In this document: positions 1 to 64,000 of the stretch, piece after piece
How positions within the stretch are numbered: position 1 is the stretch's first letter
Layout: each line of letters begins with the position of its first letter
IMG/VR virus record: IMGVR_UViG_3300050120_000152
Span: 248,001-312,000 of that record
Length of the DNA: 64,000 nt
Direction: 5' to 3' (one strand)
The notes under the pieces: model-generated
Told to the model about the DNA's origin: nothing
Seen by the model: only the letters and a program-made list of their open reading frames with translations
Databases searched by the model: none
Program-made: the position numbers and the translations under genes

Positions 1-39
1 CTTGACACGCTTTGCCGGGAAATAATATATCCACACCTA

Positions 40-1743
40 TTAATTCTTATAATGACGATTTTCTCTACGAGTTTTGCCATCGTAGTGATGTTTACGAAAA
101 TGGTTAATAGGTGATGCAAACAAACTACCCACTTTCATCTTTTTATCGAAAATATATTGACATGCCAAACTACTTAATGTTTGTTCAAATATATGTTCAT
201 ACATGTCAGATAAAAATAGTTGATAGTTTCCTTTCTTATTGAATAATAAAGGCCAATTAGAATAATGAAATTCTCCTACCGCATATGATACCCCCTTATA
301 GGCTCCTGTGTAGTATATCTTGGTTTTCCAGCGTAGCTCATCACTTCCTTTATCATCGGGGAAGATTTCATCGCGTCTATGACTGGCAACATTCTTATAG
401 CCCCAATTGAAATGACAATCGCCAAAGACTTCAGTATGATTCAGGCGTAAGAAATCAAGTTCATTGTCTTCTAGTATTTCAATACTCTTTTGGAATAATT
501 CTGGGATATAGCGTACAAATCCATTTTTACATGGTTGACCTTTGAATATTTTACCTGATGAACTTTCAGCATAATCAGCATCATTATCACCATCGTTAAC
601 CAAAAGCATGTCGTCCTCAAAGAAAACCATGTACTTATGTTCAGATTTATCAAAATGCTTGGCACAAAATACTCGGCCATCGTTGATACCAATATTCTCA
701 CCTTCATGAATAACTTCAAACCCATACTCAGTGAATAATTTTGTATATTCTTTCTTTACCTTGGGGTCAGTTGAGTTATTGACCACATATTTTTTATGTT
801 TATCAAATTCTTTTGGATATGCTTTTTTAAAGGCATCGGCCCACATAGTAAACTGTTTCGGTAAATTATAAGTTATGGCATAGAATGCTAATGGATATTC
901 TGGATCGGGAGCCGTTACTTTGTTGGTCTGTAAATTTTCAAAGAACTTATACACTAATCCATTACCTTCAATAAATCGTAGATTATATTTTTTAGGGTCG
1001 CGATAGGTTAATAAAGTGAAAATACTTTCTTCTGTCCCCATGTAACCTGCGTTTAATGTTTCATTCAATAAATGGTAATAATTATCGTTGAATGCATTAA
1101 TGGCATCCTTGTTGCCGCCAAATATACCACCACGACATACATATTCTGTGTTACATCCCGCATATTGATTCATGGCAGCTTTTTTGAACCCATGTACTTC
1201 AACTTGACCATCATAGGGAAAGGCCACGAACATCATTTTATTAAGATGTGGCGTTATAAGTTTCTCAAAATCTTGATTAAAATAGGCATCAAGATTTACC
1301 GTATTTGCTAACCCGCCGTCTACCCACAGAAAGTACTTTGATGAGAATGGATTCGTCAATGATGCGTCATTTAACATAAATTGCTTAGACATTACTAAGG
1401 GATTATACAATTCCAATTTTGCTTGTGTACTACCCGCAAGCCATCCAGCTTGACCTAACCAGTCAGAATTTATCCGTATTTCTTGAGTTTTATTATAAAA
1501 TGGAAATTTGCGTAAATCATCAAGAGTTTTAATAATAACGCTAGTATTATCACGTTTTCTATGTTGCCATACCAACTCTTCATATTGTGGTTCAATATAG
1601 ATAATCATAGGAAAATCTAATTTTAATAATTTAGTAAAACATTCGAGATAATGATCGAAGGGTCGTTTCATATCACTGTCCATTTCCCCACGGCCAATGT
1701 TGAAAAGTCCTGTACAGATGGTTAGGTTTTGTCTTGTATTCAT
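40..1743 (-). CDS. Bifunctional glycosyltransferase: N-terminal WlaTC/HtrL(YibB)-family domain plus C-terminal GT2/GT-A-like domain
   Basis: N-term TICTGLFNIGR, YNPLVMSKQFML, YFLWVDGG, GGIFGG, GTEESIFT are HtrL-type motifs; C-term has NIGINDGR and YMVFFEDDM (GT-A acidic motif). Confidence 0.75.
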   Translation of the reverse strand: MNTRQNLTICTGLFNIGRGEMDSDMKRPFDHYLECFTKLLKLDFPMIIYIEPQYEELVWQHRKRDNTSVIIKTLDDLRKFPFYNKTQEIRINSDWLGQAGWLAGSTQAKLELYNPLVMSKQFMLNDASLTNPFSSKYFLWVDGGLANTVNLDAYFNQDFEKLITPHLNKMMFVAFPYDGQVEVHGFKKAAMNQYAGCNTEYVCRGGIFGGNKDAINAFNDNYYHLLNETLNAGYMGTEESIFTLLTYRDPKKYNLRFIEGNGLVYKFFENLQTNKVTAPDPEYPLAFYAITYNLPKQFTMWADAFKKAYPKEFDKHKKYVVNNSTDPKVKKEYTKLFTEYGFEVIHEGENIGINDGRVFCAKHFDKSEHKYMVFFEDDMLLVNDGDNDADYAESSSGKIFKGQPCKNGFVRYIPELFQKSIEILEDNELDFLRLNHTEVFGDCHFNWGYKNVASHRRDEIFPDDKGSDELRWKTKIYYTGAYKGVSYAVGEFHYSNWPLLFNKKGNYQLFLSDMYEHIFEQTLSSLACQYIFDKKMKVGSLFASPINHFRKHHYDGKTRRENRHYKN

Positions 1744-1792
1744 ATTATGATCTTCTTTGGATTAATTATTTATTTATTATACGTGAATTGCG

Positions 1793-2641
1793 CTACAATA
1801 CATCTTCGAAAAAAGTGCTAAAGGGTTTCATAGTAGATTCAAAGCAATCCCAATCTTCATGATACCACGTATCAAATTCATATATTTCAAATTTGTCAGG
1901 ATACTTTTGATATACTAAGGTAAAAATTAGTTCTTCGGGTAATAAGGTATTTTTTGATAAAATATAATTAACTATGTTATCAAACCCATCTTTTAAGAAA
2001 TTTATTGATGAATATGTTCCACCAAATAAACCGGCAACAATACTTCCGGGCAGGGTTTGCGTCTTTGAGTATAATTCTGGATATGAATGTTGTCTATTCG
2101 AACAATAAAATGTAAATAAATTATTATCACTTAGTTTATCTAGTTTATCAACTAGTTTATGAGTAAATATTAAATCATGTTGATGAGATTGTTCAACAGT
2201 ATCTATTGGATTTGATTTAAATCGTTTTGGTAATATTCCATTATGAGAAATTCCTGCATCAATCCAAAATATTTTATCGTTTGGATATTTTATTGCTTCT
2301 ATTTCCAACCAAAATATTTTTAACCACATTAATTCAACGCAACGATTCGTCCAAATATTATCCAATGCATATATTTCTTTATTAACATGTTTGAGTTGAT
2401 GAATCGCATCATGATATTTCATAGAATTTAATTCAAATACTTCCAAAGATACATTAGTTATGGTATTCTTGAATAAATATTCTTCAATTTCTGCTTTATC
2501 AACGGATGAAGTGTAACATAATATAGGTTCGCCCATTCCCGCTAAACATTTTAATGAAAATAAGTAATGATTATTTCTATTTAATCTTCCGCCATAAGGT
2601 GAATGATGTAATTCATTGTAAATTGCGGTTACAAATTTCAT
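1793..2641 (-). CDS. WlaTC/HtrL-family glycosyltransferase
   Basis: MKFVTAIY, LMWLKIFWL, IFWIDAGI, AGLFGG, PEELIFT; paralogue of the N-terminal domain of 40..1743. Confidence 0.72.
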   Translation of the reverse strand: MKFVTAIYNELHHSPYGGRLNRNNHYLFSLKCLAGMGEPILCYTSSVDKAEIEEYLFKNTITNVSLEVFELNSMKYHDAIHQLKHVNKEIYALDNIWTNRCVELMWLKIFWLEIEAIKYPNDKIFWIDAGISHNGILPKRFKSNPIDTVEQSHQHDLIFTHKLVDKLDKLSDNNLFTFYCSNRQHSYPELYSKTQTLPGSIVAGLFGGTYSSINFLKDGFDNIVNYILSKNTLLPEELIFTLVYQKYPDKFEIYEFDTWYHEDWDCFESTMKPFSTFFEDVL

Positions 2642-4972
2642 TTATGCATCCAAAAATTTATAACGACTGATATTTTCTATGGATGACAGTAATAAATAAT
2701 CATAATCTTTACCGATCTTACCCAAATCCATGTACCATAATAACATACCTTCATAATTGTTGAACATCCATTCAAGATTTTCAAAATTTCCGCAAAATAA
2801 TGCAGTGGTAGGATAATGTTCAATATCAAAATTGAATTTATTTTTGATATATTCTCTATCAAAAATACTGTTCATCTCTTTTTTTGATGTAATGACGATA
2901 CAATCATCGGTTTTTGCAAACTGAGATAATAAATCAACATCACGGGCGATATCATAAGCATATTCACGCTCATTCAATTCATCCAAGTTAACGAATAGAT
3001 GATACTTACTACGGTAATGATTTAATTGAATAACTTCTTTACACCAAAATAGTTTAACATATTTTGAAAATTCTACAGTAGAATTAGATTTAAATTCAAA
3101 ACGCTGTTTTAATCGCTGATCATAATAATGTTGATGTGGCTGAATCAAAAAATATTTAAATGATTTAGATTCAGGGAGTAAACTAACATACTTATGATAA
3201 TTATATTGTGGTATTAATAAGGTAAGGTTTCTATCGTCACGGATCAATTTTTTAATTTGTTCGATATCATAACTTATATCAATATCAGCGGTTTTAAATG
3301 ATAATACATAGATAGAAGTATCAGCTGTTAATTCACCTGCTAATTGATCGTCTTTTATTTTTTTGAATTTATTGCTACCGGGCTTTACTATCAATTTACC
3401 CTCAAAATAAACAGCATCTAATTCCGTATCGCGAAGAATTTTAAATGCGTCAGATAATCGGCTTAATATAGGTTTACCATCTACATTGAACGATGTATTT
3501 AATAGTACCCCATGCCCTGTAAATTTTTCAAGTTCACCTAATAGATCGTAAATCAATGAATTTTGGGCTTTGGTTACGGTTTGTAATCTTGCTGTATTAT
3601 CTTGATGTGTAATGGCAGGTAATCTTTCGCGCCACTCTTCTCTCACAGTAGCCACGAATATCATGTGCCGAGATTCTACACCTTCATCAAATTCAAAATA
3701 CTTAGTAGTATCCTCTAATCTTACCATAGGTGCAAACGGACGATACCATTCACGGTGTTTTACTTTATTATTAAGAATATCTTTCATATCACCTACCGGA
3801 TTACATATGATGCTACGATTACCCAAAGCACGAGAACCGTGTTCAGAGTTACCTTGAATCATACCAACGATATTACCTTCGGCAATAAATTGTGCTAATT
3901 CTTCTAGCTGGATATCTTCATATACTTTTAGATCATGTTCCTGTATATAAGTACCAAACTGGTTCTTATCAATAACAGGCGTGCCACTGTAGGTCAAATC
4001 TACTTGCTGTTCGGGATTCTGATACCATAATAATCCACCGGCTGCTATACCACAGTCATTGACGTTAGGTGGAACGAAAACCTTATTATTACGCAACTTG
4101 AGAAGCTTAGTATTTAATAACACATTGAGCGCACAACCACCAGCCATTGCGATTGGCATATCTGGATATTTGTTTAAATAAGGCTGCGCAAATTTAAAAA
4201 ATTGATTTTCAAATGCTTTCTGCGAAGTAGCTGCAATATCCCAAGCTAGTTGGCCTTCATATCGACTCGATTCCAAATCAAAATCATCAATTCCAATATT
4301 TTTAAATAATTCGGTTAGGGCTTCAAAGCGTACTTCAGCGCCACCTTGCACAGAGTTACCAATATAATTAAATTTTGAATAGAAGTGTTCGAAATGAGGT
4401 ACCCAATGATCACGAATAGTTCCGTAGGAACATAACCCCATAATTTTACCAGCATAGACCAAGTTACCGATGCTTAACGGTTCTTTTTTAATATCCTTAA
4501 GATAATCACATAAAATCATATATGGAAATCCTAAGTCTTGATTGAATTTATCAATCAATCGAATTCCATGTTGACGATTAGCATTATATACGTTGAAGTA
4601 CCCATTATCACCACCGCCGTCGAAAGTGAATATTAATGCTTCTTTATAGGGCGATTGATAAAATGCAGTTGCTGCATGAGCTGTATGATGGTCATAACCC
4701 AATGCTTCCTTGGTATGAAATTTTGGTTTTATGTGTTGAACATAATCTGTCAAATAAACATCCACATCACTTCTATCCGTAGTGGAAAGAAGATATTCCG
4801 TAATTTCATCAAATATTATTTGTGGATGTTTACTTGGCATATAAGTGGTTAAGCCGATATTCTTCGAATTTAACCATCTTTCAACTTCAATTACCCTATA
4901 TTCACCCTTATAATACATTGCTATTGCAGCATTATGTGATCCATAAGCAGATATTATCAATTTATCTTTCAT
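2642..4972 (-). CDS. NodU/CmcH-family O-carbamoyltransferase fused to a C-terminal degenerate HtrL-like domain
   Basis: HHTAHAATAF, DGGGD, AGGCALNV, PPNVNDCG (Kae1-like domain); GSRALGNRSI, KHREWYRPFAP, LLNTSFN (YrdC-like domain); about 230 aa C-terminal extension. Confidence 0.9.
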   Translation of the reverse strand: MKDKLIISAYGSHNAAIAMYYKGEYRVIEVERWLNSKNIGLTTYMPSKHPQIIFDEITEYLLSTTDRSDVDVYLTDYVQHIKPKFHTKEALGYDHHTAHAATAFYQSPYKEALIFTFDGGGDNGYFNVYNANRQHGIRLIDKFNQDLGFPYMILCDYLKDIKKEPLSIGNLVYAGKIMGLCSYGTIRDHWVPHFEHFYSKFNYIGNSVQGGAEVRFEALTELFKNIGIDDFDLESSRYEGQLAWDIAATSQKAFENQFFKFAQPYLNKYPDMPIAMAGGCALNVLLNTKLLKLRNNKVFVPPNVNDCGIAAGGLLWYQNPEQQVDLTYSGTPVIDKNQFGTYIQEHDLKVYEDIQLEELAQFIAEGNIVGMIQGNSEHGSRALGNRSIICNPVGDMKDILNNKVKHREWYRPFAPMVRLEDTTKYFEFDEGVESRHMIFVATVREEWRERLPAITHQDNTARLQTVTKAQNSLIYDLLGELEKFTGHGVLLNTSFNVDGKPILSRLSDAFKILRDTELDAVYFEGKLIVKPGSNKFKKIKDDQLAGELTADTSIYVLSFKTADIDISYDIEQIKKLIRDDRNLTLLIPQYNYHKYVSLLPESKSFKYFLIQPHQHYYDQRLKQRFEFKSNSTVEFSKYVKLFWCKEVIQLNHYRSKYHLFVNLDELNEREYAYDIARDVDLLSQFAKTDDCIVITSKKEMNSIFDREYIKNKFNFDIEHYPTTALFCGNFENLEWMFNNYEGMLLWYMDLGKIGKDYDYLLLSSIENISRYKFLDA

Positions 4973-4994
4973 TTATATATCTTATTATCTTCTA

Positions 4995-5002
4995 TATTTA
5001 TA
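4995..5002 (-). promoter_or_regulatory. T4-type late promoter TATAAATA upstream of the carbamoyltransferase/HtrL operon
   Basis: Exact T4 late consensus about 22 nt upstream of the ATG at 4972, same spacing as at structural genes. Confidence 0.65.
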
Positions 5003-5039
5003 TGCGCTTGTCGTAGATAATTCCATACAATATATCTAT

Positions 5040-5507
5040 TTAAGTCCATAAATATGATCTATAAGTGATGATATTATTTAAATGTGTAGTATCAATTTTC
5101 TTATATTCTTCTAGTAATACAAATGATAAATCATAATCATTTATAGCATGAGCTTCTTCATATTTAATATCACGAATCTTAGCCCAATTATAGGCATCGT
5201 TCATCGTATCAAAGATAAGCTTATTGCGTTCACGGGATAGGTCTTCAGTAGTCACATTATGATCATAATCTGAAGTATTATCATACATTTCATATAGATA
5301 TTTAAGTGATGTTTTTCCATCATCATTTTCCCAAAAATTAATCAAACACGCAAATGTAAGTGTTTCTATGAGCGTATCAATATCTTGAAAATGTTTTGGT
5401 ATTTTTAATGTTAACCATTTTTGTCGAGGATTTACTCTAGTTACTACAATATCGTACCATTGGCGGTTCCACCAATATGAGTTAAATAATAATTTAATAT
5501 TTTTCAT
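5040..5507 (-). CDS. Hypothetical protein
   Basis: 155 aa ORF co-oriented with neighbours; no recognised motif. Confidence 0.6.
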   Translation of the reverse strand: MKNIKLLFNSYWWNRQWYDIVVTRVNPRQKWLTLKIPKHFQDIDTLIETLTFACLINFWENDDGKTSLKYLYEMYDNTSDYDHNVTTEDLSRERNKLIFDTMNDAYNWAKIRDIKYEEAHAINDYDLSFVLLEEYKKIDTTHLNNIITYRSYLWT

Positions 5508-5611
5508 AAGTTATCCATTCTCTATAAATCAATTTTAAATCCTGTTTAGCTACAGAAACGCCACGCTACCAAATCAGCTGTTGAATATATTTCTTTATGT
5601 CGTGGTATTCC

Positions 5612-5641
5612 AAAATAAAAAGGTCAGATATAACTCTGACC
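5612..5641 (-). terminator. Intrinsic terminator after the GT60 gene
   Basis: Minus strand GGTCAGA-GTTATA-TCTGACC followed by TTTTTATTTT. Confidence 0.55.
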
Positions 5642-5673
5642 AGTTTATCATATCAAATCTAATATATCAATTA

Positions 5674-7059
5674 TTAATTTTCAACTATTTTATCAATCTT
5701 CTTCAACCAATCCTTCGATGCGCTGTGTGGCCATACGGTATATGTCTTAGCAATGCGGTCGGGGGGTGACATGTAAATGAAGCGATAGTCGATCCATTCA
5801 CCTTTCAGATATTCCTTAATTTCTGATGCAGATAAATCTTTTCGATATATTTCAGAGCCATACTCATCATGGCACCCGACATAGCAGAAATCATAATCAT
5901 CTATAATCATGACATTACCTTGATCGTCTAAGGTATTAAGATCATTCTTATGAATGCAAACTCTAATATCGTTTGATCGGGAAATAGTGGATTTCCACTC
6001 TTCAGCAGAATCATAAGTCTTATATCCTGTTAACGTTGGTTCAGTACGATCTAAAACGCATTGCTGAACACCGCGATATTTAAATGCTACACCAGAAAAT
6101 TCTTCATAATCCTTTACTGTTCGTACAGTACCAAACCCATATTTACCAAAATCTATCTGAGATTGATCTTCACCATCCATACCAAATAAAATACGATTGC
6201 GCTTATGAGAATTAACATTCTTTTCCCACCAATCTTCAGATATTTTACCTTTCTGTTTTTGTTGGGTTGTATGGTCATCCCACACTTTTACGCGGCCTGC
6301 CCGTGTATATTCATGCCAACATACTACAATATTGGGATGATATAAATCATATCCATGAGTATAAGCTCTTACGCCGATGGATACTTCTTCACCATGGAAG
6401 AAAAATTGTGGGTCATGCTGAACTTCTTCGGCAAATATTCCATCAGCGAATGCAAAATGTGCTGAATAAAATCTTGCATGTATAGGTTTTGTGCGAGTTT
6501 TCCAATCATCTATTGTTGATGGTCTTGTAAAATGGGTGCCTTCGGGAATAAATCTATCAAAATCCATTTTCCACGGTTCCTGAATACGAGCAGCTGGATC
6601 ATTCTGTGGATCAAAAGAAGATACATAAGCCGTCAATAGAGGTTTCGGGCTTACATCTCTTACAGATTCTAGCATGTCAATCAATACAGTATCCCAGCCC
6701 TGTATGAATCTATGATGTGAATCTAATTGTAGGGTATATTTTTCTTTCTTATAATGCTGTTGTATTTTGTTTCTAGCCCAGCATGCCCCATTCGTTTTTA
6801 AATAATGCAAGTCGATTAATTCAATTGTTGCGCCGTTTAAGGTAAGTACGTGTACGTCATCATCTAAAACGGTTTCAGAATTTACTACATCAAATTTTTT
6901 ATCAAGAAAATCTTCAATAGTTTCATCTGCGCCATGTTGCCAGCAAACTACTGCGCGAATTAACTCAGGGTGGTTAGCATTATTGATTAGATCAGTTAAA
7001 GTTGGGATTAACTGGGGATCTCTATAACTAGCGATTTGTACGAAAATTGTGTTATCCAT
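5674..7059 (-). CDS. GT60-family (Skp1-hydroxyproline / polypeptide) alpha-N-acetylglucosaminyltransferase-like protein
   Basis: TIFVQIASYRDPQL, GACWAR, YTLQLDSHHRF (DSH motif), FFFHGEE, RAYTHGYDLYHP, YGFGTVRT. Confidence 0.85.
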   Translation of the reverse strand: MDNTIFVQIASYRDPQLIPTLTDLINNANHPELIRAVVCWQHGADETIEDFLDKKFDVVNSETVLDDDVHVLTLNGATIELIDLHYLKTNGACWARNKIQQHYKKEKYTLQLDSHHRFIQGWDTVLIDMLESVRDVSPKPLLTAYVSSFDPQNDPAARIQEPWKMDFDRFIPEGTHFTRPSTIDDWKTRTKPIHARFYSAHFAFADGIFAEEVQHDPQFFFHGEEVSIGVRAYTHGYDLYHPNIVVCWHEYTRAGRVKVWDDHTTQQKQKGKISEDWWEKNVNSHKRNRILFGMDGEDQSQIDFGKYGFGTVRTVKDYEEFSGVAFKYRGVQQCVLDRTEPTLTGYKTYDSAEEWKSTISRSNDIRVCIHKNDLNTLDDQGNVMIIDDYDFCYVGCHDEYGSEIYRKDLSASEIKEYLKGEWIDYRFIYMSPPDRIAKTYTVWPHSASKDWLKKIDKIVEN

Positions 7060-7088
7060 TTTTATCCTCTATTTTTAATGGGCATAGT

Positions 7089-7124
7089 AAAATAAGAGTG
7101 TCAGATATCTGACACTCTTATTTT
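7089..7124. repeat. Perfect 36-bp palindrome (terminator/operator candidate)
   Basis: AAAATAAGAGTGTCAGATATCTGACACTCTTATTTT equals its own reverse complement. Confidence 0.85.
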
Positions 7125-7134
7125 GTGGGTTGCA

Positions 7135-7593
7135 TTACGATTTATTAGATTTTGGTGGGCGACCAGCTTTACGAGGGGCTGGGGCTGAAGCCTCTGTAGC
7201 ACCATACGGTGGCTGAGCTGCCTGTTGAGACACTGGTTGTCTCATTGGCTGAGCATCTGGATTAAGTCGGGTACGCTGCACTGAACCAGTACGATATAAG
7301 TTAGGTGCCATAATTTCACCAGAGCGAGTTTTTACTTTTACGAACTGGTGGAAATATTCTAATGCATTCACACCATTAGCAAGTGTAATCTGAGCGAATA
7401 AATCCCATGCCTCATAACGAGCAGCGTCACGGCGTGATAAAATCATACCAGCACGATTACGATCAATATCATCAAGATAGTCGGTACGGATAAAGAAAAC
7501 GTCACCGTTTACTTTGTTGTGTTTCAACACAATGACTTCATAGTCGATGCCATTGTTAAAAAGGTCTATAAGTGTTACATGTGGTAATGCCAT
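7135..7593 (-). CDS. Hypothetical phage protein, probably late-expressed
   Basis: 152 aa ORF with AGGAG SD; CATAAATA box at 7625-7632 (-). Confidence 0.7.
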   Translation of the reverse strand: MALPHVTLIDLFNNGIDYEVIVLKHNKVNGDVFFIRTDYLDDIDRNRAGMILSRRDAARYEAWDLFAQITLANGVNALEYFHQFVKVKTRSGEIMAPNLYRTGSVQRTRLNPDAQPMRQPVSQQAAQPPYGATEASAPAPRKAGRPPKSNKS

Positions 7594-7649
7594 ACGACTA
7601 TCTCCTAATTCTTCAAGTCAAAATTATTTATGGAGATAAAAAAATCGTG

Positions 7650-8522
7650 TCACGCTGTAAACGTCATTTTTTCCATATGCATGTCAAAATAATATAAGAC
7701 TTCATTAATATTTGATATAACATACAAACCGGGAGTGTCATAATATGATTGAAATTTCCTAGATAATAAATCACCCCAATCAAAATCGGGAGATATATGA
7801 TATAACTTAATGATTTGATTATTAGATTGTTGCAATTTCAATCTAAGATCAGACTCAAATTCATTCATTACCATAAACATATAAATGTTTGATGGCATAT
7901 CGGCATTACGAGCAATAACTAATATATTTAATTTGTTTTTTATGGCGATCAATTGATCGCTAATAGACGATCCAATCCAATCTTTCCATGATACCCAAAA
8001 CCCGCCTCGTTTGGGTTTGCCTGTATAAATGGTTTTACCATACACGAGGTTTGGCCATAATGGAATATTTGTAGGCAATTTATCCTGTCTGCCTAACTCT
8101 ACCCAAGCCTCTCTAGTTTTTAATTTTAATGATCGTGCATAATCTCTAGCATCATGAAATGAGCGATATATCTTTTTTGAATCGGGGAATGTATTATAAG
8201 TTCCAGTCCAATCGCCCCAAGATACCCATCCCTCGTTAACATAGGTTCTGGCGGGATTTTTTGGAATTCTTGCTGGAATATTCATATTCCACCAACGTAT
8301 AAAATCATTATGTGAGCCTAAACATTCACCCCGGACAATTGTTCTGGCTTCTTCGAAGGGTAATACAAATCTTGCTGGCCCACGTTTTTTGTTAGTTTTT
8401 TCTATTTTTACTGGTCTACCACTACGATCTTTGCGATTTCTGACCGTATTTCTAGGTCTACCAAAACCTGTTTTTTTGAGTTTTCGTCTGGGTTTTTTAA
8501 TTTCTGTAATTTTTTCGTTCAT
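7650..8522 (-). CDS. Basic protein with two phage-integrase-repeat-like units (putative nucleic-acid binding)
   Basis: Two units F.EAR...IP..P..Y...GWVSW.DW.G; Lys/Arg-rich N-terminus; no recombinase catalytic domain seen. Confidence 0.6.
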   Translation of the reverse strand: MNEKITEIKKPRRKLKKTGFGRPRNTVRNRKDRSGRPVKIEKTNKKRGPARFVLPFEEARTIVRGECLGSHNDFIRWWNMNIPARIPKNPARTYVNEGWVSWGDWTGTYNTFPDSKKIYRSFHDARDYARSLKLKTREAWVELGRQDKLPTNIPLWPNLVYGKTIYTGKPKRGGFWVSWKDWIGSSISDQLIAIKNKLNILVIARNADMPSNIYMFMVMNEFESDLRLKLQQSNNQIIKLYHISPDFDWGDLLSRKFQSYYDTPGLYVISNINEVLYYFDMHMEKMTFTA

Positions 8523-8562
8523 TGTTAATCTTCAAATAAATAATGTATAATATCAAGAATAT

Positions 8563-9078
8563 ATGGATCGCTTATCTAAATTTAGACAATACTCATTGGC
8601 ATTGGCCGAAACCGTCGATGCATGGCGAATCATTCCACGCTTAATGATTGTAGCTTACGGTGCGCTTGTGGTGAATCTTTATTCATGGTACAAGTCGATC
8701 CCGACCTTCATGCAGCAAAAATGTGATGCCGCCGTGCTACAGATATTTATAACAGGCGGAATGGCATTGCACGATGCTCAAGCGTTGGCATGCACCGTAA
8801 TCGACGTTGTAGGTGGCCCTACACCTGCACAATCTACTTTCGTTACAACCATCATAGGTTTATCAACTGGTATATTTGGATTGTATACTGCTACAGGTAA
8901 AAAATGGGAACAATTAGATTTTAATTATCATCAATTTAGCCAATTTGGCCCTCCCAATAATGGCAATTATAATGGCTATGATATTGATTCGGCGAAGCAG
9001 GGTGAAGTTGCTATGGGACAACCTGCAACACCGATTACCCCATCTAATACTCCATCTATTACCCAACCAGTGAGTTAG
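8563..9078 (+). CDS. Two-TM membrane protein, holin candidate
   Basis: DAWRIIPRLMIVAYGALVV and TFVTTIIGLSTGIFGLY hydrophobic segments; AATAAATA box at about 8535. Confidence 0.45.
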   Translation: MDRLSKFRQYSLALAETVDAWRIIPRLMIVAYGALVVNLYSWYKSIPTFMQQKCDAAVLQIFITGGMALHDAQALACTVIDVVGGPTPAQSTFVTTIIGLSTGIFGLYTATGKKWEQLDFNYHQFSQFGPPNNGNYNGYDIDSAKQGEVAMGQPATPITPSNTPSITQPVS

Positions 9079-10006
9079 TATTTAACATTTTTGTAAATGC
9101 CTTACCATTGGCAGAAATTCGTTCTAACTGATGCTTACCACAGAATTTTATAAATTGAATTAAATTAAATTTACCACGCGTTTCCATGGCTTTCTTAATG
9201 CAATTAATCATGATGGTTTTTATTTCTGTGGGTTGATTTCTTAATCCCATCAATAATAAATTCTCTTCAAATAATTCCTTAGTTTTATAATGATGTACCT
9301 TTAAATTGCCGTCATCGTCATATACTTCTACATCAAATTCGTGAGCCATAATATTAGTTAACTGAAAATTATCGCCAGCATAGGCTTCATCAATAGCTTT
9401 CTTACGTAGTCTAGGATAACTTGATTGTACATTATCCCCAATATCTCCACGTAAACATTTTTCAAACATGAAATGTTCATAATCGAAATTCCATTCTAAT
9501 AATGTTCGTTCTTTTTCTTTATCAGGTTCTATCAACTTTACATTAGGGTGATTCAGTAATTGCATAAAATCTTTATCGGAACTTATGATGACATGATTAT
9601 CATACGGATAGGCATCAACGAAACCCGCTACAAGATCATCACACTCAAGTAAGTTGTGTTTCAATACTATTAATGATGTATGATCCCGTAAATATTCATA
9701 AAATTCATTGATATGACTGTCAAATACTTCTAACTGTTCTTGTTCTTTTTTAGTAAGATTTTGTCTGCGTTGACCTTTATATTTTTTATGGCTAATCGAA
9801 GCATATTTGGTATATTCTTTTCTCCAAGAGTGGGAGTCGAAGATTGCCACAATTTCATCCGGTTGATATTTTTTATTTAAATATTGTAATGATGTTAGTG
9901 CCGAATGATGACACATACTGATTAATATGTCATCATGCTCTTTTATGTTGGCATAAAAAGTACGATACAACATATTTGATATATCAATTTCTAAATAAGT
10001 TTTCAT
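9059..10006 (-). CDS. rnh: T4-type RNase H / 5'-3' flap exonuclease
   Basis: DISNMLYR, FDSHSWRK, YKGQR, LECDDLV, SSDKDFMQL, LRGDIGDNV. Confidence 0.9.
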   Translation of the reverse strand: MKTYLEIDISNMLYRTFYANIKEHDDILISMCHHSALTSLQYLNKKYQPDEIVAIFDSHSWRKEYTKYASISHKKYKGQRRQNLTKKEQEQLEVFDSHINEFYEYLRDHTSLIVLKHNLLECDDLVAGFVDAYPYDNHVIISSDKDFMQLLNHPNVKLIEPDKEKERTLLEWNFDYEHFMFEKCLRGDIGDNVQSSYPRLRKKAIDEAYAGDNFQLTNIMAHEFDVEVYDDDGNLKVHHYKTKELFEENLLLMGLRNQPTEIKTIMINCIKKAMETRGKFNLIQFIKFCGKHQLERISANGKAFTKMLNTNSLVG

Positions 10007-10284
10007 TCGTTATCCGGTTCTTTACCCATATTCTCTTTAATCATATTACGCACATGTGCTTTTTCAAAAATAGTGAACAAATAACTTTCTATCACTTGTT
10101 CATCTGCTATACCTTTATATCCCTTATCACGTAGTCCCATAATGAATGCATTATTCCAGTCCATTTCGACTTCAATACCTTCAGCATCATCCTTTAATAT
10201 TTTCATATCAAAGAATGGTACTGGTGAAGCCTGTATTTTTTGTGTCTTTTTGTATTTAAAAAACTCTTTAATTGTCTTAAACAT
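10003..10284 (-). CDS. Hypothetical protein in replication operon
   Basis: 93 aa, 4-nt ATGA overlap with rnh start; EMDWN motif. Confidence 0.6.
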   Translation of the reverse strand: MFKTIKEFFKYKKTQKIQASPVPFFDMKILKDDAEGIEVEMDWNNAFIMGLRDKGYKGIADEQVIESYLFTIFEKAHVRNMIKENMGKEPDNE

Positions 10285-10296
10285 AGAAATCCTTGA

Positions 10297-11037
10297 TTAA
10301 TGTTCTGCTATTACATATATATTAAAGGAATTTACGTTCACTCTCAACGCACCCCTATCTGAAATTTGCACAGTTAACTTACCGTCTAAATCAGATGCTG
10401 CCTTAAATAGAGGTAAAATATACTTAATTTCATATTCATGGAAGAAATTTTGTTTGGGTGAATTGGGTAAAATTTCAAATGATTCTGAAACAATATGGTC
10501 AAATAGATCACCTTCTACGTCAGTAGTTTTGAAAACTACATTACCATTTTTTTCATTAGAAAATGATATTTTTGATGTGTTAATAGCTGCAAATGTTTTT
10601 TGCATGATTCGTAATGTATCATCAGAAATAATAAATTCATGACAAAATGGGTCAACAAATTTCTTAGGAGCCTTAATACGTAATGAGTCAAAACATGAAA
10701 ACTCAATTTTAGTTTTTTTATTAGCCATTTGTAGTTTTTTTACCATAACATCCCCATTATCTTTTTCTTTACCATCGAATGACATGGTAATGGGATCGGG
10801 CTCCAGAATGGCAATTCGTGTTCCCAAGGTCTTTACTCTTCCTATACCCAAGGAATCAAATTCTAGATTATCTGGAACATTATCCGTTTCAAGAATGAAT
10901 GTTCCTTTAGAATTATCCATAGCTTGTCCTCGTACAATACCCTTTTCTAAAGCTATTGTATCAATACCGCATAATGAACAGGTTTTAATCAATTTTTGTA
11001 TATATTTTAAAGTTGGTTCGCTTAGCTTTTCCATCAT
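10297..11037 (-). CDS. DNA polymerase sliding clamp (gp45-like)
   Basis: 246 aa clamp-sized two-domain alpha/beta pattern, C-term VQISDRGAL; directly downstream of the polymerase. Confidence 0.65.
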   Translation of the reverse strand: MMEKLSEPTLKYIQKLIKTCSLCGIDTIALEKGIVRGQAMDNSKGTFILETDNVPDNLEFDSLGIGRVKTLGTRIAILEPDPITMSFDGKEKDNGDVMVKKLQMANKKTKIEFSCFDSLRIKAPKKFVDPFCHEFIISDDTLRIMQKTFAAINTSKISFSNEKNGNVVFKTTDVEGDLFDHIVSESFEILPNSPKQNFFHEYEIKYILPLFKAASDLDGKLTVQISDRGALRVNVNSFNIYVIAEH

Positions 11038-11061
11038 TATTCTCGTTAGTTTAGTAGTATA

Positions 11062-13809
11062 TCAGTATTCGAACATTTCGTCTATCAATATGGTTTTGTG
11101 AGTTGGTGCATACTCATCAATAGCATCCAAAATGGATTGTAATGGTTTATCAACCAATCTATCTAATTGGCCTTTACGATCTACTAGTGGTGAAAAATGC
11201 TTTGTGAACCATTCCGGTGGAACCTTTGTATCAGTTGGCAATGCAATACTTTTGAATCTATCAAATTTCTTAGTTAAATAGTATGTTTTAATTTTCATAC
11301 CTGAAACAATTTTTGGAGATTCTTTATCATCATAAATTTCCAAACATTTATTATAAAACATTGCAGCAGCCACATGACCCGGCAATTTAACTTTAGGGCC
11401 ACCCGGAATTTGCTTATTAAATTGATTGGTATAATCTTCAATATTCTTGATTCCTTTAGGTAAACCAATAGAAGTAATCTTATCCTCAATTAGGATATCC
11501 TTATATGCGACAACTCGTTTTGCAATATCCTTCCATGGATTACCCTCTAGTAATTCTTCTACGAACCTAGTTAGCTTTTTGCTAATAGGTTTTGGTATGG
11601 TGGTTTTTTTGATTTGAAGCCCCATGACTTTCATTTTCGGTTTGTCTAACTTAACACCTTCATTATATAAAAGATGCATAACATAATATTTCTTTTTGAT
11701 GAAAATTGAATTATCAGCTATAACGTCCAATTCACCCTTAAGAATAGTATCGAACGTATCATTACACATTAGATATTCGCGAGAAAATGAAACAAGTTCT
11801 TCATTGACTATTGATGCAATAATTTTTGCAGCTTCATAAACCTCATCAATGTCGTCACCTAAATTAACATTATCCAATGAAAAGTAGGTAGAGTCGGTGT
11901 CATTGTAAATGATATTATCATCAGGGAATGTATAATCATCATTGAGATTTTGGGCCGATTGCCATACATGAACATTCTTTCTAGCAATAACGTTAGCTAT
12001 TATCATATTCATGAACATTAAAGCTTCTCTACCTGTTCTGGTAGTTGATTCGGCAATTCGTAAATCAAAAAATCTAAAATAAATGTTACCGATAGCTCCA
12101 TATGCAGAGTTTAATAAGATTTTTTTAATAAACTGTAAACGGTGATAATAATCATATTTTATCTTATATTCATCATATAATTTAACATCATTTTCTGCCA
12201 TCAATATACCTTCTCTGATCATCGGACTATTTTTGTCATATGATGGTGGATTAGGCTTATCTTTATATGAAAGAGTAATGTCTTTCATGAGATTTTTATG
12301 TTTCTTGGCTAAATTCTTATATTCTACGCGCTCTTCGTACCATTCTCGTAGAATATCAGAAATAATACCATTTTTGTTCTGATCAAATACTGTACCATTC
12401 GCGCTTAATGAACACTTTCTTGATTTTAATATATCTTTCCATTCATTGGCTAAATGCGTTTCAGATTCACCATCTTCTTTTATTAAAGTCAATGATTTAC
12501 TAGATTGCATGGTGATTTCTTCGTATGCCACGAAGTTATTATAAAATTGGCCTATGATGGTATCAGGACTGGCATTCAATGCTCTGATAATTGAAGGATA
12601 TAGAGATGAGAAGTCGATTGCTGCTACTTTCTTTTTCATACCCACTTTTGGATATGTAACTAATGCACCAGCAAACTTACCATTATCGGAAGAGTAATCA
12701 CGTTCCTTTGCATCAGGAACAATAAGATTTAGTGTATGGTGACATTTGTTATTAATAGTAGCTTCTACTACTCGGATAGTACCCAATACGTCATTCATTA
12801 ATACCGTGGCTGAATGGTACGTTGCAATAGCAACGCCCATATATCCAAGAACATCTTCAAAACCCTTCAATACCTCAGTATCTCTTACGTTGTATCTGCA
12901 AAATTTAGGGAAATCCTCATAATACAAATCGTACAATGATCCATCATATTCCAATTTGGTCATATGTGGTAAAATTTCTTCGGAAATGGCATCAAGAGTG
13001 AAGGATGGTCTAGTGGTAGTTTCAAATTTCTTGAACATCTCAAGATAGTCGATATGGACACGTCCAAAAATATCGACCTGTAAAGTTTTGCTGCCTTTGA
13101 AAATTTCCACTTCTTTGAGTTTAGGAACTGGAGCATTATGAAATGATAAACGATTAGCCATAGCCTCGCCATAGCGTTCAAGCATTCTCATATAAAGATA
13201 GGGAACGTCAAAGCCCGAGCTATTCCAACCACTGATGATATCGGAATTTTCTATTTCGTCAAGGAATCTCAACAAGAGTTCCTTTTCACTTTTACATACA
13301 ATAATTTCCGATAGTTCATGTAAATCGGCTGGTATGTCTTTCTTAGTCCATTTACCATTATCTGGTAGAATAACTAATAATATCATCTTGTCTAGATGGT
13401 GATGATATATTGATATTGCACTTACTGGTGCATAAGGATTTTCTGGTGAAGAGAAGCCACGATTGGGATCATAATCAACTTCTATGTCGAATAAGGTAAA
13501 ATTTAATTTGCCTGTTGGCTTACCATAATATTGCTCTGATAATACCTTGTAAATAGGATTAATATCTGACTCAAACATTTTAATATTACGATCATGATGA
13601 TCTTTTTTGGCTTCGTAAAACTCATATCCTGTAGAATATTCTAATTTTGATAATGATTTTCCGTTAATATCTTTGTATTTTCCATGCTTATCTTGTACAT
13701 AGAAAAAGTATGGTGCATCGTACATCTTAGTTTCAATTTTATTATTTTCACGTTCCCAAACAAGGACGCTTCTTTTATTTTCTGAAAGTGCTGCCGAAAT
13801 ATATGTCAT
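11062..13809 (-). CDS. Family B DNA polymerase (gp43-like)
   Basis: Exo motifs FDIE, GWNSSGFDVPY, YNVRD; pol motifs DFSSLYPSII, KILLNSAYG, YNDTDS, KKYY. Confidence 0.97.
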   Translation of the reverse strand: MTYISAALSENKRSVLVWERENNKIETKMYDAPYFFYVQDKHGKYKDINGKSLSKLEYSTGYEFYEAKKDHHDRNIKMFESDINPIYKVLSEQYYGKPTGKLNFTLFDIEVDYDPNRGFSSPENPYAPVSAISIYHHHLDKMILLVILPDNGKWTKKDIPADLHELSEIIVCKSEKELLLRFLDEIENSDIISGWNSSGFDVPYLYMRMLERYGEAMANRLSFHNAPVPKLKEVEIFKGSKTLQVDIFGRVHIDYLEMFKKFETTTRPSFTLDAISEEILPHMTKLEYDGSLYDLYYEDFPKFCRYNVRDTEVLKGFEDVLGYMGVAIATYHSATVLMNDVLGTIRVVEATINNKCHHTLNLIVPDAKERDYSSDNGKFAGALVTYPKVGMKKKVAAIDFSSLYPSIIRALNASPDTIIGQFYNNFVAYEEITMQSSKSLTLIKEDGESETHLANEWKDILKSRKCSLSANGTVFDQNKNGIISDILREWYEERVEYKNLAKKHKNLMKDITLSYKDKPNPPSYDKNSPMIREGILMAENDVKLYDEYKIKYDYYHRLQFIKKILLNSAYGAIGNIYFRFFDLRIAESTTRTGREALMFMNMIIANVIARKNVHVWQSAQNLNDDYTFPDDNIIYNDTDSTYFSLDNVNLGDDIDEVYEAAKIIASIVNEELVSFSREYLMCNDTFDTILKGELDVIADNSIFIKKKYYVMHLLYNEGVKLDKPKMKVMGLQIKKTTIPKPISKKLTRFVEELLEGNPWKDIAKRVVAYKDILIEDKITSIGLPKGIKNIEDYTNQFNKQIPGGPKVKLPGHVAAAMFYNKCLEIYDDKESPKIVSGMKIKTYYLTKKFDRFKSIALPTDTKVPPEWFTKHFSPLVDRKGQLDRLVDKPLQSILDAIDEYAPTHKTILIDEMFEY

Positions 13810-13825
13810 TAATTGCCTCTAATAA

Positions 13826-13851
13826 AAAAGCGCAGACTTCTCTGCGCTTTT
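13826..13851. terminator. Hairpin with U-tract in the polymerase leader
   Basis: AAAAGCGCAGA-CTTC-TCTGCGCTTTT, 11-bp stem just upstream of the pol SD (AGAGG). Confidence 0.65.
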
Positions 13852-13880
13852 AGTATGACACATGTTGTTCAGTTAATCAA
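13852..13880 (-). promoter_or_regulatory. Sigma70-type promoter for the polymerase/clamp/rnh operon
   Basis: TTGATT-N17-CATACT with TGn extended -10. Confidence 0.5.
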
Positions 13881-13883
13881 GAT

Positions 13884-14201
13884 TCAGTCTTCATCAGATA
13901 CCGAAGTAGTGGTATCGTTATTATTTGATACCATTATAGCTTCATAAGTATCTTCAATGGCAGTATGCTCTGCACTAACATCTTCAAAATTATGATCTGA
14001 AACGATTTTAGCAATCTTTGGAATGATTTTCTTCGGAATACCATAATCACTGTTGAGGGCAGTTACGAAACCTTTTAATACTTCGCGAGCATCTTTAATT
14101 TCTTGCTGTACGCCAGACATTTCATAAAAAATATCTCTAATTTTCTTCTTTTCTTTTGGATCAGATGGAAGGGTAAATCCTAAATCGACGGGCTTTAACA
14201 T
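13884..14201 (-). CDS. T4 DsbA-like dsDNA-binding protein
   Basis: 105 aa helical; EMSG..QEIKD.RE..K, DYGIPKKII.KIAK, IEDTYE pattern. Confidence 0.65.
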   Translation of the reverse strand: MLKPVDLGFTLPSDPKEKKKIRDIFYEMSGVQQEIKDAREVLKGFVTALNSDYGIPKKIIPKIAKIVSDHNFEDVSAEHTAIEDTYEAIMVSNNNDTTTSVSDED

Positions 14202-14224
14202 TTTATTTTCCTATAGTTAATGTT

Positions 14225-14848
14225 TTAATGAAACCAAGTTCTATAATCACCGGGGAAATCTGTTGGTTTATAGATAAAGGGATCTTTTGCTGTTACATGA
14301 CAGCGAATGCAATTCAAGTTTCCCAATGAAATTTCCGTAAAGGTATTTAAGAAATTATCATTAGCTGGAAACATGAGCATTGTTCCAGCTTTAGGTGTTA
14401 TTGTCAAGTTATGATTAAAAAATTCTAGCTTACCGCCAAAAGATTCCATCAAAGTATCCGTAATAGAAGTATCTTTTGAGGAAGATAAGAAAATCATGAT
14501 GGTAAAATCAATGTCTCTGGATTTTGTCCATTTACCGTTGAAATACATACCATTGTCTGGCTTTGGTGGTTCGCCAAGATAGCCTTCTGTCATCCATTCA
14601 AAATTAAATGGAGATAAATTTAGGGTAATGAAATTATAATAAACTTCGGCTTTATCTAAAAAAGTATCTATACGATCCATTAATCTAATTTCTGCTAATT
14701 GATTAGTTTTTAACGTTTTAATGGGATGGTTTTTAGCATCTCTATTAGGAATAGTATGTTTAAGATTTAATATAATATCCTCACATTCGTTAAATGAAAT
14801 GAAATCTTCTATTAGGATGAAGGGTGAGCGGCTTGGTTTCTGTGACAT
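14225..14848 (-). CDS. 2OG-Fe(II) oxygenase (prolyl-hydroxylase-like) fold, apparently lacking metal ligands
   Basis: IEDFIS..EC, FTIMIFL, FGGKLEF, PKAGTMLMFP; HxD appears as KPD and distal His as Asn. Confidence 0.65.
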   Translation of the reverse strand: MSQKPSRSPFILIEDFISFNECEDIILNLKHTIPNRDAKNHPIKTLKTNQLAEIRLMDRIDTFLDKAEVYYNFITLNLSPFNFEWMTEGYLGEPPKPDNGMYFNGKWTKSRDIDFTIMIFLSSSKDTSITDTLMESFGGKLEFFNHNLTITPKAGTMLMFPANDNFLNTFTEISLGNLNCIRCHVTAKDPFIYKPTDFPGDYRTWFH

Positions 14849-14875
14849 GTTAATAATTCTCTCATATGCTAAACA

Positions 14876-14904
14876 ATATTATCATATGAGAGAATCTATG
14901 TCAA
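14876..14904 (-). promoter_or_regulatory. Sigma70-type promoter
   Basis: TTGACA-N17-TAATAT with TGn extended -10. Confidence 0.65.
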
Positions 14905-14907
14905 CAA

Positions 14908-16938
14908 TTATGGTGGACATGTTCCCCACACTGGTTTTGGTTGTGTCCATGCTGGTGTATTTTGTTTGAAGCCTCCCGGTAAAGTTGGGATATTTGTAAC
15001 GCACCATCCAGATAAATTTTGATTAAATATAGAAGCACCATTAAACATTAATGTCATATCTGTTACATTATGTACATTCCATGAACCTATATTTTGATTA
15101 AAGCTTGTAGATGCGCTAAACATATTACTCATGGAAGTTACGTTGCCAGTATTCCAACCTGAGATATTTGCATTAAATGTTGCATTTCTAGCAAACATGT
15201 GAGCCATTGTAGTTACACTACTCACATCCCAACCTGAAATATCACCATCATAAATAGTTACATCCCCGAATTCATTACCAAACATATAACTCATATCTAT
15301 TACGCTACTGGTATCCCATGCGGTTAAATCCTGTGTAAATGCTGAAGAACCAGAAAACATGTTGTTCATGTCTGTTACACTACTCACATTCCAACCTGAA
15401 ATATCTCCATTAAATATTGTATTATTGGCGAACATATGATCCATAGCTGTAACCGTAGAAGTATCCCATGAAGAAATATCTCCATTAAATATTGTATTAT
15501 TGGCGAACATATTTGACATAGTTAATACATTATGGGTATCCCAACCTGAAATATCTCCATTAAACCCAGAACCGACAAACATGTAACTCATATCAGACAC
15601 ATTTCCAGTATTCCAACCTGAAATATCTTGATTGAAAGCACTTGCTCCTGAAAACATCCCATTCATGTTAGTTACATTACTAGTATTCCATGAAGAAATA
15701 TCTTGGTTAATTGTGCTGTCAGCAAATGTTCCACTCATCGAGGTTACATTACTGGTATCCCAACCTGAAATATCACCAGCGAACACCGTATTACCACCAA
15801 ATAACGAATCTATGTTAGTTATATTTGCTGATAATGTTGTCGGTACATCTGTTATATTACTAGAAATTGAGTAATAATTAATTATATTATTACCCCAATC
15901 AGTTATTGCCACGGTAGTACCTTCATCCATGTCGAAACCAATACTCACATAATTACCATATATTTTCACAGTATAATTTTCAATAGCATCATATACGTGA
16001 GAATATCCACTATCACATCCAACATCACCTTCCTCACCAGAGCCGTCTGGTATAGAATCTACATTTCCATCGCCCCAATCAATAGAAGCTGAGTTAGAAG
16101 CACCGCATCCATAAAATGTGCAATTTTGTATTTCAGTAAAGTCAAGAGTAAATGGGGTAGATGAACCAACTGATGGAGTAGGAGTTGGTACGTTTGCAAC
16201 AGGTAATTGTTTAACATCTATTATACTAAAATTATATGTCGTACCCTTGGCTGCTGGGAGTGCATAATTTGGGCTATCAAACAAGTAAACTTTAATTGTT
16301 CCACCAGATGTATTAGAAGTTGTTTTGAATGATGATCTAAAACTTCCGCTAAACTGTTCTTTTAAATTAAAGACGATAATGGGTGATCCATCTTGCAAAT
16401 CTAATTCTATTCTTATAAATTGGCAGGTGCCCTCATTAAATCTTACATAAAATTCATAAATTTGCGATGCTGATAAGTTTAATGGCGCAGTGAAATTAAC
16501 TGAACCATTATTATTAAAATTTGATTTAAATTGTAAGGAATTATCATTATTGATGATAATCGATCCATTGGTAGCTGTCCACATGATACCATCAGTTAAA
16601 TCTGGATAATTAGTGGCGGAACTTGAGGGGGTGGGAGTAGGAGTCTGGGTCGCTTTCGGTGTTCTGGTTATAGCTGGTGTTGGCGATGATGTAATAGTAG
16701 GAGTAGGAGTAACTAATCGCTGTTTAGCCAATTCGGCATAACTTAATAATGGATACAATTGTGAATGGGAATGGGTTTCGTTTAAACCAGTATCATCCAT
16801 TAAGACTTCATAGCTCATTTCATCATCGACTATGCCACTTACAATAGCCACTTTGCCACTACGATAAACTAATTCTATACTTAATACCCAAGCAAAATCA
16901 CCAACATTATATATGTATCCATGTATATTATAATTCAT
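14908..16938 (-). CDS. Probable virion surface protein: Thr/Pro linkers, PKD-like domain and BspA/DUF285 repeats
   Basis: About 10 repeats of F(N)xDISxWxTSxVTxMxxMF; SIDWGDG PKD-like motif; TPTPT tracts. Start placed at ATG 16938, overlapping the upstream stop. Confidence 0.8.
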   Translation of the reverse strand: MNYNIHGYIYNVGDFAWVLSIELVYRSGKVAIVSGIVDDEMSYEVLMDDTGLNETHSHSQLYPLLSYAELAKQRLVTPTPTITSSPTPAITRTPKATQTPTPTPSSSATNYPDLTDGIMWTATNGSIIINNDNSLQFKSNFNNNGSVNFTAPLNLSASQIYEFYVRFNEGTCQFIRIELDLQDGSPIIVFNLKEQFSGSFRSSFKTTSNTSGGTIKVYLFDSPNYALPAAKGTTYNFSIIDVKQLPVANVPTPTPSVGSSTPFTLDFTEIQNCTFYGCGASNSASIDWGDGNVDSIPDGSGEEGDVGCDSGYSHVYDAIENYTVKIYGNYVSIGFDMDEGTTVAITDWGNNIINYYSISSNITDVPTTLSANITNIDSLFGGNTVFAGDISGWDTSNVTSMSGTFADSTINQDISSWNTSNVTNMNGMFSGASAFNQDISGWNTGNVSDMSYMFVGSGFNGDISGWDTHNVLTMSNMFANNTIFNGDISSWDTSTVTAMDHMFANNTIFNGDISGWNVSSVTDMNNMFSGSSAFTQDLTAWDTSSVIDMSYMFGNEFGDVTIYDGDISGWDVSSVTTMAHMFARNATFNANISGWNTGNVTSMSNMFSASTSFNQNIGSWNVHNVTDMTLMFNGASIFNQNLSGWCVTNIPTLPGGFKQNTPAWTQPKPVWGTCPP

Positions 16939-17347
16939 TATTTTTAGCCAATTGTATGATTTCACCATCATTACAGGATATAGCTAATTTAAATTCTATA
17001 TTTTTGGTACCATCTTCAAAATTTATGGGAAGGGTTACGTGTGCTTCATTATCCATTTCACATAAATTGGTCATAATTTCTTTACCTAATAGTGATATTT
17101 TACCAGAACCACAAGCATTTTTCAAACTTTCATATGAGTCCACATATAAAACGTTATCAGAGCCATAGACCACATTAATAATAGGAGATTCGCTTAAACA
17201 ATCAATAGTAACTTTAGTTGATACTGTAACAGGCTCATCTTCTATTGCTTCCACAATAGAAGATTTAAATTCAACCTCAGAATGTGCTAAATCTATATTC
17301 TCGGTAATAATATATTTTAATAATTTTTCTAAATTTTCAAATTTCAT
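16928..17347 (-). CDS. Hypothetical protein, possible head-packaged
   Basis: Translationally coupled to 17347..18909; N-term ends KYIITE. Confidence 0.55.
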   Translation of the reverse strand: MKFENLEKLLKYIITENIDLAHSEVEFKSSIVEAIEDEPVTVSTKVTIDCLSESPIINVVYGSDNVLYVDSYESLKNACGSGKISLLGKEIMTNLCEMDNEAHVTLPINFEDGTKNIEFKLAISCNDGEIIQLAKNNEL

Positions 17348-18909
17348 TAATTTAGTCCATTATTTACGGCTGCTTGTCCATTGGGTGCACCGGGAGCGGG
17401 CTGTCCAGTAGGGTTTTGTGGGTTTTGCGGAGGTTGAGGGTTTTGTGGATTCTGTGGATTCTGGTTATTTTGTTGGGGATTCTGTTGATGTTTAGCTTCA
17501 TCGGCATTATATTGTGTAGTCAATTGAGCAGCCTTTATTCTAGCATTTAATTGATCAGTATCACATTGAAACATAGCTTTTTTGTAAGCTTGTGTTTCAG
17601 CATCATCAGTCGGAACTATTTTATATTTGTCCTGTAACTGAAGCTTTTGTTTTTGTAATGTTTGAACATTATCGAATTGATCTTCATTTAACATTTTTAC
17701 CGCATCCAATAGAAACGATTTTGATTCGAATGCTGAATCTCCACCATTCTGACCTTTGCTAACATTATATCGAGCTAATTCAGCATATTTCTTTGCTTCT
17801 TTTGCTTTTTTCTTTTGAGCTTCTACTTCTGCACCAACTCTAGCCAACTCTTCTTGACGTTTTACTTCATGATCAGACGCGATAGCTGACCATTCAGCCT
17901 GTTTGGCACGCGCTTCTTCAGCAGCGGCTTCAGCTTGGGCTTCTTGGGCATTGGCTTGAGCTTTAAGCATGGCTACAATACTCTTAAGAATTGATTCTTC
18001 GCCGTCACCTTCCGGTTCAGTACCAAAATCTTCTACATTATCGCCTTCACCATTTTCATCACCCATACCCGGATTTAGCTCGTCGGCAGCACCTTGTACG
18101 CCCGATTCCTGACCTTGTGTGTTAGGTTCTCCCATTCCGCCTATATCAGCCCCTTGGTCGTCCATCGGAGTACTATTAGCATCCATATTAGGCTGTTCTA
18201 AGGAATTATTATCGCCCATACCACCAGCGTCACCATCCATTTCATCACTACCGTCGCCAAATTGATCAAATGATTTGTCAAAACCCGCAGTATCATCGTC
18301 ATCGGGGCTTACACCAGTATCAGGCTCTTTTGATGCCATATCAGCATTATAAACTACATCTTTTGGAATGATAGGAAAATCCACGGTAATAATTTCAAAT
18401 TTATCTCTCAAATTATATAAAATTTCAGCAAGAGAATTACCTTGTAAATTGATACCATTTTTCTTATTATCTTTATTATCAGCTAATTGAACCGCAATGG
18501 TTTCTTCAAATTCTTTAGCTTGATCACCGCGCACAGTAATACGCATGATATTACCTTTATCATCTTCTACGCCATAAGAAACCACACCCACATCATTTCC
18601 TGATGATTCGGTATCAGCATTTTTCAATCGTGATACAATATCGTTCATATCAAAATCTTCATTGGTTCTTCTACGTAATAACCATGCTTTGAAACCAGTT
18701 TTTTTCTTTTTAGCTTTGACGCGATCAAGCTCTGCACGCATTTTGGAATATTTTTCTTCATCAGCCTTTTCTTTAGGCGCATTTGCTCTCCAAACATGTT
18801 CACTACTTTTATGTTCTCGGCGGCTGTCACCAGATGGATTAGCTGCTATTGATCCAGCGCCTATTGATCCACCCATTGCGGTTTCTTGTAAATATTTTTT
18901 GAAACTCAT
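17347..18909 (-). CDS. Acidic low-complexity/coiled-coil protein, probable internal head protein
   Basis: N-term MSFKKYLQE resembles T4 capsid-targeting peptide; D/E/G-rich middle; QNP repeats; CATAAATA at 18935-18942. Confidence 0.55.
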   Translation of the reverse strand: MSFKKYLQETAMGGSIGAGSIAANPSGDSRREHKSSEHVWRANAPKEKADEEKYSKMRAELDRVKAKKKKTGFKAWLLRRRTNEDFDMNDIVSRLKNADTESSGNDVGVVSYGVEDDKGNIMRITVRGDQAKEFEETIAVQLADNKDNKKNGINLQGNSLAEILYNLRDKFEIITVDFPIIPKDVVYNADMASKEPDTGVSPDDDDTAGFDKSFDQFGDGSDEMDGDAGGMGDNNSLEQPNMDANSTPMDDQGADIGGMGEPNTQGQESGVQGAADELNPGMGDENGEGDNVEDFGTEPEGDGEESILKSIVAMLKAQANAQEAQAEAAAEEARAKQAEWSAIASDHEVKRQEELARVGAEVEAQKKKAKEAKKYAELARYNVSKGQNGGDSAFESKSFLLDAVKMLNEDQFDNVQTLQKQKLQLQDKYKIVPTDDAETQAYKKAMFQCDTDQLNARIKAAQLTTQYNADEAKHQQNPQQNNQNPQNPQNPQPPQNPQNPTGQPAPGAPNGQAAVNNGLN

Positions 18910-18948
18910 TTGTTTATTCCGTTATATTTCATTATATTTATGCCCGCA

Positions 18949-19434
18949 TTATCTAAACAGGGTTTTTTCTGTAGCAATTATGAACTCTATACCATGCTGA
19001 CTACACCATGCAGTGGCTGCTGACCATTTAGCTGTATTAACAGCATATGCATAGTTTTCTTGAAGCTTTATTGTGGGTTTTTTGGATTTAGATGGTTTAG
19101 TTTGTTTTTCGGGTTTTATTTCAATTAATTGTCGTTTCTCATTACCATGAGAATCAATAAATTCTACATATATATCGGGGAAATAATTAGCTTTACGCAT
19201 AGAGGCTTTACCATTAACCAAAATAGGTTTCATATATGGTATGGGAAATGGTTCAGATGCCCAACCTATAATATGAGGATTTTCATCTAAAAAAATAAAA
19301 ACTCGTTTTTCCCATGATGATCTAAATATTATTTTATCGAAATCGCCAATATACTTATATGTATTTTTTGGTATAAAATAATTTGCATGATGAGAAGTTC
19401 TTGTTAATTTGGGTTTATTTAGGGATAATGCCAT
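18949..19434 (-). CDS. Head completion nuclease (gp4-like, TnsA fold)
   Basis: FRSSWE, WASEPF.IPY, YFPDI, LIEIKP.KQT, N.AKW.AA, F.I.TE. Confidence 0.9.
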   Translation of the reverse strand: MALSLNKPKLTRTSHHANYFIPKNTYKYIGDFDKIIFRSSWEKRVFIFLDENPHIIGWASEPFPIPYMKPILVNGKASMRKANYFPDIYVEFIDSHGNEKRQLIEIKPEKQTKPSKSKKPTIKLQENYAYAVNTAKWSAATAWCSQHGIEFIIATEKTLFR

Positions 19435-20386
19435 TAATAGCCTTTGAATCTGTTAATAAAGCATTGCTAGATGCTTGCCGAACCCAACTTGGTATTACAT
19501 CATTTAATGTTAATGGCGGTTTAGTTGTTGGAGCTATCACCACCGGATCACCATTACCATCTGTGGTAGATGGGTTTGGTGTAACTACATCACTATAAGT
19601 AATATTTACGGAATCGTATACGAAAGTTACTTCAACCATAGATGCCTCAGATTGCGACATATCTAAATCATCCAAATTAACGCTTAATATTTTTGGATTT
19701 AAATAATCATAAAATACCTGCTTAGCTTTTCCTGTATTAGCATGTTTATCATCTAGCATATGATGAGTAACACGCATAGCAGCAAATGGGCCTAGTGGAT
19801 TATCAGCATATGCACCAATTGTTATAGCACCATAATCTGCACCATCTAAATTGTCGGCTTCATCTTTACTGATTGATGATATTGGGCTTACATACCTAAT
19901 ATATTGTGTTACAATATTATGCGCTCTATTTACCACATCATCATAAAATCCCAATGTTACGGTACCATAATCCAGTTTGATCGCTACCTTAGTTCGTAAT
20001 CCATAAAAATTAACATCTTGATATGTAATATTTGGCTGCGGTCGAGTGGCACGTTTTAAAGCGAAAGCCATTTTTGTCATATCTTGATCGCCAGAATGTA
20101 ATAATTTTAATCCATCTCGCGGAAAGAATTGTACAGTAAATAAAAATTTTAATTTTGGTTGTTCATTCGTAGCAAACCCGTCAGGAATATCTGAGCCTAA
20201 TGCAGCAAAATCATTTTTATGGTTTTTAAATGGAGCAGTACTTGCCACAGAATTTTTTAACAACCTACGGGGAGCATATTCATTAGATGGTACGGTAACT
20301 CCCGAATCGTTAGTGATTGTATCATCAGGAGCATTAGCAGTTACATTAACTGGTGCTAAATTTGTTACATTAAGAATTGATGCCAT
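19415..20386 (-). CDS. Tail-tube-fold protein (gp19 paralogue)
   Basis: PKLKFLFTVQF, ATRPQ, YGTVTLGFYDD, DLDMSQSE parallel the tube protein at 21009..21620. Confidence 0.6.
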   Translation of the reverse strand: MASILNVTNLAPVNVTANAPDDTITNDSGVTVPSNEYAPRRLLKNSVASTAPFKNHKNDFAALGSDIPDGFATNEQPKLKFLFTVQFFPRDGLKLLHSGDQDMTKMAFALKRATRPQPNITYQDVNFYGLRTKVAIKLDYGTVTLGFYDDVVNRAHNIVTQYIRYVSPISSISKDEADNLDGADYGAITIGAYADNPLGPFAAMRVTHHMLDDKHANTGKAKQVFYDYLNPKILSVNLDDLDMSQSEASMVEVTFVYDSVNITYSDVVTPNPSTTDGNGDPVVIAPTTKPPLTLNDVIPSWVRQASSNALLTDSKAINGIIPK

Positions 20387-20930
20387 GTATTATTCCTGCT
20401 GCTGATTGTGCGATGACTCGTGCCTGTCTTAATAATGAGGTTGAATAATTTGATGATAGATAGGTTCCCTTTCTTAAATCTGATACTATCGCATCTACTA
20501 ATATATAAAAATTTTGTTGTAGCGTAGAGGATACCAAGTTTAATATTTGTGTTATTTGTAAATTGGTCAATACGATCAATCTTCCTTGATTATTTGTTAC
20601 AGTATTAAATGGGATAGTTGCACCATATAAAATAGTATTATTAAATACATCCGATGATAATTGCATACCAGTTACTACATTTGTATTTATTAATGTTAGA
20701 GACTGCATACCATCAGATATCGGGCCATTTCCATAATCAATAGCCATTTGGTTGATTAATATCAAGTTAGCCTGTTGAATTCCATTTGTCCGTGCTGTGC
20801 CAGTAATTACATTAGCAGTAGATAGAAAATTATTGGCTATAAATTGCGATAATGGTATAGCCTGCGTTCTATTAAAGAAATTGGTTGAAATTTGACCTAA
20901 ATTGTATTTTGGTAATAATACTGATGCCAT
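20370..20930 (-). CDS. Hypothetical virion-associated protein
   Basis: GAGGAG SD, GATAAATA box at 20947-20954, inside structural cluster. Confidence 0.55.
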   Translation of the reverse strand: MASVLLPKYNLGQISTNFFNRTQAIPLSQFIANNFLSTANVITGTARTNGIQQANLILINQMAIDYGNGPISDGMQSLTLINTNVVTGMQLSSDVFNNTILYGATIPFNTVTNNQGRLIVLTNLQITQILNLVSSTLQQNFYILVDAIVSDLRKGTYLSSNYSTSLLRQARVIAQSAAGIIHGINS

Positions 20931-20954
20931 GGCTTACTCCTCATAATATTTATC

Positions 20955-20989
20955 AAAAATAAAGCCGCCATTCTGGCGGCTTTATTTTT
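20955..20989. terminator. Intrinsic terminator after tail tube gene
   Basis: AAAAATAAAGCCGCCA-TTC-TGGCGGCTTTATTTTT, 16-bp stem. Confidence 0.8.
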
Positions 20990-21008
20990 ATACCATACGA
21001 ATATAATC

Positions 21009-21620
21009 TTAAAAAGCACCTTGTGCAGGATGCGCTCTAAGAGTAACACCAGAAAGTTTCTGTCTTGCATGATCAAAGCTTACTGTTAAATTAATTTTAA
21101 CTGATTCGTTAGCAGCATAATCCAAATCAGTATAATCAATATTTTCAATCCAGCAACCTTCTACCGACCATGATTCGAACACGGTTTCATTACCATCTAA
21201 CATATCAATTCGAATAGCGAATTTATATAATTCACCAGCCGCACTAGCTGGCAATAATGCACTTGGAAATTGTGAAATGATGTTTTGCTGTGACTCTAAT
21301 TGATTTTGTAATGCTTGAGAAACATTACCACCTGTATCATCTTCAAAAACTAAATTCATAGGATCGAAACTATGCTTACCAGCAATAAAAACTTTTGAAT
21401 TATAACGATCTAATGTAATTTTTTCAAAACTTAATTTAGGGCGAGAAGCTGTGATAGCTTGCACAGTTAAGAAATCAGCATCCAATGAACCGCCACCGTT
21501 ATAGGTACCGTTAGCTCCACCACCAATACCGATAAAGGTTACGCGCCATCTATTCTTTAATTTGGGTTGAAATATACCCATATTGGTACCATCATTACCA
21601 ACGTCACTTAAAACTGCCAT
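21009..21620 (-). CDS. Tail tube protein (gp19-like)
   Basis: QPKLKNRWRV, SRPKLSF, AGKHSFDPM.L.FEDD, W.VEGCW, LDY, FDHA; own promoter and terminator. Confidence 0.85.
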   Translation of the reverse strand: MAVLSDVGNDGTNMGIFQPKLKNRWRVTFIGIGGGANGTYNGGGSLDADFLTVQAITASRPKLSFEKITLDRYNSKVFIAGKHSFDPMNLVFEDDTGGNVSQALQNQLESQQNIISQFPSALLPASAAGELYKFAIRIDMLDGNETVFESWSVEGCWIENIDYTDLDYAANESVKINLTVSFDHARQKLSGVTLRAHPAQGAF

Positions 21621-21647
21621 TAAAATTCTCCAGATGTAATTTCATAT

Positions 21648-21655
21648 TATTTATA
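21648..21655 (-). promoter_or_regulatory. Late promoter TATAAATA (tail tube)
   Basis: Exact T4 late consensus about 27 nt upstream of ATG. Confidence 0.75.
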
Positions 21656-21758
21656 CTTGAAAAAGAAAATTCTTGGTAAAAGCCTCGTTTTAAAATATGT
21701 AAATAGTTATATTTCACGATGAAACCGATAAATATCTATAACTATAATCTGGTATCAT

Positions 21759-22496
21759 ATGCAATCCTTCAAAGCACATCTGTTAAACGAACTGTTAAAT
21801 GTCAAGCCTATTGAAAATGAGGCATTATTGACCTTAAGAAAAATTATTGATATGATTGATGATGGTCATGTTGATTATTCTACTGATAAAATTAAAATAA
21901 ATGTGGGTCGATTGATTAAAGATAAAAAATATAATAATCTAAACATTTATATACTTAAAGGTAAAAAAAGTCCGCGTATAGGACGGCATATAGAAACAGA
22001 AACTCATGCCATATTTTTATATTCTGAGAGATTGCCAGCAAGAGAAAAAATTGATGATTTCTTATCTGATCAAGAACGTACATCATCATTTAAATTACTA
22101 TTTAAAAAATTCTTCAATGATGCAGTATTTGATGATACTGATAAAGAACAAGATTCATCGTATGAAAAGAAAGCTAATTTGAATACTAGAAAAAGCTTTG
22201 AAAAAGCTTATATCGAGTTAGTCAATAAATTAAATAACCATATCGGTAAATATAGCTCCGCTAAAGGCGATCTTGATGGACGTATTGAAAAATCTAATCA
22301 CGATTTAGGTCATAAAGAAATATTAGGTCTTAGTTTAAGCAAAATCAAGCATGATATGATTGGCAATAGCGTCGAAGAATTCAAATCTAAAGCTATTGAT
22401 ATGTTTGGTAAAGAAAATTATAAATTATTAGATAAAGAATTCAGGGATAAATTGGATTCACGCTTAAATGATTATTACGAACATAAAATAAATTAA
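21759..22496 (+). CDS. Hypothetical, probable head-packaged protein
   Basis: N-term MQSFKAHLLNE; GATAAATA at 21727-21734. Confidence 0.55.
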   Translation: MQSFKAHLLNELLNVKPIENEALLTLRKIIDMIDDGHVDYSTDKIKINVGRLIKDKKYNNLNIYILKGKKSPRIGRHIETETHAIFLYSERLPAREKIDDFLSDQERTSSFKLLFKKFFNDAVFDDTDKEQDSSYEKKANLNTRKSFEKAYIELVNKLNNHIGKYSSAKGDLDGRIEKSNHDLGHKEILGLSLSKIKHDMIGNSVEEFKSKAIDMFGKENYKLLDKEFRDKLDSRLNDYYEHKIN

Positions 22497-22500
22497 TTGA

Positions 22501-23316
22501 TTATCCTGTAGGAAAATCTGGAATTTTATCCACATCTACGATAGTAATATCTATAGATTGTGAAGGATCAATAATACCTTCTTGTATAGCATCTAGTAAT
22601 GACTTATTATTTTGTAATATATCCAATCTAACATGAATAGATTTGATAAAGTTATCTTTGAAATCAATAGGTACCTGTAACCATGCATAGCAACTGAATA
22701 CCATACTACTCATGTTTATTTTTCTATCATTCCCTGCTGGATAATTTTCTTCAAATCCAATGTTTTCTAATGTCAACACTGTAATTTTACCACCATCAAA
22801 GGGATCATCGCTTGTTTGAATTTGTAATGATGGGTCAAATGCTGTTAATATTTGTTCGAATATTTGGAATTTTTGCATATCATTTGATGTGAAAATATTC
22901 AATTCGAACGCTAATTTGTAAGGTTGTGGTGTACGTCTGTACATAACTTTCACACCATCAGGTAACGCAGCACCGCGAGGTAGAAATGATCTACGTGATA
23001 CTGTTGCGGTACCCTTACGACGTTCTGGGGCTGGTTGAATATCGGCCAATTTGCAAGAGAACATAGGTAATCTAAGTGGTGAGTTTTGAGTTTGTCCGGC
23101 AATAATAGAATCTACTACTCTATCTACACCACCATACCGAATAGGAACTTCTATAAAATTATTCTGATTATCAAAATCATTCTGACCTATTTTTACATTG
23201 AAAACGCCAAACACGGCCATAAATTGTGTAATATATGACACTAATTGTTCATCATACCAAAAATTTTTGAATGCATCATCAAAATAAGGTTTATGTTCTT
23301 GTATTTCTTTAGTCAT
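22501..23316 (-). CDS. Tail sheath stabilizer / tail terminator (gp15-like)
   Basis: FWYDEQL..Y..QF...F, VPIRYG, RLPMFS, PQPYKL.FEL.I, QIFEQIL..FDPS. Confidence 0.8.
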   Translation of the reverse strand: MTKEIQEHKPYFDDAFKNFWYDEQLVSYITQFMAVFGVFNVKIGQNDFDNQNNFIEVPIRYGGVDRVVDSIIAGQTQNSPLRLPMFSCKLADIQPAPERRKGTATVSRRSFLPRGAALPDGVKVMYRRTPQPYKLAFELNIFTSNDMQKFQIFEQILTAFDPSLQIQTSDDPFDGGKITVLTLENIGFEENYPAGNDRKINMSSMVFSCYAWLQVPIDFKDNFIKSIHVRLDILQNNKSLLDAIQEGIIDPSQSIDITIVDVDKIPDFPTG

Positions 23317-23340
23317 AAGTTATCATCTTCAGTATATTTA

Positions 23341-25497
23341 TTAAGTGAATACGCCGCCAATGTAAATACTAAAATCGCTAGTCTGCGTAATACAATCAAC
23401 GAGGTTATTCAGACCTATATCTACGAAAGTACTATCCATTATACCAACCGAAGTTAAACGTGCAATATAATTATGCACATGACTCCCTATTGCAGTGAAG
23501 TCGCCACCAATATAAATCTTACCATCAATAACTGTTTGATATAATATTTTAATATACCCATTTACATCTATATCTATAAATGATGAGTCGAGTGTGCCGT
23601 TAGAATTTAATTTCGTTAAATAATTGTAACTATTGGTTCCTGCTGCGGTGAAATCACCACCTACATAAATTTTTGCATCTGCGGTTTGAATGATTGAATA
23701 TACATCATTATTCAAATCTAAATCAGTAAATCCAGTATCAACGGTTCCATCCGAATTTAATCTAGCAATATAATTGCGTGGTATTGATCCAATAGAGGTA
23801 AAATTACCTCCCAAATATATTTTTCCATCCGCCGTTTGATAAATGCAATTAATAGTTGAATTAAAATCAATACTCATAAAACTAGTATCTAATGTTCCAT
23901 CAGAATTCAAGCGAGCAAGATAATTATATGGGATTGATCCAATTGAGCTAAATGATCCTGCAACATATATTTTACCATCAGCTGTTTGATAGATATAATT
24001 TAATGAATTATTAAAATCTATAGGCATGAATGATGTGTCTAATGTACCATCGTAATGCAGTCTTAGGATATAGGTATAAGATAATGAACCATGTGATGTA
24101 AAATTACCTATAACATAAATTTTGTTATCTGATGTTTGGATAATGTCAATAACTGTGCTATCAACATCTAAACTCACATAAGATGTATCTAATGATCCAT
24201 CATAATTTAATCGGTCGAACAATGCCCATGCTGGCGATGATGAATCGCCATTGAAGAATGCTCCCCCAAAATAAATCTGTCCATCGGTAGATTGTATGAT
24301 AGCGTCTACTTGACCATCCAAAGAAAGATTAGTATAACCACGATTTATCGTACCATCTATATTCAATTTAGTCATATAGCCAGCTGCAACAGGTGGGGTT
24401 GATGTTGGTGTAGGAGTTAATGTAGGACTTACTGTGATGGTTGGTGTAATACTTGGCGTAACTGTAATTGTGGGAGTAATACTTGGCGTGATCGTAATTG
24501 ATGGTGTTGGGGTTGGGGTTGGTGTTGGCGTAAGTGATGATCCCGGTGCAGGGGTTGCAGATGGGGTTATTGATGTTGTTGGTGTAATGGTACGAGTTAC
24601 GGTTGGCGTAGGTGTTAGTGTCCGAGTTACTGTTGGAGTTACTGATATTGATATTGTAATTGTTGGTGTGTTAGAAATTGTTGGCGTTACACTCGGTGTA
24701 TCGGAAATAGTTGGGGTAACAGTCGGTGCTGGCGTTGGAGTAGGTGTTTCGGTAGCCATTGGTGTAACTGTAATAGTTGGTGTTATTGATATTGATCCAG
24801 TGACCGATGGGGTAACTGAAATAGTCTGCGTGACTGTTGGAGTCATCGTTGGAGTTGCAGTAGCTGTCGCGGTCATAGTTGGAGTAATTGTTACAGTTTG
24901 TGTTACTGTCAATGTAACGCTTGGTGTAGGCGTTAAGCTTTGTGTCAATGACACACTAGGGGTCAGTGTATGGGTAGGTGTTGGTGTAGCCTGTGGTGTC
25001 TTAGATGGCGTCACAGATACTGTTGCCGTTGGTGTTAGTGTAGGAGTTGATGGTATTTCAGATGAGGTTGATGGAGTTGGTGTAGGAGTTGGAGTCAATG
25101 AGGTTGATGGAGTGATGTTTACTGGTACTAAGGGATCGAGTGCTGATCCAAAATATAATATATTTGCCGTGCCAGTGCAATTACCCAAACGACCAAAATC
25201 CAGCCATATATTATTACTATCAATATAATTTATAATAGGTTCTATTTTAGTTAAAATATTATTAATATCGTTGATGAAAACATTGATGAATAACTGATTA
25301 GAGTTATTTCCATGAAATATTTTCCAAATAGTTGCGGGAACCGTCTGAACATGCTGTGTAGCATGTTCAAATTGTTCAAAATTTTTATCGGTGTTTATTA
25401 CTCTACCTAAATTTTTATCTAATAATAATTTTTTATATTTACTAAATCCACCGGCTATAGGAGTCACTGATGTAGATGGTGTAATTAAGTCATTCAT
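23341..25497 (-). CDS. Probable virion fibre/appendage: long Thr/Pro mucin-like stalk plus delta-60 (DUF5122-like) beta-propeller
   Basis: About 245 aa TP tract, then about 7 repeats Q.DGKIYxGGxFT...YIARLNSDGTLDTSF. Confidence 0.75.
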   Translation of the reverse strand: MNDLITPSTSVTPIAGGFSKYKKLLLDKNLGRVINTDKNFEQFEHATQHVQTVPATIWKIFHGNNSNQLFINVFINDINNILTKIEPIINYIDSNNIWLDFGRLGNCTGTANILYFGSALDPLVPVNITPSTSLTPTPTPTPSTSSEIPSTPTLTPTATVSVTPSKTPQATPTPTHTLTPSVSLTQSLTPTPSVTLTVTQTVTITPTMTATATATPTMTPTVTQTISVTPSVTGSISITPTITVTPMATETPTPTPAPTVTPTISDTPSVTPTISNTPTITISISVTPTVTRTLTPTPTVTRTITPTTSITPSATPAPGSSLTPTPTPTPTPSITITPSITPTITVTPSITPTITVSPTLTPTPTSTPPVAAGYMTKLNIDGTINRGYTNLSLDGQVDAIIQSTDGQIYFGGAFFNGDSSSPAWALFDRLNYDGSLDTSYVSLDVDSTVIDIIQTSDNKIYVIGNFTSHGSLSYTYILRLHYDGTLDTSFMPIDFNNSLNYIYQTADGKIYVAGSFSSIGSIPYNYLARLNSDGTLDTSFMSIDFNSTINCIYQTADGKIYLGGNFTSIGSIPRNYIARLNSDGTVDTGFTDLDLNNDVYSIIQTADAKIYVGGDFTAAGTNSYNYLTKLNSNGTLDSSFIDIDVNGYIKILYQTVIDGKIYIGGDFTAIGSHVHNYIARLTSVGIMDSTFVDIGLNNLVDCITQTSDFSIYIGGVFT

Positions 25498-25521
25498 GTT
25501 CTATTTTCGGTTTAAATATAT

Positions 25522-28500
25522 TTATGTTGGTGTTGGAGTTAAGGTAATAGTAGGAGTTACTGTGACAGTAGCTGTTAATGTTGGTGTAATAGTAGGTGTT
25601 ACTGTGGCAGTAGCTGTTATGGTTGGTGTGATTGTAATAGTAGGAGTGACAGAGATTGTGGGTGTTATGCTTGGAGTGATTGTAATAGTAGGAGTGAGGG
25701 TGGGTGTTGGCGATGGAGTAATACCTACACCAGAAATAGCTTCATAATGTGCAAAAATACTATCATCGGTCAATGCTGCCCCATAAAATGAGAAATTATC
25801 TATTCCACCAACAAAATTGTTGATGCTTGGAATATAGAATGGTGAACCACCTATATTAATACCATAGGTATTTGAAAATAAATTATTTCCTGTAACTGGT
25901 ATGGAAGTTTCTTCTATACCATTCACAAAAATACACATTTCGTCATTCATTCTACGACATGTTATGACATAGGATGAACCATCTGCAGATGTAGTTGATT
26001 GTATTTCGGCGGCTGGGAAATCTGTGGTTGCTATTCTAAAAGCAAATTTTCCAGTCGATGGATCAATAGCTAATTGCATTTGTGGTTGTTGTGACGATGT
26101 ATTATATGGAATATACACCAACATTGGAATAGCAGCATGTTGCTCTGCAGTAGTAGCATTGGTAGTTATTTCAAAAGTAAAATCGCCCGGAATATCTAAG
26201 AAACTACCATATGTACCTAATACCATATTATTTTGAGTGAAGTCATTATTAAACAATATTGATCTTACCGATCCTGCAATCAATCCCGGCTCACCCAATG
26301 TTATATTACCATTATAATAACCATTATTGCCATATAGCGAACTATCTAACGCTGTAGATGTAGCTAAATCGTCAAACTTATAATAAACTAATGGATTATC
26401 ATTCATTACAGCAGAGTCATACATGCTGATAGGCACTGGTGATAATGTTGGTGTGATGGTTGGTGTAATAGTAGTAGTTATTGTTGGTGTAATTGTAGGT
26501 GTTGGTGTTGGAGTATTAGTTGCCATAGGTGTTGGAGTATTAGTTGCGGTAGGTACTGGTGTTCCTGTGGCTACTGGGGTTGTTGTAGGTGTGATAGTTG
26601 TTGTAGGTGTGATAGTAGTAGAAACTGTCAACGATATTGTTGGGGTTAGCGACGGCGTCACGGTTACGGTTGGCGTAATAGTTGTAGAAACTGTAATAGT
26701 AGGTGTTATACTTGGTGTTGGTGATGGTGATGGTAACGGTGGCTGTGTTGGAACTGCAATATTATCAGCAATATCACATGCTCCACCCGGAAGAATATTA
26801 TTGATAATAGTAGTAGGATTAATATCAGACACATTAACATTTTGTGAAACGTCAATAGCAACCCACGAAGTTTTGAAAAAATCTGCGCTATTTTTCTTCA
26901 AACTCATTGCATCATTAAATGCCGCAAAATAAATGTAGTTAATATTAGATATATCAAAATTATCATATATTACATACATGGTATTAACAATGTTATTAAT
27001 ATTATCAAAATTATTAATAGCTAAAAATGAGTTTATATCAATGTTTATAAAATCTTGTGTAGGATCATTTAAAATACTTTGAATGGTAGCCAAAGTTAAG
27101 CTAGATGATGTAAATATTTGTTCAACACCCATACCATATTTGGTATCAGTACCATAGATATTATCAAATAATATTCTATCTAATGTGGGTAACGTTATCG
27201 TAGTATCAATGATTTTATTAGAAACCGGGTATCCTACCAATGCTGATATTAATTTTTCCCATAGATATAGATCGATTTTCTGTGATTGATTTTTTCTAAA
27301 CATTTTCCATTCATAATGAACATTTTTTAATGCTAATGGTGATTTAACCGGATTTGTGGTTGAATAATCGTAAATATCACCATTTATTGGCATTCTATCT
27401 CTTAAAGTAAAATCACGAGTAAATCTAAGCGCATAACGATTATCATCATTTACTAAGCCCTTTAGACCGCGAATGATCATTTTATTGAATCTAGCAGGTA
27501 AATCGTAAGCTGCACCATCAAATACATCACCAAACACAATGCCATATCCATCATCATTGTAACGCATTCCCGATAATATCATATATGGGTTTGGGTTAGT
27601 AATCAAATCGGATTGCGCCTGTATGATTGTTGATTGATAATTGCTAGTATTAGTAATGGTTGTCGGTGAACCGTTTACCCAGAAATAATAATACGGTACT
27701 AATGCACCATTTGTATTGCTTACGACATAAGTGGTAGAGTATGGGGTATCATACTTATAAACCATATTGGTAATGTCATCAGCGGTGGGGATAGGTGCAG
27801 GTAGCACTACTGTAATATAATCTTGTATATCAGGTTTATTGATCTGTCCCGGTAATAGTGCACCATACATATAATCGTAAAAATTATATAGTGTTAAATC
27901 CACACTCAAATCATATGTACCGTTACGATATATATTTACACTTCCTGAGAATGGAACTACGGTGGTTGTTTGAATTAATGCAGCTAATATACTAAATCGT
28001 TGATCTGAAACTTGATTCCAATTAGGATTTGTTATAGAGCCTTCATTATAATATAGGTTAACTATTGGGGTACCAGAGTTTGGATACTGCGAAGTATACT
28101 CTGATGGAGGGACTAAAGATTCCGTCCATTGATATAAGTTCAGTTTACCAATATTCGATAATTTACCCCAATTAGCTATTCTATCATTAATATTAGGAAA
28201 TACGCCATGATCAAAATATGGGATATAATCAAGTTCAGTAGTATCCATCCAAACTTTACCAGCTTTATATTTTAACCATACATCATTATAAATATTTCCT
28301 GTAAAATCAATTGAATAGGTTGCTGGATCATATGCAGTCTTTATGTCAACTAACGAATAGGCATATTGATCATGTTGATTTAATGCGGGATTCCATATAG
28401 CAATTTGGTTAACGATTACGCCCGCAGTCTTATCTACAAATACTGAAGAATTTTGCGCATTATAGTTATAGATCAAACAACTTATTTGGACATTATTTAA

Positions 28501-31500
28501 TATAGTTGGATCGGTCGAGAACACCACAACTTGATTATTGATCATGGTATAATCTTGCTGATTAACTAATGATTTAGTATTCCCATTGGCATCCAAATAT
28601 GTAATGATAACGCCATCATAAATATCACCCAATGATAATATAATACGAGAATTTATATATAATAAATCGCTTTCCTGTAATGATATAATTTGTTTTACTG
28701 ATGCATTAAAGAAATATGATTGATTGGGGGCTATTTTATTTAATACATCGGGCTGATCCCACCATCGGGTATTATCGGTTAAAGCAATTCCAGTAAACGT
28801 ATCATCTAATGCATTTTCATCTGGTGCAATAAACTCTGCTCTAAACTCTGCTCCTATAGAATCGGAACGTTTTAATTTTAATTCAATATAATCTTTTTCT
28901 TTAGAATCGCCAAATCTAGCTAATTTATATACCCAGAATTCATCTAGAGTGGCTTTATTAAACAAGCTTTGGTTAGTATAGGCATCTATAGCTAAGTTTG
29001 TGCCTTTATTCTTAATCATACCACGCCAAAAAATGAAATCAGATTTTGAATTTACATTCAAGTCCGCCATATAATCTGATTGACCAGAATATCCCAAAGA
29101 CTTTCTTACTTCTTTAATTAAGGGTTTAGATTCTAATACGTTATAGGTATCATACATGTAACGTAAATCGGTCACTGCAGATTCAAAGTTTTGCATTAAA
29201 TCATCATTATGTATAATGAATCCGCCTGTATTTGGTCTTAATGTCATTCCGGGCTGGCGATTGAATTCTACAAAGAAACGTGGAGTTCTTAAACCCAAGA
29301 AAGAATCATATATTAAATTGTTTGAAACGGAATAATTATTTAAGGATAAAATATGTTCATATGCATCAATGAAAGCATGTATTCCGGCAATATATGATGG
29401 AAATGCTGAAATGGTATTTGATATAATTTGTTCGTTCGTTAATGATATTTGACTATATTCATCATGACGAAGTACCATCAATTTATCATGCGTTAACATT
29501 TGACCATACTGATTATATATTCTTTGATTAGTTAAAATATCATTACGATCATTACCTATCACATCAGATAAAATACCTTGACTATGATTTATACGCATAG
29601 CTTTTTTATAAGGATTTATTAAAAATTGTGGGTAATTTATTTGAGGTCTATAAATTTTGAATGATGATATGCCCGATCCTGATGTACTAAATGGTATAAA
29701 GATGCCCGCTAATGCATCGGAATTGGTATAAGCTAACTGAAAACCCATTCCATCAGATGATGGAATGACATAATAAGGAACGAACTGCTTTAATGGATTA
29801 TCAAATGGTTGTGGTAGTATTGAAGCATCAGATGCTGTTATCACTACTCGTTGCGCTTTATTGATTTGTGCACTAGGAATTGAAACATTAGAATCAGTAT
29901 ATAGAAATCGACTATTTACATAATCAGATTTTATTTGATATTCAAGATCGGTAGTTTGTTGTGATGTTGAAAGGACGTATAACCAATCGATAAAATATTC
30001 TATTTCTAATTGCCAATCATTTAATCTTCCAGTATTAGGATCAGAGTTATCAATGTCTTCCGTCATTGTTGAGAACCCGATGCTTGCTAGATAATCGGAA
30101 TATCCATCAATAAAATCTATCATTTGTTGTATATTTGTAATATACAACGGTTGAGAGGCATTTATAATGGTTCTAGTATCTGAGTAATGCTTTCTCCATG
30201 AGGTATTAACAGCATTTCCACCCAATGCTTTGAAGGTGGTTTGAATACGTCCTACAAATGGTGCAGATAATGATGTAGTCAAAGGTGTTATAGCACCCTT
30301 ATTAGCTAAAGCTGCATCAGGATTATTACTCAAGGAAAATGAATAATTATCCAATCTAATAAGATAATATGGAATGAATTCGTTAAATGGTGCAGGTAAT
30401 GCCGTATCAGTTGTTAAATATAATTCGGTTCCCGTTACCCAATCATCAGGTAATGTTCTACGAACAGATGGATAGATTTGCCCATCTATGGTATCAGAGG
30501 TTAAAGTTATAGTTTCATTGACAAATATTTTTGTTGATGAGTTAGCAATATCATAATAAATTGATTTTATTGTGTATGTACCGTTGAACTGTGTCGAATG
30601 GTTGATGACAAATGAAGTTCCTTCGACAAATGAAGTTGTTAAATTACCACTCAAATCAAAATATTGTTGGAATAAAAATCCAGTGTTAATAGATGCTGAT
30701 ATACCAGCATAATTATCATGTAAAGTAGAAAATAGACCATTATCATTGATGGTGATAGTTGTGTTTGCCTGAATGACGATATTTCCGTTACTTAAGTAAG
30801 CTGATGCCGCCGTACCTAATTGGTCATTCAATGTTATAATAGCTGCACTAATTGTAGGAGCATTAGTAGTATTTAATGTTAATATAATTGAATCAGAGCC
30901 GATACTAATTGATGCGGTATATGACATTGTACCAATATAGTTAGTCGAATTACTTAAATCAGCAGTTTCACTATAATTTATAGTTGAAATAGTAGCAGGG
31001 GTAGCAATACCAGCATCAATAATATCATATACGGAAATTTCAAATACCGGATTGCCAGTCAAAGATTTAAACCCAAAGTTTTCTTTTGGATAATATAAAA
31101 TATTGGTATTTGTGGGCGATGTTGATCCAAATTGTACTGTCCACCCTGTACCTAAATTACGTGTTTTTGAATATTTTGATGGTGAATTTAATACAGTACC
31201 AATCAATGAATCAAAACTTATATCATTGAATCCAAATGTTTTCTTTACATTTATTGTATAATCTTTGTTTGTAATATCAAAATTTTCATTATCGATATTT
31301 AAAGATGGGGTATCAATATATGAACCTATTAGATAGGATAGTTGGGTATCCCATGTTTTCCAATATGATCTGAATTGTGATGCCTCGCCATCATAACCAT
31401 GATATCTATTATAATTAATGTACCATTGATTTAAGCCGTTAGAATAGAAAGCTTTTCCATTAGCATCAATGTCACCATGGAAAATAGTATCTTTATGAGA

Positions 31501-34500
31501 AAATACTCGTTTTGTGGTATCATCTACATTTAAGCAATTTATCTTTTGTAATTTATTACCATTAAACGTCTCATAATTAAAATTAATAGGATCAATCTTA
31601 AATGATACTATCATCTGATCGTACAAATATTGCGCAGAAGTCTTCCATTCCCATTCATTGGGGTTTCCATCACCAAATGTATAATCTACATTTGGTGTGA
31701 TAATTTCCTGATTTAAATTGGCATCATATGGTGTTCTAATTTTTGCGGCCGTAGTATTCGCACTATTCCAAAAGGGTGGTAATAAATCATCAGGATTATA
31801 ACCATCTAATGTAGGAGTAGCTGCCATATTTACTGGTATGTAAAGATATGTTATTCCAGCTTGGCCTACTAATCCAGAGGACATATTACCATTAGGTAAT
31901 ATTTTACCTGACGGTACTGTACCATTGATAATATTGTTCCACATGAAACCATTCCAATGTCTTATACCAGTATTGTCGTGGTATATAGAATCCCACCATG
32001 TTGGTTTATCTTTATAATTTTGTAATTTCCACGGCTCAAGGTTTGGATATGGGGTTTGGTATAATTTGGTGTACAAACTTTGGTAGCTAGATGCTAAATC
32101 ATGTGACACGTTTCCTGTAACTGGATGTTCTTGAATTGTTGTAAATTCATAGTTCCATGTAAATGCATTGTTTGTTCTGAAATATGTATTCGTCAATGGA
32201 GTAGCAATATTACTATATGATGCCCATGCCCCAAATTGAGTGGCATTTAAATTTATAAATCTATTATTTGTATTATTTGTAGTAGCGTCATATATTAAAT
32301 TATCGTATATTGGACAAGCATCATACAAATTCTGTTCAACTTGTAACATGACATTAGCTAATATTTGATGGAAATCTACCAATTCCCATATAGTTGAAGT
32401 TGCTAATCTATATAATTTTCTAGTTTTTGCAACTGTATTAACACGAATTATTAAACTCCCAAATGACACGCCATTTGGAAATGGCGTGTCATCTGACGAG
32501 ACGGTTTGCTGAATTATACTAACCTGTTGTAATAATGTAGCAAAAAATAATTGAATTACTGATGGTTGAAGAATAATGTCCTGAATATGTCCATCATGGC
32601 ACGATACGGCATTTAGTTTTAATTTATCGTCAAATAAAGTGTAACAAACTTTCTTTTCAGCTAAACCAAAATAGGGAAGTGTTGCAACCCAATTTTCCAT
32701 ACCAACGCCAGTAGATTGATTATAAGTTGTGCTATCGCCAAACCATTCATTAAATTTTTCGTTTGATTTGTAAATGGTTATTAACAAATTATTTAAATAT
32801 GTTTGAAAAGATGATAGCGATGTATATGAAGTTTGATTTACTAATGATGATACAATATTTTTTATATATTCTTCTTGAATGAAATTATATCCATTTAAAT
32901 ACTGATCATGGCCGAATTGTATCAATTGTAGCGGGTTTACATTATTAACTAATGTAGATGATATAGATAAATCCATCCCATTATTATGTTCTTTAATTGT
33001 ACCACCTAATCCATAATTTATATTATCACTTAAATGAATTTGATTGATGTTTGTAGAATTTGGCACCCCCGGTACTTTTTGTGCTAAAATAATACTATTA
33101 AAATGTGATAGACATTCAGACAAATTAATATCTGATCTAAGTTGATGATCAATATTATAATACCATGGATTAGGCAATTCCCATGAACCATCAGCTAATA
33201 ATTGTGGAACATATTGCTCATTGTTTAATCCACGTTTCCATATAGTTTGCAATGGATAATTTGGTTGTGAAAAGTTTTTATATGAATATAATTCACCTGT
33301 ATCTGGATTAGATAGTTCTTGTACAAACCCATAATCATTCGTTAATGTATTATTGACGATTCGCTTAAGAATATAATTATTAACGGGATAAGTTTGATCT
33401 TCACGATATGTAAATATTCGCGATGCTATGGTTTCGGCCTTTCCTTCTACATCATATACAGTAAACCAAGGGTAAATATTAGTGGTATCCTTGCTTTGTT
33501 CAATTTTTCTAAATGATGTTATATTCAACAATTCATACGGAATCGTAGGGTCTACTAGGTTAGCATTAGTAACCATAGTTACAGCACGACGGCCAATATC
33601 ACTCAAAGCATATTCGCCCAGTTCAATACGGAGTAAATCATCTTTACCTAACGATACTGATTGGTCAAAAATGATAGTACCGACATAATCAGGGTAAATA
33701 TCGGATCGGCTATCTTGATAATTACCGTATTGACGAATATTATTAATATACACCCGAAGATCGCCTTCCTGATAGTCATCATAAAGAACTAACTGATGTA
33801 AGGAATTGTCAAATCTAATAGCAACACCAATATTATAATCATTTATATAAGAGAATGTCTGCCACATCAAACCGACATTGGTTTCATAACCTGCTCCTAT
33901 ATTAGAATAGGATGTTACGAAGACTTGTAACATGGGGTTAGGTACTGGTGCAATACTTGTTGCAGATACATCTTTAACACCGTAGAACATCCAATGTTTA
34001 TCATAACCCAACCATTGATCACCGGCTACTGTTTTTTCTGGCCCAACGGAAGACCCAACCGGAATATCAAATGGATTTGCTATATTCACCGTTAATGTTA
34101 TATAGGATTGATACATTGAGTTAGGAGTTTGCTGGGTATAGGCTACATTGGATACGACATAATATCCATTATTACCTACTGTACCCGATATCTTTATTCT
34201 TGAACCAATGGCAATATCATTGGTAACATTACCTAATGAGGGTGCCAATAAAATAGTATTTTCAGTTACAAAAATATAAGCCGGATTCAATGGATCGATA
34301 TTAGTGATATCTGAAATTTCAAATAATGTTGGTTCGAAAATAGTGTCGGAATAGATGTTAGATGTTAATGTTCTATATTTCCAATTATAAGTCGTTAATG
34401 ACGTTGTAGATAGCTCTAGGAATGGATCGAACTCTATGATAGGTAGTTGTGCGCGAATTTTACCAGAGAATGACTGTAACTCATTCTTATGAACCCACTG

Positions 34501-36021
34501 ATTGCTTGCTGACCATGGATCGGTTTGCGTTAATGACAATTTATATCGTTGATGTGCCGCTTCAACTAATAATGAAATATGATATACTTGTGGCACCCAA
34601 TCGTGTCCAGACCATTGCATAATTACATCATTCACCGAATCTATCCATATTTGATAGATTGTGGGGAACGATGGCGCAGTTGCACTTACGAGATAATCAT
34701 ATATGGTTTGTCTTACGATAGTGTAATGTAAATCTTCTTTAGTGAACATACGAATAGCGGCATCAACACCAATAAAATTATGTTGCACGGAAATAATGGT
34801 ATATGATCCGCTATTAGCACCATTAGTTAATTGTAAAATATCTCCCGGTCTGATTTCATTTGTAATAAAATCATAAGTAGTATCGTATATACCATGATTA
34901 CCTAAGAAAGAATACCCGTTGGTTGAACTCAATAACGGCAAATTCCTATCCCAGATTAATGATCCTAAATTGATATCATTCCACATGGAATTATATTGAA
35001 TAATAGAATCATCTGTGATGGAATTATATTCAGCATCCGCCAATGATGCCATAGGCATCATTGAAATTGTATGCCATGCGTCTGCGGCTGCAACAAGTTG
35101 ATTTACTATAATCTTTGTACTATTAGTAGAAACATTGAAGGTTGATGTAGTAGTAGACCATAACGTATCATAAATGATATTAGATTTGGTTAAAAATATA
35201 TAATCTTTAGTAAATATTTCACTTAAATCTCCCGCAACTATGAATGAATTATCATTACCTGTAGACAATATAGATAATCCAAAATTACACATTCCGGTGA
35301 ATGTACTTCCATCCATATTATTCAATACACTAATTTGTGTTAAGCCTGTGGTAGGATTTAATGATATGGATGATATTTGATTAATCGCTGAGCCTGTAGT
35401 ATTGTTGTTTTGAGTCAATAATATATAATCATATGCCTTGAAAGACGATAAAATGTTTCCTTGGACAGTTATGTTAAAAGAATCGAGTTGGGTAACCGCA
35501 AATACTGGATTGACCTTGTTTATAGTATTTTTATATTCTGTACTTCTACCCAATGCCCAATTAGTTTCATTTTTTATGGTTATATAATCGGGAACATCAT
35601 TAATATTGGGAGAATTCCAATAATAGTCTTGATAATTAATTAATTTATCAATGTCGATAGGTGGCGCATAGTTAAATTGAAGAGTTTTACCCCATTCATT
35701 AAATTGGGTAATATCTACATCAAGTCTAGACAAACGTTGTAAATAATCTTGAAAAGTTAAATATGCTGTTTCGGAACCTACGGCAACAGATGCCACCGGC
35801 TGTAACTGTTCAGTCTGACGATAAATTGTTTTTTCTATGATTTGCTTTAATGGATTATTTGGATCAACATCACCGATAATACCAACAACATGTTGGTATT
35901 CATCCTTTGTTAAAAAACGATTGAACAAATTTTCATTTATATTTTTAAGAAAAGCCGACTGAAGTTGCGCTGGCAGATAATCATTTAAATTTGTTCGTTG
36001 CTTTGTGTAATCACTCATCAA
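25522..36021 (-). CDS. Giant baseplate wedge protein (3499 aa) with C-terminal TP tract, LamG-like domain, TP tract
   Basis: Follows gp6-like gene; N-term PPIDIDKLINYQDYYW; FFKTSW near end of core; NPLVYYKFDD...GGIDNFSFYG.AL LamG-type domain. Confidence 0.75.
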   Translation of the reverse strand: MMSDYTKQRTNLNDYLPAQLQSAFLKNINENLFNRFLTKDEYQHVVGIIGDVDPNNPLKQIIEKTIYRQTEQLQPVASVAVGSETAYLTFQDYLQRLSRLDVDITQFNEWGKTLQFNYAPPIDIDKLINYQDYYWNSPNINDVPDYITIKNETNWALGRSTEYKNTINKVNPVFAVTQLDSFNITVQGNILSSFKAYDYILLTQNNNTTGSAINQISSISLNPTTGLTQISVLNNMDGSTFTGMCNFGLSILSTGNDNSFIVAGDLSEIFTKDYIFLTKSNIIYDTLWSTTTSTFNVSTNSTKIIVNQLVAAADAWHTISMMPMASLADAEYNSITDDSIIQYNSMWNDINLGSLIWDRNLPLLSSTNGYSFLGNHGIYDTTYDFITNEIRPGDILQLTNGANSGSYTIISVQHNFIGVDAAIRMFTKEDLHYTIVRQTIYDYLVSATAPSFPTIYQIWIDSVNDVIMQWSGHDWVPQVYHISLLVEAAHQRYKLSLTQTDPWSASNQWVHKNELQSFSGKIRAQLPIIEFDPFLELSTTSLTTYNWKYRTLTSNIYSDTIFEPTLFEISDITNIDPLNPAYIFVTENTILLAPSLGNVTNDIAIGSRIKISGTVGNNGYYVVSNVAYTQQTPNSMYQSYITLTVNIANPFDIPVGSSVGPEKTVAGDQWLGYDKHWMFYGVKDVSATSIAPVPNPMLQVFVTSYSNIGAGYETNVGLMWQTFSYINDYNIGVAIRFDNSLHQLVLYDDYQEGDLRVYINNIRQYGNYQDSRSDIYPDYVGTIIFDQSVSLGKDDLLRIELGEYALSDIGRRAVTMVTNANLVDPTIPYELLNITSFRKIEQSKDTTNIYPWFTVYDVEGKAETIASRIFTYREDQTYPVNNYILKRIVNNTLTNDYGFVQELSNPDTGELYSYKNFSQPNYPLQTIWKRGLNNEQYVPQLLADGSWELPNPWYYNIDHQLRSDINLSECLSHFNSIILAQKVPGVPNSTNINQIHLSDNINYGLGGTIKEHNNGMDLSISSTLVNNVNPLQLIQFGHDQYLNGYNFIQEEYIKNIVSSLVNQTSYTSLSSFQTYLNNLLITIYKSNEKFNEWFGDSTTYNQSTGVGMENWVATLPYFGLAEKKVCYTLFDDKLKLNAVSCHDGHIQDIILQPSVIQLFFATLLQQVSIIQQTVSSDDTPFPNGVSFGSLIIRVNTVAKTRKLYRLATSTIWELVDFHQILANVMLQVEQNLYDACPIYDNLIYDATTNNTNNRFINLNATQFGAWASYSNIATPLTNTYFRTNNAFTWNYEFTTIQEHPVTGNVSHDLASSYQSLYTKLYQTPYPNLEPWKLQNYKDKPTWWDSIYHDNTGIRHWNGFMWNNIINGTVPSGKILPNGNMSSGLVGQAGITYLYIPVNMAATPTLDGYNPDDLLPPFWNSANTTAAKIRTPYDANLNQEIITPNVDYTFGDGNPNEWEWKTSAQYLYDQMIVSFKIDPINFNYETFNGNKLQKINCLNVDDTTKRVFSHKDTIFHGDIDANGKAFYSNGLNQWYINYNRYHGYDGEASQFRSYWKTWDTQLSYLIGSYIDTPSLNIDNENFDITNKDYTINVKKTFGFNDISFDSLIGTVLNSPSKYSKTRNLGTGWTVQFGSTSPTNTNILYYPKENFGFKSLTGNPVFEISVYDIIDAGIATPATISTINYSETADLSNSTNYIGTMSYTASISIGSDSIILTLNTTNAPTISAAIITLNDQLGTAASAYLSNGNIVIQANTTITINDNGLFSTLHDNYAGISASINTGFLFQQYFDLSGNLTTSFVEGTSFVINHSTQFNGTYTIKSIYYDIANSSTKIFVNETITLTSDTIDGQIYPSVRRTLPDDWVTGTELYLTTDTALPAPFNEFIPYYLIRLDNYSFSLSNNPDAALANKGAITPLTTSLSAPFVGRIQTTFKALGGNAVNTSWRKHYSDTRTIINASQPLYITNIQQMIDFIDGYSDYLASIGFSTMTEDIDNSDPNTGRLNDWQLEIEYFIDWLYVLSTSQQTTDLEYQIKSDYVNSRFLYTDSNVSIPSAQINKAQRVVITASDASILPQPFDNPLKQFVPYYVIPSSDGMGFQLAYTNSDALAGIFIPFSTSGSGISSFKIYRPQINYPQFLINPYKKAMRINHSQGILSDVIGNDRNDILTNQRIYNQYGQMLTHDKLMVLRHDEYSQISLTNEQIISNTISAFPSYIAGIHAFIDAYEHILSLNNYSVSNNLIYDSFLGLRTPRFFVEFNRQPGMTLRPNTGGFIIHNDDLMQNFESAVTDLRYMYDTYNVLESKPLIKEVRKSLGYSGQSDYMADLNVNSKSDFIFWRGMIKNKGTNLAIDAYTNQSLFNKATLDEFWVYKLARFGDSKEKDYIELKLKRSDSIGAEFRAEFIAPDENALDDTFTGIALTDNTRWWDQPDVLNKIAPNQSYFFNASVKQIISLQESDLLYINSRIILSLGDIYDGVIITYLDANGNTKSLVNQQDYTMINNQVVVFSTDPTILNNVQISCLIYNYNAQNSSVFVDKTAGVIVNQIAIWNPALNQHDQYAYSLVDIKTAYDPATYSIDFTGNIYNDVWLKYKAGKVWMDTTELDYIPYFDHGVFPNINDRIANWGKLSNIGKLNLYQWTESLVPPSEYTSQYPNSGTPIVNLYYNEGSITNPNWNQVSDQRFSILAALIQTTTVVPFSGSVNIYRNGTYDLSVDLTLYNFYDYMYGALLPGQINKPDIQDYITVVLPAPIPTADDITNMVYKYDTPYSTTYVVSNTNGALVPYYYFWVNGSPTTITNTSNYQSTIIQAQSDLITNPNPYMILSGMRYNDDGYGIVFGDVFDGAAYDLPARFNKMIIRGLKGLVNDDNRYALRFTRDFTLRDRMPINGDIYDYSTTNPVKSPLALKNVHYEWKMFRKNQSQKIDLYLWEKLISALVGYPVSNKIIDTTITLPTLDRILFDNIYGTDTKYGMGVEQIFTSSSLTLATIQSILNDPTQDFINIDINSFLAINNFDNINNIVNTMYVIYDNFDISNINYIYFAAFNDAMSLKKNSADFFKTSWVAIDVSQNVNVSDINPTTIINNILPGGACDIADNIAVPTQPPLPSPSPTPSITPTITVSTTITPTVTVTPSLTPTISLTVSTTITPTTTITPTTTPVATGTPVPTATNTPTPMATNTPTPTPTITPTITTTITPTITPTLSPVPISMYDSAVMNDNPLVYYKFDDLATSTALDSSLYGNNGYYNGNITLGEPGLIAGSVRSILFNNDFTQNNMVLGTYGSFLDIPGDFTFEITTNATTAEQHAAIPMLVYIPYNTSSQQPQMQLAIDPSTGKFAFRIATTDFPAAEIQSTTSADGSSYVITCRRMNDEMCIFVNGIEETSIPVTGNNLFSNTYGINIGGSPFYIPSINNFVGGIDNFSFYGAALTDDSIFAHYEAISGVGITPSPTPTLTPTITITPSITPTISVTPTITITPTITATATVTPTITPTLTATVTVTPTITLTPTPT

Positions 36022-36083
36022 GAGAATCCATCATTAGATTGTATGATCTATTTATTCACGGAAACTTAAAGTTTTTTCTGTGT

Positions 36084-38978
36084 TTAAAATTGTTGAAGCA
36101 TAGAAGGAGTCAGTGAAGTTACTATGTTAATATTATCTACTGATATACTTGGTTGAATAATTTCATTTTCCTTTGCATATACTTGAAACATATCACCGAA
36201 TATATGTGTGTTATAGGTTGGGACTAACACAATGGAACTTATATCATTTGGTAATGTAGTATGAATGTATGTTGCAAGTTCGGTGAAATAAAATGTTTGA
36301 CCAAATTCCCATTGATTGATATCAAAATATGCGTTGATAGCGTCTACAATAGCGGTCTTTACCTGATTATTGGTAAGTGTTGTATTTTGTGATCTTATAA
36401 CCTTAAACGATGCTTGCAAGGTGTTATTTGCGTTAGCACCAAATAATACTTTAATACTCCCCGAATGTAATATAATCTCATCACTAATCATTTTACTTTG
36501 TAGTAAATATCCATAATCATTTTTCAATTCAAATGGGGTAGGTGGGGTAGGTTGAATTAATATTTGCCCTGTTAACCATTGACGTAATAAATTATAATAT
36601 CCACGAGTAATTATATACGAATCTATTATATTCGATGGTGCCGGGTCAACCAAATGATAACGGGGTGTTCTATGCATCCATAAGAAATTGATATTCTCTC
36701 TACCCATCTCAACTTTCCATAGATTGGTACCAGCAGTTTGATCGGCATTATAGGATGCTACAGTAGCTGTCGAATATGGGACATATGACCATTCACATCC
36801 TGATACACACGCTCTATTAAAGTACACTAGTGTAGCCGGGGATATCAAATAAGATAATGTGACATAATCTGGTATACCATCACCATTAATATCGCCCGGT
36901 AATAATATTAGATCATTGATACTATCTAACCCTTTATTTTCACCTGTTTCATAGACATATTGACTAACAACATTTAAATTATAATTAGTAGTTAGTATAT
37001 GGTTATTTGGATCAGTGTTAGCAGATAAAACTACAATTTGGTCATAATTACCATTTAAAGTATCATAAGTGATAGTTTTAGCTTCAGTATTGGTAATCCA
37101 AAAATCCAATCCACTACTATGCATAATAACGCGTTTAGCTAGAAATTGTATATCCCAATAATAATCAGTTTGTGACTCTATAGAAATCCAATAACTTTGT
37201 GGTACTGTTAGCGAAACCTGCCATGTATTAGTAGGAACATCGTAGTTTAAATAAACTGTTTGTGGTAATGCATTAACCGCGTTAGATAATGCAGCCTGTA
37301 TTTGCATGGCTTCCAGTGTAGTAAATTGTGTGCGGATAAGTTGGGGTATAACACCAAATAGTAATGATTTTGTATAAAATTCATCTGTTGATAAAATAGG
37401 TTGAATATAGTTTGTAACCAATGCCATAGTTAAATTAACATTAGCGCCAAAATCTGGAGCAGGTAATGATCCGGGTGCTATTAACTTATCAACGGAATAA
37501 CTATTAAAATATATAACACCATCATCAGAAAACATTTTTACATTATCATAATATTCTCGTGGATCATGCCATTCAATATATTTTGAATCACCGGCAAATG
37601 TTCTATTAATAGCTCGTAATTTTAATATAGAATTATCTTGTAACATGAATTGATTATAATCTTGACCATTAACCATACGATCTTGAGTATAATATGCTGC
37701 TGGTGCTATTCTTCGGATATGTTCTATATCTTCTGATGGTGAAGCATTCTGGATAGAATCAACAAGTGAAAACGCAAATGTTAGTGTTTGTTTTTTGCCA
37801 TTATTGTCAGCATAGGCGATACTATTTGACATATTTTGAATAGCATTAGCAGGAATGACGGCATCACTATTTGCCGATATTCTTGACCATATTTCAAATG
37901 ATCCAGATGGAATAGCTGCGAAATTACCGTCACCAAATACTAATCTAAATTCATCATTATCTAAGGTTTCAATTTCATACTTATTCATGTTAGTATTAGT
38001 ATTGAAAATAATGTTTTGACCGTTGGCTACGTCAACCTGCATCCACTCGCCTGCACGAAGAGTACTACTACCATCGCCAACAATAATAGCACCATTAGAA
38101 TCGATATTATTTAACCATACGTCAGTATTATTAGAATTTTCTATCAAAACATCAAATGTTTGGTTTGGTGTTACACCATCAAATACAGTTGTAGTGCGCT
38201 GTAACTTCCCCTGTTTTGTAAAGAAAAAGAATCCAGTATTATCGGAGGCGTCACCAAGACCATCTGAAAGATATAGAATATTCGTACCTAAATTCTTTTC
38301 AGGCCGTTTTTCGTAAGGCCCATTAACATCCAATGATGCACTAACCAATTCCATTGGATAGGTAACCCCAGATACGTTTATATTATATGATATTACATTG
38401 TTATTTAATGGGTTATTATTTAATCCATAGAGTTCAAACACCACATCTTGTACTTGAATGCGATCTGATGGTAAAACTGAACCAAAATTTTGTGCTAATA
38501 CTCGATTGAGGACAATGAGAAATTGATCTTTCCATTGAGAATTGTTAGGATCATTCCATAAAATAGTAATATTGGTTAAATTATTACCACGAGAATCAAA
38601 TACCGATTCGGTAGTCGATATAGATGTAATTTTTACTAAACCTCTAGCTGGAATATTACGCGATGCATTGTATGATAATAATTTAGCTAATCGCAATACA
38701 GATTCTTTTCTATCTGCTTGAGTAACAATATTTTCGTGAGCATTCATATCTTGTCGATATGCTATCAATTCACCAACATAAGCAAATAATTCTAATATAG
38801 CAATAAGTTCTGAAGATTCAATATAATCATTAAAATCTTCTTCAGGATAATATAATTTCAAATAGTCAAGTAATGACTTTTTGATGCTATCAAAATCCCA
38901 AGCAGTAAAATTAATTTGTTGGAAGGCTGTGTAAGCCATTTCCCATGTTTCTGCTCGGTTAATTACTCTGGCTACCAT
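36084..38978 (-). CDS. Baseplate wedge subunit (gp6-like)
   Basis: DFDSIK..L..Y, FNDYIESS, ESVLRLAKL.SY, FGDG.F..IP, EDIEHIR..AP, TQDRMV..QDY. Confidence 0.88.
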   Translation of the reverse strand: MVARVINRAETWEMAYTAFQQINFTAWDFDSIKKSLLDYLKLYYPEEDFNDYIESSELIAILELFAYVGELIAYRQDMNAHENIVTQADRKESVLRLAKLLSYNASRNIPARGLVKITSISTTESVFDSRGNNLTNITILWNDPNNSQWKDQFLIVLNRVLAQNFGSVLPSDRIQVQDVVFELYGLNNNPLNNNVISYNINVSGVTYPMELVSASLDVNGPYEKRPEKNLGTNILYLSDGLGDASDNTGFFFFTKQGKLQRTTTVFDGVTPNQTFDVLIENSNNTDVWLNNIDSNGAIIVGDGSSTLRAGEWMQVDVANGQNIIFNTNTNMNKYEIETLDNDEFRLVFGDGNFAAIPSGSFEIWSRISANSDAVIPANAIQNMSNSIAYADNNGKKQTLTFAFSLVDSIQNASPSEDIEHIRRIAPAAYYTQDRMVNGQDYNQFMLQDNSILKLRAINRTFAGDSKYIEWHDPREYYDNVKMFSDDGVIYFNSYSVDKLIAPGSLPAPDFGANVNLTMALVTNYIQPILSTDEFYTKSLLFGVIPQLIRTQFTTLEAMQIQAALSNAVNALPQTVYLNYDVPTNTWQVSLTVPQSYWISIESQTDYYWDIQFLAKRVIMHSSGLDFWITNTEAKTITYDTLNGNYDQIVVLSANTDPNNHILTTNYNLNVVSQYVYETGENKGLDSINDLILLPGDINGDGIPDYVTLSYLISPATLVYFNRACVSGCEWSYVPYSTATVASYNADQTAGTNLWKVEMGRENINFLWMHRTPRYHLVDPAPSNIIDSYIITRGYYNLLRQWLTGQILIQPTPPTPFELKNDYGYLLQSKMISDEIILHSGSIKVLFGANANNTLQASFKVIRSQNTTLTNNQVKTAIVDAINAYFDINQWEFGQTFYFTELATYIHTTLPNDISSIVLVPTYNTHIFGDMFQVYAKENEIIQPSISVDNINIVTSLTPSMLQQF

Positions 38979-39001
38979 TTTGATCCTGAAATTAGTCTAA
39001 T

Positions 39002-39009
39002 TATTTATA
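39002..39009 (-). promoter_or_regulatory. Late promoter TATAAATA (gp6-like)
   Basis: Exact consensus overlapping the gp25 stop codon. Confidence 0.65.
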
Positions 39010-39382
39010 CGGAGCTACTAGCAAAATTAATTTGTATACTCATTTGATCGCTATAATTCAAATAAGTATAATATACATCGGCAAATACCATCAAAGCATT
39101 TTGATCATATAATGGAATGACTCGCAAATCTTGTAATTGTACGCGAGGCTCATTTTTAAATACTGTGGTGATATCTTCTTCAACTATATACACCGTAGTA
39201 TCATCCAAGGGATCAAACATAAGATCGGGAATGCTGGTGCCATAATTAAACATCATCACACGTTCCCCTCGGCGAGTGTAAATATTATTAAGTATATCTT
39301 GTTTAATAATATCCACATTTCGCATTATCAAATCTTTATTATACTGATATTGTAATGATGAAAATCCAACGTATGCGTCCAT
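39005..39382 (-). CDS. Baseplate wedge gp25-like protein
   Basis: IKQDILN.IYTRRGERVM..YGT.I..LMFDPLD, EPRV. Confidence 0.92.
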   Translation of the reverse strand: MDAYVGFSSLQYQYNKDLIMRNVDIIKQDILNNIYTRRGERVMMFNYGTSIPDLMFDPLDDTTVYIVEEDITTVFKNEPRVQLQDLRVIPLYDQNALMVFADVYYTYLNYSDQMSIQINFASSSV

Positions 39383-39411
39383 AGTATACTCTATAATCTA
39401 TTATTTATCTT

Positions 39412-39738
39412 TTATCTGCGCCAGAACTGACCGCGCGGTAAAATATCAATACCTTCAACACGATTAATAGATTTTGATGATTCACCGCCATCATCTACGA
39501 ATTGTGGATTGTGACTAGTATTATACTTACATTCTGGGTTAGGTGAATTTGCGGATGGGGTATCTCCCATCATAGTTCTAGGCCATGGTTCATGTGCGGG
39601 AACCCTATTAGTCCAAGGTGCAGCATCAGTAAAAGACAAACATGAAGGTGTTGCGGCAGTAGGCAGTACACCAGCATAGGATGAGCCTAAATTAATTGGA
39701 GTAAACCCTGTAACTACATTTTCATTTATGCTTATCAT
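39412..39738 (-). CDS. Small spike-associated protein (possible separated gp5 C-terminal/tip module)
   Basis: RVPAHEPWPR motif; own SD (AGAGGA), starts 2 nt after gp5 stop. Confidence 0.5.
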   Translation of the reverse strand: MISINENVVTGFTPINLGSSYAGVLPTAATPSCLSFTDAAPWTNRVPAHEPWPRTMMGDTPSANSPNPECKYNTSHNPQFVDDGGESSKSINRVEGIDILPRGQFWRR

Positions 39739-39740
39739 AA

Positions 39741-41885
39741 TTATCCTCTCACATGATCAAAGACTGTTAACGCTACCGGGTCAATAGATGGTATATGGAA
39801 TGGAATTACACATTCCATATTAACTTGTAATCCAGTAGTTATTAATGGTAATACAACTTCGAATGACGATGGTAAAGTAATATGTATATTTGCTAATGCT
39901 CCCAATGTTTGAATAGCATTTTCTGCATAGCTAACATAACCTTCGATTTCAGAAAGAATAGTAGATGATGGTATATTAAGTTCAGATAACACACCTATTG
40001 CCGTACTGATTGTACTTAATGCAGTATTGGCATAATAAGACAATGTATCTAACTGTAACCCATTTTCATTAAGTTTACCCAAAATACTACCTGCCCCACC
40101 CAATGTAGGCAATGACATATTTAATGATGTAGATATCATATGTATGTCATTAGTAGCTTGTAGCATTAATCCACCAGCGCTAAATGATAATGATGGTGCT
40201 AATGGATTACATGATATTGCGGATAATAAATTATTATCTCCCATAACCATATCGAATGATTCTCTGTTTTTAGCTACTGAAAATAAGTTACTTCCCGGAT
40301 CAGTAGGTGAGTTACTTGCTAATGTAGTATTTCCACCAGATTGTACGTCAAATGTTCCAGTGGTAGAAATGGTTACCGCAATATCAGTTACACCTATCTG
40401 ACTATTGGGCGATTTTATAATAACTTGTCCAGTTTCCGAATTACCGCCCACTGATTGTATGATAACATCACCACCCATAGATTTTAATACAAGATTTTCC
40501 CATGATGCTATATTCATGGTTCCTTCATAAGAATATATATTAACGTCAGATTTAGATGCCAACCAATATTCATCAATAGCAAACATGTTGGCTTTACCAC
40601 TAGCAGACATGTTATAATCTCCGGTTACTGATAAATTATAATGTCCATCATTTGTAATTATATCTATATCATTTTTAACTTGTGTGGAAAAATCACTTCC
40701 TACAGTTAAACAATAATTTCCACCTATTTCTGACATAGCATCACTCAAGCTCATTTGACGATATATCGTAGACAACAAATGTAAGTCATTTTGTGCTTGA
40801 ATTCTGACTTGACCAGATAATGGTGCTTCGGACATTTTTTCTAAACCATTATCAGTACCGGCGTAGATATACACGCCTTCTTTACCCTGAATTCGAACTG
40901 ATCCACCAGCATTTATATTAACATCCATATCAGAACTTAAAGATATTCTTCGGCTAGAGTATACGTCTACATTACCCGCAGAATCCATTTCCATCCATGC
41001 ATTACCCGTATTGGTTTTTACATAAATTCTATCATTAGTATCATCCATCAATATCATATGACCAGATGCAGAACGTAATTTAGTTCTACTATTAAAAATT
41101 CTATCATCCAAGGTAATAGAAGCAAATCCCGGCGAAGTCAATGCAATAACTTTAGATGCTTTGAACGATAATCCACCAAATCCACTCCAATCATACCCAT
41201 TTGATCCAACGATATCTTGATTGAATCCAAATTGTTGGGATTTGGCGATATCTTCTTGCATTTGATCTAAATATGACCCTTTATCGGGTGTTGGTGGTTG
41301 ATTAAGTGAACCATCTACTGCAGCAATAGAATAGTCTGCTATTCTAGCTTGCCATTCAGGTGAATTATTATTACCACCAAATGAGGCTTTAGCATTGTCA
41401 TATGCTGGCTGAATAGGTTTTCCCGCTGATGATAATGGGCCATCGGCAGACCCACCAGATGACCATTTAAACCGACCATTACCTAAAGTGTGGGTTTCTT
41501 GTTGATCATACATAGTACCAATCCAGTAGCGCCGACGAAGATCGCCGTCAATACATCCTACTAATACATTAGCCCCTACTTCGGGGATAGCCCAGAATCC
41601 ATAACTTACAGCACCAGTCGTAGTTTGACCATTACGCTCAAATGATGAGTTAGCAATAGTACCACCAAAGGGTGAGATATAAACTGCCCAAGGCAATTGT
41701 AATATTTTAGATGGATCATCGCCATGAGACGGACAAAATACTCTTAATCGACCTTGTTGTAAAGGATCATCCGTATCAACAACAATACCAGCGGTTAATG
41801 AAGTAGTAACATGAAAATAATCACCTTTATTATCGGTAGAATATCTTTTGTCTAAAATATCTAATAGTTCATCTTGGTTAATCAT
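39741..41885 (-). CDS. Baseplate central spike (gp5/VgrG-like: OB fold plus beta-helix), no lysozyme domain
   Basis: GIVVDTDDPLQQGRLRV, LPWA, FWAIPEVGANVLV, RSASGH.I.MDDT, beta-helix repeats. Confidence 0.85.
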   Translation of the reverse strand: MINQDELLDILDKRYSTDNKGDYFHVTTSLTAGIVVDTDDPLQQGRLRVFCPSHGDDPSKILQLPWAVYISPFGGTIANSSFERNGQTTTGAVSYGFWAIPEVGANVLVGCIDGDLRRRYWIGTMYDQQETHTLGNGRFKWSSGGSADGPLSSAGKPIQPAYDNAKASFGGNNNSPEWQARIADYSIAAVDGSLNQPPTPDKGSYLDQMQEDIAKSQQFGFNQDIVGSNGYDWSGFGGLSFKASKVIALTSPGFASITLDDRIFNSRTKLRSASGHMILMDDTNDRIYVKTNTGNAWMEMDSAGNVDVYSSRRISLSSDMDVNINAGGSVRIQGKEGVYIYAGTDNGLEKMSEAPLSGQVRIQAQNDLHLLSTIYRQMSLSDAMSEIGGNYCLTVGSDFSTQVKNDIDIITNDGHYNLSVTGDYNMSASGKANMFAIDEYWLASKSDVNIYSYEGTMNIASWENLVLKSMGGDVIIQSVGGNSETGQVIIKSPNSQIGVTDIAVTISTTGTFDVQSGGNTTLASNSPTDPGSNLFSVAKNRESFDMVMGDNNLLSAISCNPLAPSLSFSAGGLMLQATNDIHMISTSLNMSLPTLGGAGSILGKLNENGLQLDTLSYYANTALSTISTAIGVLSELNIPSSTILSEIEGYVSYAENAIQTLGALANIHITLPSSFEVVLPLITTGLQVNMECVIPFHIPSIDPVALTVFDHVRG

Positions 41886-44323
41886 GTTTTATCATCCGTG
41901 CGATATAATTGTAGAGATTGTGTAAAAAACGATCCAGTAATAACCGATTTTATTACTCCAAGATGATAATATCCTGTATAATAATATTGTAGCGGCATAT
42001 CTTTTGGTATAGTCAGGCCAATGCTATTAGATGGTTTAATATATACATCCAATTTTGCATACATTGGATAATATTCAGGGAATTTATAAAAATTTGGTGA
42101 GTCTGCATCTTCAGCAGATACCTTTATCGGATTTCTAAATAAATCTGATAATAAATTAGGATTTCCTATAATAGTAATATATAATTTTGATGTTTGTGTT
42201 AAGTTTGTTTTCACTAAATTATCTATTGATATTGGGCCATTAGGGCGCTCTAATCCAAAGTTTTTAGGATTAGCCATCCCTCTAACACCCGAATAAGCCG
42301 TATTAAAAAATCCTATATCAGGATTACGTTCTAACATGATCTGCTCTCTATTACCATAGATTGATAGATTATTGGTACTATTATTAGGTTGACTCATAAT
42401 ACCTAAATCAGTATCCGAAAATAATGACATTGATAATTTTATGATATCTCTATCTCTACCATTTTTTTGGTAAGTAAATTCTAATGGTTTAAAAAACCCC
42501 TCCCCAGTTCCCGGCCCAGAATCAGTAGTAGTGCTATTTAATGGTACAACATATTGTTTAATCGTTATATTAAATTCATATTTCGTGTCACACGTTTTGA
42601 CGCATGAAATATTACATTTATAGCTTTTTTGTAAGGATGAGGCAGAGATAGCATCATTACCCACTTGATTTGATAATTTCATTAAGTTATTAACTACTTT
42701 GGTAAGCATCTTACCGGGCTTAACTTGATATACCTTTATCCCTGATGATGTTTGAGATTGGTCAGGTTGTTCAAATGGCATATTTCTATTATCTATAATA
42801 TAGTCATTATAGATAGGGTCTAGATTTATATTATAATCTATAGGTAATATTCCATCAGATTTTTTTTGGTCATTGGGGATAAGCGAATCAACATAATTAT
42901 TATTTATAGATGCTAACCATTGTGATAATGTCGATGGTGGTGGTGATTTTAGAGCTTTCAGCGCTGCCTCAAGACCATTCATAACATCTTGAATAGTTTT
43001 CATTGTTTTATCACTATTTAATCTGCGGCTTCTATACCCATTTAACGCATCGTTTTTAGCCTTTATATCAATGTTTTGGTTTGATCCATGATCTAAATTA
43101 TTTTGTACTGGTGCTGGTTGATTCCCGGTAGGTGGTGGCAGACCACCGAATATAGCAGCTTCAGCAGCGCGACGATTTACTAAGCTTTGATTTACCTTAC
43201 CTCCAGAATATACATAATCATTAAATGCTTGTTGTGCACCATTATAATCACCTGAATTGAGTTTTGCTAATAATCCTTTATATCCATTAGCACCTACGTT
43301 ATAAGTTAAACTTACTAAGGCATCATATTTACCTTGGTCTAATAATACAGTAACCTTGGTACGTACAGCAGCTTGCGCCCATTGTAAATCTTCCAATAAA
43401 AATGCATCTGCTTGTGATTGATTAATCACATCACCCTCATGTACACCTTTTCGGTGACCATAACCAATAGCCCATGCATTTACATCCCAATAAGCCGTTA
43501 ATCGTAATCCTTCAAATTGTTTTATTAAATTTAAACCGGCATCACTTATCGAGAACGATGATGCTGGTTGACCATTATTAATAGTTACCGTTGGTGTAGG
43601 TGTTAATCCCGGTACTGGAGTTGGAGTTATAGTAACCGTAGGGGTAACGGTAATAGTTGCTGTTGGAGTAACGGTAGGTGTGGTTACATATGATTGGGCG
43701 CTTGCAATGTTAGCAGAGGTATTACTATCTTGATGAGTAATAGTCATCTGAAACATTTTTGAATAATTTGGTAATAATGAAAATGTATTATAATCTGCAA
43801 CATATAACATTGTATAAAAATTATTAATAGTATCGACATCATTATATGAATGTGTAAGATTATACATATGAAAAATTAGAGGTTTGATCGGTATAATTTC
43901 AGTTTTATCGTCATATGTAGTGCCAATGATATATGTTTTTAATGCAAATATAATATGTGTTTCTGATATATTTAATTTTGATGCGACCTGATCACGTAAA
44001 AAATTTTGAAAATATCCACCTACCGAATCGGTAATAGTTAATGCTCCCGTCATAGATGATGTTGATAAATCAAAAAATGAATGAAAGGAAAATTCATTTT
44101 CATGCGAATATATGATGAATGAATTATCGACAAACTCATTTACTACTACTATACCGGGTTGACCGCACCCAGTACCCACAAATTCTGTACCAGCTTTACC
44201 AATAGTATAATCTATTGTACTATTAACCGCATCAGAGGTAGTGGTAAATGCGACCAAAATATTTTTGATCACATAACTTCTATATTTCATTAACGGATTT
44301 TGTGTATCTGACGTATTAGGCAT
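41882..44323 (-). CDS. Baseplate hub (gp27-like) with inserted TP linker and GH24 lysozyme domain
   Basis: Upstream of gp5; C-term ITIIGNP, GYYHL..I.S.I.G..FTQ.L.L; internal GLNLIKQFEGLRL.AY.D..IGYGH...DALVSL.YNVG...L..RR.AEA..F. Confidence 0.75.
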   Translation of the reverse strand: MPNTSDTQNPLMKYRSYVIKNILVAFTTTSDAVNSTIDYTIGKAGTEFVGTGCGQPGIVVVNEFVDNSFIIYSHENEFSFHSFFDLSTSSMTGALTITDSVGGYFQNFLRDQVASKLNISETHIIFALKTYIIGTTYDDKTEIIPIKPLIFHMYNLTHSYNDVDTINNFYTMLYVADYNTFSLLPNYSKMFQMTITHQDSNTSANIASAQSYVTTPTVTPTATITVTPTVTITPTPVPGLTPTPTVTINNGQPASSFSISDAGLNLIKQFEGLRLTAYWDVNAWAIGYGHRKGVHEGDVINQSQADAFLLEDLQWAQAAVRTKVTVLLDQGKYDALVSLTYNVGANGYKGLLAKLNSGDYNGAQQAFNDYVYSGGKVNQSLVNRRAAEAAIFGGLPPPTGNQPAPVQNNLDHGSNQNIDIKAKNDALNGYRSRRLNSDKTMKTIQDVMNGLEAALKALKSPPPSTLSQWLASINNNYVDSLIPNDQKKSDGILPIDYNINLDPIYNDYIIDNRNMPFEQPDQSQTSSGIKVYQVKPGKMLTKVVNNLMKLSNQVGNDAISASSLQKSYKCNISCVKTCDTKYEFNITIKQYVVPLNSTTTDSGPGTGEGFFKPLEFTYQKNGRDRDIIKLSMSLFSDTDLGIMSQPNNSTNNLSIYGNREQIMLERNPDIGFFNTAYSGVRGMANPKNFGLERPNGPISIDNLVKTNLTQTSKLYITIIGNPNLLSDLFRNPIKVSAEDADSPNFYKFPEYYPMYAKLDVYIKPSNSIGLTIPKDMPLQYYYTGYYHLGVIKSVITGSFFTQSLQLYRTDDKT

Positions 44324-44325
44324 TA

Positions 44326-44661
44326 TTAATCGCTGGTCAAGTTATATAGGGTACGCGCATAAGATGGTAATATAAGAACGCTACCTACAGTAAGCTCTTC
44401 ATTGATATCTACAATATTATTATATTGTAATACCAGCCATTGAAAATCATCTCTACCATATAATTTATATGAAATTTTGTCGGCTCGGAATGCATAATCT
44501 GATGTTATAGTAAATTTTACATCGGTAATATTATCAGTAGGGAACGTAGCTTTATCCCAATATCCTAAGAATTGCCCTGATATTTCTGTAGTACCGCCAC
44601 GAACCATTCTACAGTTTTTATTATTTAAAGAACTTTTATTTTGATAGAGTTTAAATGCCAT
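44326..44661 (-). CDS. Baseplate wedge gp53-like (LysM-like) protein
   Basis: RADKISYKLYG...WLVLQYNNIVD, G.VL.LP. Confidence 0.8.
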   Translation of the reverse strand: MAFKLYQNKSSLNNKNCRMVRGGTTEISGQFLGYWDKATFPTDNITDVKFTITSDYAFRADKISYKLYGRDDFQWLVLQYNNIVDINEELTVGSVLILPSYARTLYNLTSD

Positions 44662-44667
44662 AATTAA

Positions 44668-45525
44668 TTACCATTGGGTCAAATTACCTTTTTTATAGTC
44701 AGCATATATAAATGATCCAAGATCATCACTGCTTCTTACTTCTTTAAGGACTATAGATACATTTTGTATAATAGGTACCCATATAGCTACTCCATTAATA
44801 TCTTTAGTGTTTATATAATCTATTTCTGATGAATACTCAACATTAAGAGATTGAATCATTACTGGAATACCTCGTATTACATTACCATAAGCAAACAATC
44901 TAAGAGTTTCAGGTTCGGCGCCACCAAGACCTTCGCCTTTCCCTAATACTGGCATTCTCCATGCCTTCAATGTATTTAAATATGTATTATTGGCCGTGGC
45001 TTCTTGCGCTGTTCTAGATATAAACTTAGCATTAATACTAAATGCCCTAGATGGGCTACCCATATAAAATACGATAGATGCTGCTGCGCGAATATCACCA
45101 ATATCTACTAATATTACAGTGCCTGCTTCTGACATATCTGGTGTAGCGTTAAATATTACTGACGAAAATAATGATGTACCCGTTTTACTATCATTTAATG
45201 ATGATACTGTATCAGTATGACCAAACGCATCACCCGATAATCCTATAGTACCCGTGCCAGTTCTACCCACTAATACTACTTTTTGGACAGCATTAGGGTC
45301 AACTGACGATAATGCTGATACTCGTGAAACATAATCTTTCGCGCTATCTGATATAGAATTTGCCTCTTGTTGGGGAGTAGACCCATTAAATGCGGTTCTA
45401 AGTTGTTGCGCCTGTGCTGCAGCTGTTTGTACCCCTACCCCTGCAGCAGCAACATTCACATTAGGCGTATTCGGGGATACCACTGGCTGAACAGCTGGTG
45501 TGGTGTGATCTATTGTTTGCGTCAA
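44668..45525 (-). CDS. Tail tube initiator-like protein (gp48/gp54-type), TTG start
   Basis: F.ATP..SE, R.FSINAKF, PETLRL.AYG, PV.I.SL.V.Y..E.DY; GAGGA SD upstream of TTG. Confidence 0.6.
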   Translation of the reverse strand: MTQTIDHTTPAVQPVVSPNTPNVNVAAAGVGVQTAAAQAQQLRTAFNGSTPQQEANSISDSAKDYVSRVSALSSVDPNAVQKVVLVGRTGTGTIGLSGDAFGHTDTVSSLNDSKTGTSLFSSVIFNATPDMSEAGTVILVDIGDIRAAASIVFYMGSPSRAFSINAKFISRTAQEATANNTYLNTLKAWRMPVLGKGEGLGGAEPETLRLFAYGNVIRGIPVMIQSLNVEYSSEIDYINTKDINGVAIWVPIIQNVSIVLKEVRSSDDLGSFIYADYKKGNLTQW

Positions 45526-45562
45526 AGTTCTTTCCTCATTATACTAATTCATATATTACCAA

Positions 45563-45615
45563 TATTTATATCGTTTATAGATACAATTTTCTTGCATGTT
45601 TTAGAAATATAAATA
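45563..45615. promoter_or_regulatory. Back-to-back late promoters TATAAATA (- at 45563-45570, + at 45608-45615)
   Basis: Two exact T4 late boxes driving divergent baseplate operons. Confidence 0.75.
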
Positions 45616-45638
45616 GTTTAACAAATGAGATATACCAT

Positions 45639-46484
45639 ATGACATCAGAAGTCGATCTACAACATAATCCACTTATTCATAAAATGATTAAATCCAATGC
45701 TATTCCCGGCACTGTGTTTAGATTACCATCTAAAGGTATCCCTTATACTAATGGAGAGTTGGCTGATGAAGTGTTAGGTGGTGAAATTTTGATTTATCCT
45801 ATGTCAACATTAGATGAAATATATTTAAAATCTCCTGATATGCTTTTCCAAGGTACTGCAGTTGAAAAAACTCTAGTTAGATGTTGCCCACAGATTATTA
45901 AACCTTTAGAGCTATTGGCTAAGGATGTAGATTATATCCTTACTTGTATGAGACAAGTATCTTATGGAAATATTTTAACTGTTCCATACGAATGTAATTG
46001 TCCAAAAGCTAAACCAATTGACCTACAAGTCCCTGTATCAGACTTTTTATCTAAAACTAAGACCATATCCGAAAAATCTTTAAAACAGCTTACCTTCACT
46101 CTTGATAGTTTTTTGATAAAGACTAAGTATGTGCGATTCGGACAAATGATTAAATTAAATCAAGAAAATCTTACTGAGGGTGATGAAGATACTCCAGATA
46201 ATATTTTTGATACGTTTATTAAAAATCTAGCAGCAAATATCGAATCCATTGATGCTATAGAAGATAATAATATTATTGTAGATTTCTTGAAAGCCCAGCA
46301 ACGGTCTTTCCAAATGTCTCTTCTTAAGAATATTCAAGATATCAATAATTGGGGGGTAAATTTTGAATATAAATTTACCTGTAAATATTGTGATAAAGTT
46401 AAAACGACCGCGATTGCATTGAATCCTGTAAGTTTTTTTACGGAACCCTCAAATCAGGAACCGGAGAGCAAAAGCGACGATTAA
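45639..46484 (+). CDS. Baseplate hub assembly protein (gp26-like)
   Basis: RLPSKG..Y, IYPMST.DE..L, D.DYIL...R.VSYG, C.C and CKYC, ends near SFF; start set to ATG 45639 downstream of late promoter. Confidence 0.8.
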   Translation: MTSEVDLQHNPLIHKMIKSNAIPGTVFRLPSKGIPYTNGELADEVLGGEILIYPMSTLDEIYLKSPDMLFQGTAVEKTLVRCCPQIIKPLELLAKDVDYILTCMRQVSYGNILTVPYECNCPKAKPIDLQVPVSDFLSKTKTISEKSLKQLTFTLDSFLIKTKYVRFGQMIKLNQENLTEGDEDTPDNIFDTFIKNLAANIESIDAIEDNNIIVDFLKAQQRSFQMSLLKNIQDINNWGVNFEYKFTCKYCDKVKTTAIALNPVSFFTEPSNQEPESKSDD

Positions 46485-46675
46485 AAAATGATCTTGAGGG
46501 TCAAAGTAGAAAATTATATAAATCAGGTGTAGAAATAATGTACTTTATGCGTGGCGCACTTAGTCGTGAAAGCATGTTGGATTTAACTTCATGGGAAAAA
46601 GATATATTGTCCGAATTCCTTAATGAGCGCATAGAAATTGAGATGCAAAAAAAGAATACCCCACCAATTTATTAA
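46439..46675 (+). CDS. gp51-like hub-assembly ORF, probably reached by -1 frameshift from the gp26-like gene (alternative ATG 46538)
   Basis: -1 frame: YGTLKSGTGEQKRRLKNDLEGQSRKLYKSGVEIMYFMRGALSRESMLDLTSWEKDILSEFLNERIEIEMQKKNTPPIY; not in ORF track. Confidence 0.6.
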   Translation, partial: YGTLKSGTGEQKRRLKNDLEGQSRKLYKSGVEIMYFMRGALSRESMLDLTSWEKDILSEFLNERIEIEMQKKNTPPIY

Positions 46676-46676
46676 T

Positions 46677-47372
46677 ATGAATATAGTAGCTATTGATCCA
46701 TCCCTAACCTGTTCAGCCTTAGTTGTAAATGATAAAAAATTTATTTACGCTAAAGAAGATTTGGGAATATCTGAAAAAACACAAAAAATTAAGAAATGGT
46801 TTGAGTTATGTGCACCATTCATTACCTATCGTTGGATAAATTATACAAAAAATATTATTCATTCAGAATCTGAAATATCTAAGTTAATGGAATATGATGT
46901 TATTACGGATAACATCATAAAAGATATATTATCTAATATTAACAAAGATGAAAAGACGATCATCGGAATTGAAGGATATAGTTATTCATCTGCAGCAGGC
47001 CCATTAATTGATTTAGTTACTTTTAGTACATTATTACGAAATAAATTATATAAACAAGTATCAACAAATATAAAAGTATTTCAGCCAGCATCATTAAAAT
47101 TGGAGGCGGCAAAACTAACTTATCCAGTAATAAGAAAGGGTGTGAAAGTCATAAAATTAGAATATAGAAATAATCAAGGTGTTTCTGGTGGTAAATTTAA
47201 AAAACCGGAAATGTTAATGGCATTGACTGATAATACTACTTTAATATGTCCATGGGTTGAGTTTTTAAGAGTTCATCAACAACTCATTATGGAACTGAAT
47301 ACGGTTCCTAAACCAATGGAAGATGTTAATGATGCCAAATTACTATATGAAATCCTAAAGAACCATAAATAA
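46677..47372 (+). CDS. RuvC-like Holliday junction resolvase
   Basis: IVAIDPSLTCSA, IGIEGYSY, P.SLK, EDVNDA; start set to ATG 46677. Confidence 0.75.
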   Translation: MNIVAIDPSLTCSALVVNDKKFIYAKEDLGISEKTQKIKKWFELCAPFITYRWINYTKNIIHSESEISKLMEYDVITDNIIKDILSNINKDEKTIIGIEGYSYSSAAGPLIDLVTFSTLLRNKLYKQVSTNIKVFQPASLKLEAAKLTYPVIRKGVKVIKLEYRNNQGVSGGKFKKPEMLMALTDNTTLICPWVEFLRVHQQLIMELNTVPKPMEDVNDAKLLYEILKNHK

Positions 47373-47393
47373 TTACAATAAGAATCATATAAA

Positions 47394-48581
47394 ATGGCTA
47401 CTTCTCAACAAATCTATAGTGAAATAAATTCAGCAATCAATCCTGAAAATTCTTCAAAGCGTCCTACTATGGCATGGATTGCTGGTACATTTAAGAAAGC
47501 CTATGATTTTGGTAGAATACAACGCGCTGTTGATGAACATTCTAAAGAACTTGATACAAAGACATTAGAAAATTTTATAAACACCTTAAAATTTAGAGAT
47601 ATTGCTGTAAAGAATGGTTTAATGACTAAAACTGATGAAGGTAAGTATGTAACCTCGGAAAGAGGAAATCGATTCATTCAGGATTTATCCAAAAATATTA
47701 AACAATGGGAGTCGATTAATGATCTTTCATTTAAACAGTTACGTGGTGAAGTTCAATCTGCAAAAGGTGAAGTAGATCAAGAATGGTATAATAACCTCCC
47801 TCCCGTTGAACAGCATGTCATTGACATTTATTCCAGATTGACTCCAAAAGAGTTTCATTTGTTGACTGGTCTTAAAAATGATCGAGATAACAAACAAAAA
47901 TATGTTAATCGTATAGAAACTCTTGAAGATAGTGATCCAGAATCTTATGCTATTTTACGAGATGCCGGAATTATTAACAATAAAAATCAAATAAACAATA
48001 CTTTACTATCAACATTCTTTGCTACATTGGCTAAGTATGATTATCGTCATCTTCGTTCATTCAATCGTAGTATATCAAGTAAATCTGATAGAATAGCTGC
48101 CGACAAAGGATTGGCACAAAATTATTTGAATCGTTCATTAGATAAAAATTCTCCACGTAACTCTGATATTGGTGTTAGAGCTAGGGAGTTCATTGAAGAT
48201 AGTAATGGATGCACTAAAAGTTGGATTGAGGCCATGGCAAAAGGGCCGGGTCAAGGTGTAAGATGTTCACAAGTGGATTTTGATGATTTGAGATTACAAG
48301 GTATAGTTACTACAGCGGCATCACGAGAATTAACTACTTTTGGTAAGCTTGTAGCTTCATTAATCAAAACGGGTAGGGGCATGAATTCGTTTGATGAAAA
48401 AGAACCGTTGAATTCTAGAATGCCAACTGGTGCTGTAGCTGATAATGATCGCCAGCGTCAACGATCTAAAATACTCGGTGGACGTAAGGCTGCATTTAAT
48501 GATAGAATGCATCGAACAAAAACAGAAGAATCTAAAAACCTTTCATTCAAGAAGTATCTCATCGAGCAGCAAGCTTCTTAA
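47394..48581 (+). CDS. Hypothetical late protein with winged-helix-like repeats
   Basis: Repeated L...G(I/L)...T..G segments; CATAAATA at 47364-47371; C-term SFKKYLIE. Confidence 0.5.
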   Translation: MATSQQIYSEINSAINPENSSKRPTMAWIAGTFKKAYDFGRIQRAVDEHSKELDTKTLENFINTLKFRDIAVKNGLMTKTDEGKYVTSERGNRFIQDLSKNIKQWESINDLSFKQLRGEVQSAKGEVDQEWYNNLPPVEQHVIDIYSRLTPKEFHLLTGLKNDRDNKQKYVNRIETLEDSDPESYAILRDAGIINNKNQINNTLLSTFFATLAKYDYRHLRSFNRSISSKSDRIAADKGLAQNYLNRSLDKNSPRNSDIGVRAREFIEDSNGCTKSWIEAMAKGPGQGVRCSQVDFDDLRLQGIVTTAASRELTTFGKLVASLIKTGRGMNSFDEKEPLNSRMPTGAVADNDRQRQRSKILGGRKAAFNDRMHRTKTEESKNLSFKKYLIEQQAS

Positions 48582-48631
48582 TTTCTTTTTGTTTTATTAA
48601 AAAAGGCATAATTAAATAATGTTAAATGCAC

Positions 48632-48660
48632 TTGACAGAATTAATTAATTCATATATAAT
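48632..48660 (+). promoter_or_regulatory. Perfect-consensus sigma70 promoter
   Basis: TTGACA-N17-TATAAT. Confidence 0.85.
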
Positions 48661-48830
48661 GCACTTGCTCTTCCAATAAATGCCTTCTATTAAAAGCCAT
48701 ATAATTTCAAATAGAACTTGTTTCTATTTGATATTTCGTGTAAGCGAAATATTATTTATTTCTATTTAATATTATACAATTATATTTTAATATTGCGTTT
48801 TTTGTTATATGTAACGCATTAACAAACGAA

Positions 48831-48859
48831 TGGCAAATAAATCCCAGATATGATAGCAT
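48831..48859 (+). promoter_or_regulatory. Sigma70-type promoter for the helicase
   Basis: TGGCAA-N17-TAGCAT with TGn extended -10. Confidence 0.45.
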
Positions 48860-48889
48860 GGCAATCCCTAAACTAGGTACTTAATTAGC

Positions 48890-50491
48890 ATGGCAACAGA
48901 AATACTAAATTATTGGCCGATGGCTAATTTTTCGCCTAGAGATTCACAGGTGAAAGTATTGGAATGGATTCAAGCATTACCACCAGAAAAAAAATACATA
49001 TTATGTGAAATACCTGTGGGTGGTGGTAAATCACCTATTGGTGTTAATCTATCAGCTTATCTAGCTAATTCATTAGGTAACGCATTTATTCTAACACCAC
49101 AGAAAATATTGCAGAAGCAATATCAAGACTCATTTCCAGAGAAAATGCTTTTTTCTCTATATGGAAAGAGCAACTACAAATGTGCACCAAAAGAAACGAA
49201 TTGCGATATTGGTTCAGATATCAAACCGAAGTGCGCCAGCTGCCCGCATAGAAATGCAATGATAACCGCACGCACATCACCTAACATTGTTCTTAATTAC
49301 ACATTAGGTCTTTTGTTATTCATGCTCAGTGCTGAATTAAAATTAGACAAAAGAAAGCTAATGATTTTAGATGAATGCCATACATTAGAACATCACTTGA
49401 CAGAATTCAAAGCTCTTCAAATAGGTGAAAAGAGATGCCGTCAGTTCAAAGTAAAATTTGTATGTCCTACGAATGAATATGAAGCTCTTGATTGGATTGA
49501 AACAGTTTATCATCCAGCAGTAGTACATGAATACACCATATTAAAATCAGTGGTGGAAGCTATCATGTCCCGATATGAAGAAAATGAAACCATGGATAAA
49601 GCAGATGCAGATGCTATCAATAAATTAAAAGATATTATCAGTCATTTGGATGTGTTAAATGACTATAAAGCATTAGGTATTCAAGAGCTAATGGAAAAAT
49701 ATGCTCTTATCCGTGATAAAACATTTTTTAAATTTAAGCCATTATATGGAAAAGAATTATTCGTAAAATACATGAAGCCTATGGCAGAACGATTCTTATT
49801 CATGTCATCAACTATTTTAGATAAAGATGCGTATTGTCGTGATTTAGGTATTCCACCAGAGGAAGCAGCATTCATATCCATTGATTCAGAATTTGATCTA
49901 GAAAACAGACCAGTTATTTACAGTCCTACTATGAAAATGACATTCGGTTGGGATAAAGACGATAAACGTGCAGATAGAAAAAGAATGATTGCCAAAATTA
50001 TTGAAATATGTAATTCACATAAAGAAGATTCTGGCGTTATTCATACGGGAAGTTTTCAAGTAGCTAAATGGTTAATTAGCGAATTGTCCGGCAAAATCCC
50101 ACAAAAAATAATGGAACATGGCCCAGATTCCGATTCCACTAGAGATGCAGTTATTGATGAATTTCAGAAGAATAATAATGCCGAACCTGCATTATTGATT
50201 AGTCCAAGTATTACCGAAGGACTTGACCTAAAAGATGATAAGGGAAGATTTTCTATTATAGCAAAAGTACCTTATCCTTATCTTGGCGATAATTGGGTAA
50301 AGCGTCGCCAAGAACTTTCTAAAGAATGGTATACAAGACAAGCAATGATTGGTATAATCCAAGCAACGGGTCGAGTAATTCGTACTAAGACTGATTGGGG
50401 ATATAATTACATTTTAGATGAATCCTTTGGGATGTTATCTAAAATGTATTCAAAGAATATTCCTAAGTGGTTCAAAGATTCGATAATGTAA
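48890..50491 (+). CDS. DinG/Rad3-family SF2 helicase with Fe-S cysteines
   Basis: PVGGGKS, GKSNYKC, C..C.H, ILDECH, MSST, EGLDL, KVPYP, QATGRVIR...DWG. Confidence 0.9.
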   Translation: MATEILNYWPMANFSPRDSQVKVLEWIQALPPEKKYILCEIPVGGGKSPIGVNLSAYLANSLGNAFILTPQKILQKQYQDSFPEKMLFSLYGKSNYKCAPKETNCDIGSDIKPKCASCPHRNAMITARTSPNIVLNYTLGLLLFMLSAELKLDKRKLMILDECHTLEHHLTEFKALQIGEKRCRQFKVKFVCPTNEYEALDWIETVYHPAVVHEYTILKSVVEAIMSRYEENETMDKADADAINKLKDIISHLDVLNDYKALGIQELMEKYALIRDKTFFKFKPLYGKELFVKYMKPMAERFLFMSSTILDKDAYCRDLGIPPEEAAFISIDSEFDLENRPVIYSPTMKMTFGWDKDDKRADRKRMIAKIIEICNSHKEDSGVIHTGSFQVAKWLISELSGKIPQKIMEHGPDSDSTRDAVIDEFQKNNNAEPALLISPSITEGLDLKDDKGRFSIIAKVPYPYLGDNWVKRRQELSKEWYTRQAMIGIIQATGRVIRTKTDWGYNYILDESFGMLSKMYSKNIPKWFKDSIM

Positions 50492-50503
50492 ACTCACAGT
50501 TAC

Positions 50504-50511
50504 TATAAATA
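50504..50511 (+). promoter_or_regulatory. Late promoter TATAAATA upstream of homing endonuclease
   Basis: Exact consensus 20 nt before ATG. Confidence 0.65.
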
Positions 50512-50531
50512 GATTAAATACGAGGTAAACC

Positions 50532-51398
50532 ATGTTAATCTATAAAATAACACATATGAATAGCGGTAAATCATACATAGGACTTACAACGCGTAAAACG
50601 GTATATCAACGATATAGAGAACATTTTTACGTTGCAAAACGTCATCATAATAAAAAAGGTAGTCCACATAAATTCAAAGATATTTTACATGAAGAAAATT
50701 ACGATAAATCTAAATTTAATGTTACTATATTAGATACGGCGTCAACTTTAATAGAACTTATTGAAAAAGAAGCTTATTATATAAAAAAATATGATACGGT
50801 TAATTCTGGATTTAATGTAGTAAATGGCGGAAGTGATACAGTGCATAGAGAGGCGGTATCTAAAGGATTGATAAAATATTGGGCAAATGTTGACGAAACC
50901 AAAAGACAAGAAAGAATAGATATACTTAAACATATGATATCAGAAAATAAAGAGAATTATGTCAATAGAGCAAAAAGTTTAGCAATCAAAAACTGTTTAC
51001 CTATAAAACTTATTTTATATGGGAATGAACACACATTCCAATCTTTATATTCTAATAATGGCTTAAAAAAATTTTGTGATATTAACAACATTAATTTTTA
51101 TGATTGTAAACAAAAGGCCAAGGGTACAATAGAGCAAGACCATGAAATCAAATGTTATTTCTTAGATATTAATGGTAATGAAATTAAATTTAATACAACA
51201 AGAAAAAAATTTGAAAAAAGTAAATATACAAAAACGAAATATAAATCTTATACTTTATTATCACCAAATAATAAAAAAACTGTTATTACTAATTTAAAAC
51301 AATTCTGTCATGAACATAGTCTGTGTATAAAAAATATATATGGAATATTAAACGGTAAAGAAAAGAGTCATAAAGGATGGAAAATATATAATGCTTAA
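50532..51398 (+). mobile_element. Free-standing GIY-YIG (Seg-like) homing endonuclease gene
   Basis: LIYKIT..SGKSYIG.T, R..EH, E..YI, GFN; C-terminal NL..FC..H.L...KGW DNA-binding module; very AT-rich; overlaps gp47 start. Confidence 0.85.
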
Positions 51399-52434
51399 TA
51401 AATGCGCAATGTTTACTGATATTCATTTTGGTGCACATAATAATTCAGAACAACATAACAAAGATTGTATAGATTATCTTGAATGGTTTGTGAATAATGT
51501 AAAAAGTGATTCAACTATAGATCATATTATGTTTTTAGGTGATTATTTTGAACATAGAGCAGCTATATCAGGTCTAACTTTAGATTATGGATATAGAGGG
51601 GCTAAAATGGTAAATTCATTAAATATTCCTGTATATTGGCTTACGGGTAATCATGATTATTATTATAGAAACAATAGAAATATTCACAATACATTTTCAT
51701 TTGAATCTTTATCTAATATTACAATAATAAACGATATAACTGTATTAGATGATGTAGGATCGCGTGGAGTAATAATGTCACCATTTTTATTTGAAGATGA
51801 ATATCCTCAACTATTAAATTATATGGAATATCCATATTTGTTTATTCATGCAGAATTTAAAGATTTCGTTATTACGGGTGATACTATTGTTAAAGAACAT
51901 GGGCCTGATCATAAATTATTTAAAAGTTTCAAACGCATTTTTTCAGGCCATTACCACAAGAGGCAGGAAAAAGATAATATTGTTTATATAGGTAATACAT
52001 TTCCTACATCATTTGCTGATGCTAATGATATTAAACGTGGTATGGCAGTCTATGAATATAAAACTGATAAATTGGAATTTAACGATTGGGGGGGTGCACC
52101 ATCTTATATTAAATGCAAATTATCGAAATTATTAGATCATCCAGATGCTATATTAAAACCAAAGGCTACAGTGAGATGTTTAGTTGATATTGATCTATCT
52201 TATGAAGAATCATTGGAATTAAAAGCTAGTATGATATCAACGTATAAATTGAGAGAACTTTCATTGGATGAAGGTTTTGATTTAAACTTCTTGATTGCAG
52301 GTGCCGAATCTGAAGATTGTGATCTTGAAGGTCAAACTATGGATAATGTTATTATTGAATTGCTGCAAACTGTATCATCAAAGGATATCGACAATAATAC
52401 TTTAGTCGAATTATATAAGGATTTAGTCATATGA
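51391..52434 (+). CDS. Recombination nuclease subunit (gp47 / Mre11-SbcD-like)
   Basis: FTDIHFG, FLGDYF, GNHD, FSGHYH, YIGN. Confidence 0.93.
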   Translation: MLNKCAMFTDIHFGAHNNSEQHNKDCIDYLEWFVNNVKSDSTIDHIMFLGDYFEHRAAISGLTLDYGYRGAKMVNSLNIPVYWLTGNHDYYYRNNRNIHNTFSFESLSNITIINDITVLDDVGSRGVIMSPFLFEDEYPQLLNYMEYPYLFIHAEFKDFVITGDTIVKEHGPDHKLFKSFKRIFSGHYHKRQEKDNIVYIGNTFPTSFADANDIKRGMAVYEYKTDKLEFNDWGGAPSYIKCKLSKLLDHPDAILKPKATVRCLVDIDLSYEESLELKASMISTYKLRELSLDEGFDLNFLIAGAESEDCDLEGQTMDNVIIELLQTVSSKDIDNNTLVELYKDLVI

Positions 52435-54686
52435 AAACCCCCATTCGATTAATATCAATATCCTTACGTAACTTCTTATCTTATGGTAACGATATAACTA
52501 CTATAAATTTGGAATTTACCAACCCTACGTTAATTGTAGGACGAAATTTAGACTCCACTACAGAAGGTGAAATAGATTCGAATGGTGCAGGCAAGACTAC
52601 CATTGTAAACGCCCTCGCATGGTGCCTTTATGACACCCCCATCTCTGATATCCCTCAAGATGCTTTAATTAATTTTATCAATAAGAAAAATCTTGAAATA
52701 ACTGTGATTTTCCAAAAAGATGGATATTTTTATAAAATTGTTCGGTTTAGAAAACATAAGATTTTTGGTGGTGATGGCATTCGAATCTATAAGTCTGATA
52801 AATCCGATTTTACTGATCATGAAATGGACAAAGATAAGGACATTGCTCATAGTAGCATCGCACAAGCTAACAAGCAGTTGGTACAAATTATAGGAATGCC
52901 TTTTGAGATTTTTAGTCGTATCGTTATCTATAGTGCTGGTAGTCCATCATTCTTCAAGTTGAAAACTACTTCAGCGTCGAATGAACCAAATCAAACAGAT
53001 ATTATGGAAGAGTTGACTGGTCTTACAGACTTAAGTAAGAAAGCCGATTTGCTTAATGATCGAATGAAAATAAACAAAAAAGAAATTGAATCATTAAAAC
53101 GTATCCAAGAAGAATTAGATAATCAAAAAGCTCAATATGAAACCAAAATAAATTCCATAAAATCAAGAATAGATCATTGGGAATCAGTAAAGCGTACAGA
53201 TATAAAGAATTTACAGAATAAAATAGAAAATCTATCAACTGTTGATTATGACTATCAGAAAGAGTGTTTAGTGGAATATGCTAATATTCAAGTTTCTATG
53301 ACTAAAAATCAAAGTGAACTATCACTTAACAAAGTAAAGCGTCAAAATTTAGCACAATCATTGAATTCTTCGATTAAATGGGTTGAAGATCATGATATTA
53401 AGCTTGAACAAATTAATGAAAAATTGAAAAAATTTGAAAATATAGATTTTGATACGGAAGAAGCGTTACTGATCAATATTGACGAAAGTACAACAAATGT
53501 TAAAGTACAGCGGGATTTGATGTTTGCTGAATCTGCTATTATATCTAATAATAGTAAAAAAATGTCAAAGAACGCTCAAGACCTTGAACATTTGCAGGAT
53601 AATAAATGTCCATATTGCCTGCAACAATTTAAAGACGTTGCAACAAAAATTTTAGAATTAGAAGCAGACAATGGTAATCTCTACACCGATAATGTGAAAC
53701 GTGAATCAGTGGTAAAAAAATATGTTGCATCAATAGAAGCTCTTGATGATGTAATCAAGCAGGCTCGCTTGATATTATATTTTAAATCAATGAGCGAGTT
53801 GAATAATTCTAGATCATCATTACATTCATTAAACAAAGAACTAGAAATTGTATCAAGTCAAATTAATCCATATGCCGATATTAATGCCGATGCATTAAAG
53901 CTACAAATTTCAACCATGGATAGAGAAATAGATAAGCTTGATAGCACTAATTCAAAATTAATGAATAATTATAATATTTTGAAAACGGAATTGATCTATG
54001 ATAATGAAGCTACGCTACTACAGGATGTACATAATCTAGACACCAATAGAATTGATTTGTCAAAACTTGAATCATCAGTCAATCCTCATACTGAAACGTT
54101 GGCTGATATGAGTGATATGTCGTTTGATGATAATAATTATAAAAAAATTGAAGCTCTCGAAAACACCGTTCAGCATCAAATGCTTCTACATAAATTATTA
54201 ACCAAAAAAGATTCCTTTGTAAGAAAGAAATTATTGAGTAAAAGTTTAATTTTTTTGAATGAACAATTGAAAAAATATTTGGATCGTTTGGGGCTTCCAC
54301 ATAAGGTGACATTCGTAGAAGATATGACAGCATCTATCAGCCAATTTGGGAATACATTACGATTTGGCAATCTATCATCTGGGCAGCAGGCACGAGTGAA
54401 TATAGCTTTAGCATTCTCATTTAGAGATGTTCTACAGAAGAGATATGGTAAAATATCATTCTGTATTTTAGATGAATGCTTAGATACTGGGTTATCTACA
54501 GCTGGTGTTCAGAAGGCAGCTAAATTTATTAAATCTGTAGCAGTTACCGATAAACTATCTATGTTTATCATATCCCATAAAGATGAAGTAATAAACACGT
54601 TCCCTAACATTATGGAAATAGAATTAGAAGGTGGATTCTCACGGATACTGCCTTGCAAAATAGTAGACATAAAAAGTGCGGCTTAA
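52431..54686 (+). CDS. Recombination ATPase subunit (gp46 / Rad50-SbcC-like)
   Basis: NFLSYGN, NGAGKTT, CPYC zinc hook, LSSGQ, ILDE.LD, ISH. Confidence 0.95.
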   Translation: MKTPIRLISISLRNFLSYGNDITTINLEFTNPTLIVGRNLDSTTEGEIDSNGAGKTTIVNALAWCLYDTPISDIPQDALINFINKKNLEITVIFQKDGYFYKIVRFRKHKIFGGDGIRIYKSDKSDFTDHEMDKDKDIAHSSIAQANKQLVQIIGMPFEIFSRIVIYSAGSPSFFKLKTTSASNEPNQTDIMEELTGLTDLSKKADLLNDRMKINKKEIESLKRIQEELDNQKAQYETKINSIKSRIDHWESVKRTDIKNLQNKIENLSTVDYDYQKECLVEYANIQVSMTKNQSELSLNKVKRQNLAQSLNSSIKWVEDHDIKLEQINEKLKKFENIDFDTEEALLINIDESTTNVKVQRDLMFAESAIISNNSKKMSKNAQDLEHLQDNKCPYCLQQFKDVATKILELEADNGNLYTDNVKRESVVKKYVASIEALDDVIKQARLILYFKSMSELNNSRSSLHSLNKELEIVSSQINPYADINADALKLQISTMDREIDKLDSTNSKLMNNYNILKTELIYDNEATLLQDVHNLDTNRIDLSKLESSVNPHTETLADMSDMSFDDNNYKKIEALENTVQHQMLLHKLLTKKDSFVRKKLLSKSLIFLNEQLKKYLDRLGLPHKVTFVEDMTASISQFGNTLRFGNLSSGQQARVNIALAFSFRDVLQKRYGKISFCILDECLDTGLSTAGVQKAAKFIKSVAVTDKLSMFIISHKDEVINTFPNIMEIELEGGFSRILPCKIVDIKSAA

Positions 54687-54700
54687 AGCCGCATTTTTTT
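54671..54700. terminator. Bidirectional terminator between convergent gp46 and gp55
   Basis: AAAAAGTGCGGCT-TAA-AGCCGCATTTTTTT. Confidence 0.8.
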
Positions 54701-54704
54701 CATA

Positions 54705-55220
54705 TTAACCCTCTTCCGGCCCTGCCGAAGCTACGCTTACATCGTAGGTGGGATCAAAACTCACATCCTGTACAGAATCATTTGAGGATACATGACTATC
54801 AAAATCATCGTGCCCATTACGATCCAAGAATGAGAATGACGGATTTTCTCCATGAGATATTAAAATTTCATCACGAATATCACGTTGCTTTCTTTCAAGA
54901 TTATCAAATTGAAAAAACGCATGTTTTATGGTTTGAGTAAAATATGCGAATGGGTTATCATATTTTTCAGCATTAAACCCTCGCCATACCTTAACAATGG
55001 TCAATAATGCAAAAGCTTGCATATCGTCATTATATGTATAATTAGAAAATCTACCTTTCATAGCGAACCGATGAGTTAATAACATTAACATTTTGGTTAA
55101 CTCATTTGTCATCTTATTTTGCTCATTACTTAATCGCAATTCTTTAAGTAAATCTGCATTGTTAATATAATTTTTCTTCTTTTTCGGTTTTACTTCGAAA
55201 TTGCTAGGAGTTTCAGTCAT
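54705..55220 (-). CDS. Late-transcription sigma factor (gp55-like)
   Basis: NYINNADL, FSNYTY.DDM, F..EK..NPFAYFTQ....AF. Confidence 0.9.
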   Translation of the reverse strand: MTETPSNFEVKPKKKKNYINNADLLKELRLSNEQNKMTNELTKMLMLLTHRFAMKGRFSNYTYNDDMQAFALLTIVKVWRGFNAEKYDNPFAYFTQTIKHAFFQFDNLERKQRDIRDEILISHGENPSFSFLDRNGHDDFDSHVSSNDSVQDVSFDPTYDVSVASAGPEEG

Positions 55221-55250
55221 TTATTGTTCTCTTTTTTAAACTTATATAAA

Positions 55251-55279
55251 AGATTAACATAACGTGAATGATATGTCAA
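55251..55279 (-). promoter_or_regulatory. Sigma70-type promoter for gp55
   Basis: TTGACA-N17-TAATCT with TGn. Confidence 0.7.
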
Positions 55280-55336
55280 ATATTTTATATAAGTTTATGG
55301 ATAAATATCACATATATTTCGGATATTTAGAACAAT

Positions 55337-58249
55337 ATGGCAGATTTAACTCCAGCGCAAGCAAAACAGCTTGGTCAATTATTACAACAAGTGATGGGTG
55401 GTTCAGGATTCGCTGGCTTCGGCGGTAATGCGAAAAGTTCAGCTATGCACAAATATGATAATGATGAAGGTGGCGGCGTTGACTTCACTAAAATGAAGAA
55501 TATTATTAAAAATAATAGTGATCTTGCCACACAAATGGGCGCAACCTATAAAGACCTTAATGCGAGAGGTAAAACTGTAGCAGGATTGTATAAAACATTA
55601 GAGGAAGCTACTAGATCACAGGGTAATATTCAGCGTAAAGCTGCTCAAAGTATGGCCGATATGATCGAAAAAACCAACGATGCCGCCAAAAAGTTAGAAC
55701 AAATTACTAGAATAGCAAGTAAAGCCAGTGAGAATCTATCTAGAAGTGAAAAAGTATTTGCTCAGCTTGATAAGATTGCAGCCGAACGCAAAAAATTAAA
55801 AACGATTATAACTAAACGTAGAAATAAGGGAGAATCGACTACTAGTTATGAGAATGAATTAAACACACATAACAAAGAGAATGCAACTAAGGAAAAAAAT
55901 CTTAGAGGGGAAGCCGATAAAATAATTAATAGTTTCAAATTATTAAATAAAGTTACAGGAACTCTTTCGGCTGGACAGGTTAAACAGTTATCAAGATTTG
56001 CAAAAATGACTGCTAATCAACGTAACAAGTCTGGTGTATTTGATACGGTAAGAAAAAGTGTAGAAGGTTTAGATGGGTCTACTAAAATTGCGGCTAATCA
56101 TATAATTACTAATTCGAAGGTTGCTGGCGAATCGTTGAAAGCTGCTGGACAAAGTGCAGTTGCATTTGGAAAAGTTTTGTTAACTATGATTCCCGGCATA
56201 TATGCCGGGCTTAAAGCCAATCAGAAATATAATGTAAAATCTTATAATCCTTTAGAATCTGGCTTAAGGGGTATGAGTGAGCAAGAGCGCGCTCAAGCTA
56301 TAGGCGAAAACCGAATTGGGTTGCGCGGCCTCGGCAGTGGAAATGAGGAGAAGGGGTTTACTAATACTAAGGCATTACAAGAAACTGCGCATATTTTTGG
56401 TGTGACTGGCGCAGCAGCATTGCAAAAAGCATTTGATTATCAGAAAATATCAATGGGGATGGGAGTTTCTACTAGTAATGTCAAAGCACAGCAACAACAA
56501 ATGTCGCAGATGCACGCTATGTCTAAAGCCGTTGGCAGCACTGACGAAGAGTTACAAGATTTTTATGCAACATTGAAAGATACCGGACAGCTTGCTGGTA
56601 TGAGTGCAAACATGTCTGAAAAGAATGATAAAGATCGCTCACAAGCAATAAATCAAGAAATTTTTCAACGTTTAGCATTGAATAAAGCTATGGGCATCAG
56701 TGTAGATATGTTAAAACGTCAGGCACAAGATGCCGTAAATTCAAGATATGCCGGATTAGCCAATTCTATAAAATCTGGATTGGGTGAACAGTTAAAAATT
56801 AAACAATATAATAAAGATAATCCTAATGATCAGATAAATCCGGCAGATAGCAAAAGAATGCAACAAATTAAAGCTGCTGGCGTTGGAGGAACTTCCCCAG
56901 AGGATCAGGCTTGGTATAATGCCAATGAATTAAAGATAGGCACATTCAGAACGGCTAAATTGGCCAAGGATCAGCGGGATTATCCACACGGTGGTAAAGA
57001 ATTTACGAAAGATTTAGTACAAAATCAGTATATGGGTGCACTTAACCCAAACCTTGCACAGGAAGATAAAGATTTTGCTAATGCTCAACAACAAGGTCAA
57101 GCACAAGGTAAAGATGCAGTACAAGGAGATTTCAGTAAAGTCATTCAGGATGCATCAACAAGTTTAAATGGCCCTACGGGGTTAACTGGTGCGGCAATGG
57201 ATGCAGCTCAAGCATTGGAAGGGTTAGCAAAATCTCCGCTCGGCGGTAGTGGTGGGGTGGCATCCTATATCGAAGGTGCTATTGCCGCTAAAGTTGGTGG
57301 CATGGTCACTAAATGGGGGGCCGGACAAATAGCTAAAAAATTAGGAACTAATGCGCTAGGAAAGGCTGCGGCAGATGTTGCAGAACATGGTGTTGCTGGT
57401 GCTCTATTGAAACATGCTGCCGGATATGTAGCCAGTAAAACTCCTGAGTCTATATTGGGTAAGGTTGCAGGGGGTGTTGCTGGTAAATTTGCAACCGGAG
57501 CTGCAGGGAATGTAGCTAGAGCAGGATTATTTAGTGGAATTGGTCGAGGATTACTTAAAACTGGGCTACGTGGGGGCGCTGGTGCATTGGGCGCATATGG
57601 GATAAATTCATTATTTGGTGGTGCAGATACTCTTTCAGAAGGTAATAAAGATTTAGGTTCCCGTATGTTGCGTGGCGGTGATGAAGTAGCTGACTGGGCT
57701 ATGGCAAGCGGTTGGAAACCCGCACAAGGAGTAGGATTAGCCTATAAAGGTGGGGTACGTACTGGTAATGCCATCCATAATTTTGGCTCCAAGTTTGACG
57801 GATATAAGGATTTTACTGATACGCTATTTGGATCAACTGTTGGTGGCGTTCAAGCGTTAATGGGTGGTGATAAGAGCGGATGGCATCAAGCAGAAAAGAG
57901 TGCTAATGAGTTAGCAGGAAAGCTTGGTCTTGGATATAATGATGATTCATTTCATTATAATGGTAAATCAGTAGATTCAGGAATATCTATTCCGGCTGAT
58001 GTAGCAGCATCAAAAATTAGTGATCTTACCAAACAATCGCTTGATGATGCCAATGATCCGGTAGCATTAGCTCGTGATCAAGAAACTATAAAAGTATTAA
58101 AAGCTATTGCCAAAGCTACTACCGAATCAAATGATAGAGATAAATCTAAAGATTTAACCCCAGAAACCCCTGATAATGTTAAAGGCTCGGGTTTCGCAGG
58201 TTATAATGGTCACTTGAATCAAGTCCATGCTGGCGCGTTCACTCGCTGA
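55337..58249 (+). CDS. Tape-measure-like protein
   Basis: 970 aa, helical/coiled-coil N-half, Gly/Ala-rich amphipathic C-half; GATAAATA at 55300-55307. Confidence 0.55.
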   Translation: MADLTPAQAKQLGQLLQQVMGGSGFAGFGGNAKSSAMHKYDNDEGGGVDFTKMKNIIKNNSDLATQMGATYKDLNARGKTVAGLYKTLEEATRSQGNIQRKAAQSMADMIEKTNDAAKKLEQITRIASKASENLSRSEKVFAQLDKIAAERKKLKTIITKRRNKGESTTSYENELNTHNKENATKEKNLRGEADKIINSFKLLNKVTGTLSAGQVKQLSRFAKMTANQRNKSGVFDTVRKSVEGLDGSTKIAANHIITNSKVAGESLKAAGQSAVAFGKVLLTMIPGIYAGLKANQKYNVKSYNPLESGLRGMSEQERAQAIGENRIGLRGLGSGNEEKGFTNTKALQETAHIFGVTGAAALQKAFDYQKISMGMGVSTSNVKAQQQQMSQMHAMSKAVGSTDEELQDFYATLKDTGQLAGMSANMSEKNDKDRSQAINQEIFQRLALNKAMGISVDMLKRQAQDAVNSRYAGLANSIKSGLGEQLKIKQYNKDNPNDQINPADSKRMQQIKAAGVGGTSPEDQAWYNANELKIGTFRTAKLAKDQRDYPHGGKEFTKDLVQNQYMGALNPNLAQEDKDFANAQQQGQAQGKDAVQGDFSKVIQDASTSLNGPTGLTGAAMDAAQALEGLAKSPLGGSGGVASYIEGAIAAKVGGMVTKWGAGQIAKKLGTNALGKAAADVAEHGVAGALLKHAAGYVASKTPESILGKVAGGVAGKFATGAAGNVARAGLFSGIGRGLLKTGLRGGAGALGAYGINSLFGGADTLSEGNKDLGSRMLRGGDEVADWAMASGWKPAQGVGLAYKGGVRTGNAIHNFGSKFDGYKDFTDTLFGSTVGGVQALMGGDKSGWHQAEKSANELAGKLGLGYNDDSFHYNGKSVDSGISIPADVAASKISDLTKQSLDDANDPVALARDQETIKVLKAIAKATTESNDRDKSKDLTPETPDNVKGSGFAGYNGHLNQVHAGAFTR

Positions 58250-58267
58250 CTATAGATACAATTAACA

Positions 58268-58275
58268 TATAAATA
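58268..58275 (+). promoter_or_regulatory. Late promoter TATAAATA (portal)
   Basis: Exact consensus 22 nt before ATG. Confidence 0.75.
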
Positions 58276-58297
58276 CTAAAATCGAAGAGATTGTACC

Positions 58298-60025
58298 ATG
58301 GCTAATCCAGAAAATGGAAAATTAACTAAAATATACAAAATCATAACACCGGAATCGCCGAGAACCAGCGTCACGGATAGTCAAGATTTAGCCGGTAATT
58401 ATGGGTTGTATGGTAATTATAGTTTTATGAACAAGTTGATGCAAGGCAGTTCTATGCGCTTGCAACGATATCGCGAATACGACATGATGGATGAAGATAC
58501 TGATGTGAGTAGAGCATTGGATATCATTGCCGAAGAAATTGTAGGTAATAACCCAAAATCAGATTTACCATTAATATTAAAAATTACTGCTGGCGAAGAA
58601 CAGCAAGTTAATTCTCGTACTGTAGTCACATTAAAGGCAGCATTAAATACATGGTGTAATATCCATAGATGGAATCGTAGACTTTATACTACTGTAAGAA
58701 ATACAATTAAATATGGTGATACATTCTTTTTTAGAAATGAAAAACCAAACCTACCTAATAAATATGTCAATCCTAAACACGTTATAGGTGCAGTTGTAAC
58801 AAAAACCGATGTTAATGATGTTAAAGGATGGCAAATTCAAACTGATTATGACAAAGCATCCCAAAATATAAACTTTGCCATTACAGGAAATTCTTCACAA
58901 ACTTATAATGTGGAAAACTACACCCCTGAAGAAGTTATACGATTTGGTTTGCATGATGATATGAGTGATGAAGCCCCATTTAGTCAATCTATTCTTAAAG
59001 CAGCATACAAAATTTTCAAACAAAAGCAGATGCTGGAAGATTCTTTATTAATTTATAGAATACAACGCGCACCAGAAAAACGAGTATTCAAGCTTGAAAT
59101 TGGTAATACACCACCACATCTAAAATCACAAATTTTAGAAAATGCTAAGAATGAAATCAAGCAACGTAAAATACCAACTCCTTATGGTGGTGGTAATCAG
59201 GTAGAATCCATTTATTCACCAATGTCAATGAATGAAGATTTCTTTTTTACAATGAAGAATGGTGTTGGGTCTACTGTAGAAACCTTACCGGGTGGTCAGA
59301 ATCTTGGTCAGCTTGACGATCTTAATTATTTCTATAGCAAAATGTGGAGAGCTTTAAGAATCCCTCAATCCTATATGGACAATGGAGTCGAAGGTGGCAC
59401 GCCATTCAATGATGGTAAGGTTGGCATAGCCTATCAACAGGAAATCAAATTTACGCTTTATATTGAGTCATTACAAGTACATTTTGAAGATATTCTTGAT
59501 AGAGAATTTAAAAAATTCTTACGTGATCAAAAAATAAATATTGATCCAACTATTTTTAAAGTTGTATTACCTGAACCATCAAATTTCAAAAAGTCTCGTG
59601 ATAATGAAATTGACCAAACATTAGTAGCTTTAGCAACATCTGCTGGTGCTATTGATTGGTTATCTAAGAGATATATCGCTATACATTATCTACAGATGAC
59701 TAAGGCCGATCTTCTTATTAATGAACGACAGAAAGCTGAAGAATTGGGTCTTGACCCTAATGATACTATTAAGAATATGGCTAAAATATATTCACCTGAG
59801 AATGCCGATTCTGGTGGTTATGATGGTGGTATGACTGGTGGTAGTGGAGGATCATCAGATTTAAGTGGTATGCCAGCTGATGATATAGGCGGGGATGATG
59901 ATGGTGCTGATACTGGCGAAGCTGGTACAGGTGAAGAAAATGCTAAAGGTAGTGCTAATAATGGTGCAGAAACAGGTGGAAATGCTTCAAAAGGACAAAA
60001 TCCTCCTAAGAATGGCAAAACATAA
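58298..60025 (+). CDS. Portal protein (gp20-like)
   Basis: YREYD.M, LEDSLLIYRIQRAPEKRVF, MNEDFF, VETLPGGQNLG.LDD..YF, AL.IP.S. Confidence 0.95.
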   Translation: MANPENGKLTKIYKIITPESPRTSVTDSQDLAGNYGLYGNYSFMNKLMQGSSMRLQRYREYDMMDEDTDVSRALDIIAEEIVGNNPKSDLPLILKITAGEEQQVNSRTVVTLKAALNTWCNIHRWNRRLYTTVRNTIKYGDTFFFRNEKPNLPNKYVNPKHVIGAVVTKTDVNDVKGWQIQTDYDKASQNINFAITGNSSQTYNVENYTPEEVIRFGLHDDMSDEAPFSQSILKAAYKIFKQKQMLEDSLLIYRIQRAPEKRVFKLEIGNTPPHLKSQILENAKNEIKQRKIPTPYGGGNQVESIYSPMSMNEDFFFTMKNGVGSTVETLPGGQNLGQLDDLNYFYSKMWRALRIPQSYMDNGVEGGTPFNDGKVGIAYQQEIKFTLYIESLQVHFEDILDREFKKFLRDQKINIDPTIFKVVLPEPSNFKKSRDNEIDQTLVALATSAGAIDWLSKRYIAIHYLQMTKADLLINERQKAEELGLDPNDTIKNMAKIYSPENADSGGYDGGMTGGSGGSSDLSGMPADDIGGDDDGADTGEAGTGEENAKGSANNGAETGGNASKGQNPPKNGKT

Positions 60026-60054
60026 TAAATAATAATTACCGAAAGGATGGATTG

Positions 60055-60342
60055 ATGGAATCGAAAGAATATTTAAAGCAAGTAGTTAATGCATTGGTTA
60101 ACGGCAATGAAACCGAAGCCAAAGAGATTCATCATGCCTATGTTGAGCAGAAATCTCAAGAATTACTTAAAGAAGATAAAATTTCTTTAAAAGGTGCTGT
60201 AGATTTTATCAAAAAAACAAAAGCTGCTATTGCAGCATGTGATCCAAAAGACATTGAAAAATTAAAAGAATTACGTCATACATTATCATCGGCTGAAGAA
60301 CAGTTTGAGAATGATGAAAATGAAAATGAGTTTGATAAATGA
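60055..60342 (+). CDS. Prohead core/scaffold-like small protein
   Basis: Between portal and protease; N-terminal helix similar to 60814..61365. Confidence 0.55.
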   Translation: MESKEYLKQVVNALVNGNETEAKEIHHAYVEQKSQELLKEDKISLKGAVDFIKKTKAAIAACDPKDIEKLKELRHTLSSAEEQFENDENENEFDK

Positions 60343-60608
60343 AAATTCAAGATGTGCTATCCGAGAAGTTTGATCCGAGTGATAGAGACTATCACAAACA
60401 GACGGTGGCAGTGAAAAATAGTTCAACTGCAAAATTACCAAATGCATTTGTAAATAAACATATTACCCCGGTAGCATATCGTAATGGTAATTCTGTGAAT
60501 GATGAAATTGGATTAGATTTTACCAGCCACGATTACACCAAGGATGAACCCATTGCCAAGGATGGCAAACCTAAAAAGAAAAAAGTAAAGGAAGATAGTG
60601 AGTCATGA
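60339..60608 (+). CDS. Small head-associated protein
   Basis: MKIQDVLSE N-terminus; ATGA coupling. Confidence 0.5.
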   Translation: MKIQDVLSEKFDPSDRDYHKQTVAVKNSSTAKLPNAFVNKHITPVAYRNGNSVNDEIGLDFTSHDYTKDEPIAKDGKPKKKKVKEDSES

Positions 60609-60799
60609 AAATTGGAAGTTTTAAAGAATATAGAAATTCAATAAAAGGTTCACCATATCATTACTTGGAAACCAATACAACAGAATTTGAACAAGCAGAA
60701 ATAAAGGATGGGTTAGCACCATCCGAAGACGAAAAAGATATCGAAAATAAGAAATCCTTATTACAATATTTATTATATGCTAATGCAGCCAACCAATAA
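60605..60799 (+). CDS. Small head-associated protein
   Basis: MKIGSFKEY N-terminus; ATGA coupling. Confidence 0.45.
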   Translation: MKIGSFKEYRNSIKGSPYHYLETNTTEFEQAEIKDGLAPSEDEKDIENKKSLLQYLLYANAANQ

Positions 60800-60813
60800 T
60801 TGAGGAATACAAT

Positions 60814-61365
60814 ATGAGTATGCAAGACGATCTAAAAACAGTATTTGATAGTGTAGTCAAGAAAGATGATGATGCAGCTTCTGCTGCATTCAGCGCCTAT
60901 ATTGATCAAAAATCTGTAGAAGTATTAAAAGGTTTAACTGAAGCAAAATTTAAATCACCCATTCAAATCAAGGGTAATGATGTATTCGTCAACGGTAAAA
61001 AGGTGGGTGGCGTCAAGCATAATGCTGAGGAAAATAAGGGATTGGAATATACCCCTACAGATGGTGAAAAACAGAAGTTTCCTAAGTTAGGCGATCTATA
61101 TACTCATTTGGGTAAAGAACATAAATTGAGTGAAAGCGCAACCGATTTGAAAGGTATTGTTAAAGATTATGAATCTGAAGTACAATCATTACCAAACCGT
61201 CCTAAGTTGTCTAAACTTAAAGCATTTAGTTCAGCTAAGGGCGCAGGTTTGGATGCCGATGGTGATCATGATGGCGAAGAAGATGGTGCAAGTGCTGATG
61301 CTAAGCGTGAAGCGCCTATCAAGAAATTAGTTGCAAAAGTAGACGCAGAGAAGAAGGTTAAGTAA
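60814..61365 (+). CDS. Prohead core protein-like
   Basis: GAGGA SD; LTE/LSE potential protease sites; directly upstream of protease. Confidence 0.55.
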   Translation: MSMQDDLKTVFDSVVKKDDDAASAAFSAYIDQKSVEVLKGLTEAKFKSPIQIKGNDVFVNGKKVGGVKHNAEENKGLEYTPTDGEKQKFPKLGDLYTHLGKEHKLSESATDLKGIVKDYESEVQSLPNRPKLSKLKAFSSAKGAGLDADGDHDGEEDGASADAKREAPIKKLVAKVDAEKKVK

Positions 61366-61994
61366 TGGAACTGTTGATTGAACACTATACCAGTTCTGAA
61401 GCTAACGTTATAACCGAATCAGCTAACGGCGGGAAGGATGTATATTTGAGTGGTAGATTTTTATCTGGAAATTTAAAGAACCGTAATGGTAGAATTTATC
61501 CAGTGAACGAAATCATGCAAGCTGTTATGTCTTTGAATGAAGGTATCCGCGAACATGGTTCTATTGCTGGTGAATTAGATCATCCAGCTAATCGTTTAAC
61601 CACAGAACTTAAATATGCTTCCCATGTTATTACTGAAATTCGTATGGATGGTGATAATGCTACTGGTAAGATGAAAATCATGAATACTCCTAATGGATTA
61701 GTTGTAAAAGAATTAATCCGTAACGGTTTTCGTCCTGATGTATCATCTCGCGGTGCTGGTAATGTTGGTTCTGATGGTGTAGTTGAAGGATTCCTGATTC
61801 AAACTATTGACATAGTTAACCAAGCATCTGGCATTGGATGTTCACCAGTATCTGTTTATGAATCATTGGAAGATAATAAATTTGGTCGTAGAGCAGTATC
61901 ATTGGCAGAAGCAGTATTAGAAGACCAAGCTGCACAAAAATATCTTATTGCCGAAGTGAAGCGATTCATGGATGCATTAAAATATAATAAGTAA
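61365..61994 (+). CDS. Prohead core protease (gp21-like)
   Basis: KNRNGRIYP, GELDHP, SHVIT, TPNG, VSSRG.G, DIV. Confidence 0.93.
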   Translation: MELLIEHYTSSEANVITESANGGKDVYLSGRFLSGNLKNRNGRIYPVNEIMQAVMSLNEGIREHGSIAGELDHPANRLTTELKYASHVITEIRMDGDNATGKMKIMNTPNGLVVKELIRNGFRPDVSSRGAGNVGSDGVVEGFLIQTIDIVNQASGIGCSPVSVYESLEDNKFGRRAVSLAEAVLEDQAAQKYLIAEVKRFMDALKYNK

Positions 61995-62015
61995 TACAAA
62001 AATGACAGACAAAAT

Positions 62016-62037
62016 AAAGCCCCTTTCGGGGCTTTTT
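62016..62037. terminator. Bidirectional terminator after gp21
   Basis: AAAGCCCC-TTTC-GGGGCTTTTT. Confidence 0.85.
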
Positions 62038-62038
62038 G

Positions 62039-62386
62039 TTATTCTATTTCCATAGATTCATCAGGCTCGCGTTCCATACCTTGAGAACCTTGTTGTCTGA
62101 AATTATCTCTAGCCTGACCCAAGTTTCTACGATCAACACTACCACCAAGCTTATTAGCATAATTTAATGCCATAGTACCACGTTCTGTAATATCTAAAGC
62201 GATATCATCAACTAATCCCAAAGCAGCTAAACCTTCAACTGCATCATGTGCTTGAGGGGAAGCATCATCAAAATTAAATTTATTTGATGCAATCTTTCTT
62301 AAAATACCAACTTGCAAGGGCGATAACTGTTTATATGCTAATACTGCACCACCACCATCTTCTGTTAAAACGTTTTGAATTTTCAT
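62039..62386 (-). CDS. Small winged-helix-like protein with capsid-targeting-like N-terminus
   Basis: MKIQNVLTE; LSPLQ..IL...L..LGLV.....ITERG. Confidence 0.5.
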   Translation of the reverse strand: MKIQNVLTEDGGGAVLAYKQLSPLQVGILRKIASNKFNFDDASPQAHDAVEGLAALGLVDDIALDITERGTMALNYANKLGGSVDRRNLGQARDNFRQQGSQGMEREPDESMEIE

Positions 62387-62420
62387 AATACTCTCCGATG
62401 TTATTATTTATTTGAGTTTG

Positions 62421-62485
62421 ATGATAAGATGAACATATTTTAATGTCAAGCACTTCTTGTAAAATGAAATTAATTATGTTAGACT
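62421..62485. promoter_or_regulatory. Divergent sigma70-type promoters
   Basis: Minus: TTGACA-N17-TATCAT (62449-62421); plus: TTGTAA-N17-TAGACT with TGn (62457-62485). Confidence 0.55.
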
Positions 62486-62554
62486 TGATAAGTTAATTAT
62501 GAAGTCGAAATATGTCTACAATATTAAAAATAAAAATAACAGCGAGGGAATTGG

Positions 62555-63121
62555 ATGACTTGTATAGTAGCTTTAAAAGATAAAAATAAAGTATATATGG
62601 CTGGTGATTCTCTTGGTACTGACCCAGTAACCTTACAGAAAACCGTGAGATTAGATGAAAAAGTTTTTATAAAAACTGATATGTTATTCGGATTTACTTC
62701 ATCATTTAGAATGGGACAAATTATACGTTATGTATTTGATATTCCCGAGCGAATGGAAGCTATTGGTGATATGGAATATCTTGTAGCACATTTTATACCA
62801 GCCTTGATAAAATGTTATGAAGACCAAGGATTCCTTAAAAAACCTGATGATAATGAATATCAAGGGGGGCATTTTTTGTTAGGATATCGTGGTAATTTTT
62901 ATGATGTTCTTGATGATTTTCAGATAGGCATTCCAACATTAAATTATGAAGCCATAGGATGTGGTGAAGATTATGCCAAAGGTTCAATGTATACCACAGA
63001 AACGTTGGAAGATAAACTAGATAAAAAACTAACCCCACAAAAACGCCTTACCATGGCATTAGATGCAGCATGCGAGCATTCTGCGGGCGTAGCAGCACCC
63101 TATATCATATTGAGTATATAA
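62555..63121 (+). CDS. HslV/proteasome-beta-like N-terminal-Thr protease
   Basis: MTCIVA...VYMAGDS, K, AIGCG..YA.G. Confidence 0.75.
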   Translation: MTCIVALKDKNKVYMAGDSLGTDPVTLQKTVRLDEKVFIKTDMLFGFTSSFRMGQIIRYVFDIPERMEAIGDMEYLVAHFIPALIKCYEDQGFLKKPDDNEYQGGHFLLGYRGNFYDVLDDFQIGIPTLNYEAIGCGEDYAKGSMYTTETLEDKLDKKLTPQKRLTMALDAACEHSAGVAAPYIILSI

Positions 63122-63657
63122 TGAATAAATTTACTGAAGTATTCTTGACAGAATCAAAAAAACCATCCCGAGTATTTAAAGCTCCTGTAAAAACGATTCT
63201 TCCGAAAGATGGAGTTTCTATATTTTTAGCTGGTTCTATTGAAATGGGCAAAGCCGAAGATTGGCAAACTAAAGTTACCAAATTACTTACAAGTCATTAC
63301 GAAAATATTTACATTTTCAATCCTCGTAGAGATGACTGGTCATCTGACTGGAAACAAGAAATAGAAAATAAACAATTTAACGAACAAGTTACATGGGAAC
63401 TATCCCATATTGAATCATCTACAATTATGTTAGTTCATTTTGATCCAAAAACCCAATCTCCCATTACTCTAGCTGAGTTGGGAATTGCTTGTGGTAAATT
63501 CCCCGATAAAGTGATAGTATCGTGCCCTGAAGGCTTTTTTCGTAAGGGTAATGTGGATATCATATGTCATCGTTACGGGGTTACACAGATTGAATCATTA
63601 GATGATGAATTAATTGAAGCTGTAGCAAAAAAATCAAACAAATTAAAGGAGAAATGA
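63121..63657 (+). CDS. Nucleoside 2-deoxyribosyltransferase-like protein
   Basis: IFLAGSI, WQ, NPRR, QV.WEL, SPITL.ELG, RKGNV; start set to ATG 63121. Confidence 0.8.
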   Translation: MNKFTEVFLTESKKPSRVFKAPVKTILPKDGVSIFLAGSIEMGKAEDWQTKVTKLLTSHYENIYIFNPRRDDWSSDWKQEIENKQFNEQVTWELSHIESSTIMLVHFDPKTQSPITLAELGIACGKFPDKVIVSCPEGFFRKGNVDIICHRYGVTQIESLDDELIEAVAKKSNKLKEK

Positions 63658-63658
63658 A

Positions 63659-63844
63659 ATTCCAATCCATATCTACCACTGCGATACAGAATCGTGTGAA
63701 GCACCAGAAGAAGAACGTTTAGTAAAATTTAGTAATGCTGAAGAACAGATATGTAAAGAGTGTGGTGCAATATTACGTATTATTCCTTCTTTTGGCACTT
63801 TTCATTTGAAAGGTCATTGGTGGAAAACGATGAAATCTTATTAA
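63659..63844 (+). CDS. FmdB-family zinc-ribbon protein with ATT start codon
   Basis: (M)PIHIYHCDTESC...ICKECG...FHLKGHWW; AAGGAG 7 nt upstream of ATT; in-frame stop upstream. Confidence 0.7.
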   Translation: MPIHIYHCDTESCEAPEEERLVKFSNAEEQICKECGAILRIIPSFGTFHLKGHWWKTMKSY

Positions 63845-63846
63845 TT

Positions 63847-64000
63847 ATGACGCGAGTATTTGCATTTGATGTTGATGAAACTTTAGACATATCGAATGGC
63901 CCAATTGGAGTAAAAGTAATTGAGCTTTTATATAATGCTGGTCATATTGTAGGTATTTGTGGAAATTTCCCACAATTTATACGTGAAGTACCTAATTGGA
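63847..64000 (+). CDS. HAD-superfamily hydrolase, truncated by window end
   Basis: MTRVFAFDVDETL (DxDxT motif I). Confidence 0.65.
   Translation, partial: MTRVFAFDVDETLDISNGPIGVKVIELLYNAGHIVGICGNFPQFIREVPNW

Follow-up and report, generated by a model that had tools for sequence, protein, structure and literature searches.

Several systems have been described in which low-complexity repeats or virion proteins are decorated with glycans. Protist enzymes of the GT60 family (Dictyostelium, Trypanosoma cruzi) are polypeptide alpha-GlcNAc transferases that prime mucin-type O-glycans on Thr-rich mucin-like repeats (PMC8724618), and the family also includes the cytoplasmic Skp1 hydroxyproline GlcNAc transferase Gnt1. 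In Gram-positive bacteria, serine-rich-repeat adhesins are primed with O-GlcNAc in the cytoplasm by GtfA/GtfB, modified by variable extension enzymes encoded beside the substrate gene and exported by SecA2/Y2. Among viruses, the mycobacteriophages Che8, Corndog and Myrna are reported to glycosylate virion proteins on terminal extensions with phage-encoded transferases located near the structural genes (Freeman et al., 2023), and chlorovirus PBCV-1 uses a virus-encoded, cytoplasmic, multi-domain GT-A machinery to build atypical N-linked glycans on its capsid. NodU and TobZ carbamoylate sugar hydroxyls, and a related phage enzyme forms 5-carbamoyloxymethylcytosine (PMC8670742). The closest relatives of the locus analyzed here are ORF330-ORF334 of Xanthomonas phage XacN1, gp300-304 of Xoo-sp13 and the corresponding genes of the Stenotrophomonas phages CM1 and RAS14. 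XacN1 virions show at least two Schiff-stained bands, which were not assigned to individual proteins, and its authors already suggested that ORF328/ORF334 glycosylate virion proteins. Among ORF330-ORF334, however, only ORF334 was called a glycosyltransferase, whereas ORF333 was left as a carbamoyl transferase and ORF330-332 as hypothetical, and no link to Thr-Pro tracts, no pathway and no wider distribution was proposed.

We analyzed a 64,000-nucleotide stretch (the window) of IMG/VR record IMGVR_UViG_3300050120_000152 (positions 248,001 to 312,000), which is part of a 340-kb T4-like jumbo myovirus related to XacN1. A sequence-only reading had proposed that positions 40-7059 encode a GT60 enzyme, three HtrL-type domains, a GT2-like domain and a NodU/CmcH carbamoyltransferase with an exact late box, and that four probable virion proteins of the window carry Thr-Pro-rich tracts. 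Here, we found that each of these sequence features is present. All four cluster proteins are encoded on the minus strand and none of them has a membrane segment.

To define the cluster enzymes, we compared their sequences and predicted structures with known families. ORF 5674-7059 (461 aa), the proposed priming enzyme, matches Pfam PF11397 over the whole model (1e-76, 259 bits against a cut-off of 21; residues 4-326) and phrog_24687 (1.5e-167), and a D113-S-H115 motif is invariant in 12 homologues. The D-x-H motif and the full catalytic domain are shared with the protist enzymes, and like Gnt1 the phage enzyme is soluble. In contrast to the protist enzymes, it belongs to a bacterial and viral set of the family, it carries a conserved extra C-terminal domain of about 135 residues (327-461), and its partners are HtrL-type domains and a carbamoyltransferase, not Golgi enzymes. 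ORF 2642-4972 (776 aa) contains a NodU/CmcH/TobZ-type O-carbamoyltransferase core (3386-4972, residues 1-529) that matches Carbam_trans_N and Carbam_trans_C (1e-24 and 1e-57), phrog_1601 (1e-123) and, among solved structures, TobZ, NovN and GdmN. Its last ~250 residues (2645-3385) gave only a weak profile match to the family of ORF 1793-2641 (hhalign 57%, E 1e-4), but the AF2 model is a confident GT-A fold (pLDDT 86) with GT6/GT8 hits in Foldseek at a TM of about 0.5, and we consider this region a divergent third HtrL-type domain. ORF 1793-2641 (282 aa) is a stand-alone HtrL-type GT-A protein, which aligns over 235 columns to the HtrL domain of ORF 40-1743 (hhalign 98.4%, E 7e-15; BLASTP 4e-7). 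ORF 40-1743 (567 aa) is a two-domain enzyme. Its HtrL_YibB domain (961-1743, residues 1-261) matches PF09612 over residues 6-261 (3e-17) and TIGR02192 (5e-21). The C-terminal half (43-915), which had been called GT2-like, did not match any Pfam GT2 model but is a second GT-A domain (AF2 pLDDT 84) with a conserved E-D-D motif (E376 and D378 invariant, D377 in at least 90%). The best PDB matches of this domain are two-domain transferases (LH3, LARGE1, K4CP, COLGALT1, heparosan synthase 2).

To explore when the cluster may be expressed, we searched for T4-type late promoters. The box TATAAATA is located at 4995-5002 (-), 22 nt upstream of the carbamoyltransferase start codon, and a near-match (AATAAATA) precedes ORF 40-1743. 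The octamer is depleted overall (10 found, 20.8 expected), and 6 of the 10 copies lie 20-37 nt upstream of gene starts in the sense orientation, including those of portal and baseplate wedge. A gp55-type late sigma factor, which would read these boxes, is encoded at 54705-55220 (-) and shares 54% identity with the sigma factor for late transcription annotated in Xoo-sp13. However, the sequence-only reading needs a correction at this point, since GT60 itself has no late box and lies between two hairpins. A perfect palindromic hairpin followed by a T-run is located just upstream (7089-7118, -) and probably terminates the preceding gene; it was read directly from the sequence because its loop is shorter than 3 and therefore escaped the hairpin scan. 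A terminator-like hairpin with T-run follows downstream (5622-5641, -). Between GT60 and the late box there is a 155-aa ORF (5040-5507, -) without any family match in our profile searches. A homologue was found only in one other locus (L007), where it is located at another position, and thus this ORF is not a conserved part of the cluster.

Thr-Pro tracts occur in exactly four ORFs of the window, all on the minus strand. ORF 14908-16971, a 687-aa protein with DUF285 (BspA-like) repeats, carries a tract at 16591-16725 (residues 83-127). ORF 23341-25497 carries a 259-residue tract at 24364-25140 (residues 120-378). The 3499-aa giant protein (ORF 25522-36021) is the orthologue of Xoo-sp13 gp296 and shows weak similarity to gp355 of PA5oct, a virion protein verified by MS. 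It involves an internal tract at 26416-26763 (residues 3087-3202) and a terminal one at 25528-25740 (residues 3428-3498), which joins nothing and is therefore a tail and not a linker, and would be comparable to the glycosylated terminal extensions of the mycobacteriophage proteins. ORF 41882-44323, a baseplate-module protein with a lysozyme-like insert, carries a tract at 43562-43702 (residues 208-254).

To find out whether the cluster is conserved, we compared it with cultured and metagenomic relatives. The order GT60, carbamoyltransferase, 285-aa HtrL-type protein and two-domain HtrL/GT-A protein is syntenic in XacN1, Xoo-sp13 and metagenomic jumbo contigs, and the orthologues of the cultured phages share 50-61% identity. 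Of 80 IMG/VR loci with this carbamoyltransferase subfamily, 76 also carry GT60 and 73 carry HtrL. Conversely, only 6 of 38 long GT60 loci carry the carbamoyltransferase, while 34 carry HtrL. Thus, the carbamoyltransferase depends on the GT60 context, and in the jumbo clade it is fused to a GT-A domain.

We next tested whether Thr-Pro tracts are associated with GT60. Thr-Pro-rich ORFs make up 4.6% of the ORFs of at least 150 aa in GT60 loci but only 0.12% in 111 random IMG/VR loci of similar GC (odds ratio 39, p 2e-11). The tract residues per 100 kb amount to 819 and 1331 compared with 51, which corresponds to a 16-26 times higher density, although the random control is not restricted to structural modules and the GT60 loci are not phylogenetically independent. 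When GT60 proteins were clustered at 70% identity, 26 of 56 clusters included a locus with such an ORF, and about half of the GT60 loci showed no Thr-Pro ORF within the sequence fetched. In 15 metagenome loci, a Thr-Pro-rich ORF on the same strand ends 37-170 bp upstream of GT60. In the one locus checked in this respect (L098), these ORFs match virion-structural PHROGs, and GT60 is followed by GT2, GT10, GT7C-like and HtrL genes. Outside phages, two bacterial chromosome-scale contigs (a Jiulongibacter isolate and an Arcticibacterium MAG) and a 28-kb Verrucomicrobia MAG contig have the module next to a Thr-Pro-repeat protein with a probable Tat signal, and the type VI secretion loci L008 and L305 have Thr-Pro repeats at the probable VgrG end. 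However, short Thr-Pro linkers are also present in relatives lacking GT60. PA5oct has 50 and GAP32 has 23 tract residues per 43 kb, and the value of PA5oct overlaps with the modest tracts of the GT60-positive phages Xoo-sp13 (72) and CM1 (46). The window carries about 6-10 times more Thr-Pro tract than its cultured GT60-positive relatives.

Taken together, these data suggest that the cluster is a cytoplasmic O-glycosylation pathway for virion proteins, and we estimate the probability of this reading at about 0.6. In this view, the soluble GT60 enzyme would transfer a first sugar, most likely alpha-GlcNAc from host UDP-GlcNAc, onto Thr residues in the Thr-Pro tracts of tail and baseplate proteins while they are made late in infection. 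The HtrL-type and GT-A domains (four in three proteins) would extend this sugar, and the O-carbamoyltransferase, which is physically fused to one of these domains, would carbamoylate a sugar hydroxyl using host carbamoyl phosphate and ATP. The result would be glycan-covered, extended Thr-Pro stalks and tails on the virion. Our analysis established the identities of the genes and domains, the solubility of the proteins, the late promoter, the synteny in cultured relatives, the linkage of GT60, HtrL and the carbamoyltransferase and the enrichment and adjacency of Thr-Pro tracts, and the presence of Schiff-positive virion proteins was taken from the paper on XacN1. In contrast, the donor sugar, the acceptor residue, the carbamoylation of the glycan and its position, the order of the steps and the biological role are inferred, and no glycopeptide, sugar or modified site has been observed for any of these phages. 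The interpretation of the sequence-only reading, GlcNAc priming of Thr followed by extension and carbamoyl capping, is thus partly supported: protein glycosylation gained independent comparative support, the chemistry remains inferential, and the suggested roles (stiffening, shielding, adhesion) are speculation.

Such a mucin-like system has not been described for phages. Compared with the mycobacteriophages, which use different transferase families for capsid and tail-tube targets in siphoviruses of Actinobacteria and are not known to involve carbamoylation, the present cluster combines GT60 with a carbamoyltransferase. PBCV-1 infects eukaryotes and has no GT60 primer, although similar GT-A folds are common in giant viruses. 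The primer of the adhesin system has a GT-B fold, whereas GT60 is a GT-A enzyme and the bacterial neighbors of our module carry Tat-like signals. Unlike NodU, TobZ and NovN, the carbamoyltransferase of the window is fused to a GT-A domain and bound to GT60 contexts.

Alternative explanations appear less likely but should be considered. The enzymes may glycosylate virion proteins at other sites, such as capsid or sheath surface residues, and the tracts would then be ordinary flexible linkers that are simply common in the structural modules where the genes sit. The linkers of GT60-negative phages, the GT60 loci without a tract in the fetched flanks and the unassigned XacN1 bands are consistent with this possibility, which we consider unlikely but the strongest of the alternatives. 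It is opposed by the tract density, by the 15 loci with a Thr-Pro ORF directly before GT60, by the terminal 71-residue tract of the giant protein and by the bacterial and type VI neighbors, which are Thr-Pro-repeat proteins outside any phage structural module. Remodeling of a host envelope glycan (LPS core, O-antigen, capsule or exopolysaccharide), for example to block superinfection as proposed for glycosyltransferase clusters of jumbo cyanophages (Iyer et al., PMC7824862), is somewhat less likely. HtrL/YibB is named after an E. coli gene that lies beside the LPS core cluster, two-domain GT-A enzymes shaped like ORF 40-1743 (K4CP, heparosan synthase, LARGE1) are often polysaccharide polymerases, and the variable downstream transferases recall O-antigen clusters. 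However, no lipid-carrier priming transferase, flippase, polymerase or exporter was seen in the cluster or in the loci whose genes were annotated, the enzymes are soluble, the promoter is late, GT60 is a polypeptide-directed family (PMC8724618), and this reading does not explain the Thr-Pro association.

It is also doubtful that GT60 modifies a host protein to take over or disable the cell like a glycosyltransferase toxin, with the type VI copies as delivered cargo. The longer GT60 proteins in L305 and in locus L306, which are 57-60% identical to the phage enzyme, lie directly after DUF2169, DUF3540 and PAAR-like genes, the usual cargo position, and GT60 is transcribed separately from the late operon. 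On the other hand, phage GT60 almost always travels with several extending transferases, which a single-hit modification would not need, XacN1 virions contain glycoproteins, and the Thr-Pro repeats lie on the type VI spike itself. The least likely alternative is hypermodification of phage DNA, in which a 5-hydroxymethyl pyrimidine would be glycosylated and/or carbamoylated to escape restriction. This idea is based on the phage 5hmC carbamoyltransferase (PMC8670742), on the glucosylation of 5hmC by T4-like phages and on the location of the cluster beside the replication genes. However, the DNA of XacN1, which has the same cluster, was cut and mapped with BssHII, NaeI and SpeI, and the thymidylate synthase next to the cluster in locus L024 keeps the Cys-His and Asn of dUMP-specific enzymes. 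No thymidylate-synthase homologue and no sign of the hydroxymethyl-cytosine pathway that accompanies the DNA-modifying carbamoyltransferase was found among the 36 window ORFs scanned, which left out about ten ORFs of at least 100 aa. The bacterial chromosomal copies beside secreted repeat proteins and the fusion of the carbamoyltransferase to a glycosyltransferase domain also argue against DNA as target.

The position of the cluster relative to its putative substrate genes differs between the relatives. In the window, it is separated from the giant-protein gene by the replication module, whereas in Xoo-sp13 only about 2.5 kb (three short genes) lie between them.

The 64-kb window of the 340-kb contig UViG_3300050120_000152 has a GC content of 28-42% and encodes a T4-like core, which involves DNA polymerase, RNase H, helicase and SbcCD, portal and prohead protease, tail tube, tail sheath stabiliser, baseplate wedge, baseplate hub, a gp5-like protein and a giant protein of 3499 amino acids. 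The nearest cultured relatives are the jumbo phages XacN1, Xoo-sp13, CM1 and RAS14, whose DNA polymerases are 42-47% identical, whereas RaK2-like and PA5oct-like phages are more distant. When positions 1-9000 were compared with cultured phages by megablast, no hit was obtained and only protein-level searches were informative.

To explore whether the enzymes proposed by the sequence-only reading are actually encoded in the cluster, we carried out profile searches, profile-profile comparisons and structure predictions. ORF 5674-7059 matches the GT60 profile (Pfam PF11397) at model positions 1-350 of 352 (1e-76, 259 bits against a cut-off of 21), and its D113-S114-H115 motif is invariant in 12 phage and bacterial homologues. 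The role of this D-x-H motif as the GT-A metal site is inferred. Beyond the Pfam model the enzyme carries a C-terminal domain of about 135 residues (residues 327-461, window 5677-6081), which is as conserved as the catalytic domain (W443, S448 and W451 are invariant), matches no family or solved structure and might be a substrate-targeting domain. ORF 2642-4972 is a NodU/CmcH/TobZ-type O-carbamoyltransferase with a Kae1-like N domain (PF02543, 1e-24), a YrdC-like C domain (PF16861, 1e-57) and similarity to TobZ (3e-55). It scored below the NodU equivalog cut-off (170 against 1000 bits) and is, therefore, not NodU itself. About 250 extra residues follow at its C-terminus.

ORF 40-1743 begins with an HtrL_YibB domain (PF09612, 3e-17). 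ORF 1793-2641 gave no Pfam hit, but in hhalign its family aligned to this HtrL domain with a probability of 98.4%. The C-terminal extension of the carbamoyltransferase aligned only weakly (57%, E 1e-4 in one comparison and 3% in another), but its AlphaFold model (pLDDT 86) is a clear predicted GT-A fold, nearest to GT6/GT8 enzymes. Thus, the count of three HtrL-type domains is reasonable, with the third one tentative. The C-terminal half of ORF 40-1743, which had been described as GT2-like, did not match a Pfam GT2 profile, and no Pfam match was found even at E 10. It is a second predicted GT-A domain with a conserved E-D-D motif (E376 and D378 invariant, D377 in at least 90%) and should be named GT-A domain, not GT2. 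As a whole, ORF 40-1743 resembles two-domain transferases such as LH3, LARGE1, chondroitin polymerase K4CP, COLGALT1 and heparosan synthase 2. Searches of Pfam, NCBIfam and the PDB gave nothing for ORF 1793-2641, the C-terminal halves of ORF 40-1743 and of the carbamoyltransferase, ORF 5040-5507 or the C-terminal domain of GT60, so that profile-profile comparison and structure prediction were needed; the alignments rebuilt for structure prediction did not include rows from GenBank-annotated loci. None of the cluster proteins has a membrane segment. Taken together, every item that had been listed from the sequence is present, and the observation is confirmed.

To obtain information on the timing of expression, we searched for late promoter boxes. 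The octamer TATAAATA at 4995-5002 lies 22 nt before the start codon of the carbamoyltransferase. Over the whole window this octamer occurs half as often as chance predicts (10 found, 20.8 expected), and six of the ten copies lie 20-37 nt upstream of genes in the sense orientation, including portal, baseplate wedge and another structural gene. A seventh copy (45608-45615, +) faces the baseplate-hub ORF, but it lies inside the listed GTG start of that ORF. One-mismatch versions precede many other structural genes and ORF 40-1743, and NATAAATA precedes many structural genes. These boxes (e.g., 21648-21655, 39002-39009, 45563-45570, 50504-50511, 58268-58275) constitute a usable late-promoter map for this uncultured clade. 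A gp55-type late sigma factor is encoded at 54705-55220. The carbamoyltransferase, ORF 1793-2641 and ORF 40-1743 are therefore late genes. GT60 is different, since it lies between two hairpins and has no recognisable late box. Sigma-70-type promoters were not enriched in 1-9200 (48 found, 52 expected), so that no promoter of its own was identified for GT60.

We next searched the window for Thr-Pro tracts, defined as 30-residue windows with at least 60% Thr+Pro, and found them in four ORFs and no others. In ORF 14908-16971, a protein with DUF285/BspA-like repeats, the tract involves residues 83-127, and in ORF 23341-25497 (718 amino acids) residues 120-378. The giant protein (ORF 25522-36021) carries two tracts (residues 3087-3202 and 3428-3498), and since the second one runs to the C-terminus it is a tail and not a linker. 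This protein is the orthologue of Xoo-sp13 gp296 (39% identity over residues 3-3082) and the positional equivalent of the giant proteins annotated as virion structural proteins in RaK2 and PA5oct, of which that of PA5oct carries an MS note. The fourth ORF (41882-44323, tract residues 208-254) encodes a baseplate-module protein with a lysozyme-like insert. Compared with its Xoo-sp13 orthologue (gp291), it has an insert (residues about 212-420) that holds both the Thr-Pro tract and a lysozyme/endolysin-like domain, and the tract may have arrived together with a domain insertion.

The cluster is a conserved module. The same gene order occurs in XacN1 (ORF334 to ORF330), in Xoo-sp13 and in several metagenomic contigs of 200-350 kb, with small additions such as a sulfotransferase in the locus L023. 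A scan of IMG/VR with the carbamoyltransferase alignment, which was meant to supply GT60-negative controls, returned 80 loci, of which 76 have GT60 within 10 kb, 73 have an HtrL domain and 70 have the second GT-A domain. The reverse does not hold, since of 38 metagenome GT60 loci of at least 12 kb, 34 have HtrL but only 6 have the carbamoyltransferase. GT60 plus HtrL is therefore the core, and the carbamoyltransferase is an optional addition that needs the core. Together with its fusion to a predicted GT-A domain, this is the best available argument that it acts on the glycan. In a second, uncultured phage lineage (GT60 about 45% identical), GT60 is followed by changing sets of enzymes, including GT2, GT10, GT7C-like, an FkbM methyltransferase, DUF3431 and HtrL, which is the pattern expected for one primer with diversifying extension steps. 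The enzymes around GT60 vary by lineage (a sulfotransferase, an FkbM methyltransferase that is either free or fused to HtrL, DUF3431, and GT2, GT10 and GT7C-like transferases; L023 17731-18369, L026 11569-13911, L040 11300-12495, L098 11247-14527) and this suggests diversifying glycan structures. Only four of 50,697 cultured phage records carry GT60 or the two-domain HtrL/GT-A protein, yet metagenomes hold more than 6700 GT60 homologues, hundreds of them about 60% identical. The module belongs almost entirely to uncultured phages.

Co-occurrence of GT60 with Thr-Pro tracts had been named beforehand as a test of the glycosylation hypothesis. In the GT60-positive viral loci, Thr-Pro-rich ORFs make up 49 of 1074 ORFs of at least 150 amino acids, and 36 of these 76 loci have one. 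Since the carbamoyltransferase scan did not yield a control, 111 random IMG/VR loci (1.05 Mb, median GC 0.36) were drawn with an arbitrary 15-mer. Here, the corresponding figures were 1 of 811 ORFs and 1 of 111 loci (Fisher odds ratio 39, p 2e-11). With a looser measure, 819 and 1331 tract residues per 100 kb were counted in the two GT60 sets, against 51 in the random set. The signal is spread over lineages, since 26 of 56 GT60 clusters at 70% identity include such a locus. However, the GT60 loci are related to one another, the random loci are shorter and are not restricted to structural modules, and about half of the GT60 loci show no tract within the sequence fetched. In 15 metagenome loci, a Thr-Pro-rich ORF on the same strand ends 37-170 bp before GT60. 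In one of them (L098), five such ORFs in a row precede GT60, and two of them match virion-structural PHROGs.

For a more direct comparison we first considered the RsoM2USA region around the DNA polymerase, but it is not syntenic and thus a poor control. Syntenic 43-kb baseplate neighbourhoods were compared instead. Among the GT60-positive phages we counted 460 tract residues per 43 kb in this window, 72 in Xoo-sp13 and 46 in CM1, whereas the GT60-negative phages PA5oct, GAP32, Atu_ph07 and RaK2 have 50, 23, 20 and 0, respectively. Short Thr-Pro linkers therefore exist without GT60. Only the giant protein shows a clean split, with a tract in 3 of 3 GT60-positive and 0 of 4 GT60-negative phages, but this is essentially one clade against the rest.

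The module is also found in bacteria. The chromosome-scale contigs of Jiulongibacter sediminis (a 1.3-Mb contig of an isolate) and of an Arcticibacterium MAG carry GT60, the carbamoyltransferase and a methyltransferase-HtrL-GT-A protein next to sugar-nucleotide genes and a divergently transcribed Thr-Pro-repeat protein with a Tat-like signal in an RR-containing N-terminus and a conserved C-terminal domain (Bacteroidota loci L013 8947-15151, which is identical with L026, and L020 8654-14480). A 28-kb Verrucomicrobia MAG contig (L011 3806-12115) has GT60 and HtrL next to a 234-aa protein that consists of a Tat-type signal followed by nothing but Thr-Pro repeat. Export by Tat would suit a protein that is modified in the cytoplasm, although this is our inference, and these loci may represent a bacterial mucin-like glycoprotein system.

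The closest named cellular homologues (60-64% identical) lie inside type VI secretion clusters, and over all such loci the GT60 homologues are 49-64% identical to the phage enzyme (L008 8538-11359 and 13909-16398; L009 10001-12394; L012 10001-12226; L305 2-1189 and 7417-9723; L306 4882-6987). In Paraherbaspirillum soli (L008), two GT60 copies sit between TssA plus a fimbrial-domain gene and TssL, and the VgrG gene there ends at an assembly gap that is followed by a pure Thr-Pro repeat. In L305, the contig begins inside a Thr-Pro repeat of at least 145 residues, which runs into a beta-helix-like domain just before DUF2169, DUF3540, a PAAR-like gene and a 768-aa GT60 protein. The same PAAR-like then GT60 order was found in L306, and in both L305 and L306 a longer form of GT60 (701-768 aa) follows DUF2169, DUF3540 and PAAR-like genes, the usual cargo position. 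In L008 and L305, the long Thr-Pro repeat lies at the probable VgrG C-terminus and both assemblies break inside it, whereas L012 has no tract. The fimbrial-domain proteins next to the type VI GT60 copies were examined as possible substrates, but they have no Thr-Pro tract. The enzyme could either glycosylate the spike or be a delivered glycosyltransferase, and our data do not discriminate between these possibilities.

Experimental evidence is available for a relative. The XacN1 paper reports at least two Schiff-stained, unidentified bands in purified virions and suggests that the glycosyltransferases of the phage (ORF328, and ORF334, the GT60 orthologue) make them (PMC5852040). When these data are considered together with ours, the proposal of a mucin-type O-glycosylation pathway for the virion is partly supported, and we assign a probability of about 0.6 to Thr-Pro-directed virion O-glycosylation. 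Gene and domain identities, conservation of the module, its linkage to Thr-Pro-rich ORFs and the enrichment of these tracts come directly from our sequence analysis, while the chemistry, including the transfer of alpha-GlcNAc from UDP-GlcNAc to Thr or Hyp of a polypeptide, is inferred from family membership.

Among the alternatives, glycosylation of virion proteins at other sites remains the most serious one, although we consider it unlikely. DNA modification deserved attention, because a phage NodU-type enzyme makes 5-carbamoyloxymethylcytosine from 5hmC (PMC8670742), but that enzyme co-occurs with a dCMP hydroxymethylase, a thymidylate-synthase homologue with Asp at E. coli position 177. The thymidylate synthase beside the cluster in the locus L024 keeps the Asn of dUMP-specific enzymes at this position, and no such hydroxymethylase gene was found among the window ORFs scanned. 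Moreover, the DNA of the relative XacN1 was mapped with BssHII, NaeI and SpeI (PMC5852040), which argues against global cytosine or thymine hypermodification, and the module also sits in bacterial chromosomes. This reading is very unlikely. Remodelling of an envelope polysaccharide (PMC7824862) fits the predicted polymerase-like fold and the HtrL name, but no lipid-carrier priming transferase, flippase, polymerase or exporter was found in the window cluster or in the loci whose genes were annotated, and this reading does not explain solubility, late timing or the Thr-Pro link. It is unlikely. A toxin-like modification of the host is suggested by the type VI copies, but it does not need the extension enzymes that accompany GT60 in phages and appears slightly less likely than envelope remodelling.

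By profile, the putative primer belongs to GT60, the family that starts mucin-type O-glycans in protists (PMC8724618). The system would work like the glycosylation of serine-rich-repeat adhesins in Gram-positive bacteria and like the virion glycosylation of some mycobacteriophages and of chloroviruses, although different enzymes are involved. The idea that XacN1 glycosylates its virions is published, but the pathway, the substrate motif, the carbamoyl step and the wide distribution are not, and literature searches did not reveal any paper that links GT60/PF11397 to phages, bacteria or type VI secretion. Virion glycosylation in phages is documented for only a few mycobacteriophages, and mucin-type priming by GT60 is regarded as a protist trait. 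If this module glycosylates Thr-Pro tracts, thousands of uncultured aquatic and soil phages make glycan-coated tails. This would affect adsorption, protease resistance, particle stability and antibody recognition as well as the way in which structural proteomics and cryo-EM maps of such phages are read. It would also give Thr-Pro linkers in phage and bacterial proteins a defined chemistry and point to glycosylated type VI spikes. A broader scenario, which is possible but tentative, is that GT60 plus HtrL-type transferases form a widespread, previously unrecognised cytoplasmic mucin-type O-glycosylation system of bacteria and their viruses, which targets Thr-Pro repeats on phage tail and baseplate proteins, Tat-exported repeat proteins and type VI secretion spikes. 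In this view, the extensions would be lineage-specific (carbamoyl, methyl, sulfate or fucose-type transferases).

The gene order of the window differs from that of the cultured relatives. In Xoo-sp13 and XacN1 the glycosylation cluster lies about 2.5 kb (three short genes) from the giant-protein gene, whereas in the window the RNase H/DNA polymerase block lies between the cluster and the structural genes (window 1-14000 compared with the locus L108, 20004-42318). A GIY-YIG/HNH-type homing endonuclease gene with its own exact late box (50532-51398) is inserted between the helicase and the SbcD/SbcC genes. A GC-skew spike (+0.31) at 24001-26000 coincides with the long Thr-Pro tracts encoded on the minus strand, and it is a compositional footprint of the repeats and not a replication signal.

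What the first reader, a model, noticed from the sequence alone, without database searches (positions are those of the whole stretch)
2046..63903. Systematic avoidance of CCWGG and GGWCC by synonymous recoding
All 29 Pro-Gly pairs I checked in the main ORFs use CCC/CCG-GGN (e.g. near 2046, 11403, 26187, 45705, 59288). All of about 18 Gly-Pro pairs checked use GGC/GGG-CCN. Elsewhere this AT-rich genome prefers CCA/CCT and GGT/GGA. I found no CCAGG, CCTGG, GGACC or GGTCC by eye. Inference: selection against EcoRII/Dcm-type and AvaII/SinI-type sites. This hints at the host's restriction systems and suggests cytosines are not globally hypermodified, which favours a non-DNA substrate for the glyco cluster.
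Basis: partly seen in the sequence, partly recalled or inferred. Interest (0 to 1): 0.6.

Follow-up and report, generated by a model that had tools for sequence, protein, structure and literature searches.

The report
Jumbo phage purged of restriction sites
This uncultured 340-kb peat phage has removed almost every copy of CCWGG, GGWCC and about twenty other short restriction-enzyme target words from its DNA, mostly by swapping synonymous codons; this is a very broad case of a known way for phages to escape bacterial restriction enzymes.

Summary
The window has 0 CCWGG and 0 GGWCC, against 35.6±4.0 and 21.2±3.2 under a synonymous-codon shuffle. The whole 340,344-bp genome has one of each, against 148±9 and 111±8. 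All 29 Pro-Gly pairs in the window use CCC/CCG and all 17 Gly-Pro pairs use GGC/GGG (88/88 and 74/74 genome-wide), although 77% of Pro and 76% of Gly codons end in A/T.

These two words are only part of the pattern. At least 22 motifs are nearly eliminated (26 sites seen, 948 expected). They include RGATCY, CACGTG, CGATCG, CTCGAG, GTCGAC, GAGCTC, ACCGGT and TGGCCA.

The genome is a complete uncultured jumbo myovirus from peat, in a clade sister to Xanthomonas/Stenotrophomonas phages XacN1, Xoo-sp13 and CM1. A core of avoided sites is shared by this whole group despite saturated synonymous divergence, so it is actively maintained. CCWGG avoidance is old in the group. GGWCC avoidance is unique to this phage.

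No DNA methyltransferase or base-modification gene was found. The glycosyltransferase is a GlcNAc-type family, and XacN1's homologous cluster accompanies virion glycoproteins.

Verdict: real restriction-site avoidance and a new member of a known kind. The host is unidentified.

The parts
1..64000 (.). Whole window: no CCWGG and no GGWCC on either strand. Also no CACCTC, CACGTG, CGATCG, GCTAGC, CGTACG, CTCGAG, GTCGAC, GAGCTC, ACCGGT, TCCGGA, GGTCTC, CCTNAGG or CACNNNNGTG.
   Evidence: Synonymous shuffle expects 35.6±4.0 CCWGG and 21.2±3.2 GGWCC.
2046..2050 (-). Example of a recoded Pro-Gly pair (CCC-GGA in ORF 1793..2641, minus strand).
11402..11406 (-). Recoded Pro-Gly pair (CCG-GGT) in the DNA polymerase gene 11062..13809.
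26186..26190 (-). Recoded Pro-Gly pair (CCG-GGC) in the 3,499-aa virion structural protein gene 25522..36021.
45705..45709 (+). Recoded Pro-Gly pair (CCC-GGC) in ORF 45498..46484.
59288..59292 (+). Recoded Pro-Gly pair (CCG-GGT) in the portal gene 58298..60025.
7016..7022 (.). One of the few residual sites of other avoided motifs in the window: GGATCTC, which is an RGATCY and a GATCTC together, inside the glycosyltransferase gene. The other residual RGATCY in the window is at 14280.
40..7059 (-). The 'glyco cluster': HtrL_YibB-like protein (40..1743), ORF 1793..2641, NodU/CmcH-type carbamoyltransferase (2642..4972) and PF11397 GlcNAc-type glycosyltransferase (5674..7059). It is syntenic with XacN1 ORF330-334 and Xoo-sp13 genes 300-304.
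   Evidence: XacN1 glycoproteins in PMC5852040.

Best explanation
The phage DNA enters its hosts unmodified and is exposed to many orthodox Type II restriction enzymes. Selection has therefore removed the enzymes' target words from the genome. For CCWGG and GGWCC, removal in coding DNA works in three ways: the middle W is switched to S at Pro-Gly and Gly-Pro codon pairs (CCW-GG to CCS-GG, GGW-CC to GGS-CC); NCC codons are never placed before Trp/AGG, nor ACC/TCC after NGG; and CAG/CTG/GAC/GTC are not used in the offending flank context. Non-coding DNA is purged too, and Pro-Gly, Gly-Pro and Trp-Pro dipeptides are themselves under-used. The two words belong to a set of at least 22 purged motifs. 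A core of that set is shared by the whole XacN1-like jumbo-phage group and is actively maintained. CCWGG avoidance is old in the group. GGWCC avoidance was gained on this phage's own branch, which implies a GGWCC-cutting (AvaII/SinI-type) system in its particular host range. Shown: the depletion, its specificity, the recoding route, its distribution on the tree, and the lack of methyltransferase or modification genes. Inferred: that restriction enzymes are the selective agent, that the DNA is chemically unmodified, and that the host is a relative of the Xanthomonadales.
For: - Depletion: genome CCWGG 1 vs 148±9 and GGWCC 1 vs 111±8 under a synonymous shuffle; window 0 vs 35.6 and 0 vs 21.2.
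- Word specificity: in 4x4 flank tables only the palindromic hexamer is missing, e.g. ACCGGT 1/44.6 vs ACCGGA 33/32. GATC, CCGG and GGCC themselves are at 0.91-0.96.
- 22 motifs total 26 observed vs 948 expected.
- Codon route: 88/88 Pro-Gly and 74/74 Gly-Pro pairs use the rare S-ending codons. NCC before TGG is 0/320 vs about 40 expected, and similar results hold for the other frames.
- Outside called ORFs: 5 observed vs 173.5 expected.
- Orthologous test: of 106 aligned GGWCC sites in relatives, 50 are the same amino acids with synonymous codons in this phage. The rate of amino-acid change is no higher than at control words.
- CCSGG is 1.64x and GGSCC 1.33x enriched.
- Phylogenetic pattern: seven ingroup phages share the core. 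The non-avoiders RsoM2USA and L040 fall outside.
- Synonymous sites are saturated (0.35-0.39 identical vs 0.31-0.34 expected), so shared absence requires ongoing selection.
- No PF00145, PF01555, PF02086, PF02384, PF05869, PF00303 or PF01702 in six-frame searches, with positive controls ringing.
- Literature: site avoidance is typical of non-temperate dsDNA phages and orthodox Type II systems (PMC6286503). AvaII is GGWCC-specific and XorII of X. oryzae is CGATCG-specific (PMC4390886). Restriction-modification content varies between X. oryzae strains (PMC4853030).
Against: - The host is unknown, so no cognate enzyme has been shown.
- The phage is uncultured, so its DNA chemistry has not been measured.
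- Some purged words (GAGATC, CACCTC, GAGCAC) are non-palindromic and I cannot assign an enzyme to them. Published surveys find avoidance rare for Type IIG/III sites.
- The phage is 35% GC, while known hosts of its cultured relatives are, from my own knowledge, about 65% GC. The host inference therefore rests on phylogeny and on shared avoided words only.
- My gene calls come from a simple longest-ORF caller, not a trained gene finder.
Confidence: 0.82

Rival explanations
1. The phage avoids the targets of host methyltransferases rather than of host endonucleases. Being marked at CCWGG or GGWCC in one host would expose progeny to methylation-dependent (Type IV) nucleases in the next host.
For: The sequence signature would be identical to that seen. 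XacN1 is reported to have a wide host range (PMC5852040), which would favour such a cost of carrying marks between hosts.
Against: No positive evidence. It would need methyltransferases for at least 22 specificities, each paired with Type IV pressure. Published surveys tie avoidance to orthodox Type II endonuclease sites.
Confidence: 0.07
2. The phage encodes its own site-specific nucleases without a partner methylase, to shred host DNA, and must therefore keep its own genome free of their targets.
For: The near-absolute purge and the clade-wide conservation of some unassigned words (GAGATC, CACCTC) would fit a phage-intrinsic cause for those particular words.
Against: More than 20 different specificities would be needed. 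No EcoRII-C or SinI family match was found in the genome, although the controls for those searches did not ring, so this is weak. The mosaic of gains and losses among sister phages looks like changing external pressure.
Confidence: 0.05
3. Neutral compositional or mutational bias, for example methylation-driven C-to-T decay or a general shortage of GC-rich words in an AT-rich genome.
For: The genome is AT-rich (34.7% GC), and all strongly avoided words contain G/C.
Against: Composition- and codon-aware nulls are exceeded by 14-16 sd. Equally GC-rich palindromes (CCATGG, GCATGC, TGCGCA, GTGCAC, GCGCGC) are at 1.1-1.3x. Deamination products are not enriched, whereas CCSGG and GGSCC are. A 43% GC island is just as clean.
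Confidence: 0.01

Closest known systems
Restriction-site avoidance in non-temperate dsDNA phages (Rusinov et al. 2018, PMC6286503)
   Same: Near-complete elimination of short, mostly palindromic Type II recognition words from a lytic-type dsDNA phage genome that has no protecting methylase.
   Different: The breadth (at least 22 motifs, about 920 sites removed from 340 kb). The persistence of a shared core across a clade whose synonymous sites are saturated. A visible imprint on dipeptide usage. The host's enzymes are not known here, whereas that survey used known host-enzyme pairs.
Xanthomonas phage XacN1 and kin (Xoo-sp13, Stenotrophomonas CM1)
   Same: Sister group on the DNA polymerase tree. 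Same glycosyltransferase/carbamoyltransferase module beside the polymerase. Many tRNAs. The same core of missing words, and CCWGG is absent in XacN1 and CM1.
   Different: Polymerase only 42-47% identical. Those phages keep GGWCC (65/90, 31/44, 38/53). Xoo-sp13 keeps about half of its CCWGG. XacN1 additionally lacks GATC entirely in the 43 kb examined. Site avoidance is not mentioned in the XacN1 paper.
T-even phage strategy: hydroxymethyl/glucosyl-cytosine DNA
   Same: T4-like replication and virion gene core. The goal is the same: escape from restriction.
   Different: The strategy is the opposite. No ThyA-family hydroxymethylase is present, and the glycosyltransferase is a PF11397 GlcNAc-type family rather than a recognised DNA glucosyltransferase family. 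A hypermodified genome would not be under selection to lose sites.
T7/T3 and EcoRII (from my own knowledge, not tested here)
   Same: EcoRII-type enzymes need two sites to cut, so a genome with one or very few CCWGG sites is refractory. This phage keeps exactly one CCWGG.
   Different: T7 has a small genome with few sites. Here about 150-275 expected sites were removed from a jumbo genome.

Membership tests
Restriction-site avoidance (anti-restriction by loss of recognition sites) | Recognition word significantly under-represented against a composition- and codon-aware null | tested here: met
   z = -16 and -14; no shuffle comes near the observed count.
Restriction-site avoidance (anti-restriction by loss of recognition sites) | Depletion is specific to the exact word, not to its neighbours or sub-words | tested here: met
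   CCSGG and GGSCC enriched; CCGG, GGCC and GATC near expectation; only the palindromic hexamer is missing in the 4x4 tables.
Restriction-site avoidance (anti-restriction by loss of recognition sites) | The words are known specificities of restriction-modification systems | tested here: met
   AvaII = GGWCC and XorII = CGATCG in PMC4390886. CCWGG appears as a bacterial methylation motif in the papers listed. EcoRII/Dcm = CCWGG and the other enzyme names are from my own knowledge.
Restriction-site avoidance (anti-restriction by loss of recognition sites) | The host encodes the cognate endonucleases | not testable with these tools
   Host unknown.
Restriction-site avoidance (anti-restriction by loss of recognition sites) | The phage lacks its own protective methylase or base modification for these sites | tested here: met
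   Searches found no match, with controls ringing. One search found only a generic 183-aa SAM-methyltransferase. The MT-A70 control did not ring.
T4-type cytosine hypermodification | dCMP hydroxymethylase (ThyA family) | tested here: not met
   no PF00303 in six frames. ThyX is present instead.
T4-type cytosine hypermodification | DNA-directed glucosyltransferase | tested here: inconclusive
   The glycosyltransferase in the cluster is PF11397 (GlcNAc-type), with GT25 and HtrL-like neighbours. The T4 alpha/beta-glucosyltransferase families were not searched directly.
XacN1-like jumbo myoviruses | Phylogenetic placement and conserved synteny with XacN1 | tested here: met
   the peat clade joins CM1/XacN1/Xoo-sp13 with 89/94 support; same gene order around the polymerase and glyco cluster; 39 tRNAs.

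The most novel reading that the evidence does not exclude
The set of purged words acts as a heritable but evolving barcode of the restriction repertoire that a jumbo-phage lineage meets. A core has been held for longer than synonymous saturation across the XacN1-like group, with datable gains (GGWCC in this phage; CTGCAG and CAGCTG in G001 and G003) and losses (CCWGG relaxed in Xoo-sp13). The pressure is strong enough to reshape protein sequence: Pro-Gly is halved, and Trp-Pro, Gly-Pro and Pro-Gly are the three rarest dipeptides. If so, such barcodes could be used to assign hosts to uncultured jumbo phages. The unusually low GC of this lineage could itself be an adaptation that lowers the load of the GC-rich sites cut by enzymes of high-GC hosts.
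Probability: 0.35. Interest if true: 0.7.

Novelty: new member of a known kind. Interest (0 to 1): 0.5.

Why it matters
The finding gives a concrete, testable prediction about the defences of an unknown peat bacterium: it should carry CCWGG- and GGWCC-specific systems plus about twenty others. It shows that a whole group of jumbo phages, including isolates considered for plant-disease biocontrol, relies on site loss rather than DNA modification. It also dates one acquisition of avoidance (GGWCC) on a phylogeny and provides the orthologous codon changes that achieved it. For annotation, it argues that the conserved glycosyltransferase/carbamoyltransferase module decorates proteins rather than DNA.

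Tried and rejected
- Megablast of the giant gene against the phage collection found no match.
I fetched the relatives' contigs instead.
- The metagenome scan gave no relative closer than 59% polymerase identity, so the GGWCC gain cannot be dated more finely.
- Host identification failed.
- The planned test of EcoRII/SinI family prevalence in Xanthomonadales could therefore not be run.
- Searches of the phage genome for EcoRII-C, RE_SinI and MT-A70 were empty, but their control genomes did not ring either, so they say little.
- The region holding the only CCAGG and the only AGATCT gave no Rfam or PHROG match.
- PADLOC on ten window ORFs gave only one weak UzuA match.
- TAG recoding was considered because of a tRNA with a CTA anticodon. 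It was rejected because reading through TAG adds only 2-28 codons and lengthens long frames less than a TGA control. No alternative code was used anywhere.
- Deamination decay was rejected.
- General depletion of GC-rich words was rejected.
- The large protein searches were not needed and were not used.
Full report
**1. The observation**

An exact scan of the 64-kb window finds no CCAGG, CCTGG, GGACC or GGTCC. The central-S variants are present (38 CCSGG, 21 GGSCC). Dinucleotide-preserving shuffles expect 45.3±6.5 and 39.9±6.1 matches counted on both strands.

The window is bases 248,001-312,000 of a single 340,344-bp contig with 34.7% GC. IMG/VR classes it as a complete virus record with terminal repeats. 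The repeat is a 40-bp overlap.

In the whole genome there is one CCAGG (genome 195,542) and one GGACC (133,613). First- and second-order Markov models expect 255-275 and 205-218.

No gene finder was installed, so I called 434 genes with a greedy longest-ORF procedure (87% coding). I then shuffled synonymous codons within each gene 200 times. This null is conservative because it keeps the proteins and the already-biased codon usage.
- Genome: CCWGG 148±9 expected vs 1 observed (z = -16); GGWCC 111±8 vs 1 (z = -14).
- Window alone: 35.6±4.0 (minimum 25) and 21.2±3.2 (minimum 14), both vs 0.

- Window: 29/29 Pro-Gly pairs use CCC or CCG, and 17/17 Gly-Pro pairs use GGC or GGG.
- Genome: 88/88 and 74/74.
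- Overall codon usage: Pro is 77% CCA/CCT and Gly is 75.5% GGT/GGA.
- The five example coordinates are all in-frame Pro-Gly pairs.

**2. All frames, non-coding DNA and direct evidence of recoding**

The other two reading frames are equally clean.
- None of 320 Ala/Pro/Ser/Thr codons before Trp ends in CC (about 40 expected).
- None of 141 Thr/Ser codons after Trp is ACC or TCC (18.5 expected).
- CAG, CTG, GAC and GTC are absent or nearly absent in the flank contexts that would create a site: 1/64, 0/237, 0/50 and 0/109.

Outside the called ORFs (44 kb), CCWGG is 0 vs 36 expected and GGWCC is 1 vs 30.5. So the purge is not only a matter of codon choice.

Relative to the synonymous null, CCSGG is 1.64-fold and GGSCC 1.33-fold enriched. 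The cytosine-deamination products CTWGG/CCWAG are at 0.88-0.98. The sites were therefore moved to their central-S variants. They were not eroded by methylation-driven mutation.

The most direct test uses relatives that still carry GGWCC. Of 106 aligned coding positions with GGWCC in a relative, this phage has the same amino acids encoded by different codons at 50 (for example GGT-CCA to GGC-CCA, TGG-ACC to TGG-ACT). It has a different amino acid at 53 and a gap at 3. The conserved fraction is no lower than at control words (38-49%).

**3. The two words are part of a much larger set**

Ranking all 4-6-mers against the synonymous null gives a clearly bimodal picture. The following are at or near zero (observed/expected).
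- RGATCY 4/193
- CACCTC 0/51
- GAGATC 1/60
- GAGCAC 1/35
- CACGTG 0/27
- CGATCG 0/22
- GCTAGC 0/21
- CGTACG 0/18
- CTCGAG 0/14
- GTCGAC 0/14
- GAGCTC 0/13
- CCGCGG 0/9
- ACCGGT 1/45
- GACGTC 1/16
- AGGCCT 1/16
- TCCGGA 2/31
- GCCGGC 1/13
- GGCGCC 1/10
- TGGCCA 7/50
- GGTCTC 4/31
- CCTNAGG 0/21 and CACNNNNGTG 0/17

Partly depleted are AGTACT (0.22), ATCGAT (0.26) and GAGGAG (0.17).

By contrast, GATC, CCGG and GGCC are at 0.91-0.96. CCATGG, GCATGC, TGCGCA, GTGCAC and GCGCGC are at 1.1-1.3. All AT-only palindromes are near 1.

In 4x4 flank tables only the palindromic member is missing (ACCGGT 1/44.6 vs ACCGGA 33/32).

Summed over 22 motifs, 26 sites remain where 948 are expected.

A 26-kb island of higher GC (43%; genome 166-192.5 kb) is just as clean: CCWGG 0 vs 42 and GGWCC 0 vs 28.

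GGAGG/CCTCC is also low. I attribute this to the well-known avoidance of internal Shine-Dalgarno-like sequences (my own knowledge).

**4. What the genome is**

The window carries a T4-like core:
- DNA polymerase, baseplate wedge and hub, and tail tube;
- a 3,499-aa virion protein;
- a helicase, an SbcCD-like nuclease and the portal.

The genome has 39 tRNAs. Its DNA occurs in two peat metagenomes from different studies. In the second one a low-depth contig covers the lone CCAGG without any difference.

The closest isolates are Xanthomonas phages XacN1 and Xoo-sp13 (polymerase 46-47% identical) and Stenotrophomonas phages CM1 and RAS14 (42%). Closer uncultured relatives are G001-G003 at 56-59% identity.

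On a polymerase tree the four uncultured phages form a clade (100/99). That clade is sister to CM1+(XacN1, Xoo-sp13) (100/100), and the two groups join with 89/94 support. A more distant T4-like contig (L040) and Ralstonia phage RsoM2USA lie outside.

**5. Distribution of avoidance on the tree**

- All seven ingroup phages lack RGATCY, GAGATC, CGATCG, CTCGAG, GTCGAC, GAGCTC, TGGCCA and GACGTC.
- CCWGG is absent from six of them: 1/275, 0/244, 0/48, 1/182, XacN1 0/69 and CM1 0/51. It is only half-depleted in Xoo-sp13 (24/50).
- GGWCC is avoided only in this phage (1/205). The others have 112/180, 28/42, 81/148, 65/90, 31/44 and 38/53.
- Other words vary by lineage. CTGCAG and CAGCTG are absent in G001 and G003. 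ACCGGT, AGGCCT and CCTNAGG are present only in G001. AGTACT is absent in G003. GATC is wholly absent from the XacN1 locus (0/155).
- RsoM2USA and L040 show no avoidance: CCWGG 35/42 and 12/13, RGATCY 45/61 and 5/8.

At four-fold sites of conserved residues, this phage and its nearest relatives share the third base in 35-39% of cases, against 31-34% expected from codon usage alone. Synonymous sites are therefore saturated. The shared absences cannot be passive inheritance, so each lineage must still be under selection.

**6. Mechanism**

The best reading is classical restriction-site avoidance. Unmodified phage DNA is exposed to orthodox Type II enzymes of the host range, and any genome carrying a site is cut.

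This is a known strategy. It is most pronounced in non-temperate dsDNA phages and for orthodox Type II sites (PMC6286503).

Six-frame searches of the genome found no member of these families, with control genomes ringing: C5-methyltransferase, N4/N6-methyltransferase, Dam D12, N6_Mtase, phage Dam, ThyA/dCMP-hydroxymethylase and TGT/DpdA. Motif-guided candidates yielded only a small generic SAM-methyltransferase. ThyX is present.

The single remaining CCWGG would, from my own knowledge, be harmless to EcoRII-type enzymes, which need two sites.

The avoided core matches enzymes first found in the host genera of the cultured relatives. From my own knowledge these include XhoI CTCGAG, XhoII RGATCY, XorI CTGCAG, XamI/XciI GTCGAC and PmlI CACGTG. 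XorII = CGATCG and AvaII = GGWCC are documented in PMC4390886. Strain-to-strain variation of restriction-modification content in X. oryzae is documented in PMC4853030.

I therefore infer, but have not shown, a host related to the Xanthomonadales. That host's population would additionally carry a GGWCC-specific system.

**7. Amino-acid-level imprint**

Trp-Pro (TGG-CCA would make TGGCCA), Gly-Pro and Pro-Gly are the three most depleted of 396 dipeptides in this phage, with O/E of 0.35, 0.35 and 0.42.
- Pro-Gly is 0.44-0.49 in the three closest relatives.
- It is 0.69-0.84 in XacN1, Xoo-sp13 and CM1.
- It is 0.98-1.04 in the three non-avoiding controls.

The Gly-Pro baseline is noisy (0.36-0.82), and the control samples are small (about 25 expected pairs each). 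This point is suggestive rather than settled. If it holds, the purge is mostly but not purely synonymous.

**8. The glyco cluster**

The cluster contains:
- an HtrL_YibB-like protein;
- a NodU/CmcH-type carbamoyltransferase;
- a PF11397 glycosyltransferase (E = 1e-76).

Pfam describes PF11397 only as a GlcNAc glycosyltransferase. From my own knowledge it is the family of the Skp1 hydroxyproline GlcNAc-transferase, which acts on protein.

A GT25 gene lies just upstream of the window. The module is syntenic with XacN1 ORF330-334 and with Xoo-sp13.

The XacN1 authors detected at least two virion glycoproteins and attributed them to the phage glycosyltransferases. They also mapped the genome with BssHII, NaeI and SpeI, so the DNA can be cut (PMC5852040).

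**9. Rivals**

- Avoiding methylase targets to escape methylation-dependent nucleases would leave the same signature and cannot be separated from the main explanation here.
- Self-encoded nucleases are unlikely given more than 20 specificities and the mosaic among sister phages. They cannot be excluded for the unassigned clade-wide words GAGATC and CACCTC.
- Compositional or mutational bias is rejected by the word specificity, by the enriched S-variants and by the clean GC-rich island.

**10. Novelty and verdict**

Restriction-site avoidance is a known kind of adaptation. I found no report of it for XacN1-like phages. The XacN1 paper does not mention it, and no paper in the library pairs 'restriction site avoidance' with 'jumbo phage'.

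This is a new and unusually broad member of a known kind, with a useful comparative structure. The host and the DNA chemistry remain to be measured.

No alternative genetic code was used.

Noticed in passing
Genome 166,000-192,500 (outside the window; G000:C1): A 26-kb island of 40-45% GC in a genome of about 33% GC. It is full of small genes with GC3 around 0.5. It is still free of CCWGG (0 vs 42) and GGWCC (0 vs 28). Its origin and function are unknown.
   Followed up: partly
Genome 195,352-195,546 (L030:2352-2546): The only AGATCT and the only CCAGG of the genome lie 190 bp apart, in or next to a dubious hydrophobic ORF. There is no Rfam or PHROG match. The CCAGG is confirmed in a second peat sample. 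The only GGACC (133,613) is intergenic.
   Followed up: partly
Genome complement 152,451-152,540: A well-folded 90-nt tRNA with anticodon CTA (amber-suppressor type) and a long variable arm. TAG ends only 22 of 434 genes and none of the 85 genes longer than 300 aa. Reading through TAG does not lengthen genes, so there is no evidence of recoding.
   Followed up: yes
L028 (Xanthomonas phage XacN1, record 208,786-251,428): XacN1 has no GATC at all in 43 kb (0 vs 155 expected). It also lacks CCATGG, GCATGC and GTGCAC, so its avoidance panel is even wider than this phage's. This is not mentioned in its genome paper.
   Followed up: partly
Whole genome and relatives G001-G003: Non-palindromic words GAGATC, CACCTC and GAGCAC, and more weakly GACATC, CAGCTC and CTCGAA, are purged on both strands in a lineage-dependent way. 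I could not assign enzymes to them.
   Followed up: partly
Whole proteome (434 called genes): Trp-Pro, Gly-Pro and Pro-Gly are the three rarest dipeptides (O/E 0.35-0.42). Pro-Gly is about 1.0 in non-avoiding phages. This suggests that restriction pressure reaches into protein sequence.
   Followed up: partly
window:25522-36021 (-): A 3,499-aa ORF matching a virion structural protein family (phrog_10938). It is the counterpart of the giant genes next to the glyco cluster in XacN1 and Xoo-sp13.
   Followed up: no
window:50532-51398 (+): A weak match (E = 1.7e-6, 93 residues) of a 288-aa ORF to the PADLOC model UzuA. Its significance is unknown.
   Followed up: no
L044 (Escherichia phage UE-S1, Asteriusvirus): This E. 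coli jumbo phage does not avoid CCWGG (27/28) or GGWCC (17/18). It does lack CTGCAG, CAGCTG and GCATGC and has only 1 CCATGG vs 8 expected in 43 kb, which suggests a different avoidance panel.
   Followed up: no

What the first reader, a model, noticed from the sequence alone, without database searches (positions are those of the whole stretch)
2642..3340. Carbamoyltransferase fused to an apparently inactive HtrL domain
The C-terminal extension aligns by eye with the neighbouring HtrL genes: YVKLFWCKEVIQLNHYRSKYHLFVNL vs MSKQFMLNDASLTNPFSSKYFLWVDGG, and ALFCG...GKDYDYLLL vs GGIFGG...GTEESIFTL. The W.D.G aspartate and the E-E motif are lost. Inference: a pseudo-GT docking or glycan-binding module that ties carbamoylation to the glycan pathway, rather than to 5-hydroxymethylcytosine, the substrate reported for some other phage carbamoyltransferases.
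Basis: partly seen in the sequence, partly recalled or inferred. Interest (0 to 1): 0.62.

Follow-up and report, generated by a model that had tools for sequence, protein, structure and literature searches.

The report
Carbamoyltransferase fused to degenerate HtrL domain
A jumbo-phage sugar-type O-carbamoyltransferase carries a C-terminal domain that has the fold of the neighbouring HtrL glycosyltransferases but has lost most of their invariant residues, so it is probably a non-catalytic substrate-recognition or assembly module in a small phage glycan operon.

Summary
Window 2642-4972 (- strand) encodes a 776-aa protein. Residues 1-530 are a NodU/TobZ-type O-carbamoyltransferase. After a roughly 18-aa linker, residues 549-776 have no Pfam hit.

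This extension is a remote homologue of the two HtrL genes just downstream:
- Profile-profile comparison gives 87-93% probability, against at most 1.7% for 40 shuffles.
- The AlphaFold2 model (pLDDT 92) has HtrL_YibB clusters as every nearest ESM Atlas cluster shown (TM 0.70-0.78).
- The best solved matches are GT-A glycosyltransferases, with BoGT6a at Z 12.3.

Of 14 residues invariant in both HtrL lineages, four survive or stay similar. The WxDxG aspartate is Asn here and the second Glu of E-E is variable. The β1-α1 loop carrying a conserved Arg appears much shorter in the model. The first E-E acidic residue survives, and distant relatives (XacN1) keep the Asp and GG.

The domain evolves faster than the carbamoyltransferase part but keeps its own invariant residues. 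Wherever the N-terminus can be read, it is fused to a carbamoyltransferase. The gene order GT60-like, carbamoyltransferase-extension, HtrL-B, HtrL-A/GT is conserved in the loci that span it.

No dCMP hydroxymethylase was found, which favours a glycan target. Inactivity and the docking or binding role remain inferred.

The parts
2642..4972 (-). Whole gene, 776 aa (P0001): carbamoyltransferase + linker + HtrL-like domain; the stop codon is 2642-2644
3383..4972 (-). Residues 1-530: NodU/TobZ-type O-carbamoyltransferase (Kae1-like N-terminal part, YrdC-like C-terminal part)
   Evidence: PF02543 at 1.1e-24, PF16861 at 1.4e-57, phrog_1601 at 1e-123. TobZ matches at 4.7e-46, with the HHxxH, RALGxRS, REWxRPFAP and NTSFN stretches aligned.
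3329..3382 (-). Residues 531-548: poorly conserved linker
   Evidence: 0-44% identity to homologues, against 62-86% for the carbamoyltransferase part. Model residues 1-5 (aa 540-544) have pLDDT below 50.
2645..3328 (-). Residues 549-776: degenerate HtrL-type GT-A domain (the finding)
   Evidence: hhalign 87-93%. AlphaFold2 pLDDT 92.1. Nearest Atlas clusters shown all carry PF09612, TM 0.70-0.78. Solved GT6/GT8 matches, with BoGT6a at Z 12.3.
2981..2989 (-). N662-L663-D664, at the place of the HtrL W-x-D-x-G Asp and Gly (the GT-A DXD position at the end of strand 4)
   Evidence: the HtrL Asp is 100% conserved in both lineages. The extension family has N14/D4/S2/T1 at that column, and D11/N3/S2/I2/A2 where HtrL has Gly.
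2789..2794 (-). C727-G728, at the place of the HtrL F-G-G pair. G728 is invariant (23 of 23); the first Gly is replaced
2696..2707 (-). D756-Y757-D758-Y759, at the place of the HtrL E-E-S-I stretch. The first acidic residue is kept (D12/E9), the second Glu is lost (variable), and D758-Y759 is nearly invariant as the domain's own motif
2750..2752 (-). E741, invariant in the extension family (in the Y-E of ENxEW...YE). The motif is shared with part of the HtrL-B lineage
1793..2641 (-). P0002, 282 aa: divergent HtrL (HtrL-B lineage). Its start codon directly abuts the stop codon of the fusion gene
   Evidence: hhalign 99.4% to the P0003 family. Some homologues carry PF09612. Invariant W126, D128, G130, G204, G207, G208, E236, E237. 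Model pLDDT 96 with a GT-A fold.
40..1743 (-). P0003, 567 aa: HtrL_YibB domain (6-261) plus a second C-terminal domain, probably GT2-like
   Evidence: PF09612 at 3.4e-17, TIGR02192. Atlas clusters with PF09612 + PF00535 architecture.
5674..7059 (-). P0005, 461 aa: GT-A glycosyltransferase of the PF11397 (Skp1 GlcNAc-transferase-like) family; first gene of the conserved set
   Evidence: PF11397 at 1e-76, phrog_24687 at 1.5e-167. Synteny.
5040..5507 (-). P0004, 155 aa: unknown ORF between the GT and the carbamoyltransferase. No ORF of 80 aa or more fits between the two genes in XacN1, RAS14, L012 or L013

Best explanation
The gene encodes a two-part enzyme of a phage glycan-tailoring operon.

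Shown: residues 1-530 are an intact NodU/TobZ-type O-carbamoyltransferase. Residues 549-776 are a GT-A domain of the HtrL type, homologous to the two HtrL genes immediately downstream. It is slightly closer to the P0002 (HtrL-B) lineage, with which it shares the ENxEW...YE stretch.

Shown: this domain lacks most residues that are invariant in both HtrL lineages. It evolves about twice as fast as the carbamoyltransferase part. It keeps its length, its fold and its own invariant residues (Y617, W643, K645, G728, E741, D758, Y759).

Inferred: the carbamoyltransferase part makes carbamoyl-AMP from carbamoyl phosphate and ATP and transfers the carbamoyl group to a sugar hydroxyl. This follows established knowledge of TobZ.

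Inferred: the HtrL-like domain no longer transfers sugar. It most likely arose by duplication or capture of an HtrL-B-like gene. Its remnant nucleotide-sugar/acceptor cleft would hold, in cis, the glycan built by the PF11397 GT and the two HtrL GTs. Carbamoylation would thereby be coupled to that pathway. The target is a glycan, not 5-hydroxymethylcytosine.
For: Carbamoyltransferase part. The TobZ alignment conserves the metal-binding HHxxH and the YrdC-like motifs.

Homology and fold of the extension:
- hhalign 86.7%, 92.8% and 93.2%, with shuffle and reversal controls and negative controls.
- The extension HMM hits HtrL proteins directly, with per-sequence E down to 2e-10 at Z=1.
- AlphaFold2 model pLDDT 92.1, pTM 0.89.
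- All nearest ESM Atlas clusters shown carry PF09612, at TM 0.70-0.78 over 205-230 residues, using two different models.
- PDB matches are GT6/GT8.
- The order of secondary-structure elements matches the P0002 model.

Loss of hallmark residues.

Faster but constrained evolution: carbamoyltransferase part 77-86% identity against 52-68% for the extension in close kin, and 62-64% against 20-24% for XacN1/RAS14.

Always fused: the only two apparently stand-alone hits are 5'-truncated or read through into a carbamoyltransferase end.

Conserved operon: the full order is seen in the window and four loci, and its downstream part in two short contigs, down to 24% identity.

HtrL domains in viruses are often fused to glycan-tailoring enzymes such as methyl- and sulfotransferases.

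Not 5hmC:
- No PF00303 and no Tet_JBP in the complete genome.
- Relatives' ThyA homologues have Asn at the E. coli N177 position.
- The 5hmC carbamoyltransferases were found with Asp-type ThyA homologues (PMC8670742).
Against: - No experiment defines the catalytic residues of any HtrL protein. Reading WxDxG and E-E as catalytic rests on analogy with the DXD and D-E of GT6 enzymes, recalled from knowledge of those families.
- The best solved structural match, BoGT6a, is described in its PDB title as metal-independent, so loss of the Asp alone does not prove inactivity.
- XacN1-type members retain the Asp and the GG pair.
- The domain's conserved residues lie in the same structural elements as the HtrL hallmarks. 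That fits a ligand site, but would also fit a changed catalytic site.
- I had no coordinates, so I could not test whether these residues line one cleft or face the carbamoyltransferase active site.
- The acceptor glycan and its carrier (virion protein, host envelope or small molecule) are unknown.
- The Tet_JBP search has no working control.
- The genome's ThyX-like ORF is divergent.
Confidence: 0.55

Rival explanations
1. The extension is still an active glycosyltransferase with a rewired active site (metal-independent, like NXN-type GT6 enzymes). The protein would then be bifunctional: it adds a sugar and then carbamoylates it, as HtrL-methyltransferase and HtrL-sulfotransferase fusions in other viruses presumably add and tailor a sugar.
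For: - The top solved match is the metal-independent BoGT6a, at Z 12.3 (rank 19).
- The domain keeps invariant G728, E741, D758 and Y759, a mostly basic K640 and an acidic 756, in the elements that carry the HtrL hallmarks.
- Distant members keep the Asp and GG.
- HtrL + tailoring-enzyme fusions are common in viruses.
Against: - At least nine of the 14 residues invariant across both HtrL lineages are replaced or have no aligned counterpart. They include the second Glu of E-E, which is variable across the family (H, Y, I, S, A and others).
- The β1-α1 loop with the invariant Arg is about five residues long in the model, against about 16 in P0002.
- The would-be DXD column is not fixed (N/D/S/T), which is unusual for a catalytic position.
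- The domain diverges about twice as fast as its fusion partner.
- It does not score against PF09612 at all.
Confidence: 0.2
2. The extension is a docking or oligomerisation module. As a pseudo-GT it pairs with one of the active HtrL paralogues, or with itself, to build a multi-enzyme complex. This would resemble inactive GT paralogues that partner active ones.
For: - Homology to the adjacent HtrL genes and strict conservation of gene order.
- The stop codon of the fusion gene abuts the start codon of P0002, which is compatible with coupled expression.
Against: There is no direct evidence. The single co-fold run gave no verdict and counts neither way. Invariant polar residues (E741, D758) are more typical of a ligand site than of a protein interface.
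Confidence: 0.15
3. The extension is an evolutionary remnant with only a structural role (stabilising or solubilising the carbamoyltransferase) and no role in substrate choice.
For: Fast divergence: 20-24% identity between this phage and XacN1/RAS14, against 62-64% for the carbamoyltransferase part. Catalytic hallmarks are lost.
Against: The domain is retained at full length, without frame disruption, in every relative seen, down to 24% identity. It keeps invariant polar residues.
Confidence: 0.1

Closest known systems
NodU / NolO / TobZ / CmcH family O-carbamoyltransferases (PF02543 + PF16861)
   Same: Residues 1-530 match both Pfam domains, phrog_1601 (Nol-like carbamoyltransferase) and TobZ at 4.7e-46, with the Kae1-like HHxxH and YrdC-like motifs conserved. 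The characterised members carbamoylate hydroxyls of sugars and other small molecules.
   Different: Solved relatives with extra length (NovN 687 aa, GdmN 682-702 aa) align only over the shared carbamoyltransferase core. No solved or cyanophage relative seen here covers the 230-aa extension. Cyanophage and pelagiphage homologues end near residue 530.
HtrL_YibB / WlaTC family (PF09612), putative LOS/LPS glycosyltransferases, common in phages and giant viruses
   Same: Same fold (Atlas TM 0.70-0.78). Detectable profile homology over about 200 columns. Shared are the helix Lys (K640), the last Gly of FGG, the first acidic residue of E-E and the ENxEW...YE stretch.
   Different: No PF09612 score. 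The invariant Arg, Tyr, Trp, WxDxG Asp/Gly, first GG glycines and second Glu are lost. The β1-α1 loop is shortened. The domain has its own D-Y motif.
GT6 retaining glycosyltransferases (α3GalT, ABO GTA/GTB, bacterial BoGT6a) and GT8 XXYLT1
   Same: Best solved structural matches: Foldseek E about 1e-6 with TM 0.5-0.6, and VIA Z 12.3 for BoGT6a. From knowledge of GT6 sequences, the GGxFGG ... D-E-S arrangement resembles the HtrL GGxFGG ... E-E-S.
   Different: Only about 10% identity and no sequence-level hit to any PDB chain. The residue at the presumed catalytic-Glu position is not conserved in the extension.
Phage 5-hydroxymethylcytosine carbamoyltransferase (MetaGPA study, PMC8670742)
   Same: Same enzyme superfamily and also phage-encoded.
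   Different: Those genes co-occur with ThyA-type dCMP hydroxymethylase homologues bearing Asp at position 177. This genome has no PF00303 gene and its relatives have Asn-type ThyA. Here the neighbours are glycosyltransferases, the context that the paper reports for carbamoyltransferases on unmodified contigs.
Viral HtrL fusions with glycan-tailoring enzymes (HtrL + Methyltransf_21, TylF, Sulfotransfer_2 or GT2)
   Same: Same design principle: an HtrL-type domain on one chain with an enzyme that decorates sugars.
   Different: In those clusters the HtrL part still scores as PF09612. Here the partner is a carbamoyltransferase and the HtrL part is degenerate.

Membership tests
NodU/TobZ-type O-carbamoyltransferase (PF02543 + PF16861) | Both Pfam domains score above the gathering threshold | tested here: met
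   PF02543 at 88 bits (cut-off 24) and PF16861 at 194 bits (cut-off 27)
NodU/TobZ-type O-carbamoyltransferase (PF02543 + PF16861) | Kae1-like metal-binding His motif and YrdC-like carbamoyl-phosphate/ATP motifs are present | tested here: met
   DHHTAHAA aligns to TobZ QHHLAHAA. GSRALGNRS, HREWYRPFAP and NTSFN align to the TobZ counterparts. Their roles are taken from knowledge of the TobZ structure.
NodU/TobZ-type O-carbamoyltransferase (PF02543 + PF16861) | Carbamoyl transfer from carbamoyl phosphate + ATP to a hydroxyl acceptor | not testable with these tools
   Needs an enzyme assay
HtrL_YibB (PF09612 / TIGR02192) | Family HMM match for residues 540-776 | tested here: not met
   No PF09612 hit even at E up to 1 and none in NCBIfam. 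The P0002-family HMM does not find it in the genome.
HtrL_YibB (PF09612 / TIGR02192) | HtrL fold | tested here: met
   All nearest Atlas clusters shown carry PF09612, at TM 0.70-0.78 over 205-230 aligned residues
HtrL_YibB (PF09612 / TIGR02192) | Remote sequence homology by profile-profile comparison, with controls | tested here: met
   Probability 87-93%, E 3e-7 to 4e-6. Shuffles reach at most 1.7% and other domains at most 0.4%.
HtrL_YibB (PF09612 / TIGR02192) | Family-invariant residues: β1-α1 loop Arg, Tyr, Trp, Lys, W-x-D-x-G, G..F-G-G, E-E | tested here: not met
   Only Lys (K13/R5/Q1), Phe, the last Gly (23 of 23) and the first acidic residue (21 of 23) remain. Asp is Asn here, the second Glu is variable, and the Arg loop is absent.
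GT-A glycosyltransferase (active enzyme) | DXD or equivalent nucleotide-sugar-binding motif, and a catalytic acid/base | tested here: inconclusive
   The DXD position reads N-L-D here and is variable in the family. Metal-independent GT6 enzymes exist. No coordinates or ligand test were available.
Phage 5hmC carbamoyltransferase system | Co-occurrence with a ThyA-type dCMP hydroxymethylase (Asp at E. coli position 177) | tested here: not met
   No PF00303 in the complete genome. Relatives have PFN, that is Asn. The criterion is from PMC8670742.
Phage 5hmC carbamoyltransferase system | Residues at TobZ W408/G421/R423 typical of the DNA-modifying subgroup | tested here: inconclusive
   P0001 has Met, Gly and Arg at these columns by my count from the alignment. 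The paper's text does not say which residues mark the modified group.

The most novel reading that the evidence does not exclude
A clade of jumbo phages (XacN1-like and uncultured relatives) builds a carbamoylated glycan with a dedicated four-gene operon. The carbamoyltransferase has recruited a pseudo-glycosyltransferase, a decayed copy of the neighbouring HtrL gene, as its acceptor-recognition domain. This would be a rare worked example in a phage of a GT-A pseudoenzyme acting as the substrate-targeting module of a glycan-tailoring enzyme. It would also point to carbamoylated sugars on virions or on the infected cell surface.
Probability: 0.35. Interest if true: 0.6.

Novelty: new variant of a known kind. 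Interest (0 to 1): 0.42.

Why it matters
Phage carbamoyltransferases are usually annotated as auxiliary metabolic genes, or are now suspected of modifying DNA. This case gives sequence and fold evidence that one lineage is wired into a glycosyltransferase operon instead. It offers a concrete, testable example of a GT-A pseudoenzyme domain.

It also helps annotation. A 230-aa region with no Pfam hit, present in XacN1, Xoo-sp13, CM1, RAS14 and a handful of uncultured jumbo phages, can now be labelled a degenerate HtrL-like GT-A domain.

If the product is a carbamoylated glycan on virions or the host surface, it could bear on host recognition, superinfection exclusion or immune recognition. The family is rare: 13 clusters among 1.8 billion representatives. 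Both parts are known kinds, so the general impact is moderate.

Tried and rejected
- Single-sequence BLASTP of the extension against P0002 and P0003 gave no significant alignment. The homology is visible only with profiles.
- Pfam, PHROGs and NCBIfam scans of residues 540-776 gave nothing usable. The only hits were phrog_7429 at E 0.005 (unknown function) and PF01133 at E 0.34.
- hmmsearch of the extension and P0002 profiles against PDB sequences gave no relevant hit.
- The exhaustive protein search with the domain alone found 13 clusters and no HtrL proteins.
- Two hits that looked like stand-alone versions of the domain (P0022, P0027) proved otherwise. One is cut by the contig end. The other reads through upstream into the C-terminus of a carbamoyltransferase.
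- Co-folding of the extension with P0002 (complex prediction) returned no answer (score 0.00, controls not run). It is evidence neither for nor against binding.
- The search for related loci with the full 23-sequence alignment failed for lack of a conserved stretch. The single protein and a 13-sequence alignment found only two IMG/VR contigs.
- DNA modification as the target was considered and set aside. The own genome has no ThyA-type or Tet/JBP gene, although the Tet search had no positive control. The ThyA genes in relatives are of the Asn (ordinary thymidylate synthase or dUMP-type) kind.
- The three residues reported in PMC8670742 as distinguishing DNA-modifying carbamoyltransferases could not be used, because the text does not give the residue identities per group.
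- Literature searches for HtrL, WlaTC, XacN1 + carbamoyl, and carbamoyltransferase + glycosyltransferase + jumbo phage found no description of this fusion.
- No reads tool and no alternative genetic code was used.
Full report
**What is there**

The window belongs to a complete virus record of 340,344 bases with direct terminal repeats; the window is C1:248001-312000. GC content is about 33%. It carries T4-like portal and baseplate genes.

On the minus strand, at 2642-4972, lies one uninterrupted ORF of 776 codons, P0001. The finding's coordinates, 2642-3340, correspond exactly to codons 545-776 plus the stop codon.

**The N-terminal part**

Residues 1-530 are an ordinary member of the NodU/TobZ O-carbamoyltransferase family:
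- PF02543 at 88 bits, PF16861 at 194 bits and phrog_1601 at 1e-123.
- NodU is the best NCBIfam model.
- TobZ is the best solved relative at 4.7e-46. The His-rich Kae1-like motif and the YrdC-like RALGxRS, REWxRPFAP and NTSFN stretches are conserved in the alignment.

Cyanophage and pelagiphage homologues stop near residue 530. Only four cultured phages cover the full length, at 48-51% identity: Xanthomonas phages XacN1 and Xoo-sp13, and Stenotrophomonas phages CM1 and RAS14.

**The extension is a real, rare domain**

Residues 540-776 have no Pfam, PHROG or NCBIfam assignment. Because the family scans left the domain open, I used the exhaustive search once. It gave 13 clusters among 1.8 billion representatives. 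The word search gave 10 proteins, all carbamoyltransferase fusions of 773-779 aa or fragments.

Two hits that looked stand-alone are not. P0022 starts at the contig edge. The frame of P0027 reads upstream into the conserved carbamoyltransferase C-terminus. So the domain is seen only behind a carbamoyltransferase wherever the N-terminus can be read.

**Is it HtrL-like?**

Single-sequence BLASTP shows nothing. Profiles do:
- A 23-sequence alignment of the extension (A1) against 121 homologues of the P0003 HtrL domain gave hhalign probability 86.7%, E 4.4e-6, over 202 columns.
- Against 97 homologues of P0002 it gave 92.8%, E 3.9e-7. The tool's own hhalign gave 93.2%.
- The two HtrL lineages match each other at 99.4%.

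Controls:
- Forty column-shuffled versions of the extension alignment reached at most score 21.9 and probability 1.7%. The reversed alignment gave 0.1-0.2%.
- The extension profile against the other domains of the same operon (P0003 C-terminal domain, P0005, the carbamoyltransferase part) gave at most 0.4%.
- A plain HMM of the extension hits HtrL proteins directly, with per-sequence E down to 2e-10 at Z=1. This exposes a shared G-x-x-E-N-x-E-W...Y-E stretch with members of the P0002 lineage.

**Fold**

The AlphaFold2 model of residues 540-776 is confident: pLDDT 92.1, pTM 0.89.

Against the PDB, the matches are GT-A glycosyltransferases:
- GT6 α-1,3-galactosyltransferase and the ABO transferases, and GT8 xyloside xylosyltransferase, at Foldseek E about 1e-6 and TM 0.5-0.6.
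- With the Foldseek-independent aligner, BoGT6a is first (Z 12.3, rmsd 3.4, 188 residues), followed by the wider nucleotide-diphospho-sugar transferase superfamily.

Against the ESM Atlas, every nearest cluster shown carries PF09612 (HtrL_YibB), in most or all of its members, apart from one unannotated cluster. TM by query is 0.70-0.78 over 205-230 residues. This holds both for my model and for the Atlas's own model of the protein.

The P0002 model (pLDDT 96) shows the same order of strands and helices and also lands in GT-A. The refutation criterion "no HtrL fold" is therefore not met.

**Which residues are lost**

Fourteen positions are invariant or nearly so in both HtrL lineages: β1 Thr, loop Arg, Tyr, Trp, helix Lys, W-x-D-x-G, G..F-G-G and E-E. 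In the extension:
- The Lys is kept as K13/R5/Q1.
- The Phe is kept as an aromatic or hydrophobic residue.
- The last Gly is invariant (23 of 23).
- The first acidic residue of E-E is D or E in 21 of 23.
- The Asp column reads N14/D4/S2/T1, and is Asn662 here.
- The following Gly column is variable.
- The first Gly of G-G is Cys here.
- The second Glu is variable (H, Y, I, S, A and others).
- The β1-α1 loop that carries the conserved Gly-Gly-Arg...Arg in P0002 is reduced from about 16 to about 5 residues in the model.

Half of E-E survives. Distant members (XacN1 FVDLA/FFGG, RAS14 YVDLS/FYGG, and P0026 VVDG/YGG) retain the Asp and the glycine pair.

The domain has its own invariant set: Y617, W643, K645, G728, E741, D758 and Y759. 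These lie in the same structural elements as the HtrL hallmarks.

**Tempo**

Against close relatives, the carbamoyltransferase part is 77-86% identical and the extension 52-68%. Against XacN1 and RAS14 the figures are 62-64% and 20-24%. The linker is essentially unconserved. This points to relaxed but continuing constraint.

**Context**

The gene order is PF11397 glycosyltransferase, then carbamoyltransferase-extension, then HtrL-B (P0002 type), then HtrL-A plus a second domain (P0003 type).
- The full order is found in the window, XacN1, RAS14 and two IMG/VR contigs.
- Its downstream part is found in two short metagenome contigs, including one whose extension is only 24% identical.
- An extra ORF sits between the two HtrL genes in some loci.
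- The stop codon of the fusion gene abuts the start codon of P0002.

In the Atlas, viral HtrL domains are often fused to methyltransferases, sulfotransferases or GT2 domains. A tailoring enzyme on the same chain as an HtrL module is therefore a recurrent design.

**Glycan or DNA?**

The phage 5hmC carbamoyltransferases were recognised through their co-occurrence with ThyA homologues carrying Asp at E. coli position 177. Carbamoyltransferases on unmodified contigs sat next to glycosyltransferases (PMC8670742).

The complete genome here has no PF00303 gene (the control rang in 10 of 14 reference genomes). It also has no Tet_JBP gene, but that search has no working control. It has only a divergent ThyX-like ORF.

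Four relatives do have ThyA. The two I translated, from XacN1 and from the relative behind L012, read P-F-N at the decisive position. That is the dUMP-type, not the dCMP hydroxymethylase type.

The context therefore favours a sugar acceptor. This is inference, not proof. The specific idea of a GlcNAc-peptide acceptor rests only on the name of PF11397.

**Mechanism proposed**

Shown: an intact carbamoyltransferase, and a degenerate HtrL-type GT-A domain derived from the same stock as the neighbouring genes.

Inferred:
- The domain no longer transfers sugar. This is by analogy of WxDxG and E-E with the DXD and D-E motifs of GT6 enzymes, which is knowledge of those families and not tested here.
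- It serves in cis to bind the glycan intermediate or its nucleotide or carrier, and presents it to the Kae1-like active site.

Rivals are a rewired, still active GT (a bifunctional enzyme), a docking module for the HtrL paralogues, and a merely structural remnant. The one co-fold job (extension + P0002) returned no answer and is not evidence either way.

**Novelty and verdict**

I found no paper that describes the fusion. In the databases it is annotated simply as carbamoyl transferase or hypothetical protein.

Both parts are known kinds. The new elements are the combination and the decayed state of the GT domain. It is a new variant of a known kind, of moderate interest. Its functional half is plausible but untested.

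Noticed in passing
window 40-1743 (-), residues about 280-567 of P0003: The second domain of the HtrL protein has no Pfam hit, but carries an FFEDDM stretch and a faint PHROG match to β-glucosyl-HMC α-glucosyltransferase (E 0.008). Atlas clusters with the same architecture carry PF00535 (GT2), so it is probably a second GT-A domain.
   Followed up: partly
L004:6719-7699 (-) = G000:C1:240719-241699, about 7 kb beyond the window start: A divergent ThyX-like ORF of 326 aa (PF02511 at 1.2e-9, partial match). It reads T-H-K where, by my reading from memory of the ThyX motif, R-H-R would stand. It is the only thymidylate-synthase-like gene found in this genome, whereas four relatives carry ThyA instead.
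   Followed up: partly
L016 (G001:C1:120357-121256) and L017 (G002:C1:43030-43989): In the two closest IMG/VR relatives the Asn-type ThyA gene lies only about 4-5 kb from the carbamoyltransferase operon. In XacN1 and RAS14 it is more than 50 kb away.
   Followed up: partly
window 25522-36021 (-): A giant ORF of 3,499 codons with a TTG start. XacN1 and RAS14 also have a giant ORF of roughly 3,100-3,300 aa near the operon. I did not analyse it.
   Followed up: no
L004:850-4002 (+) = G000:C1:234850-238002: A 1,050-aa protein made of many DUF5122 β-propeller repeats (PF17164 at 4e-117, 11 stretches).
   Followed up: no
G000:C1:66182-66508 (+), locus L007: A 2OG-Fe(II) oxygenase of the prolyl-hydroxylase type (PF13640 at 1.7e-11, ORF of 271 aa), far from the operon. 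It is of possible interest because PF11397 enzymes act on hydroxyproline in eukaryotes.
   Followed up: no
window 5040-5507 (-), P0004; and L004:13204-14034 (-): Two ORFs flanking or inside the operon (155 aa and 276 aa) have no family assignment. No P0004-sized ORF fits at that position in XacN1 or RAS14. XacN1 instead has an extra 246-aa ORF between its two HtrL genes.
   Followed up: partly
window 7135-7593 (-), P0006: A 152-aa protein with a Pro/Gln/Ala-rich, basic C-terminal tail, just upstream of the glycosyltransferase gene. I did not analyse it.
   Followed up: no
window 50532-51398 (+): A GIY-YIG domain ORF (a possible homing endonuclease) sits between a helicase gene and an Mre11/Rad50-like gene pair (PF00149; AAA_23/SMC_N).
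   Followed up: no
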